This document shows, one piece after another, positions 1 to 41,872 of a stretch of 41,872 bases of DNA. How positions within the stretch are numbered: position 1 is the stretch's first letter; every line of letters starts with the position of its first letter. Made by a program: the position numbers and the translations under genes. Source of the DNA: a virus (Duplodnaviria; Caudoviricetes); IMG/VR virus record IMGVR_UViG_3300038675_000167, positions 1-41,872 of that record, one strand, 5' to 3'. The notes beneath the pieces were generated by a model, which saw only the letters and a program-made list of their open reading frames with translations, did no database searches and was not told the origin of the DNA.

Positions 1-438
1 TGTAATAAATACTAGGGGTACTTCCGGGAAAAGTGCCTTTAAAATAAGTGCATTAGAAATAACACAGATTGAAGAAACAAATCCAATGATTACAATTTCC
101 TCATACTGTTTCATATCAATAGTCTGCCACTTATTATAACCAAATTGGTTTTTAAGTAGTTTGCGAATATAGGGATAATTTTCTCTTACTCGCGCGCGAG
201 AATCAATTTCCCAATCTTCTGTACCATATTGAGTATGAACAATAGGAAGATTTTTACCTTCCTGTGTTTCTAAATAATTTTCATAGTGCGTATCTTGTGT
301 TTGATAAATAAACCACGCATTATCTACTGCATACTTAACTACTTCTTCAACTATTGGCATTGCTTCTTGCGCGAATGGATTCGCGAGAGAACCATCAATA
401 AATCCTTTTTGAGTATCAATTTGTACAAGAGCTTTCAT
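1..438 (-). CDS. Isochorismatase/nicotinamidase-family cysteine hydrolase (3' end truncated by window edge)
   Basis: Manual translation from ATG at 438: MKALVQIDTQKGFIDGSL...QDTH...HTQYGTEDWEI...IIGFVSSICVISNALILKALFPEVP. Has the DxQ Asp, DTH/H metal ligands and GxxxxxCV catalytic Cys of the PncA family. Missing from the ORF track because no stop lies in the window. Confidence 0.85.
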   Translation of the reverse strand, partial: MKALVQIDTQKGFIDGSLANPFAQEAMPIVEEVVKYAVDNAWFIYQTQDTHYENYLETQEGKNLPIVHTQYGTEDWEIDSRARVRENYPYIRKLLKNQFGYNKWQTIDMKQYEEIVIIGFVSSICVISNALILKALFPEVPLVFIT

Positions 439-470
439 ATTTAAATTCTCCTTCTTCTTTTTCTATATAT

Positions 471-499
471 ATTATAACAAAATTTTTAAAAAATATCAA
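471..499 (-). promoter_or_regulatory. sigmaA-type promoter of the hydrolase gene
   Basis: Minus strand TTGATA (499-494), 17 bp, TATAAT (476-471). Confidence 0.7.
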
Positions 500-551
500 G
501 TATATGAAATCACTATTAAATGTGTTATTTACTATTTCCACTACTAAATAT

Positions 552-580
552 TTGACACAAATGCACTTTTATGATATAAT
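552..580 (+). promoter_or_regulatory. sigmaA-type promoter of the helicase gene
   Basis: TTGACA (552-557), 17 bp, TG-extended TATAAT (575-580). Confidence 0.8.
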
Positions 581-597
581 TATAAAGGGTGATGAAG

Positions 598-1983
598 ATG
601 GAAACAAAATTATCTACCACGACAGTATCAGATTTACATACATCGGGAGATTTAAATTTTTCACGCGGGAAATATAATATTCTAGATTGTGGGGTTCGTA
701 CTGGGAAAACATATTGGGCAGTTCATAATTTAATATAGTATACGCGCGATAATCAAAATCGTCGTATCTTATTCCTAACTGATACTACCTTCTTAAAAAA
801 TGATATAATAAACGCCTATCCAGAAATATGTTGTGACGCGGATGAAATGTGGGTACGCGAACCAGGAACTTGGACAGCAGAAGAATGTAATAAAATTGGT
901 ATTATGTGTTATCAAGGATTAGGTATGAAAGTTTTAAAAGAAGAAACATCTTTTCTTGAAAACATTGATGTAATATGTTGGGATGAATGTGATAGTATAT
1001 TTGATTTTGCCGCAACAGCATTTCAAAAAGCACGTCATAGTGATTTTGCGCGCAAATCTAGTACAAACAACGAAATCCTATCCTTAATTCAACAACATTC
1101 TTCGCGCAAAGAATATATGCCACTAATTTTACTTGGCTATTGGGAACGTATTATATACGAAGGACGCATATTATGTATAGGTTTATCCGCAAGTCCAGAA
1201 CGAGCGCGACAATATTACGCTAGCTTAACAAACGCAAGTAATAAAGGTAAAATTGAAACAAGTTTTCGTGCGGCATCAGACATATATTTTAAAAATGTAA
1301 TCGACCATATACATGAACTAGAACCTTTACCTGGTGTAGCTTATTGGTGTTACTCTCCATCAATAACTCATAATCAAAGTATTGTTCGCGCGGGAATTGA
1401 ACAAGGTTTTAACGCGATTGAAATACATTCAGAACAAAATACAGATTGGCCGCTAGATGATGAACAAAAGCGCGTAATTAATTGGATACGTACTTTTCAC
1501 CTAGTACCTCCCGAATATGATTTTGTTGTAATTACAAAAGCATTTGAACGTGGTTTTAGTATTGAAGATGAACGTTTCAAACATCTAATAGTTGATTCTT
1601 TTTACTAGTCTGATAGAATACAAGCTGCACGTCAAACATTTCCGTATCAGCGTCACGTTAAAACCCTAATATCTGAAGTTCCAGCTGAATTTAAAGATAA
1701 ATGGCTAACAGTACAACAATGCCGCGAACTTGCAGAATATATGGAAGTACCAGAAATAAACTTATCCAACAATCGTAATCAATCGCGCATAATGACATGG
1801 AATAAATTACAAGAAGTATTACCATCTGTAGGCTATACAGTAGAAAAAGCGCGAAAACGCATAAATGGTAGTACAAACGCATTAAATTGTTATAAAATAA
1901 GCGGAGAATGGCGCGAAGCAGAAGTTGTTGGAGATAATAATTTCTTTACATTAGTTGCAGCTAAATCTTTGGAAGATGAATAA
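598..1983 (+). CDS. SF2 (DExD-box) helicase-like protein, about 461 aa, two in-frame TAG read as sense
   Basis: One frame: Walker A GVRTGKT before TAG 736-738; WDECD, SAS and TKAFERGFSI motifs; motif-VI-like DRIQAARQ after TAG 1606-1608; ends TAA 1983. Joins track ORFs 847..1608 and 1741..1983. Confidence 0.8.
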
Positions 1984-2617
1984 TCTTCCTCTTTTTTTTA
2001 TGTTGGGGAAAATAAAAAACAATAGAAATGAAATAAAATAGATACCTCTAAAACTGAATAAAAAAGAAAGGGAAGTAGGAGAGGTAAGAACGGGCAATTT
2101 TTTACTATATAGTAATTTTTTCCGGTAGGAAATTTTTTGTGGAAAAAATTTGGTAGTATATAATATGGGGTAGTGCAAAATTTCAAGTGAAAGTCAATTG
2201 TTGGAAGGCGTCAAATACAATTTTTTTCTTAATATTTGACTATTTTTTAGACCTTGCACTACCATTTTTTTGTATGTTTTATGCATAATTTTGTATATTT
2301 TTCCAGCTTATAAGTCCAACCTTTCTCCAGATGCAGCCGCTTCGCGGCAGCACGGAAATATAATTACTCGTAATGCGCTTCGCGCATTACTCGTAATTAT
2401 ATTTATATTATATATATATTATCTTTTTTTAATAAAAAAAGTGTGTTTTTTTTTGAGTACTCTATATGTACCCTAGGGGGTACTCAAAAATGCACACAAA
2501 ATTTTTACTACAAATTTTTTGTAATTTTTCGCGGCGGAATATCAAGTTGCAGCTTTTTAAATACTTGACATTAATTAAATTTATGATAAATATATTTATA
2601 TTTATATTTCCCCTTTT

Positions 2618-2646
2618 ATTATAAAATAATTTTTATTTTTTGTCAA
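2618..2646 (-). promoter_or_regulatory. Consensus sigmaA promoter (leftward), copy 1
   Basis: TTGACA (2646-2641), 17 bp, TATAAT (2623-2618). Confidence 0.7.
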
Positions 2647-2746
2647 TAAAAAAATTTTTTAAAATTTTTTCCAGCTTTTTTCGCGTGTCAAATATTTGAC
2701 AGCAAACCCAGCTTGTGGTAATATTTATATTTATATTTCCCTTCTT

Positions 2747-2775
2747 ATTATACTCCAGCTTTTCCAGCTTGTCAA
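2747..2775 (-). promoter_or_regulatory. Consensus sigmaA promoter (leftward), copy 2
   Basis: TTGACA (2775-2770), 17 bp, TATAAT (2752-2747); near-identical downstream sequence to copy 1. Confidence 0.7.
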
Positions 2776-2973
2776 GATGCAGCTTATTTCAAAGTGCAGT
2801 TTATTTGTCAAATTCTGGAAGCCGCGCCGCATGTCAAGTATTAGATAAAAATAAGTAGTTAGCCGTGACTAACTACTTGACAAAAATTGGAATTTAGATG
2901 TTAAACATCTAAAAGTTCCTATTGACTTTTTTAATAAATATGATATAATACTATTGAAAGGAAGGGATGGAAA

Positions 2974-3168
2974 ATGTGGGAAGCAAAAACTAATTTCTAT
3001 GTTAAATGGTCAGGAGAAACTATTTGGGGTGATGAATATTCCGATGTTGCTTACTATGAAGATAAAGAAAAAGCACTTGAATTTTCTGTTAGTTTAATGA
3101 AGAAAAATAGCGTAAAATTTATTAATTTGGAAGAATCTACAATTTGGAGAAGAAAGGAAGAAAAATAA
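2974..3168 (+). CDS. Hypothetical protein (cassette 1)
   Basis: Promoter TTGACT (2922) with TGATATAAT, purine-rich RBS, 64 aa. Confidence 0.75.
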   Translation: MWEAKTNFYVKWSGETIWGDEYSDVAYYEDKEKALEFSVSLMKKNSVKFINLEESTIWRRKEEK

Positions 3169-3169
3169 A

Positions 3170-3376
3170 ATGGTTACTATTGAATGTACTAATGATGAAT
3201 GGCCTATCTATGAAGCATACAGCATGGGGCGCGGATTGCTTTTCCATCTTTTCCGTGGCGGCTGGCGTCGTACATATACTGGCCCCAATGGTGAAGATAT
3301 ACAAGTATATCGCGTGTGGGGCTGTGATGTGGAAAAGTTGCGCTGGCTTGTTGCTGAAAGCGGTCTTGGTAAATAA
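3170..3376 (+). CDS. Hypothetical protein (cassette 1, second gene)
   Basis: Starts 1 nt after the previous stop; TAA lies in the hairpin GGTCTTGGT-AAATA-ACCAAGACC. Confidence 0.75.
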   Translation: MVTIECTNDEWPIYEAYSMGRGLLFHLFRGGWRRTYTGPNGEDIQVYRVWGCDVEKLRWLVAESGLGK

Positions 3377-3498
3377 CCAAGACCATATATTTTTAGATGT
3401 TTAACATCTAACTTTCTCTATTGACATTTCTATATACTTATGATATACTCTATTCATAAAAGAGGAAGGACACCTCATAAACCAGAAAGGGAATTAAG

Positions 3499-3801
3499 AT
3501 GAAGGGAACTGGTATTGTACGCACGGTAGATGAACTGGGTCGAGTAGTTATCCCCAAGGAACTGCGGCGAAACCTGAATATCAAAGAGGGTACGCCGCTG
3601 GAAATGAGTATTGAAGGTAATAAATTGTGTATGGCCAAATATACTCATGGCCCGGTGCTTGACGCAGTAGATGATTTACGCACGGCCATGTTTAATTTAG
3701 AGCATGAATCGTATTCTTCTGATGAGATTTTTTCTGCGGAAGATTACAAGGCACTGCAAATTATTAAAAATAAGATTGAAAAGTATGATATGGAGCAGTA
3801 A
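3499..3801 (+). CDS. AbrB/SpoVT-family transcriptional regulator
   Basis: N-terminus MKGTGIVRTVDELGRVVIPKELRRNLNIKEGTPLE closely matches the AbrB swapped-hairpin signature (TGIVRKVDELGRVVIPIELRR). Confidence 0.9.
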   Translation: MKGTGIVRTVDELGRVVIPKELRRNLNIKEGTPLEMSIEGNKLCMAKYTHGPVLDAVDDLRTAMFNLEHESYSSDEIFSAEDYKALQIIKNKIEKYDMEQ

Positions 3802-3847
3802 GCTCCATATTATGTTTAGATGTTTAACATCTAAAATAAAAAGGCGC

Positions 3848-4009
3848 TTATTCCGCGCCTTTGGGCATGCCTGTGATAATATATTTTTTGCCACAGTAGG
3901 GACAAAAGACAATATGCCCCTTCTCTTTTTTCTTATTAAGGGCGGGCAAGGTTTGGTCATAATGAAGCTTGAAAACTTTTTCACAAAAGATACATTTCAA
4001 AGTCACCAT
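3848..4009 (-). CDS. Small zinc-ribbon protein, 53 aa
   Basis: Manual translation MVTLKCIFCEK...FCPYCGKK...GAE*; two CxxC motifs; TAATG overlap with the upstream gene. Confidence 0.7.
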   Translation of the reverse strand: MVTLKCIFCEKVFKLHYDQTLPALNKKKEKGHIVFCPYCGKKYIITGMPKGAE

Positions 4010-4161
4010 TATTCTTCCACTTCCTTTCCCTTATGCTTGGGCGGCTTGCGGCGCTTGTCAGGAATCACCTTGGTCACAGGGGAGATTGCGCCCCAATCCT
4101 TACGAATACTGCGATAAACTTCGTAATTAGTGCGGGGTTTTGCTTTACTCTTTTTGCTCAT
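4009..4161 (-). CDS. Small basic protein, 50 aa
   Basis: Manual translation MSKKSKAKPRTNYEVYRSIRKDWGAISPVTKVIPDKRRKPPKHKGKEVEE*; RBS and promoter upstream. Confidence 0.7.
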   Translation of the reverse strand: MSKKSKAKPRTNYEVYRSIRKDWGAISPVTKVIPDKRRKPPKHKGKEVEE

Positions 4162-4262
4162 TTCTATCCCTCACTTTCAAATGTATTATAGCATGACTTG
4201 GACGAGAAGTCAATAAGAAAATTTAGATGTTAAACATCTAATGTAGGAAGGGCGCGAAGCCC

Positions 4263-4502
4263 TTACCCGGCAAAGTAATCATACTTATCCAGAATTTCGC
4301 ACATGGCTTTAACGATGGGATTTTCTTCTTCTTCCTCGTCTTCGTCCTCGTCTTCTTCCTCATGGCAATACAAGGTAGTAATCGCACGGGACAGTTCATC
4401 AACTTCTGCGGCGGTGGGGTTTTCAGAAGCGCACATGATGGTAATGGCATAGGCGATAGCGTCCATGATGCAGTAAGTAGTTTCAGCAGTAATCTTTTTC
4501 AT
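4263..4502 (-). CDS. Small acidic hypothetical protein
   Basis: Start moved to MKKITAE after RBS AGAAGGAG; EEEDEDEDEEEEE tract. Confidence 0.75.
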   Translation of the reverse strand: MKKITAETTYCIMDAIAYAITIMCASENPTAAEVDELSRAITTLYCHEEEDEDEDEEEEENPIVKAMCEILDKYDYFAG

Positions 4503-4621
4503 CCTAATTCTCCTTCTGGTTTTAAAGTGTTTTCCTTCACTTGATGGGTATAGTATAGCATATGTGAGAGAGAAAGTCAAGAATGTTATTTAGATGTTTA
4601 ACATCTAATAAAAGAAGGGGA

Positions 4622-4960
4622 TTACTCCCCTTCCTCCTTCTTCTTTTCTTCCCGCGCTTTCTTATCACGGGTAATCTTTTCTTCCTTGGCCTTTGCCTTT
4701 TCGGCCTTGGCGGCCTGCTTTTCGGTGTAGGCATCAATTTCAGTCTGCATCAGTTCGCGGGCGGTCATATCTTCGCGTTCTTCCGCAACAATGACGCCAA
4801 CACGGCAGTAACGCTCTACGCCGTTCTTATCGGTCAGGATAACGCCGTATTGACGGTCATTGATTTTCTGATAGGTAAGGCTGGCTTCTCCATTGATTAA
4901 ATCGCCGAAGATAGTCCCACGCAGGTCGGCATCCACAACGGTCTTAGAAATCTTAGGCAT
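4622..4960 (-). CDS. Hypothetical protein with Lys/Glu-rich C-terminal helix (probable paralog of 7386..7811)
   Basis: Own promoter, RBS and terminator; DKNGVERY vs DKEGNEKW and similar charged tail. Confidence 0.8.
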   Translation of the reverse strand: MPKISKTVVDADLRGTIFGDLINGEASLTYQKINDRQYGVILTDKNGVERYCRVGVIVAEEREDMTARELMQTEIDAYTEKQAAKAEKAKAKEEKITRDKKAREEKKKEEGE

Positions 4961-5094
4961 AATCTCATTCCTTTCTGGTTTGGTAGGTGTCCTTCCTATT
5001 TACAGATAGAGTATATCATAAAATAGGAAGGAAGTCAAGAATTGTTTTTAGATGTTAAACATCTAATTTGGAAAGGTTAGATCACTCTAACTTC

Positions 5095-5394
5095 TTACGC
5101 GGGTGTAAAACCATGTTGTAAAAACCATTTATAGCATACAAAGTCAGGAATTGATTCAAATTCTTTCAACATTTCATTATAAGCCTTAAGAAGATTTTTC
5201 TTTTTTTCTTTTGTATCAGCGTCATAAAATTTTTCAACGCCTTTATCATCCATACCCCAAGCGCAAAGAACAATATACGGAAAATGTCCATTATAAGTTA
5301 CTAAAGCTAATTTAAGTTTTATTTCATTATTGGGATAGTTAGGACACCAATCGTCTGTTACTTTAATCATTTTTTCAACTCGCTTAAAGCCCAT
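5095..5394 (-). CDS. Hypothetical protein
   Basis: Fills its cassette; RBS GGAAGGGGA; start ATG 5394 or TTG 5400. Confidence 0.75.
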   Translation of the reverse strand: MGFKRVEKMIKVTDDWCPNYPNNEIKLKLALVTYNGHFPYIVLCAWGMDDKGVEKFYDADTKEKKKNLLKAYNEMLKEFESIPDFVCYKWFLQHGFTPA

Positions 5395-5498
5395 TTTCAA
5401 ATTCCCCTTCCTTATTTTCTATATATATTATATCATACTATTTGAAAATTGTCAAATTATAATTTTAGATGTTAAACATCTAAATTAAAAAGGGAGAA

Positions 5499-5693
5499 TT
5501 ATTCTCCCATAATTTCTTCTGAAATATTCATCCAGTCAGAATATATTCTGTAAGAAAGGACATCTTCCGCTTCGATGAATCCGCCACAACAACCGCAAAT
5601 CACGCCGAGAAATTCAGAGTCATCAAAGACCCCAATTCCTCCAGTTTCTCCGATTTCAGGGTCATCAACAAAAGCAATCTGTTTATAAATCAT
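5499..5693 (-). CDS. Small acidic protein with ICGCCG motif
   Basis: Start MIYKQIAF after RBS GAGGAG within the upstream gene. Confidence 0.75.
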   Translation of the reverse strand: MIYKQIAFVDDPEIGETGGIGVFDDSEFLGVICGCCGGFIEAEDVLSYRIYSDWMNISEEIMGE

Positions 5694-5694
5694 T

Positions 5695-5883
5695 TTATTC
5701 CTCCTCTGATTCAATCGGGATAATACCGGCGCGGTTAAGAGTATATACACGATACATGTTGGACCTATGCCCGTGCTCGCACTTACAGTCCCACCACTGT
5801 TCCGCGCCTTCATCGGTGAAATTTTCTCCGAAATCTTCTACTTCAAATTCTTCACTACCACAGATAGAGCACTTTTCTTCCAT
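5695..5883 (-). CDS. Small zinc-finger-like protein
   Basis: CxxC ... CxCxH, 62 aa, acidic. Confidence 0.75.
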   Translation of the reverse strand: MEEKCSICGSEEFEVEDFGENFTDEGAEQWWDCKCEHGHRSNMYRVYTLNRAGIIPIESEEE

Positions 5884-5988
5884 TCCCTTTCAACTTCCTT
5901 TCCTTAATTTCATGTATATTATATCATATATCTTAAAGGATGTCAAATATGATTTTTAGATGTTAAACATCTAACATATAAATGCCTC

Positions 5989-6261
5989 TTACACCATAAG
6001 AGGCATTTCTTTTACTGAAATTTTAGCATAAGTTTCTTCTTTGAAAGTAGTTTGAGAAACGCTATCAATCCAAATATATAATTCGTGATGGCCGATTTGT
6101 TCTTCACGGTGGAAAACTAACTTACTATTATATGGCGGGTCAAATGTTCTTACTAAATCATGCGCGGCGGCAAAAGCTGTTTCAAAAGAAGCACAGGCCC
6201 AGTCAATAGTAGGCTTACATCCTTTGAGTTCACAAATTACAAGATAGATTTTTTCAGGCAT
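5989..6261 (-). CDS. Hypothetical protein
   Basis: Fills its cassette; RBS AAAGGAGAG. Confidence 0.75.
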   Translation of the reverse strand: MPEKIYLVICELKGCKPTIDWACASFETAFAAAHDLVRTFDPPYNSKLVFHREEQIGHHELYIWIDSVSQTTFKEETYAKISVKEMPLMV

Positions 6262-6386
6262 TTTTCTCTCTCCTTTCTTTCATATGTAGTATATCATAGA
6301 AAAGAAATAATGTCAATATGAATAATTAGATGTTTAACATCTAATTTCTTCCAAAAAAAGAAAACCGCCTTTCGGCGGTTCCCAGA

Positions 6387-6731
6387 TTATTTCAGACGGT
6401 AGGTGTTAGGCTTGCCCTCGATTTTGACAACCTTATCCGCCCAAGTATGGGTCATGCCATACTGCACCTTACCCTTGCCGAAACCTTCGGGAAGTTTTTC
6501 TTCGGCCTTGGCGTAGATGTCCGCAACGGTCAGGGGCGCGGTAGTACCGGAAAGCACTTCCTTCACGGCATCCCACGCGGTGGCGTATTCATCTTCCTTT
6601 GCGGCCTTCGCGGTGGCGTTCTTGGTGAGTTCGTCCTCGAATACCTGAATGACTTCCAGGCGTTCTTCTTCGGTATGGGTGGCGGTTCCAGTCAGGAGGT
6701 CATAGGCAGTACGGATAGTAGACAGTTTCAT
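6387..6731 (-). CDS. Putative winged-helix DNA-binding protein (paralog of 7982..8305)
   Basis: C-terminus PLTVADIYAKAEEKLPEGFGKGKVQYGM...VVKIEGKPNTY shows a helix-turn-helix plus wing pattern; fold is inferred. Confidence 0.65.
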   Translation of the reverse strand: MKLSTIRTAYDLLTGTATHTEEERLEVIQVFEDELTKNATAKAAKEDEYATAWDAVKEVLSGTTAPLTVADIYAKAEEKLPEGFGKGKVQYGMTHTWADKVVKIEGKPNTYRLK

Positions 6732-6835
6732 ATTTTTCTTCCTTTCTGGTTTGAAGGGTTTTCCTTCCCTTGATTACGGATTTATTATATCACAGTTTCG
6801 GGAAGTTGTCAAGAGTTTTTTTGAAAAATTTTTTT

Positions 6836-6945
6836 CGCAAGGGACTTGCAAGTGAGGTTTGTTACGGTCAGCGGCTCTTTCATTTACCACGTTGCGGGTC
6901 ACGGTCTGGCAAATCGGGCTGTGTTCTTTTCCTCTCCCTTGGAAC
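6836..6945 (-). ncRNA. Candidate structured small RNA 1
   Basis: Palindrome-linked promoter (-35 at 6980-6975) but no RBS-led ORF; transcript begins GUUCCAAGGGAGAGG; CAAGGGA/UCCCUUG closing stem and AUUUGCCA/UGGUAAAU internal stem. Confidence 0.4.
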
Positions 6946-7030
6946 AATTATATATTACCACAACTCTAAGAAAATGTCAATTATATATTTTAGATGTTAA
7001 ACATCTAAATAAAATAACCCGCTATGCGGG

Positions 7031-7285
7031 TTAATATTCGATGTCGATATATACGGTTTCACCAAACAGGTAGGGCGCTTCTTTTAAGATTACTTGGGAA
7101 ATTAAAATTTCTTCTTCTTCATAATCTTCATATTCATCAGGAGGAATCATATAGAGCCCAATAGAACAATCGGGGCCGGGAGTATATTGTTCGTTAAATG
7201 TTCCTTCAATGTCTTTCCCAAATTGTTCCTTAATTTTAGAGAATACTTCGTGTCCATCTACATGGGTATGAGTAGTAAGTTTCAT
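7031..7285 (-). CDS. Small acidic hypothetical protein
   Basis: Start MKLTTHT after AAAGGAAG; fills its cassette. Confidence 0.75.
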   Translation of the reverse strand: MKLTTHTHVDGHEVFSKIKEQFGKDIEGTFNEQYTPGPDCSIGLYMIPPDEYEDYEEEEILISQVILKEAPYLFGETVYIDIEY

Positions 7286-7385
7286 AAATCCACTTCCTTT
7301 CATTTGATGTATATAGTATAGCATAACAAAATTAAAATGTCAATCTCTAAAATTAGATGTTAAACATCTAAATAAAAAAGGGCGA

Positions 7386-7811
7386 TTACTCGCCCTTGCT
7401 CATATCAACTTTAACTTTTTTAAGTTCTTCAAGTGCGGCTTTCGCTTCACGCACTTTTTGCTTTTCTTCGCGCTTCTTTTCCTTTTCCTTTTCGGCGGCT
7501 TCTTTCTTCGCGGCGGATTTAGCTTTCTTCGCGGCGGCTTCCGCAAGGTCGGCGGCATAGTCATCTGCGGCGGCGTTACCATCAAAAGGAATATAACCGC
7601 CGTTACCATCACGGGTTCCACGCGGGGTCGCAACCTTAACGGTCGGCCACTTTTCATTTCCTTCTTTATCGACAAGCGGCAAAGTGATTTCACCGGAAGC
7701 GATGAAGCGGATTTGGGTTTCAGGGTCAAGGTCAAAGTGTTCAGACAGCGCATTGATTACGACTTCAAGAATCTCATTCCGCAGGGCGGTTTCAAGACTG
7801 GCTTTACTCAT
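7386..7811 (-). CDS. Hypothetical protein with Lys/Ala/Glu-rich C-terminus (probable paralog of 4622..4960)
   Basis: Start MSKASLE after GAGAGGAAG; stop in hairpin AAGGGCGA-TTAC-TCGCCCTT. Confidence 0.8.
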   Translation of the reverse strand: MSKASLETALRNEILEVVINALSEHFDLDPETQIRFIASGEITLPLVDKEGNEKWPTVKVATPRGTRDGNGGYIPFDGNAAADDYAADLAEAAAKKAKSAAKKEAAEKEKEKKREEKQKVREAKAALEELKKVKVDMSKGE

Positions 7812-7981
7812 TTTAGCACTTCCTCTCTTCAAGTTCATATAAAGTATATCATAAATTTGAAAAAATGTCAAGAGATATTTTTAGGAAAATTCAAAAAAAT
7901 TTTTATACAGAATTTTGTATATTTATGTGAAAATGAAATTAGATGTTTAACATCTAAATTTCCCCAAAGAGAAAAGAGGGC

Positions 7982-8305
7982 TTACGCCCTCTTATACTCA
8001 TTGACCTTGCCTTCGATTTTCACCACATCGGCGGCCCACAGTTCGCGCAGAGCATACTGAACCTTGCTCTTGGTCAGACCTTCGGGCACGGCGTCCTTCA
8101 CGGCTTCCCACAGTTCCGCAAGCGTCACGGGCTTGTCGGTCAGGGCACCGATAACCACTTCACGGGCGGCGGCATACAGTTCGCGGTTCGCCTGCGCCTT
8201 TTCGGCGTTCTTGTCGAGTTCGGCCTGGAGTTCGGCGTATTCGGCGGCGAGTTCGGGCACGTTCTTCAGGTAGTTAGCAATAGCGACCAGAGTGTTCTTC
8301 TTCAT
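7982..8305 (-). CDS. Putative winged-helix DNA-binding protein (paralog of 6387..6731)
   Basis: PVTLAELWEAVKDAVPEGLTKSKVQYAL...VVKIEGKVNEY aligns ungapped with the 6387 protein. Confidence 0.65.
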   Translation of the reverse strand: MKKNTLVAIANYLKNVPELAAEYAELQAELDKNAEKAQANRELYAAAREVVIGALTDKPVTLAELWEAVKDAVPEGLTKSKVQYALRELWAADVVKIEGKVNEYKRA

Positions 8306-8411
8306 AGGTTTTTCCCTTTCTGGTTTTTAGGACTTTTCCTTGTCCTTTTCATGTATACATTATAGCACGGTTTGTGCTTAATGTCAAGAGGTTTTGAAAA
8401 AATTTTTTCCC

Positions 8412-8475
8412 GTTCCTTGGGGAGATTTCCGTGGCTTTCACAGTCAAGGGCCTCTTTACCCTCTCCCCTTGGAAC
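8412..8475 (-). ncRNA. Candidate structured small RNA 2
   Basis: Own promoter (-35 ending 8509), no ORF; begins GUUCCAAGGGGAGAGG; GUUCC/GGAAC and GGGGAGA/UCUCCCC stems enclose two small hairpins. Confidence 0.4.
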
Positions 8476-8563
8476 AATTATAGTATATCACAAATCAGAA
8501 AAAAGTCAATAGTTTATTTTAGATGTTTAACATCTAATTCTCCGGGAAAGCGCTTTCGCGCTT

Positions 8564-9316
8564 TCATGTGGTGAAGGAGTAAAGACCGTTGCGGATGTAT
8601 TTTTTGGTATAGGTTCCTTTGTAGATTTCCTGACCATCAATTTTCACGGTCAAGGGGTGGTCGGTAACTCGCGGCAGGATTTTTTTCACTTTATATTCTG
8701 TCCCATAGGCCGCGCCACGCTTTACACATTCGAGCAAAATCACGCTTTCAATTTGCGTATCATATAGCCCCATGTGCTTTTCTTCAAAAGAAGTATCACC
8801 TATAATAAAGCGATATACAATTTCAGCACTGCCCTTGTAGTTTCCAGTATCTGTAAAATACTCGTTATCTTCACAAAATTTCTGGTAATCGGATTTACTG
8901 GTGATATATTCCGAAGCATAACCCCAAATATCATAAATACCAACATTTTCCAAGGGATTTATACATTTGAACCAATCGCAATTAAAAGTAAATACTTTAT
9001 CGTCAAAATCGCTATTGTAGGCATATGCTTCGGTAATGCCATACTTTTTAATATCCCGCATCATTTCCTGCATGACATAGCCCCATTTATTCATTTTTGC
9101 GCGGCGCTGGCGCATCAATTGAACGTATAAGGGGCGCTTCTCTTTATAGTAAGCACTTTCAAACAATGGCAGATTATGCCAGATTTGCTCAATGACAAAA
9201 TGCTTTTCAAGTTCTATCAATTCCGAATCAGTATTCAGAATGATATATCCGAGGTCGTAGCAGAAGGGCTTATCCAGTCCAGAAGTTTCAGTATCAAATA
9301 CCATGATATATCCCAC
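8564..9316 (-). CDS. DnaQ-like (DEDDh) 3'-5' exonuclease
   Basis: ExoI FDTETSG, ExoII AYNSDFD, ExoIII HMGLYD; GTG start. Confidence 0.85.
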   Translation of the reverse strand: MGYIMVFDTETSGLDKPFCYDLGYIILNTDSELIELEKHFVIEQIWHNLPLFESAYYKEKRPLYVQLMRQRRAKMNKWGYVMQEMMRDIKKYGITEAYAYNSDFDDKVFTFNCDWFKCINPLENVGIYDIWGYASEYITSKSDYQKFCEDNEYFTDTGNYKGSAEIVYRFIIGDTSFEEKHMGLYDTQIESVILLECVKRGAAYGTEYKVKKILPRVTDHPLTVKIDGQEIYKGTYTKKYIRNGLYSFTT

Positions 9317-9471
9317 AGTTTTTCCCTTTCTGGTTTTTTAGTGTTTTCCTTCACTTCTGATTGAATTATACCATAAGAAAAGCGAATTGTCAACATGAAA
9401 TTTTATACATTTTGTGAATAATTATGCGAGGGGCGGAAATTAGATGTTTAACATCTAAATAAAAAAGGGAA

Positions 9472-9948
9472 TTACGGTTCCCTTTCTTTAATAAGAAATA
9501 CAATCGGCCCGTCATACCTATGCGCCCATGTTCTAAACACATAATAATATTCGTGCCGGTAGATTTTGGAACCAGAACCACGTTTTTCATACCAGTTGCC
9601 ATTTTTTCCAATTTTCATATAATGAAAATCGCTATCTTCACCCATCATTTCATAACGGAAAGCAACAATTTCATATTTTTTATAATCAATAGAACGATTA
9701 AAGACTTCATCATTTGATACTACGGTATAGCCAAGGTCTTTGCGCATATAATTTACCGCAGTTTTTGTTGCGGCTTCATAGCACTCATTGTCTAACAACA
9801 ATCTAACATTTTCATAATCTTCCCAGCTCCTTGTTGGAACATACCATTTGAAAAGATTAAACGCATAGCCACCGCAATTATACACACCCTTTGGCGTATT
9901 ACGGATTGTAGGATTCTGGGCGTAGCAGTATCCAGTAGTTTCAAACAT
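9472..9948 (-). CDS. Hypothetical protein, possible papain-like Cys-His hydrolase
   Basis: YNCGGYAF ... DFHYM ... WYEKRG pattern; function inferred. Confidence 0.55.
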   Translation of the reverse strand: MFETTGYCYAQNPTIRNTPKGVYNCGGYAFNLFKWYVPTRSWEDYENVRLLLDNECYEAATKTAVNYMRKDLGYTVVSNDEVFNRSIDYKKYEIVAFRYEMMGEDSDFHYMKIGKNGNWYEKRGSGSKIYRHEYYYVFRTWAHRYDGPIVFLIKEREP

Positions 9949-10044
9949 AATTCATACCCCCTTTTTCATATGTATTATAACATAGGAGGTAAGAAAAGTC
10001 AACTGTGATATTTAGATGTTTAACATCTAAATAAGAAGAAGGCG

Positions 10045-10299
10045 TTAGCCCTCTTGTATTCTCTTTTTAAGTTCTTCGGCAATTTGTTTTTTGGCGTCAT
10101 AGGTCATGGTATAAGAATCTTCATCATCAAGCCCCTTCGCCCATTCGCGCACGGCAGCAAGGCACATTTTATCAATATCCGCGCCGAAAGGGTCGGTATA
10201 ATTGCGTTTTATATAGTTAATTTCATCTTTCATCATTTCAAATTCATAATCACCAAGAAACAAAGTATGTTCAGAAGTCCAAGTAACCGTCATATCCAT
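10045..10299 (-). CDS. Hypothetical protein
   Basis: Fills its cassette; conserved leader motif. Confidence 0.75.
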   Translation of the reverse strand: MDMTVTWTSEHTLFLGDYEFEMMKDEINYIKRNYTDPFGADIDKMCLAAVREWAKGLDDEDSYTMTYDAKKQIAEELKKRIQEG

Positions 10300-10420
10300 T
10301 TTAATACTCCCTTCTGGTTTTTTAAGTGTTGTCCTTCACTTGATGATTATATTATATCACATAATCTTAAAATGTCAATCTTGACTTTTAGATGTTTAAC
10401 ATCTAAATAAATCGAGGAGA

Positions 10421-10639
10421 TTAATCTCCCCAAAATTCATCATCATCCAACATATTTTTAGTAATAATAGCGAAGATTTTTTTAAGAGTGCCCCCAGGTA
10501 CGGTGTCAACATCACCGCCATCGAGATAGTCGCTCAGTTTGCTGGTAAAGGCGTCATAAATATCCTGCTCAAGATAGTTTTGGGAATATTCATCAAGCTC
10601 GATGGTTTTAGTATAAGTTACTTCAATCGGTTCTTTCAT
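10421..10639 (-). CDS. Small acidic hypothetical protein
   Basis: Fills its cassette; conserved leader motif. Confidence 0.75.
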   Translation of the reverse strand: MKEPIEVTYTKTIELDEYSQNYLEQDIYDAFTSKLSDYLDGGDVDTVPGGTLKKIFAIITKNMLDDDEFWGD

Positions 10640-10763
10640 ATTTATTCCCTTTCTGGTTTTAGGAAGTTTTCCTTCTTCTTTCTTACGGGATTATTATATC
10701 ATAAAATAAAATGAAATGCAAGTTTTATTTTTAGATGTTTAACATCTAATTCTAAAAGGGTGA

Positions 10764-11213
10764 TTACTCACCCCTCAAAAGTTCTTTCAAGACTTCCAAA
10801 ATCTGGTTTGGTTCATACGCTTCGCCTTTCCATTCTTCACGGTTCCGCGCTTCATCGTCAAACAGAATATCGTTTTCATTTTCCATGAAAGACGATTTAG
10901 GCGTGCCGTAGGCCACGATGCGGATGGCGTCCCAGCTCACCGACCGCAAATGCTTTCTCAACCATACCAACTTCGCGGCGGTCACAGCTTCATCAAACTG
11001 CGGTGTCGGCTCTTTGGAAAGCCAGCTAATAATTCCGATTTGATAGCCAACTTCCCGCAGGCGGTTTAGATAGCGGGCGAGCAGGCTCATATTCAGCATG
11101 GCCGCAGCTTCTGCATAGGGCGTAGGGTCATACGCCCGGAGCATGGGGAGCCAATTTTCTACCGCGTATAAATTCGCAAGAGTGCCGTCAAGGTCAAACC
11201 AAATCGTTTTCAT
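10764..11213 (-). CDS. HAD-superfamily phosphatase (5'(3')-deoxyribonucleotidase-like)
   Basis: Motif I FDLDGTL, motif II IISW, Lys, motif IV LFDD; start MKTIWF. Confidence 0.8.
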   Translation of the reverse strand: MKTIWFDLDGTLANLYAVENWLPMLRAYDPTPYAEAAAMLNMSLLARYLNRLREVGYQIGIISWLSKEPTPQFDEAVTAAKLVWLRKHLRSVSWDAIRIVAYGTPKSSFMENENDILFDDEARNREEWKGEAYEPNQILEVLKELLRGE

Positions 11214-11327
11214 CTTCTTTCCATCCTTTCCTTTCTTACGGGTATAGTATATCATAGAATGATGAAGAAGTCAAGGGAAGGTTTTAGATGTTTAACATCT
11301 AAAATGTTAATAGGGCCGAAGCCCTAT

Positions 11328-11534
11328 TTATCGACTGACAATGGCAACAATGCCAACTACCAGAAGCCAAATGATTGCGATTACAATAACTAAAGCAATC
11401 GGAATCCAGAATGGCGCGAGAACCCATACCCAAGCCCAATCAATGACCCCTACAAGTTTAAGTACAAGAAATACAACGCCAAGCACCGTAGTTAAGGAGC
11501 AACCAGAGGTTACGACCGTTTTCTTTTCTTCCAT
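11328..11534 (-). CDS. Small membrane protein with two hydrophobic segments
   Basis: LKLVGVIDWAWVWVLAPFWI motif typical of small phage membrane proteins. Confidence 0.8.
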   Translation of the reverse strand: MEEKKTVVTSGCSLTTVLGVVFLVLKLVGVIDWAWVWVLAPFWIPIALVIVIAIIWLLVVGIVAIVSR

Positions 11535-11661
11535 TTCTTTTCTCCTTCTGGTTTTAGGAGTTTTCCTTCTCCTTTTTATTTACAAATAGATTATAGCATA
11601 AGAAAATGAAATTGTCAATTATAATTATTAGATGTTTAACATCTAAATATAAAAGCAAGTC

Positions 11662-12060
11662 TTAGACTTGCTTTGAGTAAAAACACCATTTTTCATTGAA
11701 AATATATTCAAGTGTAAAGCCTTCTTTTTCTAATGTATGCCGCATTGCTCCATTAGTAATCCACGGGGTCGCGCCGATTTTTTCTTCATTATATTGATTG
11801 CTGATGTGTTCAATCATTTGCTGGGCATATCCTTTGCCCCGATAATCCGGGTCAACATATAGCCGTTTCATTGCGGTATAATTATAATAAGGCTCTGGGA
11901 CAGCGGCGCAAGTGGAAACAATTTTATCAGCTTCTACTCCAATATACAGGCGTCCAGCCTGAATATCGCTCATTAAAAGTAAAGAGGAAATATATGGAAT
12001 ATTGGTATCAATGGTTCTAACTTCTTCCATATCATTAACGGTTGCCAATCTGATTTCCAT
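11662..12060 (-). CDS. GNAT-family N-acetyltransferase
   Basis: IRLAT start; motif A LYVDPDYRGKGYA; motif B N.AM...EKEGF. Confidence 0.88.
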   Translation of the reverse strand: MEIRLATVNDMEEVRTIDTNIPYISSLLLMSDIQAGRLYIGVEADKIVSTCAAVPEPYYNYTAMKRLYVDPDYRGKGYAQQMIEHISNQYNEEKIGATPWITNGAMRHTLEKEGFTLEYIFNEKWCFYSKQV

Positions 12061-12164
12061 ATAGGGTCACCTTTCCTTTCAATTTACAAATATATATTAT
12101 CATATTGTAATATAAAAGTCAAGAATGAAATTTAGATGTTTAACATCTAAACAAAAAGGCGGCG

Positions 12165-12437
12165 TTAAGGCCGCTCGCTACAAAGAATAACATTGGAATA
12201 ATGTGTCAAATAGGTGATGCCATTCATGGTAAATTGGACACAATCGGAATCATCGAAATCACGCCAGCTCGTGACTTCGCCTTCCAGCAGCTCACCGTTC
12301 CCCAGCTGTACAATCGCCCATTTAAATGACCAGTTCGTATCAATGAGCTGGCGATTATAGCCGCATCCCGTCAAGCAGAAAGAGCCCAGGATTACCAGAA
12401 CGACCGCGAGAATAGCAACTTTCTTCTTCATCTTCAT
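12165..12437 (-). CDS. Predicted lipoprotein
   Basis: Basic N-terminus, hydrophobic stretch, lipobox LTGC. Confidence 0.8.
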   Translation of the reverse strand: MKMKKKVAILAVVLVILGSFCLTGCGYNRQLIDTNWSFKWAIVQLGNGELLEGEVTSWRDFDDSDCVQFTMNGITYLTHYSNVILCSERP

Positions 12438-12531
12438 TACTCCCTTCTTTTTTACAAACATAGTATATCATATATAAATAAAAATGTCAACTTAAAGAAT
12501 TAGATGTTTAACATCTAATAATAAAGGCTCC

Positions 12532-12723
12532 TTACGAAGCCTGTTCAATGGACTTGCGCGTCCAGTCCAGCGGGAAAGTCTTATCTTCAATGTCTACTAC
12601 CAGCAGCCCTACACACTCCTGGTCTTGAATGTAAATCTGCGCGGCGGCAAGCACCTGGGCGAAGGAATCGCAAGTTTCACTCTTACTAAATCCATCATCA
12701 TAGGTAGAAATCAAAGTATACAT
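12532..12723 (-). CDS. Hypothetical protein
   Basis: Fills its cassette. Confidence 0.7.
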   Translation of the reverse strand: MYTLISTYDDGFSKSETCDSFAQVLAAAQIYIQDQECVGLLVVDIEDKTFPLDWTRKSIEQAS

Positions 12724-12830
12724 TCAATTCATCCCCTTTCTTTTTACAATAAGAGTATAGCATATAGGAGAAGAAAAGTCAAGAATGTGTTTTAGATGTT
12801 AAACATCTAAATTATATGCGGTTTCCCGCA

Positions 12831-13055
12831 TTATTCAATTCCAAGATGCGCGGCTGCTACACCGCTCTCGTATCCTTCTTCCCGTCCGAATTTAAGACCT
12901 AAATACATCCCGGCGTTATGCCCTTGAAGATAGGCAAGGTGCATTTTGTTGATTATCTGCGTGGAAGGGCGCTCTTCATCATACATTTTCTCCATGAATT
13001 TTACAAAACCAAAATCAAAACCTTGTTCGCGCAAATCTTCGTACATTTCGTTCAA
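12831..13055 (-). CDS. Hypothetical protein
   Basis: Fills its cassette; GxxxG repeats near the C-terminus. Confidence 0.7.
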   Translation of the reverse strand: MNEMYEDLREQGFDFGFVKFMEKMYDEERPSTQIINKMHLAYLQGHNAGMYLGLKFGREEGYESGVAAAHLGIE

Positions 13056-13150
13056 CTCCTTTCTTTTTTACAAGTAAAGTATATCATAAAAGAGAGAAGA
13101 AGTCAATATATAATTTTAGATGTTTAACATCTAAAATATAGATTTGGGCA

Positions 13151-13456
13151 TTATGCCCAAATCGTTTTTCCATGGTTCGTATATTTTGACTGGTTATGAT
13201 TTACTTTCTTTTTCAGATAGGTGGGGATTTTTTTCTCCCCAGCGAATACAGCGACCAGCTCGCTATAAGTTGTGATATACATTGTTATGATTGTTTGCTT
13301 ATCAGCGGATTTTACAATGGTTACGCCAGTATCGGTGATGCAGGTATAGCAGCCCCTGTAAAACTTTTCCCTTACAATCTGCCCGATACCAATTTTTGTC
13401 AAGATTTTTTCGACCCGTTCGGCCCTCTCTACTTCGCAATGATAACTCATAGTCAT
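13151..13456 (-). CDS. Hypothetical protein
   Basis: Fills its cassette; stop in hairpin GATTTGGGCA-TTA-TGCCCAAATC. Confidence 0.75.
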   Translation of the reverse strand: MTMSYHCEVERAERVEKILTKIGIGQIVREKFYRGCYTCITDTGVTIVKSADKQTIITMYITTYSELVAVFAGEKKIPTYLKKKVNHNQSKYTNHGKTIWA

Positions 13457-13562
13457 GGTGAACTACTTCCTTTCTTCTTTGATGGATACATTATAGCACA
13501 AAAGAAGGAAAAAAGCAAGTCAAGATTTTAGATGTTTAACATCTAAATAAAAAAGGTGGTTT

Positions 13563-13859
13563 TTACCACCGTATTAGTATTACAAGAGGAGCACACTGAG
13601 ACCATTCTGCATGGAAGCCGCTTTCTCTCAATTCTTCTATAACGTAATTCCCGGAAAAGTCTGGCATGGGGAGGTCAATTTTATCTAAATAAAACTTCAA
13701 CCCAATTGTAATTTTACGCCAGCCTTTCGATGCAGTTTCTTTTATATTATCTTCAATAATTTCCATAAGAGTTTTATGTTTTCTCTGAATTTCTTTTTTA
13801 CACAGCAGCGCGGAGGCTTCGGAGTATTTAAGGGCATCTGCGGCAGTAATGTTCATCAT
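13563..13859 (-). CDS. Hypothetical protein (paralog of 14574..14858)
   Basis: ITAADA...IEDNIK.A...GF.AEW...IRW pattern shared. Confidence 0.75.
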   Translation of the reverse strand: MMNITAADALKYSEASALLCKKEIQRKHKTLMEIIEDNIKETASKGWRKITIGLKFYLDKIDLPMPDFSGNYVIEELRESGFHAEWSQCAPLVILIRW

Positions 13860-13979
13860 ACGGGCGTCCTTTCTGGTTTTAAGGATTTTCCTTTCCTTTT
13901 CATTTATATTATATCATATTAAAATGAAATGTCAATAATTATATTTAGATGTTTAACATCTAATCAATAGGGGTAAGGG

Positions 13980-14198
13980 TCATGCCCTTACATATCCATT
14001 CTCTCCCTGGTATTTCCAAGCAAGAATAACTTCATTTCCCTTGTGGTCATATGAAACAATATGGAAGCTTCTTTTCCCTGGATGCGCCAGCTCCTCGAAA
14101 ATAATAGCGTTCTCCGTCCTGCCTACCACCTTGATAGCGAAAGAAGAAGTATACAGCGCGGGCCAGATGTAGACTTTACCAACTTCAAACTTTTTCAT
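13980..14198 (-). CDS. Hypothetical protein
   Basis: Start MKKFEVGKVY after AAGGAGAG. Confidence 0.75.
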   Translation of the reverse strand: MKKFEVGKVYIWPALYTSSFAIKVVGRTENAIIFEELAHPGKRSFHIVSYDHKGNEVILAWKYQGENGYVRA

Positions 14199-14307
14199 CT
14201 TGTTCTCTCCTTTTCTATTTCCTTGGGACAATTATATATTATCATATTAAGTAAAAAATGTCAAGTAGAGTATTTAGATGTTTAACATCTAAAATATAAA
14301 TGCACGA

Positions 14308-14457
14308 TTATTCATCGTGCAACGCTTTCCATTTTTTCATTGCTTCTTCATAGGAACGGGAGTAGAAAATAGTTCTTTGGACGAACTCATTTGTGTTTTC
14401 ATAAATGGCCCAAAAAACGCCGTAAATGTTGTGAATCCGTTCAAGAGTATATTTCAT
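14308..14457 (-). CDS. Small hypothetical protein
   Basis: Start MKYTLER after GGAGGTG. Confidence 0.7.
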   Translation of the reverse strand: MKYTLERIHNIYGVFWAIYENTNEFVQRTIFYSRSYEEAMKKWKALHDE

Positions 14458-14573
14458 GGTTACACCTCCATTTATTTTGTGTTCCTTTGAACAACTATAT
14501 AATAACATAGATAGACAAAGTTGTCAATAGCTGTTATTAGATGTTTAACATCTAATTTTAAAGTTAAGTGGTT

Positions 14574-14858
14574 TTACCACTTAACAAAAAGCACATAATC
14601 GAACCATTGTGCGCTAAAACCATTTTTTTGAACGGAGGTTGCAATATAGTTTTTTGCCATAGTCATATCGGGAAAACCGCTATTGACCATATAAGCGCGA
14701 AGTCCGATATGATTTTCTCGCATTGCATAAGCCGCAGCTCCGCGAATATCACTTTCAATTCTATCAAGAATTGGTTCAGCTTTTTCCATTGTTTCTTTCG
14801 CGTAAGTAAGCGTTGCGGCACGGGCAATATCTCTGGCTTCTTCGGCGGTAATCTTCAT
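14574..14858 (-). CDS. Hypothetical protein (paralog of 13563..13859)
   Basis: Start MKITAEEA; ends GFSAQW...VKW. Confidence 0.75.
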   Translation of the reverse strand: MKITAEEARDIARAATLTYAKETMEKAEPILDRIESDIRGAAAYAMRENHIGLRAYMVNSGFPDMTMAKNYIATSVQKNGFSAQWFDYVLFVKW

Positions 14859-14977
14859 AACAAATCCCCTTTCTGGTTTTAGGCTTCCTTCCCTTTCATT
14901 ACAAATAGAGTATATCATATAAAAATAAAGTTGTCAATATCTATTATTAGATGTTTAACATCTAAATAAATGACCCC

Positions 14978-15220
14978 TCATCCGAGGGGTGTAAGGGCAA
15001 GCAATTCGACATCTTTTGGAAGATCGCTGTCAATATATGTTGCTTTTCGACTTTCTGGCTCAAATTGTACCATGACCGCCCCGGTTGACATGTCCAGCAC
15101 ATCAGTAGGGAAGCCGTAGCTTTCTGTAATCGCGCGAGCTTTGAACACTGCGACCCAAAGAGAATGGAAGCAATAGTTGAAAATCACGGGTTTATCGTTG
15201 TAGTAATTGATTTGATACAT
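14978..15220 (-). CDS. Hypothetical protein
   Basis: Start MYQINYY after GGGAGGG. Confidence 0.7.
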   Translation of the reverse strand: MYQINYYNDKPVIFNYCFHSLWVAVFKARAITESYGFPTDVLDMSTGAVMVQFEPESRKATYIDSDLPKDVELLALTPLG

Positions 15221-15320
15221 TCGTAACCCTCCCTTCAATTTCATATATATAATAACACAATAATGATAAAAAGTCAAGAAGGATTTTTAGATGTTAAACA
15301 TCTAATTTACAAAAGAGCGC

Positions 15321-15596
15321 TCATCGCGCTCTCCATGTCTTACAGAAAAGTAGTGTTCTGTAAGTTATTTTATTAGAAGCCTGCTCGACCTTAATTGAAA
15401 CATCTTCGCCGTGTCGCTGTAAGAACTTAACAGCTTTTGCCAGCGCTCTGTTTGCTTCTTTAATATCGTCAATATTGCGGTAGTAGCAATGTTCCAGCTG
15501 TGTGATATAGTAACGGCTTTCATGGGCATAGAGGAACTGTCCCTCATAGTAAACAAATTCCACCTTGTAAAGATACGTCGGATAATAGTTCTTCAT
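15321..15596 (-). CDS. Hypothetical protein
   Basis: RBS GGGAGGT; fills its cassette. Confidence 0.75.
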   Translation of the reverse strand: MKNYYPTYLYKVEFVYYEGQFLYAHESRYYITQLEHCYYRNIDDIKEANRALAKAVKFLQRHGEDVSIKVEQASNKITYRTLLFCKTWRAR

Positions 15597-15697
15597 GGTC
15601 TTACCTCCCTTTCTTTTATGGTCATATTATACCATGAGTATGAGAAAATGTCAATCTATGTTTTTAGATGTTTAACATCTAAATTATAAAAGGGCGG

Positions 15698-15940
15698 TTA
15701 TTCATCCGCCCTTTCCAATACTTCTTCTTCGGTAATATCCAAACCGCACATTCCAAATACTTCATCAGCATGAAACCAGAACAGATCGTTCAAGTCGTCT
15801 TCGGCCAAGCCATCAGGATACAGCTCTTCCAGCGCAGCTTCGATGGTGTCCCATTCTTCATTGGTCAGCTTACGGGCGACGTCCGCCGCACCCATCCAGA
15901 ACTCAAAGTCACGAATCCGAACTTCACTTTTAATAGTCAT
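15698..15940 (-). CDS. Small acidic hypothetical protein
   Basis: FEFWMGA...LEELYPDG...LNDLFWF; fills its cassette. Confidence 0.8.
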   Translation of the reverse strand: MTIKSEVRIRDFEFWMGAADVARKLTNEEWDTIEAALEELYPDGLAEDDLNDLFWFHADEVFGMCGLDITEEEVLERADE

Positions 15941-16309
15941 TGTCTTTTCCCTCTTTCTTTTTATTCTTTGTCCCCTTCGGACAACTATATATTATCATAA
16001 GGAAAGGAAAAAGTCAAGTATTGTTTTTAGATGTTTAACATCTAAAAAGTAAAAATAAAAATAGGCGGTCACGTTCACCGCCTATCTTGGCTCAATCATC
16101 CCCAACTTCGCCACGACTGAGAATGGGAGAATACCCTCCGTTAATTAGCCGCCGCACAAGGTATTTTGTGCGCTGGCTTACTCTAACCGGGTGGCGTTTC
16201 CATTTTCAACCCTCCCTCTTTCCTTTCGACGTGTATAGTATAGCACAAAATGAAATTAAAGTCAATACGATATTTTAGATGTTTAACATCTAAATTAAAA
16301 GGGGCTGAG

Positions 16310-16525
16310 TTATTTCAACTCAACCCATTCGGGATTTCTCCACCCGTTTTTCAATTGCCATACAGTCCAATCTTCGGCCTTGACAACAAATGTTTCATCG
16401 TTCTTTTTAATCACAAAATTGCCATAGATATTACAAGTGATGGAAGTAAATACCAGTTCGGGCATTTTTTGCTTGATTATTTGAAGCACCTTCCCGAAGT
16501 CCTGAATTGTTGCTATACTGTTCAT
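16310..16525 (-). CDS. Hypothetical protein
   Basis: Start MNSIATIQ after AAGGGAG. Confidence 0.7.
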   Translation of the reverse strand: MNSIATIQDFGKVLQIIKQKMPELVFTSITCNIYGNFVIKKNDETFVVKAEDWTVWQLKNGWRNPEWVELK

Positions 16526-16639
16526 GTTTATTCTCCCTTCTTGTATCGTTCCTTGGAACAATTATATTATATAAGAAAAAAGAGAAAAGTCAAGGGATAA
16601 TTTTAGATGTTTAACATCTAAATCATAAAGGTGTATTGT

Positions 16640-16945
16640 TTAGCAATACACCAAAGACATATTAGACCATTTAAAGACTGAGATTTGATGGTATTTTTTT
16701 CCAATCTCCAAAGCTTCGCGTTTGGTTTTTACGCGGAAGCTGTGGTCAATATACCATACACCTTTTTCATACCAAACGCCGCAAGTCCCATTATACTTTT
16801 GCACAGCTTGTGCAACCTCCGCAGCTGTCCGGCACTCGACGCCGCAATCCGCAACTTGCCAGCCCGTTTTGTAGGTGATAGAATTATACTTTTTAAGAGT
16901 GAGCCCGTCAGATTCGCGCAGGGACATGATTTGGTCTAACAACAT
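16640..16945 (-). CDS. Hypothetical protein
   Basis: RBS GGGAGG; fills its cassette. Confidence 0.75.
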   Translation of the reverse strand: MLLDQIMSLRESDGLTLKKYNSITYKTGWQVADCGVECRTAAEVAQAVQKYNGTCGVWYEKGVWYIDHSFRVKTKREALEIGKKYHQISVFKWSNMSLVYC

Positions 16946-17054
16946 TGTTTTGTCCTCCCTTCATTTTCTGATTGTATTATAACATGGAAAATGAAAAAAG
17001 TCAATACTGATTTTTAGATGTTTAACATCTAAAAAAATAAAGGCGCAAATGCGC

Positions 17055-17117
17055 CTATCGTGGATAAACCCAACCAATCACCCATGCCACAAACAGAACA
17101 GTTACGATAATTTCCAT
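17055..17117 (-). CDS. 20-aa hydrophobic peptide (ends at TAG under the standard code)
   Basis: MEIIVTVLFVAWVIGWVYPR with its own promoter, RBS AAGGGG and terminator AGGCGC-AAAT-GCGCCT. Confidence 0.55.
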   Translation of the reverse strand: MEIIVTVLFVAWVIGWVYPR

Positions 17118-17238
17118 GCGCCCAACCCCTTTCTTTATTGTGACTATATTGTAACATATTATTAAAGAAAAATCAATACTTATTTTTAGATGTTTAACAT
17201 CTAAAAGTATGAAGGAAAAGAAGAAGTTTTCTTCTTCC

Positions 17239-17520
17239 TTAAAACCTAAACCCACAACGTTCTAACTTGTGAAACGCCTTGTCTTCATCATCACAAGGGT
17301 GGAAAGCATGCGGTTCTTCGCCTTCTGGAAAGATTTGCCAACCGACGCAAATGGTAAGGTCTTCATCGGCATAGTAGATGCGAGCATTGTCGCCCAAGAT
17401 ATTTACCAGCTCTTCAAAGTAGCAGCTCGCAGCTTGCATGCAGCTCGCAGCTCGTGTGCAGCTCCCAGCTTGCAGCTCGCCTACGCGTGCGCGCGTGGTA
17501 TCAGTGGTAATAGACTCCAT
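17239..17520 (-). CDS. Hypothetical protein containing a CAGCT-repeat tract
   Basis: Start MESITT after GGAGG; hairpin after the stop. Confidence 0.55.
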   Translation of the reverse strand: MESITTDTTRARVGELQAGSCTRAASCMQAASCYFEELVNILGDNARIYYADEDLTICVGWQIFPEGEEPHAFHPCDDEDKAFHKLERCGFRF

Positions 17521-17604
17521 AGTGTGATCCTCCTTCCAATTTTTGGCATGTACAATCTGGTGACCGGATTTGACAATGGCGAATCTGGAACCAGAATCGA
17601 CATT

Positions 17605-17642
17605 TGTTACGGAATTGTTACAATTGTAACATTTTTGTAACA
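17605..17642. promoter_or_regulatory. Two OmpR-family (WalR-like) direct-repeat boxes
   Basis: TGTTAC-GGAAT-TGTTAC (17605-17621) and TGTAAC-ATTTT-TGTAAC (17625-17641) both fit TGTWAH-N5-TGTWAH. Confidence 0.5.
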
Positions 17643-17791
17643 CTCTTATCCCCTCCCTTTGCTTATATGGTAACATAAAGCGCCCAGATTGTCAAGTTTT
17701 CGGTTTAGATGTTGAACATCTGGCAATATTTGGTCGTTTTTTCGCCAAATAATACATGTAAATGTTACAAAAATATTAAGTTTGTAACATT

Positions 17792-17965
17792 TTAGCACTC
17801 CACCGTTTCAAGTGCTAAAAAGTTAGATACGTCTAACATTTTAGCACTCAATGCCTAAGAGTGCTAACAAGTTAGATATACTTAACCCGTTAGCACTCAC
17901 CCGCGTAGAGTGCTAACAAGTTAGAAGCATCTAACATTTTAGCACTCTGACTGCGCGAGTGCTAA
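17792..17965. promoter_or_regulatory. Four tandem CIRCE (HrcA operator) elements at 49-bp period
   Basis: TTAGCACTC-N9-GAGTGCTAA at 17841, 17890 and 17939 (perfect) and 17792 (one mismatch); all N9 spacers differ. Confidence 0.92.
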
Positions 17966-18007
17966 ATGTTACAAAATTATTAAATCTTAAAAAAGGGCAA
18001 AAAAGTA

Positions 18008-18036
18008 TTGATTTTTACAATCCATTTTGATATAAT
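18008..18036 (+). promoter_or_regulatory. sigmaA-type promoter
   Basis: TTGATT, 17 bp, TG-extended TATAAT. Confidence 0.7.
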
Positions 18037-18103
18037 TGCATTGCGCAAGCGAAAAGCAAGCGCGAAAAAAGCAAGGCCGCAAGGCCAGAAAGAAGGTTAT
18101 AAC

Positions 18104-18712
18104 ATGAAACTAACCAAACAGCAGGAACAAGCCCTTGTCCTTTGCGCCGAAAAGCGCTTGCCTATGCTTCGCGCCGAATTGCTGAAAAATTCTACCGGAT
18201 TTGTGGGAAAATTCGCGGAAGAATTTAGATTGATTCTAAACAAAAAACCGCGTGATATTCTCAACTGCCGGGCCGCCAACCGGGTGGACGTTCGCCTTGG
18301 CCGCTCGGTTGGTATAGAAATTAAAACCGGTTCCGGCGCCGTGGCCTACGCGGAAGGGCGTTTACCGTTTACTACGGAAGATATTATACCGGAAAACATT
18401 TTGCCCGGTGTGCGGTTCGTCCTGTGGTTGCCTTTCCCGTCTATCTTTTTGCAGGAAATTGCAAAAATAGAAAACGGCTTGCAGGCGCAAAAAGTGCTTG
18501 AAACAATGCTAAAAAATTCCTTCCTTTTCACCCGTGAACAATTTCTTGACATGCTGGAAAGCATTGGAAAAAATGGCCTTCGCTCTTCCGTAAAGGTGAG
18601 CAAGCAAGGCGGACAGTTGAACATTCAAACAATTTCCGCGAAAATGGAAAGCCGCCTTTGGGATTATTTGGAAAATATCCCTAATGGGTATGACGCGCTG
18701 ATTGAAAAATAA
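18104..18712 (+). CDS. Putative PD-(D/E)xK nuclease-fold protein, 202 aa
   Basis: Start MKLTKQQ after AGAAGG; GKFAE...VDV...IEIKTG fits the E..D..ExK catalytic pattern; fold is inferred. Confidence 0.55.
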   Translation: MKLTKQQEQALVLCAEKRLPMLRAELLKNSTGFVGKFAEEFRLILNKKPRDILNCRAANRVDVRLGRSVGIEIKTGSGAVAYAEGRLPFTTEDIIPENILPGVRFVLWLPFPSIFLQEIAKIENGLQAQKVLETMLKNSFLFTREQFLDMLESIGKNGLRSSVKVSKQGGQLNIQTISAKMESRLWDYLENIPNGYDALIEK

Positions 18713-18779
18713 AGCGAAAAAGGGAAGGGGAAAATCTTTTCCCCTTCCCGAAAAAAGAAAAAGAAAGGAATGAAAAAAA

Positions 18780-18974
18780 ATGTTTACTGTTTATAATCTG
18801 TTATCCGGTGAAGCGCTCACCTTTTCCCATTTTGGCGCGGCCGCGAAGCATGTTATAAAAGCCCTTGACAATATGGCAAAAAATTGCCCAATGGCCTTAC
18901 TTGACGCAAGGGAAGAAAACGACGGCGTGGTTTTTGAGATATGGGAAGGGTCACAAATTATTATGCGCAAGTAA
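18780..18974 (+). CDS. Small hypothetical protein
   Basis: RBS AAAGGA, 64 aa, followed by a terminator. Confidence 0.7.
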   Translation: MFTVYNLLSGEALTFSHFGAAAKHVIKALDNMAKNCPMALLDAREENDGVVFEIWEGSQIIMRK

Positions 18975-18982
18975 CCGGATGA

Positions 18983-19012
18983 AAAAAAAGCAGGGCGTGC
19001 CCCTGCTTTTTT
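18983..19012. terminator. Bidirectional intrinsic terminator
   Basis: A-tract, GCAGGG-CGTGC-CCCTGC, T-tract. Confidence 0.75.
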
Positions 19013-19233
19013 TAATGGAGCAAAGCTTCCAATTTTTCCCAGCAGCAAGCAGCGCTTCCATATTTTACCAGCAGCCGGGGCGGGTATATTCCAGGAATTT
19101 CCTGTTAGACTTGTCTAACCGGGGTGGGGCCCTCCCAATTCCCCACCGACTTTTTTATTTTAAACCCTAACACTTGACAAAGAAAAACTCCATATGGTAT
19201 AATAAAATAAAGAAGGTCGGAGGTGACCATACA

Positions 19234-20532
19234 TTGAAAAAAAAATATTCCCTTAATTATGAAATCGAAAGAGATATTGACCGTGTTCATGCGGTAGAAG
19301 ATATATTAGATTAGTTGGAGACCGACCCCACTCCACTTGAATTAGAACAAATGGGCTCATATATTTTATATGGGAAAGACGAAAACGGATTAAATTCAAT
19401 ACAAAGGGGAGAAACAACAGACGGAAATAAAAGATACGGTAGCTATAAAAAAACTGACGACAAATTACTTTCGCTTGATGAAATCCTAGACAATCCAATG
19501 GCAGACTAGCAATCTCTAAAACCAACTTCATAGCGCAGCGCCTATACCAAAAAGAAACCTGTTATCGCGCGGCCAAAATACGATAAGAAAACTGGCGAAA
19601 TGATTGACCCCGGTGATAGTGATATTCCTGGTATGAAAGAACTGTGGGAATGCATTGACCACTTAGAACATGTTGTTGCCATTAATGAAGGAAAAATTCC
19701 GCCAGATGATACCTCAACCATTTTAGATGATAGCTACCGTCTATATTAGTTAAAGCATATGCTAATTGACGTGCGCCGCCATCAATATTATCTAAAAGAT
19801 GCCTACAAACCCACTCTACATTTTTAGGCGATTGACCACCCTAGGGCCGCATTTTACGATTGGACATGCGATTCCTTCTATTGGATTTCACGCGAAGAAT
19901 GGCAGCGTCGAGTTGATAATACCTTATTATCCTCGGTATCAAAGAAAATTGAAGATTATGAAGTGCGCGAAGACGGGGCTATAAAATGGGTTATTAGACG
20001 TCATACCTTTAATTGGGAAGACCCGCTTCACGTAAGGGCACTTATCAATAATTATGATTTATTATATGATTAGTTTCATGAAAAATTAGATACCTATGGG
20101 CGTACCTTATTATTTGATTTTGAACGTTATCGCGCGATGGCCCAGTTCTCTGAATTGCGCGAATATATATTAGATTAGAAATTAGAACGTATTTAGTACA
20201 CAGATATAATACAAAACCTTTAGGCTAAATATGGTATTAAATATAATGAAAATCATTTATGCACAATTCTCGCGCGCGAAATACCAGAGAAAATCGCACA
20301 AACCGCCTAGAAATACCACTTATTACTCGACACTCCCGAAGAAAATAAAAAAATATGTAAGAGTTGCGGCAGAAAACTCCCAATACATGGGCTATTTTTT
20401 GTACATAATAGAAGTCGTAAAGATGGATTTTCTGGTACATGTAAAGAGTGCGAAAAATAGAAGCGCATTGCGCGAGGAGGTTAGAGTATAAATGATAGAC
20501 GAACAAAAGAAGCGCAAATGTATAAAATGTAA
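19234..20532 (+). CDS. Phage protein preceding the terminase genes, C-terminal zinc finger, about 432 aa, about 12 in-frame TAG
   Basis: Promoter TTGACA...TATAAT near 19174-19203, RBS GGAGGTG, TTG start; frame has no TAA/TGA until 20530; CKSC...CKEC. Confidence 0.75.
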
Positions 20533-21442
20533 GTAGGAAAAAACAGAAATAGCATTTGCCTACACTCCATCAAATTTTTTCCCTGGCCATCGTAGTCTTA
20601 TTTGCACGTAGTGCCTTGAGAAAATGATTCCTCAAGATAATCTTGGAGAAGTTGATCGACTTTGCCGTTATCTTGATGTACCGTTTGATTTAAATAAATG
20701 GACATCACTTTATAAGGTGCATGGAGAACATACATTAACTGCTTACTTCAATTTACTTTTGGACGACCATTATGAAGCATTAAATTGGAGCGATGAAAAT
20801 GAGAGATGGCGCCTTGCGCGAAAAGAGGACACTATTGATGAAGAGATTGAAGCTATTAACGAAGCAAAACTTAAAAAATTAAAGAAAGAATGGTCACCAA
20901 CATATAGTAAAGATGAACTTTTATTTTTAGAAGATTTTTACAATAGCATTGTTTCTTCATAGAACGTTTCAACTCCAATCCTTCAACATTACGCGCGAGA
21001 CTTATGCGAAATTGAACTGCGTATCAAAAAGGGACTCCGCAATGGGGCAGATATTAAAAAGGATATGGACGCTCGTGACAACATTATTAAAATTGCCAAA
21101 TTTGAAGCTTCTAACGCGAAATCCGCGGCAGACTTTGAATCTGTTGGCGAGTTAATGGTTTATTATGGAAAAAAAGGATGGCATCCAAAATGGCATCAAG
21201 AACCACAAGACTCTATTGATTTTTTAATGCAAAATATTTAGAATTATTTAAAACGACTTGTTGTGAATGAAGGTAATTTCGCGGAACAAGTTGAAGACGC
21301 GCGCGAACGTTATAATATGACCGAACGCCTTGAAGAAATTGAAAACGAAGCCGTTGAGTTTGACGAAACCGCAGACATTGAATATGAGGGTGAAGATGAA
21401 CTTGTTGGTGATTTGAGTAGGGAGGGGGGCTATGTTGAATGA
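20492..21442 (+). CDS. Probable terminase small subunit (N-terminal zinc finger), about 316 aa, 4 in-frame TAG
   Basis: RBS GGAGG; CIKC...CTQC; directly upstream of and overlapping the large terminase. Function assigned by position. Confidence 0.6.
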
Positions 21443-23225
21443 TAATGAATCCCTTGTCTACCGCGACGGCATACCAATTGAAAAAGGTGTTGTTCTTACA
21501 AAAGACTTTTTAGATAATAACCAAGAACTTTTTACTTCATATTTAAATCATTGGATATTATATCCAGACTTATTTTTAGATACAATCCAAGATTCAGAAG
21601 ACGCGAAAAACTTTCATTTATTTCCTTTTTAGCGAATTGCATTGCGCGCGTCAATGCGTTATCGTTAGCATTTCTGGACTGCAACGCGTGCTACATCTAA
21701 ATCATTCACTGCTTATTTAAGCGCAGTTGTGCGCGCGACTTTACTTCCACGTTCTGTTATAATGATTGCGTCAGAAGTAAAAGGAACAGTTATCAAAATT
21801 GCAGAAGCTAAGTTTGAAGAAATATTTAGACATTGGCCTCTTTTACGCAATGAGCTAAAAACGCGCGTTGATGACGGTAAAACAGGTATAAAATCAAGTA
21901 GTAACTATTACGAATTGAATTTTAAAAATGGTAGCCAAATTACAGTAGTATCAAAAGATACTTCTCGTGGACTTCGTTCTACATCTGCTATTCTTGAAGA
22001 AGCTGCTCTTATTGAAGAAGTACCATATAATGAAGTTCTACTTCCTCAAATGAATATTAAGAGACGTGAGGTAGATGGAACTATCAATCCTGACGAGCCT
22101 TCAGCCGCGCAAAATTTCATAACTACCGCCGCTGAAAAAACAGTTTTTATGTATAGCAAGGTTATTGAAGTTGCTATTAATGCCGTATTGCGGCCAAATG
22201 AATATTTTTGTTGGGGTCTTTCATATGAAGTTCCTTTACATTATGGTTTACTTGATAAAGCAACAATGTTAGACTAGCGTTATTCCTCAACAATGAGCGA
22301 AGAAGCTTTCGCCCGCGAAAATTTATCAATTTGGACTGGTAATAATAAAGACGCATGGCTTAATAGTAAGAAATTAACAAAAAAACGAACTCTTTTAAAA
22401 TGCGAGCGTAAAGCACAATAGAACCCTGTTAATCCTAAGACATTTTATTTGATAGGGGTCGATGTAGCAAGATACTCTGCTAATACCGCTGTTATGGTTA
22501 TTAAAGTTATTCCTACCATAAGTGGCTTTAAGAAGAATGTCGTTTATACAGAAGTTATTCACGGCGAAAATTACATTTCTCAACAAGCACCACGACTAAA
22601 AAAATTAATTTAGTTATATTAGCCAAGAGAAATAGTTATTGACGGTAATGGCCCAGGTATTGGTTTATTAGATGCAATGGTTTTACCTTCATATAATAAT
22701 ACAACTGGGGAACAATTTCCTGCCTACTTTACTTTTAATAATGAATATCATTTACCTCCTGAAATGAAGGAAGAAAAAGAAGAACCAAAACCAGAATTTA
22801 ATGCTATTATATATGATATAAAAGCTGGTTCTTCTAATGACGACACAATTCATTCTAACTTATTCGCGCAAATAAATAATGGTTCTGTTTATTTTTTAGC
22901 AAATGAACGCATTGTAAAAGATAAGTTAATGAACACCGCGAGAGGTAAAAAGATGGATATATATAGTAGACGAGAATTTTTATTACCTTATGAAATGACT
23001 TCGAGACTAATGGATGAACTTAATAATTTACGATTAAAGCCAACTGGAGTATAGAATCAATTTAAAGTAGAACGTATCTCAACTTCTATTTAGAAAGACC
23101 GTTTTTCTGCGCTAGAATATGCTCTTTATCGCGTAAAATATTATGAAGATAAAAATAATAAAAAATCTAAGAAACGAGATCTTAGTTCTAGTATTCATTT
23201 TACTCCAAGACAAAGAAGGGGGTGA
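21432..23225 (+). CDS. terL: Terminase large subunit, about 597 aa, about 8 in-frame TAG
   Basis: Walker A-like ATRATSKS, RGLR..AILEEA Walker B, ITTA coupling motif, nuclease GVDVAR, IDGNG and KDRFSA motifs, all in one frame across TAGs. Confidence 0.9.
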
Positions 23226-23230
23226 TATAA

Positions 23231-24784
23231 TTGGAAACTGTAAAAAGAGATTTTACTGCTTTTAAAAAGCGTATGAAACCTATCGCTAGGGCCCCCATAT
23301 CTATGCGAACATATAGTAGCCGTTATGGCTGGCAAATTAATGAACCAGTTCGTGGAGATTTTAGCTTAGAAGAAATTCAAGAAATAATTCGCTCCGGTGA
23401 CATAATTGCTTTACGAGAATTATCTAGATATTTTTATAGAACAAATAGTGAATATAGGGCTAATATAGATTATCTCGCGCATTTACCACTTTATGATACT
23501 GTGATTATTCCAAATTTTGAAGAAGGTAAAGGTTCAAAGGCATAGATTACAAAGGCATTTTATAACGCATGTAGTTTTATTGATAAATTAGACATTCCAA
23601 ATACTTTTACTAATATTACTGCTCAATGGATAAAAAATGGTATTTATTATGGTATTTTAAGAATGGAAGGAGATAAACCTACAATTCAAGACTTACCATT
23701 AGAATATTGTCGTTCTCGTTTTAAAGATTTTAATAATTTAAATATTCTAGAATTTAATTTAGTTTATTTTGAGCATATTACAGATAAGAATTATAAGAAT
23801 GAAGTTATTACTTCTTTCCCAGCTGTTGTTTAGAAAGCATGGGTAGATTGGACACGAGCTTCTAAAAAAACAGACCCGTGGGTTATGATTCCCGCATCTG
23901 AAGGCGGAGTTTGTTTCTTCTTTTAGCATGACTAGACTCCATTACTAATTGCTAGTATACCAAGTTTAAAGAAAAAAGATGACGCTATTGGCCGAGAAGA
24001 AAAGCGTGATGAAAATGAATTATATAAATTATTAATTCAAAAAATGCCAGTTGATAAAGACGGAGAACTTGTTTTTTAGTTAGAAGAAATTGCGGATATT
24101 CATGATTCTGTTTCAGATATGCTACGAGATATAAATACAGTTGACGTTCTTACTACTTTAGGGGATACTTCTCTTGAAAGTATTCAAGAATCTACTTCTG
24201 CTACATAGTCCGCAGACAGAATAGATAAATATAGAAAAAATGCTTGGGATGCATTAGGCCGCGGTAATATTTTATTTAATCCTGATGGAAGTTCATCGCT
24301 TGCTTATATGATTAAAAAGGATGAAGCTTTAATGATCGCTTATTTGAACATATACGAAACATGGCTTAAATTTCATCTTAACCATAAATTTGCGCGAACC
24401 GGACTAACTTTCGATTTTGAAATAATCCCAACAACAGTTTTTAATCGAAAAGATTTATAGGGCATTTATTTTAGTGGGGCTTAGTATGGTTATTCTAAAA
24501 TGTTTGCTGGCATTGTAATGGGTATTAAACAAATGAGTCAATTAAGTTTGATGATTTTTGAAAATGACTTCTTAAAGATGTCTGAAAAGATGATTCCATT
24601 ACAGTCTTCTTATACTACTCCTGGGGGTGTAGTCGCGGGAGAAGGAAAAAATAATTCTTCCGCGCAAAAAAGTAGTAATAGTACGTCAGGTCGTAACATA
24701 AATAATACAGGAGGGCGTCCAGAACTTCCTGATGAACAAAAATCTGAAAAAACTTAGGCTAATATTAAAGCAGCCGAAGGTTAA
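23231..24784 (+). CDS. Portal protein, about 517 aa, TAG-recoded
   Basis: Follows terL; continuous frame across TAGs; C-terminal GGRP motif common in portals. Confidence 0.75.
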
Positions 24785-24795
24785 GGAGAATAATT

Positions 24796-26064
24796 ATGGA
24801 TAAAAAAATACCAATTTATTTTGATACCATTGTTTTAGATTCTCCACTTCAAGATATTCCTTGTGAAGATTCCAACGCTTTCCGATTACATGTAGGAGTT
24901 TTTACTAAGTATAAAAATCGTAATGGCTCTTATATTACAGATGAATATGCAGATTTTTTAATTAAATCTGCTACTCGCGGTAATACTCCAGTAGTTGGAT
25001 TTTTTGATCCAGAAGAAAATAACTGGGCTTCTCATACCGGACCAAAACTTGCAAATGGTTACGGTTATATAGAGAGCTTTGATGGATGGACTCCAATGCA
25101 AGACACAGATGGAGTAACTAGAGATTATGCTATTTTTTCCGTAGTATTATTTACAGATTATTATGAAGAAGCACGTAAAATAAAAGGCCAACATCAAAGT
25201 ATGGAATTAAATCCAGAGACCATTGAAGGCGATTGGGCTGAATTTGATGGAGAATATTATTACGTTTACACAAAAGGAAATATGCTTGGATTATGCGTAA
25301 TTGGCTCGCACGAACCTTGCTTTTCAGTGTCATCTTTTTTCTCCAAGGAAGATGATACATATAAATCTCAATATGAAAAGTTCTCTTCACTTTTGTCTGG
25401 TCTAAAAGAAAAATTTGAAGAGGCTGAGAAAAAACAAGAGGGAGGAGGACAACCGATGGAAGAATTTGAGAAGAAACAAGAAGAAGAAGAAGTTGTAAAT
25501 CCTGCCGAAGAACCTGAAAAAGAAGAAAAATCTTCTAATTTTGAGGCAGAAAAAGAAGAAGAAGAAAAAGAAGAAGAAAAAGAGGAAGAAACTCCTGTTG
25601 GAGAAGAAAAGGAAGAAGAAGAAACTCCATCAGAACCTTCTGAATTTGAAAAACTTCAAGCAAGTCTTAATGAATTACAAACTTCTTATAACGAATTACA
25701 AACTAAATTTGAAGAAGCAACAAACAGTATTAATGAATTTAATAAAACTGTTGAAGAGCTTCGTGAAGAAAATGCTAAGCTTCAAGCCGCGGTTACTAAT
25801 TATCAAGCGCTTGAAGCACAAGAAGAATTAAATAAGAAAAATAATTTAATTGAAAAGTATGAAAAAGTTTTATCTGATGAAGAAATTACCCCAATTAAAG
25901 AAGGGTTAAATGACTTCTCTTATGACGAACTAGAAGGTAAATTAGCGATTGTATTCGCTAATAAGCAAATGACTGGCAGTGAGGAACAAACTAAGAAAGT
26001 GCCACTACCAGAACCTGAAAAATCTTCTTTCGCTTTACTTATTGAAAAATATCGTAGAAAATAA
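24796..26064 (+). CDS. Prohead protease/scaffold fusion
   Basis: N-terminal NRNGS...H...QSMEL...GLCVIG...EPCF protease-like domain and acidic coiled-coil C-terminus; between portal and capsid; no TAG. Confidence 0.7.
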   Translation: MDKKIPIYFDTIVLDSPLQDIPCEDSNAFRLHVGVFTKYKNRNGSYITDEYADFLIKSATRGNTPVVGFFDPEENNWASHTGPKLANGYGYIESFDGWTPMQDTDGVTRDYAIFSVVLFTDYYEEARKIKGQHQSMELNPETIEGDWAEFDGEYYYVYTKGNMLGLCVIGSHEPCFSVSSFFSKEDDTYKSQYEKFSSLLSGLKEKFEEAEKKQEGGGQPMEEFEKKQEEEEVVNPAEEPEKEEKSSNFEAEKEEEEKEEEKEEETPVGEEKEEEETPSEPSEFEKLQASLNELQTSYNELQTKFEEATNSINEFNKTVEELREENAKLQAAVTNYQALEAQEELNKKNNLIEKYEKVLSDEEITPIKEGLNDFSYDELEGKLAIVFANKQMTGSEEQTKKVPLPEPEKSSFALLIEKYRRK

Positions 26065-26081
26065 TTAGGAGGGAATAAGTT

Positions 26082-26693
26082 ATGAGCATGAAAAGATTTC
26101 CTTGTGAACAATATGCCAGTTTAGAATTAAATCAAGTAGCTTTCCCTAAGACTGGTATGGTTGTTTCTTAGACTCCTCTCGGAGATGCTTTCACTAAGGA
26201 TGCTCCTTGTGAAAATGGTATGTGGGTTGTAGCTGACAAGGCTGTTGGTAAGATTAATGCTCCCGCTGCAGTTACTGATGCCCCAATTGGTATCGTATAT
26301 ACCACAGAAAAAGAATATGACATTATGCACTATGGTCTAAAGACCTTTGGCCGCAAGATTGCTGGCGATTATCCTCGTGTTGGTGTATTAGGCATTGGTG
26401 ATACCGTAACAACTAACTGCTTACAATATGATGATAGTGTATTTTTAGCTGTTACTACTGGAGATAATCAAAAGACTTCTGATGAAGTATTAGATGAATA
26501 TCTATCTGGTGACCTAACTAACACCAATAAAGCTTATGTAGTAATTCCCGCGACTACTACTTTATCTAAGGCTATTCCTCAGATTGTAAAGGCTTTACCA
26601 AATGGCTATACTGGTGCTTATGGCCGTATTGTAAAATATTATACTGTACCTAACGGCGAAAAAGGCGTTAAGTATCAAATGATTAGAGTATAA
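26082..26693 (+). CDS. Head decoration or minor capsid protein, 203 aa, one in-frame TAG
   Basis: RBS AGGAGG and ATG 26082 in frame with track ORF 26220; precedes the major capsid gene. Confidence 0.6.
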
Positions 26694-26707
26694 GGAGGTG
26701 CGGACTT

Positions 26708-27775
26708 ATGAATAATAATTTAAAAATTTTAATGAACGGCGTATTTGGACGTAAAGTTCCTGCTGAGTTCGCAGCTGCCGATTATGATTACGAATCCGCA
26801 TTACGTGATGAATTAAAGAAACTATTATGCGATGAAAATGGTCGTTTTAATCGTTATAAGTATGATCGCAATAAGATTGATCTATTTGAACTATTATCTC
26901 AGAATTTAGATGAAGTATTACCACAGAGTTTAACTGATGCTCTTAATATGTTCACTGAAATTATGCGTTTACCACAAGGTACTCGTCCAGAATTCCGTGT
27001 AACTCGCGGAAAGCAACGCGGCAAGCAATTCGTTACTCGCGCGACCGAATCTGGTAACTATGAAACCTTCCGTCTTGACAGAGATCGTTTCGACTTACAC
27101 ATCTTCGCAATTGGCGGAGCTGGTGTCGTAGACTTCGAGCGCTATCTAGATGGTATCGAAAATATTACTGATATTTATGAAGTAATTAATGAAGGTATGG
27201 TAGACCGTATTTTTGAATTAATTCAAGAAATGCTATTATCTGCTTGGAAGAAAATGCTTCCTGCTAATAAAGTTATTGGTAGTTCTTTCAGCCCAACTGC
27301 AATGAAGAAGTTATGTAATACTGTTTCTGCGTATGGTTCTCCAATTATTTATTGTTCTGCAGAATTCGCGGCTGAAATGGTAAATGCTATTACCTATAAT
27401 AACACTACTAAGATTTCTGATCAGGATGTTATTGATATTCGTGAACGTGGTTATATTGGAAAGTTCCAAGGCGTACCTATTGTAATTATGCCTCAATCCT
27501 TCACTGATGATACCAATAGCAAGCTAGTAATGAATCCTTCTTTCGCCTATGTAATTCCTACTGGCAAAGAAAAGATGATTAAACTTATCTTTGAAGGTAA
27601 TTCTTACTTCCGTGAATGGAATGACCACGAAGGAGATAATTCTGTTACATTACAAGCTTATACTAAGGTTGGCTTAGCATTAGTATCTCCTCTAAACTTC
27701 TGGGGCATCTACTACAATAGCTCCCTAGACACAAATACAAATTGGGCGGCTTATAACGCTGCACTAACTGCTTAA
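26708..27775 (+). CDS. Major capsid protein
   Basis: 355 aa, strong RBS, biased codon use, position after protease and decoration genes, strong terminator; no TAG. Confidence 0.8.
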   Translation: MNNNLKILMNGVFGRKVPAEFAAADYDYESALRDELKKLLCDENGRFNRYKYDRNKIDLFELLSQNLDEVLPQSLTDALNMFTEIMRLPQGTRPEFRVTRGKQRGKQFVTRATESGNYETFRLDRDRFDLHIFAIGGAGVVDFERYLDGIENITDIYEVINEGMVDRIFELIQEMLLSAWKKMLPANKVIGSSFSPTAMKKLCNTVSAYGSPIIYCSAEFAAEMVNAITYNNTTKISDQDVIDIRERGYIGKFQGVPIVIMPQSFTDDTNSKLVMNPSFAYVIPTGKEKMIKLIFEGNSYFREWNDHEGDNSVTLQAYTKVGLALVSPLNFWGIYYNSSLDTNTNWAAYNAALTA

Positions 27776-27780
27776 TAAAT

Positions 27781-27813
27781 AGGGCGGGTATTTTTAATGC
27801 CCGCCCTTCTTTT
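27781..27813 (+). terminator. Intrinsic terminator after the capsid gene
   Basis: AGGGCGGGTA...TGCCCGCCCT followed by TCTTTT. Confidence 0.75.
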
Positions 27814-27836
27814 GGAGATAAAAGGAGGATATTATA

Positions 27837-28277
27837 ATGGATAAAATTACTATTAAAAACATTTGCAATGCAACAATTGCTCTATATGTGCCTGATGCAA
27901 AGGTTAGTCGCGAACTACCCGCTGGCCGCGCATTTAACATAGATAAAGAAACCTATGAGATACTCACTTTTGACCAAGGCTTTAATAATTTAGTGAATTT
28001 ACATTATTTACAAGTTATTGGCCTTGAAGATGAAGAAAGAGTTTCCGAAGATGAAGTTATTACTACGAAAGAACAAATTGATAAAATGTTAGATACATTA
28101 GATATTACAGCTTTCGCAAAATTTATTCCTAATGCCGCTCCTGCAGAGAAGGAAACAGTAATTGACCTTGCTGTAGAAAAGAAAATTACACATTCTGGCT
28201 TTGTAACTTTGATTAAAAAGTATTGTGGTAGAGACATAATGGAATTAATTCATACAAAGCATCAAGAGGAAGATTAA
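27837..28277 (+). CDS. Hypothetical virion or assembly protein
   Basis: RBS AGGAGG, 146 aa, no TAG. Confidence 0.75.
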   Translation: MDKITIKNICNATIALYVPDAKVSRELPAGRAFNIDKETYEILTFDQGFNNLVNLHYLQVIGLEDEERVSEDEVITTKEQIDKMLDTLDITAFAKFIPNAAPAEKETVIDLAVEKKITHSGFVTLIKKYCGRDIMELIHTKHQEED

Positions 28278-28279
28278 TA

Positions 28280-28762
28280 ATGGCTACTCCATTCTTACAA
28301 GTATACGATGCTTTTTTAGGCCGTATAACCGCGGATGAATGGACTTTAGAAGAAGAACTAGCCATTGTTGAGCGGGATTGGCAAGAACTTCTTCGTATTG
28401 CTATTTTTAGATTTAAATATCCAAGAGTAAGTCTAGAAATAGAGCGATTAGACGACGAAGAAAGTGAATCTTCTCTTCATAGATATTAGTTCGTTAATGA
28501 TTTAACTAATGATGAAATTCAACTTCTTGCTCTTTATATGAAACACGAATGGGTTAAAAGATGTATAGCAAGTTGGGAAAATATTCGTCAATTGTATGCC
28601 GATAAAGATTTTTCACAAGCAAATCATTTAGATAAATTAAATAAGTTAGAGGTTTCCATTGCTTTAGAAGTACATAAAGCAGAAGGAATTTATGATCGTT
28701 CAAGATCAAAACGTCCCGCGGACTTATTTAAAAAATTGGCAGGTAAAAAACATGGCCGTTGA
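28280..28762 (+). CDS. Probable head-tail adaptor, 160 aa, one in-frame TAG
   Basis: Track ORFs 28280 and 28538 share a frame; function assigned by position. Confidence 0.6.
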
Positions 28763-29027
28763 TCAAACATTTGAAGGTTATAGAAATAAATTAAAAGGCA
28801 GATTATATGGCTTGCTTTGTGAAAAAGAAAAAAATGGTGAGTGGGAAAAATTCCTTGATTCAATTATTATTGAATTAGAAGGACTTGGTTCTAACTCGAT
28901 AAATTGGTGGCCGCTTATTGGAAAACTTGGTTCATTGCGATATTTATCATATGACTATTTTAGAAAAACAGTATTTGAGTGCATGAATTTAGTTGGCGGT
29001 CTAGAGGTTCCAGATGAGTTACCTTGA
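28752..29027 (+). CDS. Hypothetical neck-region protein
   Basis: Start MAVDQTF overlapping the previous gene end. Confidence 0.65.
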   Translation: MAVDQTFEGYRNKLKGRLYGLLCEKEKNGEWEKFLDSIIIELEGLGSNSINWWPLIGKLGSLRYLSYDYFRKTVFECMNLVGGLEVPDELP

Positions 29028-30228
29028 AACATATTTTTCTCGTGTTAATCACATGGGAGAAACTACGGCAGAAAGAATCAGAAATGGGGGTATTCGTTCT
29101 TTTTATAAATGGATGGCAGAATCCCCTCATACAGTACGGCAATTATCTATTGAAAGAGGGCTATATTTTGATGCTATTATTTTGACTAGTAAAGATAAGG
29201 AATATTAGAAAATAATGTTTTTAAATGTAGCAAATAATATTCCTCTTACCGTAGGAGATATAATGAATTGGCGGTCAGAAGACGGTTCTATTGAAAAGTG
29301 GTTATTATTTTCTGAGGAAAAGAAAGTAAATCCTACCTATCGCACTTTTTGGATGGTAAGATGTAATTATCTTATTAAATGGATTGACGCGGAAGGGCAT
29401 TTATAGTCTTCTTGGAGTTATGTTGTAAGTTCTCTTGATTCAAAAATTAAGGGAAATTATAGAACATGGAATAATTTAATTACTCCATAGCCAAATAAAT
29501 ATGCTGAAATTCTAATGCCGCGACGAGTAGTTGACCGCGCGACAAACTTCATAATTGAAGAAGAATCTTGGCAAGTAATTGAATATGATCACACTAGTGT
29601 TCCTGGCACAATGTATTTATCTCTTACTGAAAATAAAATTAATCTTATTTATGATGATACCCAAAACAAGATTGCCGATTTAGATAAACGAGCAAAATAT
29701 GAATTAGTATTACCACCAACAGTATAGATATTTAATGTTGGTGGAGTTATTCAACCTATTTATACCATTATGAAGAATGGAGTTCCAACTTCAATGGAAG
29801 TAGAACTTATAAGTAAAAATAAATAGGTAGCTAAGAATTAGAACGGTGTTTTAATCGCTGTCGGAGAAGGAGAAGCAGATATTCAAGTGTTATTAAAAGA
29901 TTGTACTGATATTGAACCTCAAGAATTACTTATTCATATTGAAGTTAGTACGGCTGAAACTGAATTTTCTTGCTATATTGAAGGTAAAGATAAAATTCGT
30001 TTGGGTAAAGAAGAAATATATACTCTATGTAGTACTACTGGTGAAATAATAGATTAGATAGAATTTACTATTGATATACCGGAATATGCAAGGATATTAT
30101 AGAGAGTAGATAATAAAACTATTATTATTAAAGCAAATGAAAAAAATAAACTTGGAAGTTTTATATTATCTGCGATAGTAGGTAATAATACTTATGAAAA
30201 AACTATTCAAGTATCTTCATTATGGTGA
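29014..30228 (+). CDS. Probable head-closure or neck protein with beta-rich C-terminus, about 404 aa, TAG-recoded
   Basis: Track ORFs 29014, 29215 and 29515 share a frame; ends TGA 30228. Confidence 0.6.
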
Positions 30229-30238
30229 GGTGATTTGA

Positions 30239-30760
30239 ATGGTTTAGGAACCAACACAAAGACGCTTTGCTGTAATGGGCGATAATACTTTTAAATTTGC
30301 TAATAAATTGGTTAGTAATAAAAAATTATGTCGATTATTAAAATATTAGACTAAAGACCCATTATTAATGGTTGATCCTGTTACTGGTAAATAGCAGCCA
30401 GATTTTGATGGGATTGATTTATTACATAAACAAATTTTAATTGTTCCTAAAGTATTCGATAATGACACAGAAAAAACTTCTTATGTAGTAGCCCTATTTG
30501 ATAGTTTTTGGGTTAATTAGTTTAACGGTGAATTTAAAGTTTCTAGCGTTAGATTTGATATAGCTTGTCCATATGATGAATGGGTGTTAAATGATGTATC
30601 TTTACGCCCTTATCTTATTATGTAGGAAATAGATACTATGTTTAATAAAGCAAAATTCGCTGGCATTGGAACGCTATAGTTTTATCGCGCGGATCCTCTT
30701 ACATTAACCCCATATATTGGTGGCTACTCTATGTAGTATAAAATAAATGAATTTAACTGA
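30239..30760 (+). CDS. Probable tail completion/terminator protein, 173 aa, TAG-recoded
   Basis: RBS GAGGTG; frame open only if TAG is sense; not in the ORF track. Confidence 0.6.
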
Positions 30761-31526
30761 TAATGAGATTCTAAAATTTTAGAAAGGATCTCCTATTTTA
30801 TTAGATGATATATGTGCTATTTATCCAGCTACTTTAGGAGAAATTGTTGATGAAGGTTATGATAATTTTTAGAAATATCTAAGTATAGTTACTGCGACAA
30901 AGCCAACTATAGATTCTAGTAAAGATTCTGAATTTGTAGAATTGTTAAAACAATTATCTGACTTTCAATATTTATTAATGACAGCTTCTTTCGACAAAGA
31001 GGTTAATCATTTATTAAAAAAAGCATTTATGTTTTTTTGTCATGAAGAAATATTTATTTCAATGGAACCAACGCAAATTGTTATAGGTCCTTTGGCAGAA
31101 AAGCACATTCTTACAGAAGAAAAATTTTATGACTTTTAGCGAATTATAAAAAGAATATATTTTTTAGAAACTGAAGGGGAAGAAATAATTTTAAGAGATG
31201 ATGATTCTCCAGAGGTTAGACAAATGAAATTAAAATTTCTTGAAAATAGAGAAAAAGTTCGCAGAGCAAAAGCTAAAAAAGCTTAGCAAGAAAAAAGTGA
31301 TTTAAAACTTTCTGATCTTATTGGTAGTATGACTATCAATAATTGCGGGCTAAATATGGAAAATATTTGGCACATTACTTATTATGCTTTTCACGACCAG
31401 TTAAAAAGAATGGGTTGGCGTGATTAGTTTAATATAAACAATCAAGCCGCGATGGCTGGTGCAAAAATTAAAAAGTCGCAATTGAAGCACTGGATGCGTT
31501 CTATTGCGGACGATAACAAATCATAA
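30747..31526 (+). CDS. Conserved tail-region protein, 259 aa, TAG-recoded
   Basis: ATG overlaps the previous gene; includes track ORF 30942; ends TAA. Confidence 0.65.
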
Positions 31527-31546
31527 TTTATATGGAGGTAACTATT

Positions 31547-32506
31547 ATGGCTGTAAATATTTTTGATAAATATGGCATTAAGGAAGTTGCTAATGTATAT
31601 TTTGAAGCTCTTGAAACAGACGAAAAAGCTGGCGTATATGCAGGCGACATTGTTCTATTCCTTGATACTTTAAAGGTTTCTACTATTGAAACTACTGCCG
31701 AAAATACTGCTGCACAAGGCGGTTGGGGCAATCCTAAACTAGTACAGTGGGACTATGGTAAGGAAATTAATATTACCTTAGAAGATGCTCTTATGTCTCT
31801 AGAATCACTACGCTTCATGCTTGGTGGTGCTATTAAGAGAACTGTAAGTGCGTCTGAACCAATTATTGTACGTCACACCGAAGAAGTCGTATGTAAGACT
31901 GGCGGAGCTCTTCCTGTTATTAAAGACCATTTAACTGGTATTGCATTAACTCCTACAGCAACATATGGACACCCAATTCGTTTAATAAACTTAACTAAGG
32001 GTACTCGTACTCAACTCGAACCTGCAAGTGCAGAAGCTGCAGCTATTACTTTAACAGAAAATGATGTTATAACCTTCAAGAATCCTAAGATGATTGATGG
32101 TACTGGTAATACTCAAGCAGCAGAAAAAGACGACCACATTCGTATCTTCTGGGAAGAAATACTTGACGGCACAAGTGATCCTGAAACTGCAGTAGAAGTA
32201 ACTATTTCTCCTGATACTTTCCCTGGAACTTACAAAGTTGTAGGCGATACTTTCATGCGTTCTGAAAAGACTGGTAAGGACGAACCTTTCCAATTCATTA
32301 TTAATAAGGCTAAAGTACAAAGTAATGTTACTATTACTCTACAAGCCGAAGGCGATCCTTCTACCTTTGAAATGCAGTTAAACGTATTACGTTCTACTAA
32401 TGAACGCGGCGAAAACGAAATGATGAAGCTAGTTCGTTATAACGTAACTGGCGCAGCTAGTGCTAATACTGGTAACGATATTGGTTCTGTAGCAGCTCAC
32501 GAATAA
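31547..32506 (+). CDS. Major tail (tube) protein
   Basis: RBS GGAGGT, start MAVNIFDK; high-expression codon bias; strong terminator; upstream of tape measure; no TAG. Confidence 0.75.
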   Translation: MAVNIFDKYGIKEVANVYFEALETDEKAGVYAGDIVLFLDTLKVSTIETTAENTAAQGGWGNPKLVQWDYGKEINITLEDALMSLESLRFMLGGAIKRTVSASEPIIVRHTEEVVCKTGGALPVIKDHLTGIALTPTATYGHPIRLINLTKGTRTQLEPASAEAAAITLTENDVITFKNPKMIDGTGNTQAAEKDDHIRIFWEEILDGTSDPETAVEVTISPDTFPGTYKVVGDTFMRSEKTGKDEPFQFIINKAKVQSNVTITLQAEGDPSTFEMQLNVLRSTNERGENEMMKLVRYNVTGAASANTGNDIGSVAAHE

Positions 32507-32520
32507 TTAATTTAATATAA

Positions 32521-32557
32521 AACTAGGGGTAGATTAACTACCCCTAGTCTTTTTTTA
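32521..32557 (+). terminator. Intrinsic terminator after the tail tube gene
   Basis: ACTAGGGGTAG-ATTAA-CTACCCCTAGT followed by a T-tract. Confidence 0.85.
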
Positions 32558-32575
32558 TAAAGGCGGTGGAGCCTA

Positions 32576-33463
32576 ATGATTGATCAATATTTCGGCGTAA
32601 AAGAATTGTATGAAGTTGTTTTACGCGCAAAAGTACCAATGCAATTTGGCTCTCGATATATTGAAGAAGGAGAGCCAGTATTATATTTTGAAAATATAAG
32701 TATGGCTACAATTTCTGAACAAAATCATACAATTATGGCTCGTGGTGGTTGGGCAAATATGCCGCGAGTTATTTGGGAAGATAGATCAGAAGTTAGTTTT
32801 TGTATGTCAGAAGGAGTTATGTCTTCTATTAGCATGAGTATGCTTTTAAGTGCTAATGTTGTTAATAAAGAATAGCAAGATTTACCTTTATACGTACCAA
32901 AACGAGAAGGGCCATTTGAATTGATTGAAAAAGAAATAGAAGGATAGGTTTATAATGTATTATATTTAACGCATAAACCAATATCTTATCCTGAAAAAAA
33001 GATTTTTATTTTTGAATATTCCCGCGATGTTGCTTAGAAAAAAGTTTATGGAAAACCATTGGAAATAAATGATCCATTGGGTAGAACTTGTTTAGCAATT
33101 TTTAAAGATAAAGAATTAGAACAAAACGCGGATAATGATAAAGAATACCTTGTGGATTACTACTATGAATATGGAGACGAAGCGTTAATATATGTCGTTC
33201 AAAAAGAACGCTTCAATGGATTATTCACTCTTGAGGGTAAGTTTTACTCCAAGGATGAAAACGAAGGCTTGAATTATACAAATATAATTTATATGCCAAA
33301 AGTGAGAGTTGTAAGTGATATAAACTTACGCTTGGGAGAAAGGGCTGATCCAGCGGTATCAACATTTAATATTATCGGGTTACCAGAAAATGTAGGCGGA
33401 AATAAAAAGAGTTTAATTATGGAGATAACTCGTTTAAATAGTGATGAAGACGACAGTATTTGA
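32576..33463 (+). CDS. Tail-tube paralog (minor tail protein), 295 aa, TAG-recoded
   Basis: N-terminus FGVKELYEV...ARGGWANMPRVIWE...MSEGVMS aligns with tube YGIKEVANV...AQGGWGNPKLVQWD...LEDALMS. Confidence 0.7.
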
Positions 33464-33502
33464 GCCACTTTCTTATAATAAGAAAGTGGCTCTTTTTTTT
33501 TA
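33462..33502 (+). terminator. Intrinsic terminator before the tape measure gene
   Basis: GAGCCACTTTCTTA-TAA-TAAGAAAGTGGCTC followed by a T-tract. Confidence 0.85.
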
Positions 33503-33529
33503 TTATGGGAAAAAGGAGTGTGGTGAAAC

Positions 33530-36500
33530 ATGGCAAATGAGATTAATGTGCCAATTAGATTATAGGTTTTACAAGATTCAATTAGTAATTTTTAGAAAAT
33601 CTTAAATAATTTATAGCCTAATACAACTAACTGGAAAGCACTTTCTAGATTAATAGAAGGTATGGTTACCGAATCTTAGAAATTGTAGGCATAGTTATCT
33701 AAGCCATTTAGTAGTGAAGGACAATTTAAAACTACTAGTAAAACCATAGATAAACTAGAAGAATCTAGTGCTCGTATTAAAGTGGTAATGGATAGTTTGA
33801 AATTTTCAGACTTGAAATTAACTCCTGATTAGTAGAATAGTTTTAATGAATTAAATAAACGGATTGATGAAGTTAAAAATAATTATAAAAGTTTTGTTGA
33901 GTAGGTTAAATAGAGCGTATTAAGTAATGCTGGGAATAAATCTTTAATTGAAGGTGTCTTAGGCGGAGCAAAAACATTAAAATCTGATTTTAATGAAATT
34001 AAACAAGCTATTGACGACCATATAAGTGATTTAAATGCATCGGTGGAGAAGCAAAAAGCTGCATATGATAAATTTAAGGCTAATGCTGAACTCGCCATGA
34101 GGGCAAAAGATTTAACAACTCCTGGTAAAGGAATTAGCGAAAAGACAATTGGCTCTGAAATATTTAATAAATATTTAGTAAATACCGAGAATGGAATAAG
34201 ATTTAAATTATTTGGGAAAGGATCTGGTTCAAAAGCATTTTTATAGGCTTTAGAAAAAGAATTTAAATTAGAGCCAGGCGCTTTAAAAGAACTTATTGGG
34301 AAGAGTTTTAATGATATAAACAAAGAGCTCCAATCAATGAGCGAAAAAGGGAAAGTTAATCCTCTTCAAGGCTTAATAAAAGCTTACTCTGGTACAAGCA
34401 CTGAAAAAAGTTTAAAATTAGAAAGTGATAAACTTACTGAATTATAGACTTAGTTAGAAAAATATAAACAATTATAGTTAGAATTAAGTCTATTACAAAG
34501 TTAGCAAATTAATCCGACTGACGAATAGACAAAAAGTTAGATTCAAGGGTTAGAAAATTAGTTAAATTCCCTAACCGAATCAATTTTTAAAACAACAATG
34601 GCCGGCTCTCAAATGAGGTAGCCATTTGAACAAATGACAATGGCTTGTTCATAGATGCGAATGACATTAGAGCAAACCAATGCACAATTTATTCAAATGC
34701 AAAGAGTTACTTAGACCTTTAATGCGATGAAGCAAGGTATAATTAACTTTATGGGATTTCGTTAGATCTTAAATTTAACTAAAACTGCTATTAGAGAAGC
34801 TATAAATCATATTAAAGAGCTAGATACAGTAATGAATAAAATTTCTATCGTTACTGATATGTCTACTGCTGATTTATGGGGATAGGTTGATGCTTATAGT
34901 GAGATGGCACAATCTTATGGTGTTACTATTAAGGGCGCTTATGAAGTTTCTCAAATTTTCTATTAGCAAGGACTTGAAACAAAAGATGTAATGACTTTAA
35001 CAAATGAAACGTTAAAGTTGGCTAAAATTTCTGGATTAGATTACGCGCAAACTACTGACTACATGACAACTGCTTTACGTGGCTTTAAGATGGAAATGTC
35101 TTAGGCTTCATAGGTTGTTGATGTATACAGTAATCTAGCCGCGAATACTGCCGTGTCATAGGAAGAATTAGCTGTTGCTATGAGTAAAACTGCATCTTCT
35201 ATGGAAGGTGTAGGAGCAACATTTGAAGAATCTTCTGCTATGATTGCTACTATGGTAGCTGTAACTCGTGAATCTGCTACAAATATTGGTTCTGCTATGA
35301 AATCTATCGCTAGTAGATATGGTGAATTAACAAAAGACCCAACTAAATTAGTAGATGAAGAAGGCGAAGCGATGGTCTTCAACAAAGTTGATGCAGCATT
35401 ACAATCGGTTGGAATTTCAATGAAAACCGTTGATGGACAATTTAGAGATTTTACAGATGTTATTGTTGAATTAGCAGATAAATGGAGTCAATTAGATTCA
35501 ACACAACAAAGATATATTGCTACTCAATTTGCTGGTAATAGACAACAATCTCGTTTCTTAGCGCTTGTTTCTAATAAGGATTTATTAAATACAAATTTAT
35601 AGGTTGCAGAAAATAGTGAAGACACAGGTACTTTACAAGCATTAAAAGCATTAGATTCAATTGAATCTAAAATTAATCAAGTATAGGTTGCTTATCAACA
35701 ATTTTATACTACAATTGGTGCAGAGAATATTTGGAGAACTTTACTTGATGGAACTAAAAATGTAATTAATACATTAAATAGTTTACCCAAATTATTTGGG
35801 AAAATTCCAATTGGTGCTATAGCTGCAATTTCTAGTATTATATCTTTAATAAAAAATTTAGGTATAGACTTACTTAGCGCATTTGCTTAGTTTTTTGGTC
35901 AGGGAGTATTATAGGGTGCACTTCAGGCACAAAGTCAAGCGTAGGAAGGCGCGCAATCTCTGATAGGTATTATTCTTAATACTATAAGAGGAAAAAGGGG
36001 AGAATTTACTAATGCTGGTAAGGAATCTGCCGAAGCATATACGTAGGGAATATAGCAAGGTAGTTCAAAAGTTACGCCCGATCAATTAACTGGGCAAGCT
36101 AGAATTACATATGATAAAAATCAAAGTATTATTGATAACTTTAAAACTAAGACTAGTTAGTTTAGTGTAACAGGTAGCGATTTAAATACAGCATATGCTA
36201 TATTAGCTAATGAAATGAGAAGTCTTCCTACAGATGTTCTTGATAAAATCAATGCTGATGAATCACTTGCTAAATAGTTGTTAGAAGAATATATTGCTAC
36301 TTTAGAAAAAGCAAATTAGAAATTATTAGAAACTGGTAATACTGCTGATTAGAGTGGTAGTAAATTAAAAAACTTTATTTCTAATCATAAAAATTTAGGA
36401 TAGGGATTACAATCTTTTGGGTCTGCATTAAATATGGTTGCTATGACCATAAATACAGCCGCTGAAGGTGGAAAAACTTGGAGCGGTGTATTATAGGGAA

Positions 36501-39500
36501 TGGCAGCGGCAGCAACGTTAGCTAGCGTAGCAGTTAAGGTATTAGATGGTGGATTAAAGTCTATACCTTGGATGGCTCTTGCTTCTGGTATATTAATGGC
36601 TATTAATGCTATTTCTACTTTAATTGTAACTCCAGAAGAACGCTTAGAAGAATTAGAAAAAAAGGCAGAAGAATTAAGTAATAAAGCAAAAGAAGAAAAA
36701 GCAAATTATAAAATATTAGATCGTTCTTTAAAAAAGTTAGATGAATTAAAAGAAAAACGATATGAAAGTGCTGAAGCGGCAGAAGAGTATTAGACTGCGG
36801 TTGATGAATTAGCAGACAAGTTCCCAGCCATGATTGCTGGATTTGATGAAGCAGGTAATGTTATTCTTGATACTACTGATGCAGAATCTGTTTTGATGGA
36901 AGCGCGAGAAAAGAGTGCGAAAGTCACTTATGACGCGGCTAAAGCTGAAATGGATACTCAAAAAGAAAAATTAAAATAGGCTAAAGAAAAAATAAATTCT
37001 AATCTAGAATAGCTAAATATTACAGGGACGGAAACAGAAGAATTTAATCTGTAGGATAATTTAGCAACTAAAAGATATTCTTTAATTAATTATCTTTCAA
37101 ATTAGATAACAACTCGTAGGGAAAATGGGCAGGATTGGGATATTTTAAGCTCTATTCAAGAAAATTTAATAAATGCAATAGAGTTTAATGATAATATATA
37201 CCAATCTTATTTAAATTGGGTACAAGATTAGATACCTGAATTTTAGGAATCTGATCTTAATTTTTCTATATAGGAACAAGTTAGTTCACAAACATATATA
37301 AATGAATTAAATGAACTTCTTAATACATTAGAGGCGTTTACTCCTGAAGAGCTAATATCTTCTGAAGCTTAGAATATTATTTAGAAAATTAATGATAAAT
37401 TAAATGATGAGAATAGACCAAATATTGACTTATCAAATTTTGAAGAAGATTTTAATAATTTATAGACATCTTTAAAAGATTATATTTCTGAAAATACTAT
37501 TTATAAGGCTTATTCAAAGTAGGTTATAAGTGCTTGGTAGCAATCTGCTAAAGCTAATACTAAAGCTTGGGATGTATTGAAACAAAGTAGTTTAGCCGCG
37601 GCGATGGTAACTTCATATATTAAAAATGACATTGATAACAGTAAATATAAAGGAGATTATGAAAAAGCGCTTGCGGCGGGAGAAGAAGTAAATTGGCAAA
37701 ATTATTAGTAGCAAATGGCTGATTTTATTTCTACTTTATCAGAAGATAGATTAAAGTTATTTAATAAAATGTCAGAAGATACTTCTCATTATACAGCTTA
37801 GGATTTAATTGAAGAATTTAATATTGGCCCTGATGCCGCAGAAATAATTTCTAATTATTATAATCAAGGAATTAAATCAATCCAAGATCGTTTAAAATAG
37901 AATTTAGCATAGGCCACTGGTATAGAGTATAATAAAGAGATAGATAAATTTTCTGATGAATCTAAATTAATTGGGTTTTACGAAGATTATTCAAAATTAA
38001 TTGAAAATGCTAAAGTTGGCATAGAAGAGCAATATCTTAATTCAATTTTATCTCAATATAATTCCTTAAAATCAAATGGTTACACTCAACGCGCTTCTGA
38101 TTTTGGAGACGCTGCAATTAAATTATTTACTTTAATTGATAATCAAGAAGCAATTCTTGAAGCATAGCTATGGGATTTAGTTAATACTAATGGCTTAACA
38201 ACATTGGAAGGTATTTAGAATACAATAGATTCTATTACCAAAAATGAAAATATTCCAGAAAATGAAAAAAAATTATTAGAGGGTTATTTACAAACTTTAT
38301 ATGATAATATTATTCCTAATATAAATCTTGCAATTCAAACTGCGACTTCTAACTTGCTTGAAACTTGGGAAGATACAAGTAAAGAACTTTCTAAGGCTAT
38401 GACAGGCGGATTAAGTCTTAAAGAAGCCGATGCTTTAATTTCTAAGGCAAAAGCACTTGGAATTGAAGGATTTGATTTAAGTAAATTTGTTAATACTGGA
38501 GATAAGTTAATTTTAACCGAAAAAGCTTTTGAAAATTATTTTAAAAAATTAAATGAAGCGACAAATAAAAATATTGAAGAATTAGGAGCAAGATTAGGAG
38601 ATTTAAAAAAATTAAATATAAAATCTTTAATGTCTTCTGGTATTTCTAATGCTCCTCAAAAATATGTATAGGATTTAAAAGCTTTATTAGAGAGTTTTAA
38701 CATTAATTTATACGAATATTTAGACTAGTATGGCCGTTTGACAACAGATGGTAAAAATGCAATAGAAGAAGCAATAACTAAAAACGAAGAGGCTTATAAA
38801 AATCTTACTGATGCTCAAAAAATTGCCTTAGACCAATTAACAAATGCTTATGATAGAAGTCGAGGAGTATATAAAGAAAGCAGTCAAGATGAAAAAGCTA
38901 TTGAGTACAAAGATTTAAAAGAGATTGCAAGTAGTATAAATTTAGCAAAAGAAGCTTATTCTAAACGAGCAATTAAAGAATAGCTAAATTCTGTTTATAG
39001 CACCTTAATTTCCGATGTTCTTACAAAAGGTCTTAAAGGTATTAATACTGCTGACTACGAAGGTTTAATTAATGATGAAGAAGCTCAAGGTACATTAAAT
39101 AAATTAAAGGGTAGCTCTTATGTCAATTTCATTAAAGAATATGCTCAACTCGCAGGTAAAACTATTGATGAAACTAATGACTTAATAGTTTAGGCAATGC
39201 AAAAAGAAGCGGAAACTACAACTGGTGACGCAAAAGAAGCTATTAAAAATGTTAATTTTTATAGTAATGAAGTTGCTTATGCTTCTTTGGATACTGTTAA
39301 TAAATTAGCGAAAGCATTTGAAACAGAAATTAATAAATTAATAGTACCCAATTCATATAATGAGGCGCTTGGCGGTTATAGAATAAATCTTAGTGAAATA
39401 GCTTTAAATGGAATAGACCAAATTAATACTCTTATTGCTGAAAGTTTAGAAAGCATATTTGAAAGTGTAATTAAGAATATTAAATCTGCTATTGGTGGAA

Positions 39501-41825
39501 ATTTATCTATTGCAGATAAAACTAATTTAATTGCTCAATTGGGATAGCTTGGAATAACTGGTATATCTGACTTAGACTTTACTAAAACAGAAGAGGGCTT
39601 AAAATTAAGTTAGGTTGCCGCAACCAGTATTTACCAACAATTAAAACAAATTGATGCTATTCAGGCAAAATTAGTATTTAAAGAGTTGGACGATTCTTTA
39701 AAGGAGACTAATGAGAACTATGAATCTATTTCTTCTATTTTAAATCATATTGCTAAACTTAATGAAGAAATAAGTGACGCTGGGAATGAAACTTCTAATG
39801 CAAGAAAACAACAATATAGCGAAGAATTAGAATTAGCTAAAGAAATTCTTGCTGTTCGCTCTACAACAGAAGATTCTTCATTTAACTTTATGTCCAATAA
39901 AATTCCTAGCGGTCAAAATAATCCATTAAATTATTGGAATAATTGGGCAAAAGGCTGGATGACATTAACAGAAGCTTTTAATAAACCAGAAACATATATA
40001 AAAGATGGCAAAAAAGTAAAATCAGGTTTAATAAATTATTAGGATTGGTACAATTTAGTTACTGAAATGAATAATATTGCTAAGCTTGGTGGATCTTTTA
40101 AAGTTGCAGGAGTAGAATTAGATGGTTCTCTTGAAGCTGCGGCGGAGCTTATTGAAAAAGGTGCTGCTTCTCTTGTTGCTTCTTCTGATACTGGAGAATT
40201 AAAAGTTGCCCTTAGTGGTATGGCTCTTAATTTTGAAAATGGCACGGCTGATTTTTCTTCTGGTATAGATGATGGTATAAAGGCATTAGCAGAAAGTTAG
40301 ATAAAAATGCTTGACGGCATGATTTCTGTACTTGAAACTGTTGTTGCGATGGAAAAATTAGGAGATATTGCCGGTGAAAATGGAGAAATTAAAATTACTG
40401 ATATATTTCCTAATATTGTTTTTGATGAAAAAGGTCAAGTAACTAATTTAAGTGAGATTCATGAATATACTGAAGAATATAGTGACGCATTATATGATTT
40501 AACAAAATTATATAAAGAAAATGAGCAGTTTCGGGAAGGCGCGAAAAATTTCAAAATAAATGGAAAGAGTTTTTCCGAAATTATCGGAATGAGCCCATAG
40601 TAGTTAGCCTCATAGGGAAAAGATTTTATCAAGGCCTATATTACAGCAATAAGAGAAATTGCGGGTGTTGGCGGAGATTGGGACAGCGCATTTGATATTT
40701 TACAACAAAAATTCTTGTCTTTAAACTTTGCAAATGGAACAGAATTTACTTTGGGTGATATTACTTATTATTATTAGGACAATATTGCTTTAATAAAGAA
40801 AGATGGGAAATATTTTGTTGGAGACCAAGCTTTTACAACTCCAGAGGGCGCCATTAAAGCAATAAAAACTTAGGAAATAGCTGATCTTATGGGAGCGGAA
40901 AACGCTCAATCTTCTGAGGAAACTGGCGAAAATACAATTAATATTTTTGGTTAGACAGTAGAAATTATTTATCATGAGAATGGCACAGTTACTTATCAAA
41001 CAACTTGCAATGGAACTACAATTGAAAGTGAGACTCCCGAAGGAATAAAATTAGGTATTTTAGCTTTAATAAAGGATTAGCCTGATTCAGAAGAGACTAT
41101 AACTGAATAGGAATCAAAGACTATTGAAGTTATAATTCAAGGAGTTAAATATGCGGTAAATATTGATGGTGAAGTTAGCGTAGAGGAAGGAAAATCAGTA
41201 GATGCAGATATAGAAACTGCATTAGCTAAAGCTTATAAAGAAAATTTTACTTCTCCACAAGAAGTATATACTACAGCTGATGCCTCTGTTAATATTGATA
41301 ACTTAACTGTTATTCCTCAAAAAGTGGATGTAGATTGGTCACAAATTAATAGTGCTTATGATTTTAATTTATCAACTGCAACAGCGAATCTTATCAATTT
41401 AATCTTAACTGGAACACCAACTGTTATCGAAGGAGAAAATTTTGTAAAACCAGTAGAATTACCTAATAATATCCCAGAGATTACGGTTAGAATTGCTAAG
41501 TTAATATATGATAAAGTAGCATAGGGCTTTGAACAAGTAGATAATATTTAGTCTATAATTAATAGCGTTGAGGATGGATGGAAACAGTCTAAAACAATAG
41601 ATATATTAGTGTCTTCTTTAAAATTCATTCTTGAATAGACAGAGGGCACTGATAATATTAATGATAGTGAAATTTAGAATACAATTGCAGCATATAATGA
41701 TATTCCAGTAGGGGACAAAAAAGCAATTATTGGTTCTTTATTTTTAACCGCAACTTCTGTTAATGGAAACGATGTCAGAAATATAGCACAAGTAAAATTA
41801 AATGAATTATTAAAAGCTTTTAATG
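33530..41825 (+). CDS. Tape measure protein, more than 2760 aa, heavily TAG-recoded, 3' truncated
   Basis: All + track fragments from 34043 to 41324 are in frame with ATG 33530; core TMP domain around 34800-35700 (ELAVAMSKTAS...IGSAMKSIASR...FAGNRQQSRFLAL). Confidence 0.85.
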
Positions 41826-41872
41826 AGATCGGAAGAGCGTCGTGTAGGGAAAGAGTGTCTTCGCCTGTGTAG
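41826..41872 (+). other. Illumina TruSeq adapter read-through (artefact)
   Basis: AGATCGGAAGAGCGTCGTGTAGGGAAAGAGTGT, 8-nt index CTTCGCCT, then GTGTAG. Confidence 0.98.

What the first reader, a model, noticed from the sequence alone, without database searches (positions are those of the whole stretch)
2894..17723. A 15-kb array of about 35 autonomous gene cassettes punctuated by an invariant 19-bp palindrome
Seen: each unit is TTAGATGTT(A/T)AACATCTAA, sigmaA promoter, RBS, one (rarely two) small ORF and a terminator hairpin, then the next palindrome. 35 copies are identical except the central base (9 A, 26 T), while promoters and cargo are divergent. Cargo includes AbrB, GNAT, HAD phosphatase, exonuclease, lipoprotein, zinc-finger and acidic proteins, typical of host takeover or anti-defence. 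Known analogies are integron cassettes, T4-type PeSL modules and mycobacteriophage stoperators, but I do not recognise this motif. Inference: a modular, co-regulated and possibly shufflable accessory gene platform. This is the best candidate for a new system here.
Basis: partly seen in the sequence, partly recalled or inferred. Interest (0 to 1): 0.95.

Follow-up and report, generated by a model that had tools for sequence, protein, structure and literature searches.

The report
Palindrome-jointed phage cassettes with nuclease-fold partner
A large bacterial virus keeps about 35 small, likely early genes as separate promoter-gene-terminator units joined by one 19-letter DNA palindrome; related viruses have gained, lost and flipped whole units at that palindrome, which is likely the docking site of a restriction-enzyme-like protein encoded at the head of the array that would switch off or insulate the units.

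Summary
Observation confirmed: 35 exact copies (26 T, 9 A centre) plus one degenerate copy separate 35 terminator|palindrome|9 nt|sigmaA promoter|gene units in a TAG-recoded, SPbeta-like Firmicutes phage. Contig depth suggests the array lies in a ~17-kb terminal repeat. The motif (TTAGAYGT-N3-ACRTCTAA) marks arrays in 23 + 32 IMG/VR contigs. It is helically phased to the -35 box (9, 19, 29, 40 nt), yet just as conserved where no promoter is adjacent. Relatives gain, lose, replace and flip cassettes at the palindrome, but order is kept and no integrase was found (0 of 5 near-complete relatives). A PD-(D/E)XK-fold gene at the array head tracks the motif: 19 of 19 and 24 of 26 motif-bearing phages, 0 of 9 motif-less kin. 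Best reading (0.5): it binds the site as repressor/insulator, and phage Sak4-type recombination uses the site as crossover. Binding is untested. Closest known: T4-type PeSL cassettes and the SPO1 host-takeover module. This scan found the same system before on other DNA (e1-5687344, e1-5747255, e1-5869680). New here: terminal-repeat depth, centre inversions, three-way head-gene/motif covariation, four CIRCE boxes, a candidate RNA cassette.

The parts
2894..17723 (.). Array of 36 palindromes and 35 promoter-gene-terminator units
2913..3815 (+). Units 1-2, reversed terminal block; unit 2 encodes an AbrB-family protein (3499-3801)
3816..3834 (.). Convergent palindrome between two terminators, no adjacent promoter, still exact
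3835..17704 (-). Units 3-35, all transcribed leftwards
6387..6731 (-). Cassette family F0 paralogue 1 (helix-turn-helix-like by eye and weak Atlas leads)
7982..8305 (-). Cassette family F0 paralogue 2; family has 45 genes in 19 of 23 arrays
8564..9316 (-). 250-aa exonuclease-like gene (acidic D-x-E motif by eye; phrog_20187, unknown function); family in 20 other arrays
10764..11213 (-). HAD/5'-nucleotidase-like cassette; family in 18 other arrays
11662..12060 (-). GNAT cassette; absent at this place in contig ..440, flipped in contig ..024
16075..16235 (-). Unit 31: no conserved long ORF, three covarying hairpins; candidate structured RNA
17705..17723 (.). Head-most, degenerate palindrome (3 mismatches)
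17792..17965 (.). Four CIRCE boxes at 49-bp period, alternating with GTTAG-N6-CTAAC-type inverted repeats
18008..18036 (+). sigmaA-type promoter of the head gene
18104..18712 (+). Head gene: 202-aa PD-(D/E)XK restriction-endonuclease-fold protein (D62, E72, K74); candidate binder of the palindrome
18780..18974 (+). 64-aa gene, last TAG-free gene before the recoded module
2000..19000 (.). Putative long terminal repeat (about twice the contig depth; edges approximate)
589..1983 (+). TAG-recoded helicase-like gene, left flank
19174..20532 (+). TAG-recoded gene matching phrog_5767 (labelled sigma factor), right flank; used as lineage marker
21432..24784 (+). Terminase large subunit (30-36% to Geobacillus E3 and SPbeta-like YonF) and portal (phrog_2739), TAG-recoded

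Best explanation
The array is the likely early-gene module of a TAG-recoded SPbeta-like phage, probably inside a long terminal repeat, in which every promoter-gene-terminator unit is bounded by a 19-bp palindrome that is likely bound by the restriction-fold protein encoded at the head of the array and at which whole units have been gained, lost and flipped between relatives. Steps: (1, shown) each unit has near-consensus host sigmaA signals and TAG-free genes, so the host could express it before the code change (timing inferred). (2, inferred) the head protein, made from its own host-type promoter, binds all 36 sites; sitting at about -63 to -45 on a fixed helix face it would compete with RNA polymerase for the upstream region and act as a barrier just after each terminator, switching off and insulating the units. 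(3, shown) exchange points fall in the palindrome. (4, inferred) the exchange is done by the phage's own Sak4/SSB/RecJ/RuvC-type recombination using the only long perfect homology at each joint; because the site is symmetric, units and the 3-nt centre can end up in either orientation. Nicking by the head protein may promote this but is not required.
For: Phasing: first promoter at 8-10 nt in 457, 17-20 nt in 10, 28-31 nt in 19, 39-41 nt in 8 of 595 unit ends (85 none, 16 elsewhere); same peaks in the sister lineage; the 9-nt spacer sequence itself is free (background 3.2/9). Selection on arms: 2 substitutions in 928 arm positions at 58 conserved junctions against 53 in 522 flank positions. Head gene: AlphaFold pLDDT 93.9; the five best VIA matches are ThaI (Z 5.9, rmsd 5.3, 149 aligned), NhoI, MspI, HhaI, I-Ssp6803I; BFVD restriction endonuclease E 2e-4; D62/E72/K74 invariant in 49 of 49. 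Covariation: family found at the head in 19 of 19 motif-bearing arrays tested (17 at E<1e-3 in round 1, all after one iteration) and in the TTTACTGTA-N3 phage L123, in 0 of 9 motif-less kin; in 24 of 26 TTAGACGT-lineage contigs with the head region in view (the 2 misses hold similar proteins by eye), although their flanking marker gene is only 23-31% identical and the F0 cargo family is absent (0 of 32). Motif-less L115 and L119 are supported sisters of motif-bearing phages (99/96, 100/99) and carry an unrelated head-slot protein with a different junction motif; a third head family goes with a third motif. Breakpoints: with a changed neighbour the 9 nt beside the palindrome still travel with the cassette (5' 6.6/9, 38 of 66 at 7 or more; 3' 7.1/9, 42 of 69; background 3.2 and 3.6). 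Recombination kit: AAA_24/TIGR01618 ATPase beside an SSB-like gene, RecJ-like DHH, RuvC-like, ligase. Early timing: 0 TAG in 3663 codons of 38 array and head genes against 141 in 7874 flank codons (the short ORFs of units 31 and 34, which contain or end in TAG, were not counted). Terminal repeat: depth 12.5-13.1 over 761-18138 against 6.2-7.1 over the longest listed contigs at 21.5-37 kb in run X1; CTAG 0 of 15 expected and GATC 4 of 32 in the array, much milder outside.
Against: No binding or cleavage was measured. Head gene and array are linked, so covariation could be co-transfer of one block. The head protein is very divergent among phages with the same motif (14-44% to the window's; 41% between the window and contig ..440 whose flanking gene is 99.6% identical), odd for a fixed specificity. 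Structural Z-scores are under 8 and show only a fold. Promoter-less convergent sites are as conserved (26 of 27 arm-perfect) as promoter-adjacent ones (399 of 417), so a pure operator role is not enough. A MarR/TrmB-type winged-helix gene is conserved in 5 of 5 motif-bearing genomes (also in 2 of 4 motif-less records) and remains an alternative binder. Some changes are not at the palindrome..440 unit 6 is a 75-nt promoter-only remnant and unit 8 breaks at the ribosome-binding site. Flank identity is somewhat lower with changed neighbours (6.6 against 7.6) and the pairs are not independent. The depth step comes from contig means in one run that may be the window's source.
Confidence: 0.5

Rival explanations
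1. The head protein is an active site-specific nuclease that nicks or cuts the palindrome around its 3-nt centre, creating recombinogenic ends that drive cassette excision, capture and inversion (and perhaps destroy incoming arrays of competing phages). Promoter phasing would only keep the bound protein clear of RNA polymerase.
For: Catalytic triad kept in 49 of 49 close homologues; small PD-(D/E)XK homing endonucleases with long sites exist (PMC3943268, passages; I-Ssp6803I among the top five folds). Centre triplets occur as reverse-complement pairs within a genome (TCA 17/TGA 6; TGA 14/TCA 7; TAA 26/TTA 9) and 8 of 14 changed centres at conserved junctions are exact inversions. Variants are genome-specific and cluster along arrays (346 adjacent identical against 316 +/- 5). 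Promoter-less sites stay exact.
Against: The motif Lys is Gly in 4 of 17 distant head proteins from motif-bearing or related phages. Cutting 36 of its own sites needs protection that was not identified. No cassette-skipping joint was seen in run X1 contigs. Cassette order is kept. 7 of the 8 inversions are TAA/TTA, which one substitution also explains.
Confidence: 0.2
2. The palindrome is the operator of another dimeric regulator (the conserved phage MarR/TrmB-like winged-helix gene, or a host factor); the head nuclease has an unrelated job such as host DNA breakdown and merely travels with the block.
For: A 19-bp palindrome with half-sites one helical turn apart fits helix-turn-helix dimers (general knowledge). 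All three junction-motif types share TTAG..CTAA halves (spacers 6, 11, 14), and the winged-helix recognition segment is the same in a motif-bearing and a motif-less genome. Head alleles are swapped between very close phages.
Against: No host regulon: 43 loci in 185,579 species genomes, single scattered hits or arrays on short MAG contigs. No helix-turn-helix family among the 9 families limited to motif-bearing genomes; HTH_3 hits are not shared (4 of 5, different places). F0 is absent from the sister lineage. The winged-helix segment varies among motif-bearing genomes.
Confidence: 0.15
3. No dedicated binder: the site is an AT-rich upstream promoter element and hairpin kept uniform by gene conversion, a PeSL-like linker that simply offers homology.
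For: Centre reads TAA in the direction of transcription in 232 against TTA in 119 sites, placing an A-tract near -52; motif-less kin have A/T tracts there; concerted evolution is visible; the site folds as a DNA hairpin; both arms change together in the sister lineage (422 of 424).
Against: Conversion alone would not hold the same arms across phages whose marker gene is about 50% identical or less, nor explain three head families tracking three motifs. Contig ..066 tolerates single-arm changes that break pairing.
Confidence: 0.1
4. Integron-like system: a site-specific recombinase acting on cassette-borne sites.
For: Breakpoints at the site and flips; the central GTTWAAC resembles the recalled GTTRRRY core.
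Against: 0 of 5 near-complete relatives have PF00589, PF00239 or PF13102; cassettes carry their own promoters; order is kept; the centre varies freely in several lineages.
Confidence: 0.03

Closest known systems
PeSL (promoter-early stem-loop) cassettes of T4-type phages RB49/phi1 (PMC2839356; abstract and sections 13 and 21 read)
   Same: Repeated terminator-plus-sigma70-promoter modules upstream of small ORFans in a hypervariable region; indels and replacements at the modules; no dedicated recombinase found.
   Different: Here a separate, invariant 19-bp palindrome lies between terminator and promoter at a phased distance; PeSL stem-loops vary in position and often overlap the promoter. A candidate partner gene covaries with the motif. 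Firmicutes SPbeta-like phage, one contiguous array. Mini-circles were not shown here.
SPO1 host-takeover module (PMC6873191; passages)
   Same: Cluster of small, strongly expressed early genes in a long terminal region (12.4 kb in SPO1; about 17 kb inferred here).
   Different: The passages seen describe operons, not single-gene units with an invariant joint; no cargo homology was tested and host shut-off is not shown here.
Mycobacteriophage stoperators (PMC9283540; passages)
   Same: Dozens of intergenic copies of one site, proposed to block initiation and elongation.
   Different: Stoperators are 13-bp asymmetric, genome-wide, bound by a monomeric HTH repressor of temperate phages; these sites are palindromic, confined to one array, and no such repressor or integrase was found.
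Integron cassette arrays, including attC clusters in phages (PMC9892861; abstract only)
   Same: Single-gene cassettes exchanged at a repeated site.
   Different: No IntI, own promoters, 19-bp perfect palindrome instead of attC, order kept.
PD-(D/E)XK type II restriction and homing endonucleases (ThaI, MspI, HhaI, I-Ssp6803I; PMC3943268 passages)
   Same: Fold and catalytic triad of the head protein.
   Different: No cognate methyltransferase or intron context was looked for or seen; target and activity untested; proposed target is many self sites.
TAG-recoded gut phages (bioRxiv 10.1101/2021.08.26.457843; passages)
   Same: TAG read as Gln in structural genes, standard code elsewhere.
   Different: Clade (Agate, Jade, Sapphire and so on) not assigned; the passages seen do not mention the array.

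Membership tests
PeSL cassettes | Composite terminator stem-loop plus sigma70-type promoter upstream of ORFans | tested here: met
PeSL cassettes | Gain, loss and replacement at the module | tested here: met
PeSL cassettes | T4-type phage; poly-G/poly-C stem-loop in or near the promoter, no invariant palindrome | tested here: not met
   SPbeta-like terminase and portal; separate invariant palindrome
PeSL cassettes | Mini-circles | tested here: inconclusive
   Only contigs were available; no such joint in X1
Integron | Tyrosine integrase IntI | tested here: not met
   0 of 5 near-complete relatives, controls rang in 14 of 14 and 6 of 14
Integron | attC/attI sites and mostly promoterless cassettes | tested here: not met
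   33 of 35 units have their own promoter; site is a 19-bp perfect palindrome; no attC model was run
Integron | Reordering of cassettes | tested here: not met
   tau 0.98-1.00 in 8 of 10 pairs printed; a few relocations and flips
Stoperators | Asymmetric site oriented with transcription, genome-wide | tested here: not met
   Palindromic; all sites of G001 (34) and G003 (32) lie in one array (other rows not all listed)
Stoperators | Repressor-dependent block of elongation | not testable with these tools
   needs transcription assays
SPO1-type terminal-repeat host-takeover module | Location in a long terminal repeat | tested here: inconclusive
   about twofold contig depth in one run
SPO1-type terminal-repeat host-takeover module | Small genes with strong host promoters expressed early | tested here: inconclusive
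   signals and TAG-free coding met; no RNA data
SPO1-type terminal-repeat host-takeover module | Products shut off host functions | not testable with these tools
   needs expression tests
PD-(D/E)XK nuclease superfamily (head protein) | Restriction-endonuclease fold | tested here: met
   (Z 4.6-5.9, consistent class at the top)
PD-(D/E)XK nuclease superfamily (head protein) | D..(D/E)xK catalytic motif | tested here: met
   D62, E72, K74 in the window and 49 of 49; Lys replaced in 4 of 17 distant members
PD-(D/E)XK nuclease superfamily (head protein) | Sequence-specific binding or cleavage of the palindrome | not testable with these tools
   needs biochemistry
CIRCE/HrcA box | Same 9-N9-9 inverted repeat as in front of host heat-shock genes | tested here: met
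   3 exact and 1 one-mismatch copy; same box upstream of hrcA and htpG in candidate-host MAGs

The most novel reading that the evidence does not exclude
An integrase-free, phage-encoded cassette system: a restriction-fold enzyme recognises a palindrome between every early gene, both switching the genes off and nicking the joints so that the phage's recombination machinery captures, deletes and inverts whole cassettes; enzyme family and motif have co-diversified into at least three pairs across a large group of recoded Firmicutes phages.
Probability: 0.2. Interest if true: 0.93.

Novelty: new variant of a known kind. Interest (0 to 1): 0.74.

Why it matters
It makes an old question directly testable: how large lytic phages turn over accessory genes without an integrase, and whether linker sites have a dedicated protein (left open in PMC2839356, section 21). 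Here there is one sharp site, one named candidate protein and natural variants of both. If binding holds, it is a restriction-fold protein used as a multi-site regulator. The arrays are also a pre-sorted library of likely host-directed genes (705 genes, 95 families, 170 singletons in 23 arrays).

Tried and rejected
Host regulon: GTDB scan gave scattered single hits and short MAG contigs with phage-type arrays. Integrase, resolvase, RecA: 0 of 5 each. F0 paralogues as universal binder: absent from 32 of 32 sister-lineage contigs; no PDB match. Phyletic profile by blastp: 89 core families, 9 limited to motif-bearing genomes, none helix-turn-helix; only one motif-less genome is complete. Homodimer prediction for the head protein: no answer. 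Single-sequence fold: pLDDT 41.9, discarded. Foldseek PDB: nothing at E<=0.001. Pfam and PDB sequence searches with the head alignment: nothing useful. Rfam: 0 at gathering in 1-20000; one chance-level hit for unit 31. tRNA: none in the window. PADLOC: 0 of 13. No RNA holder listed. Joints in run X4 are short-sided and come from relatives, not used; joints near 17033-17180 in X1 have 20-26-letter sides at repeats, not used. Small-share runs were not used for habitat. Literature: 10 searches found no description of this array; the motif string itself was not searched and subscription journals are mostly missing; no supplements were read. PMC3008403 was not held.

Full report
OBSERVATION. The pattern TTAGATGTTWAACATCTAA has 36 matches in the window at up to 3 mismatches, against 0.07 expected. 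35 are exact (centre T 26, A 9) and the last, at 17705, is degenerate. Between them lie 35 units. Read in the direction of transcription each joint is: hairpin that often holds the stop codon, a short T-rich stretch, the palindrome, 9 nt, then a sigmaA-type -35 box, 16-17 nt and an extended -10 (33 of 35 units, 32 with TG). Units 1-2 read on +, units 3-35 on -. Most cargo has no family hit; AbrB, GNAT and a HAD-like nucleotidase are supported.

THE GENOME. The window is a whole 41.9-kb virus record. Outside the array genes open only with TAG read as Gln: 141 TAG in 7874 codons of 16 flank genes, 0 in 3663 codons of 38 array and head genes (the short ORFs of units 31 and 34, which contain or end in TAG, were left out). 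Terminase and portal are SPbeta-like (30-36% to Geobacillus E3 and YonF-type proteins, 115 records; phrog_2739). Recoding of late genes is known (bioRxiv 10.1101/2021.08.26.457843, passages), so TAG-free genes under host promoters are likely early. In run X1, which may be the source, one 16.4-kb contig spans 761-17207 at depth 12.5 and the next at 12.3-13.1, whereas the longest listed contigs at 21.5-37 kb are at 5.7-7.1 and 1-768 at about 5; a contig across 18203-21156 is at 7.96, which puts the step near 18.7-19.0 kb. That fits a terminal repeat of about 17 kb, as for the SPO1 host-takeover module (PMC6873191, passages), but contig means from one run are weak evidence. CTAG (0 seen, 15 expected) and GATC (4, 32) are more depleted in the array than outside; CTAG is also more depleted in the arrays of 5 of 5 relatives. 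Part of the CTAG loss follows from TAG avoidance.

THE MOTIF IN RELATIVES. The exact 19-mer occurs in 23 IMG/VR contigs, nearly always as arrays; about 870 stored stretches are estimated in metagenomes for the N3 form. The family consensus is 8-bp arms with a 3-nt centre; the centre is nearly fixed in some phages and free in others. A sister lineage uses TTAGACGT-N3-ACGTCTAA, both arms changed in 422 of 424 sites in the 32 contigs analysed from the first 80 of 119 loci. In G001 and G003 all sites fall in the array. In 185,579 bacterial and archaeal genomes the W-centred form gave 43 loci: single scattered hits and arrays on short contigs of Acutalibacteraceae, Oscillospiraceae and Bacillota MAGs, a weak host hint and no regulon.

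PHASING AND CONSERVATION. The first promoter lies 8-10 nt from the site in 457, 17-20 in 10, 28-31 in 19 and 39-41 in 8 of 595 unit ends (85 without a call, 16 elsewhere); the sister lineage repeats these peaks. The spacer sequence is free while its length is not, which points to something held on one helix face relative to RNA polymerase. At 58 junctions conserved between 7 close pairs the arms show 2 substitutions in 928 positions, the flanks 53 in 522. Against a pure operator: sites between two terminators with no promoter within 48 nt are arm-perfect in 26 of 27, like promoter-adjacent sites (399 of 417).

CASSETTE TURNOVER. Against contig ..440 (94% identical outside the array), 25 units are shared in the same order; window units 19, 24 and 26-27 are missing, two extra units and one reversed unit are present, and several are replaced. 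When a cassette's neighbour differs, its 9 nt next to the site still match its orthologue (5' 6.6/9, 3' 7.1/9; same neighbour 7.6; background 3.2 and 3.6; pairs not independent), so exchange falls in the palindrome, not in the shared promoter boxes. Exceptions exist (a 75-nt remnant and a break at a ribosome-binding site). Order is kept (tau 0.98-1.00 in 8 of 10 pairs printed of 14 tried; the 2 low values involve a circular contig opened in the array). Single units are found flipped: the GNAT family, F77, F8 and F38. Centres come as reverse-complement pairs within genomes and variants cluster along arrays, signs of strand exchange at the site in both orientations. No tyrosine recombinase, serine resolvase or RecA was found in 5 of 5 near-complete relatives, but their core holds an AAA_24/TIGR01618 ATPase next to an SSB-like gene, RecJ-like, RuvC-like and ligase genes. 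That AAA_24/TIGR01618 equals Sak4 is recalled; PMC5928155 (passages) shows Sak4 anneals diverged strands and usually lies next to ssb.

THE PARTNER. Earlier scan note e1-5869680 pointed to a nuclease-fold gene at the array head; I tested it. The 202-aa gene at 18104-18712 has 47 homologues without Pfam family, folds at pLDDT 93.9 and matches restriction and homing endonucleases best, at modest Z. The family is present in 19 of 19 motif-bearing arrays whose head was in view (5 of the 23 contigs had no head region fetched) and in a phage with a related 21-bp N3 palindrome, and in 0 of 9 motif-less kin. It is also present in 24 of 26 sister-lineage contigs with the head in view, though their marker gene is 23-31% identical and a common cargo family is gone. 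On the marker-gene tree motif-less L115 and L119 are sisters of motif-bearing phages; they and L127/L130 share a second head-slot family (GCCGGC and/or GTTAG-N6-CTAAC junctions in L115, L119, L127; too little array in view for L130), and L124/125/126/128/129 a third (ATTAGA-N12-TCTAAT in 4 of the 5). Neither is detectably related to the first by profile comparison. Against: linkage, low identity among same-motif phages (14-44%), and loss of the motif Lys in 4 of 17. A conserved MarR/TrmB-like gene is the main alternative.

MECHANISM. Most likely (0.5) the head protein binds every joint, turns the strong early promoters down and insulates units, while ordinary phage recombination uses the 19-bp identity as crossover. 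Active cutting as the driver (0.2), another binder (0.15), no binder (0.1) and an integron (0.03) are the rivals. Anatomy, breakpoints, phasing and covariation are shown; binding, repression, timing and the terminal repeat are inferred.

COMPARISON AND NOVELTY. It works like T4-type PeSL modules (PMC2839356, abstract and sections 13, 21) placed in an SPO1-like terminal module, but adds an invariant phased palindrome and a covarying restriction-fold gene; it fails the defining tests for integrons and stoperators. Ten literature searches found no description (listed under Tried and rejected; the motif string was not searched; no supplements read). This scan had noted the same system in other genomes; those notes are not independent support. 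Recalled and from no call: the CIRCE name and consensus (checked against host loci), the GTTRRRY core, UP-element positions, and helix-turn-helix operator geometry. Verdict: real, new variant of a known kind, interest 0.74.

Noticed in passing
window 17792-17965: Four CIRCE (HrcA) boxes at 49-bp period between the two divergent head promoters, 42 nt upstream of the head gene's -35 box; 1-2 copies at the same place in contigs ..440..381..733..178..024, G003 and L127. Position suggests a decoy that would titrate HrcA and raise host chaperones rather than a repressing operator. One paper search listed no such case.
   Followed up: partly
window 16075-16235 (-): Unit 31 has no conserved long ORF but three hairpins with two-sided changes in 4 aligned phages (5 such pairs outside the terminator); in L117 the first stem has a different sequence that still pairs. 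Candidate structured RNA carried as a cassette; no Rfam family.
   Followed up: partly
window 2859, 5077, 17823, 17921, 19105: GTTAG-N6-CTAAC-type inverted repeats at both ends of the array, the same type that marks cassette joints in motif-less kin G006 and G007; may be an older junction or terminus signal.
   Followed up: partly
window 17033-17185 (-): Unit 34 encodes a 20-aa hydrophobic peptide ending in TAG, so its length would depend on the code switch.
   Followed up: no
window 1990-2890: AT-rich non-coding stretch with long inverted repeats (2356-2404, 2426-2514) beside the helicase-like gene; possible origin or genome-end signal.
   Followed up: no
window 6387-6731 and 7982-8305: Paralogous family F0, 2-4 copies per array (45 genes in 19 arrays), with a conserved helix-turn-helix-like C-terminal part; no curated family.
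   Followed up: partly
window 33530-41872 (+): One open frame of at least 2781 aa with 81 TAG codons running off the contig, probably a tail protein.
   Followed up: no
L205:4501-5343 (G002): 238-286-aa protein with zinc-knuckle-like and OB-like parts by eye, in 5 of 5 motif-bearing genomes and none of the 4 motif-less records; no Pfam hit.
   Followed up: no
L117:8554-8593 (G002 154909-154969): Three palindromes in tandem at 21-bp steps at the array head of G002.
   Followed up: no

What the first reader, a model, noticed from the sequence alone, without database searches (positions are those of the whole stretch)
17792..17965. Four tandem CIRCE operators in a phage: candidate DNA sponge for the host HrcA repressor
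Seen: TTAGCACTC-N9-GAGTGCTAA four times at exact 49-bp spacing, with conserved arms and different spacers, indicating selection for protein binding. Known: CIRCE/HrcA represses groESL and dnaK operons, usually with one or two copies at the promoter. Here there is no chaperone gene and the sites lie upstream of, not over, the flanking divergent promoters (17695 and 18008). Inference: replicating phage DNA titrates HrcA to induce host chaperones for virion folding, or the phage senses host heat stress. I know of no described phage CIRCE array.
Basis: partly seen in the sequence, partly recalled or inferred. Interest (0 to 1): 0.9.

Follow-up and report, generated by a model that had tools for sequence, protein, structure and literature searches.

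The report
Phage docking pad for host repressors
A large gut-type bacterial virus carries four copies of the DNA site recognised by its host's heat-shock repressor HrcA, in a gene-free slot that related viruses fill with other host repressor sites, and it likely uses them as decoys that would switch on the host's protein-folding machinery.

Summary
Observation confirmed: three perfect CIRCE operators plus one with a single mismatch, at an exact 49-bp period (arms 97% alike, spacers 22%), separated by a second, phage-type palindrome. The window is a TAG-recoded phage related to 140-190 kb Clostridia-type phages; GroEL, GroES, HSP70, HSP20 and HrcA genes were not found in the near-complete relatives searched. 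The same gene-free slot in relatives holds swappable tandem boxes: CIRCE, CtsR, ArsR (both tied to host ctsR/arsR genes here), LacI-like and eight DnaA boxes. CIRCE is patchy (5 of 43 terminase-recruited relatives) yet always 3.4-7.2 kb upstream of terminase, also in lineages ~35% identical. Contig depth doubles over ~2-19 kb, suggesting a long terminal repeat with the array ~1 kb inside one end. Best reading (0.4): a decoy pad that titrates host repressors, here inducing chaperones. Rivals: physical coat, insulator or anchor at the genome end (0.3); stress-sensing control of flanking promoters (0.2). Binding and function are untested. No paper found; this scan noted similar CIRCE clusters twice on other DNA.

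The parts
17792..17818 (.). CIRCE copy 1 (one mismatch in the right arm)
17841..17867 (.). CIRCE copy 2, perfect
17890..17916 (.). CIRCE copy 3, perfect
17939..17965 (.). CIRCE copy 4, perfect
17822..17837 (.). Linker palindrome GTTAGA-N4-TCTAAC 1; a box of this phage family (also at 5076 and 19104), rare in host genomes; binding protein unknown
17871..17886 (.). Linker palindrome 2 (two mismatches)
17920..17935 (.). Linker palindrome 3
17763..17789 (.). TGTTACA and TGTAACA boxes on the left flank; a matching TGTTACA lies at 17967-17973 on the right flank
17605..17642 (.). TGTWAH-N5-TGTWAH direct repeats (WalR-like by recalled consensus) in the leader of the first leftward transcript; conserved anchor of the slot in close relatives
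17667..17695 (-). Leftward sigma70-type promoter-like site heading the early mini-gene array
17707..17721 (.). AGATGTT-N-AACATCT box, one of 36 in the early array, most of them just upstream of a promoter
18008..18036 (+). Rightward sigma70-type promoter-like site
18104..18712 (+). 202-aa protein, likely PD-(D/E)XK nuclease fold (invariant D62, E72, K74; best structural matches are restriction endonucleases, Z 5.9, weak)
2100..18900 (.). Likely long direct terminal repeat (boundaries approximate, inferred from a two-fold contig-depth plateau in one run) holding the early array and the CIRCE slot

Best explanation
The four CIRCE sites are the HrcA-type filling of a swappable, gene-free pad of protein-binding boxes between the phage's early and late halves, and they likely act as a decoy that would soak up the host's HrcA and so lift repression of its chaperone genes. 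Steps: (1) shown: four consensus operators with fixed arms and free spacers, no chaperone gene or overlapped canonical promoter in cis; (2) shown: relatives fill the same slot with 1-2 CIRCE and/or CtsR, ArsR, LacI-like, DnaA and unassigned boxes; (3) inferred from depth: the slot lies in a ~17-kb terminal repeat, so a virion carries 8 CIRCE against a median of 2 per host chromosome, and it is among the first DNA to enter; (4) inferred: host HrcA binds them; (5) inferred: as genomes replicate the decoys outnumber HrcA, groESL and hrcA-grpE-dnaK are derepressed just when virion proteins must fold; (6) inferred: other fillings tune other host regulons (CtsR proteases, metal, sugar, replication initiation) in other hosts.
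For: Arms fixed, spacers free in the window and in 17 CIRCE copies from 10 of 14 hand-picked slots (arm columns 16-17/17, spacer columns 6-9/17). Site spacings of 37, 49, 51 and 68 bp show no common helical phase, as expected for independent sites and not a fixed complex. In two near-complete relatives CIRCE occurs only in this slot. No GroEL or GroES in 5 of 5, HSP70 in 5 of 5, HSP20 in 12 of 12, HrcA in 3 of 3 phage records. Both heat-shock repressors' boxes sit side by side in two distinct slots (L159, L214); the CtsR box occurs in 24 of 31 host-order genomes and precedes ctsR or hrcA in 4 of 7 genes tested, and the ArsR box precedes arsR or heavy-metal genes in 5 of 8 tested. Host load is small: median 2 CIRCE per genome. 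No tyrosine integrase (0 of 5), resolvase, ParA or ParM-like (0 of 12 each) or tubulin (0 of 5), so a lytic life with high copy number is likely. Depth about 12.5-13 versus 5-7.
Against: Only 5 of 43 terminase-recruited relatives with >=5 kb upstream carry CIRCE, and the near-complete CIRCE-less relatives searched have no chaperone genes either: chaperone induction is dispensable. A decoy should work anywhere, yet CIRCE stays 3.4-7.2 kb upstream of terminase even in lineages ~35% identical. The slot is shared with boxes that are not enriched in host genomes (GTTAG-N6-CTAAC in 5 of 101; ACTTTA-N6-TAAAGT no commoner than its control), which cannot titrate a known host factor. Unfolded proteins already switch HrcA off through GroE (titration model, PMC6032397 passage), which lessens the gain. 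Whether host genes are still transcribed late in infection is unknown (36 early promoters and a likely nuclease lie alongside). The host is assigned only by MAG binning.
Confidence: 0.4

Rival explanations
1. Physical pad: any tight-binding protein already present in the cell is recruited to the first-entering end of the linear genome, as a coat against end-attacking nucleases, an anchor or ratchet during injection, or an insulator between the two divergent promoters; the identity of the repressor is secondary.
For: Position is conserved while content is not. The two-fold depth plateau puts the slot about 1 kb inside a likely terminal-repeat end. Box clusters also occur at the far end of the early array in distant relatives (Rex-like, parS-like, TGTATACA). 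Host-type boxes alternate with phage-family boxes. One relative has 8 DnaA boxes in the slot, like the eight DnaA boxes in the T5 terminal-repeat injection-stop region (bioRxiv 10.1101/866236, an in-silico hypothesis). A cultured distant relative (Kirov, terminase 30%) has fixed terminal repeats with its left end 23 kb upstream of terminase.
Against: The depth evidence is one run, possibly the source sample, with one figure per contig. The window's own far end has no host-type box by my patterns. CIRCE and CtsR boxes pair up, which points to a proteostasis theme. Some relatives show no cluster with my patterns (L141, L165, L186).
Confidence: 0.3
2. Cis sensor: HrcA (and in relatives CtsR, Rex, ArsR) bound here tunes the flanking promoters, or the weak promoters embedded in the CIRCEs, so that early transcription or the nuclease gene follows the host's stress state, as Spo0A boxes do on phi29.
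For: The slot is the early/late divergence point. CIRCE is usually the last box before the rightward promoter. Three TG-extended promoter-like matches overlap copies 1, 2 and 4 on the minus strand. In a distant lineage single CIRCEs sit between a terminator and the next small gene (L015, L103, L110, L329). Precedent: phi29 (PMC2731898, abstract and passages).
Against: Neither canonical promoter is overlapped; the gap to the rightward -35 varies from about 25 to 80 bp among relatives (read by eye). The embedded matches score only 9 of 12 and follow from the CIRCE arm itself. No lysogeny machinery found that such a switch would serve.
Confidence: 0.2
3. Replication origin with iterons, a structured RNA or cruciform, or a neutral amplified remnant of a captured host promoter.
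For: Cumulative GC skew has its minimum here. The array can fold into one long hairpin (-93 kcal/mol, z -14.7). One relative has DnaA boxes in the slot.
Against: The skew follows gene strand. The fold follows from the palindromes; the spacers are not complementary across the array. No Rfam match. Content differs between phages 98% identical in terminase. A likelier origin lies at 1983-2900, AT-rich and beside a helicase-like gene. Arms stay invariant while spacers randomise, which is not neutral decay.
Confidence: 0.1

Closest known systems
CIRCE/HrcA class I heat-shock regulation (consensus as in PMC3842655, passages read)
   Same: Identical 9-9-9 inverted repeat; candidate host order carries the same site and hrcA.
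   Different: On a phage, four in tandem, no chaperone operon downstream, canonical promoters not overlapped, interleaved with a phage-family palindrome.
Bacillus phage phi29/Nf parS sites and Spo0A boxes (PMC2731898, abstract and passages)
   Same: A lytic phage carries sites for host DNA-binding proteins near its early/late promoter region and DNA ends.
   Different: Those sites overlap promoters and origins, act in cis and are conserved; here they overlap no canonical promoter, bind stress repressors and are swapped between close relatives.
T5 injection-stop region with eight DnaA boxes (bioRxiv 10.1101/866236; abstract, first sections and passages; in-silico hypothesis)
   Same: Non-coding, repeat-rich region near one boundary of a long terminal repeat, bearing host-protein boxes; one relative here has 8 DnaA boxes.
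   Different: The T5 arrangement is fixed across 25 phages; this slot is hypervariable, and two-step injection is not known for this phage.
Operator titration: datA for DnaA, multicopy lacO, synthetic transcription-factor decoys (recalled, not from a call)
   Same: Extra copies of a binding site pull a low-abundance regulator off its targets.
   Different: Chromosomal or engineered; a natural phage decoy array for HrcA was not found in my searches.

Membership tests
CIRCE operator | TTAGCACTC-N9-GAGTGCTAA consensus | tested here: met
   3 exact, 1 with one mismatch
CIRCE operator | Host lineage encodes HrcA and uses the same site | tested here: inconclusive
   Met for the Acutalibacteraceae bins that hold relatives and 147 of 151 genomes of their order, but the true host is assigned only by binning
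CIRCE operator | Bound by HrcA | not testable with these tools
   Needs EMSA or ChIP
CIRCE/HrcA regulon member | Lies in the promoter of a groE or dnaK operon | tested here: not met
   Flanked by small early genes and a likely nuclease; no chaperone families in relatives
phi29-type cis control by a host regulator | Sites overlap the regulated promoter or origin | tested here: inconclusive
   Canonical promoters are 42 and 96 bp away; three weak embedded matches overlap the CIRCEs
T5 injection-stop region | Lies in a long terminal repeat near its boundary | tested here: inconclusive
   Two-fold contig-depth plateau in one run; no read ends available
T5 injection-stop region | Conserved DnaA-box and inverted-repeat layout | tested here: not met
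   No DnaA box in the window's slot; content differs between relatives
Operator-titration decoy | Extra sites derepress the host regulon in trans | not testable with these tools
   Needs expression data
CRISPR or mini-CRISPR array | Repeats separated by unique spacers of about 20-70 nt | tested here: not met
   Variable part is only 9 nt inside a palindrome; no Rfam match

The most novel reading that the evidence does not exclude
A family of large gut phages keeps a plug-and-play DNA decoy panel at the leading end of the genome: a non-coding cassette loaded, by module exchange, with operators for whichever host repressors are worth titrating (HrcA, CtsR, Rex, ArsR, LacI-type, DnaA), reprogramming host physiology with no phage protein at all. 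This window is the fullest HrcA version seen here.
Probability: 0.35. Interest if true: 0.88.

Novelty: new variant of a known kind. Interest (0 to 1): 0.72.

Why it matters
Host takeover is normally credited to phage proteins or RNAs. If these boxes titrate repressors, naked phage DNA is itself the effector, and chaperone-less large phages of Firmicutes have a route to more GroEL in hosts that lack sigma32. If the pad is physical, it gives a tractable handle on how a linear genome end is protected or held during injection, the open question around T5's injection stop. Either way a 200-bp fragment and a laboratory host make it directly testable, and the relatives supply a natural series of swapped fillings.

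Tried and rejected
Two perfect CIRCEs 15-35 bp apart in IMG/VR: 0 hits. Of 120 single-CIRCE viral loci, 12 had two CIRCE-like sites and none three. Linker as a host operator: found in 5 of 101 host-order genomes, 8 of the 13 sites on one phage-like contig: rejected for those genomes. ACTTTA-N6-TAAAGT and TATATTTGATMAAATATA (11 of 51) could not be tied to hosts. parS in the window, G001 or G002: none convincing. Polar AAGCTG clusters as Chi sites: not over-represented in 320 kb sampled from one host-order genome; the Chi paper read (10.1101/2020.08.13.249359, passages) gave no clostridial motif in what I saw. Rfam and tRNA scans: nothing. DNA similarity of the slot to GenBank phages: only chance hits. 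Foldseek on the neighbouring protein: no match at E<=0.001; PHROGs and Pfam: none. Transcription: no RNA holder listed. The terminase tree is the quick version; the careful search did not finish. The CtsR pattern with one mismatch can hit ordinary -35 regions, so the 25 of 43 relatives with any host-type box is a soft count; the CIRCE count (5 of 43) is firm. Patterns other than CIRCE, CtsR and DnaA were recalled or drawn after seeing the slots, so their shuffle contrasts are inflated. Literature searches (listings and abstract starts only) showed no paper on phage-borne CIRCE or phage DNA decoys for host repressors; most subscription journals are outside the library, and I read no supplements.

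Full report
Observation. The window holds four CIRCE elements at 17792, 17841, 17890 and 17939, 49 bp apart. Three are perfect and the first has one mismatch. No shuffle of 100 gave a match. Arms are 97% identical between copies, the 9-bp spacers 22%, the linkers 70%, the pattern expected of selection for a protein that reads the arms. Each linker carries a second palindrome, GTTAGA-N4-TCTAAC. Two good sigma70-type promoter-like sites diverge from the array, 96 bp to the left and 42 bp to the right, and three weaker TG-extended matches overlap the CIRCEs on the minus strand.

The element. Reading TAG as Gln restores long genes to the right of the array: a sigma-factor-like gene, terminase, portal and structural genes. 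To the left lie small genes, most built as terminator, AGATGTT-N-AACATCT box, promoter, ribosome site; the box occurs 36 times between 2896 and 17721. The terminase recruits 77 IMG/VR loci at 66-98% identity, the longest on contigs of 140-190 kb, and three MAG contigs, two binned as Acutalibacteraceae. Cultured phages match at 36% or less. In near-complete relatives I found no GroEL or GroES (0 of 5 each), HSP70 (0 of 5), HSP20 (0 of 12), HrcA (0 of 3), tyrosine integrase (0 of 5), resolvase, ParA or ParM-like (0 of 12 each) or tubulin (0 of 5). The gene right of the array has invariant D62, E72 and K74; its confident model matches restriction endonucleases best but weakly (Z 5.9, rmsd 4.8, 139 aligned), so a PD-(D/E)XK nuclease is likely, not shown.

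The host side. Both bins that hold relatives encode HrcA with a CIRCE in the same locus (perfect in G006), and one also has a CtsR box there. CIRCE with at most one mismatch occurs in 147 of 151 genomes of that order, median 2 per genome. The consensus and the CtsR heptad are as given in PMC3842655 (passages). The host itself is known only from binning.

The slot is swappable. Relatives keep the flanks but change the filling. In 14 slots picked by anchor motif and by eye: the window has 4 CIRCE; L121, 98% identical in terminase, has 2 CIRCE behind six CTTTA-N6-TAAAG boxes; L159 and L214 alternate CIRCE with CtsR boxes; L174 has three LacI-like boxes and 2 CIRCE; L191, L198, L205 and L217 have an ArsR-type box and one CIRCE, three of them with TGTATACA repeats; L134, L152 and L182 lack CIRCE; L181 has 8 DnaA boxes. 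Over 17 CIRCE copies arm columns are 16-17/17 invariant and spacer columns 6-9/17. Two of the other boxes are host operators by context: the ArsR-type box is in 11 of 31 host-order genomes and precedes arsR or heavy-metal genes in 5 of 8 tested; the CtsR box is in 24 of 31 and precedes ctsR or hrcA in 4 of 7 tested. LacI, Rex, WalR and parS labels are recalled consensus. The linker box and CTTTA-N6-TAAAG are not enriched in host genomes and probably belong to phage proteins. In two near-complete relatives CIRCE occurs only in this slot, as do all CtsR hits in G001 and all LacI-like hits in G002.

How common, and where. Without picking, 5 of 43 terminase-recruited loci with at least 5 kb upstream carry CIRCE (near-duplicates included); on a quick terminase tree of 51 rows the label needs 9 changes, at least 6 forced by well-supported branches. 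It is accessory and exchanged. Yet position is kept. Of 10 further CIRCE-bearing contigs (chosen by eye from 15 printed of 120), 8 encode a homologous terminase at 34-76% identity, with CIRCE 3.4-7.2 kb upstream of it, at or near the point where early and late promoters diverge. Some add Rex-like boxes. No locus had more than two CIRCE-like sites among 120, so four is the largest array seen here.

A likely terminal repeat. In run X1, possibly the source sample, contig depth is 4.8-5.2 at 1-768, 12.3-13.1 from 761 to 18138, 8.0 on the next contig and 5.3-7.0 beyond. A two-fold plateau with steps at both sides fits a long direct terminal repeat; mixing estimates put its ends near 2.1-2.5 kb and 18.7-19.2 kb, both in or near non-coding DNA. 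Depth is one figure per contig and the evidence is a single run, so this is an inference. A cultured distant relative, Kirov, has fixed 284-bp repeats with its left end 23 kb upstream of terminase (PMC10454425, passages). If right, each virion carries eight CIRCE, four of them about 1 kb from a physical end.

Mechanism. I commit, at 0.4, to a decoy. Binding selection without a target gene, tandem amplification, lack of helical phasing (37, 49, 51, 68 bp), pairing of the two heat-shock repressors' boxes, a small host load and a chaperone-less, likely lytic phage all fit titration that grows with replication. Binding, titration and benefit are all inferred. Against it: most relatives do without CIRCE; position should not matter for a decoy but is conserved; the slot is shared with non-host boxes; and unfolded proteins already inactivate HrcA through GroE (PMC6032397, passage). 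A physical role at the genome end (0.3) explains constant place with variable content and echoes the eight DnaA boxes of T5's terminal repeat (10.1101/866236, an untested hypothesis). A cis stress sensor like Spo0A on phi29 (0.2; PMC2731898) fits the place at the early/late switch and the single CIRCEs between terminator and gene in one distant lineage, but no canonical promoter is overlapped. Origin, RNA or neutral readings get 0.1.

Novelty. Host-factor sites on phage DNA are known (phi29, T5), so this is a new variant of a known kind. An orphan HrcA array, and a swappable cassette of host repressor operators, did not appear in five literature searches (listings only). This scan's notes record CIRCE clusters on other phage DNA twice; these are unchecked AI notes, not support.

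Noticed in passing
window 2896-17721: 36 copies of AGATGTT-N-AACATCT, most about 10 bp upstream of a near-consensus sigma70 promoter and just after a terminator, heading single small genes; other relatives use pairs of GTTAG-N6-CTAAC in the same place. The binding protein is unknown; the array may also act as an RNA polymerase sink.
   Followed up: partly
window 589-1983 and 19174-41872: TAG read as Gln (table 15) restores the helicase-like, terminase, portal and tape-measure genes, while the early small genes are open under table 11; two distant relatives have TGA inside terminase instead.
   Followed up: partly
window 2304-2780 and 17407-17473: Two clusters of seven CAGCT(T/C) motifs, all on one strand, near both ends of the early array; similar clusters in G001 and G002. 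Not supported as Chi in one host-order genome; unexplained.
   Followed up: partly
window 1983-2900: AT-rich non-coding stretch with palindromes beside a helicase-like gene; candidate origin and likely inner boundary of the terminal repeat.
   Followed up: no
L065 / L333 (G003) 12042-13930 and 1189-1310: Eleven Rex-like TTGTGAA-N4-TTCACAA boxes, several just upstream of the first early promoters, with two CIRCE, and a parS-like palindrome at the far end of the early array.
   Followed up: partly
L015, L103, L110, L329: CIRCE extended by 5-7 bp of extra palindrome, placed between a terminator hairpin and the next small gene, twice per locus 350-430 bp apart.
   Followed up: no
L181 4325-4700: Eight DnaA boxes in the same slot, no CIRCE: datA-like sink or DnaA-dependent origin.
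   Followed up: no
L227 1500-1530 and L208 1500-1530: The TGTTAC-N5-TGTTAC-ATTGTAAC anchor motif also occurs just downstream of what looks like a bacterial dnaA gene in an oriC-like region.
   Followed up: no
G006 contigs C11, C77, C85, C144, C176: One bacterial bin holds several phage-like contigs with these box clusters, so its CIRCE count of 6 includes phage sites and the bin is a weak host call.
   Followed up: partly
window 41840-41872: The window ends in what looks like an Illumina adapter (recalled), so the last bases are probably an assembly artefact.
   Followed up: no
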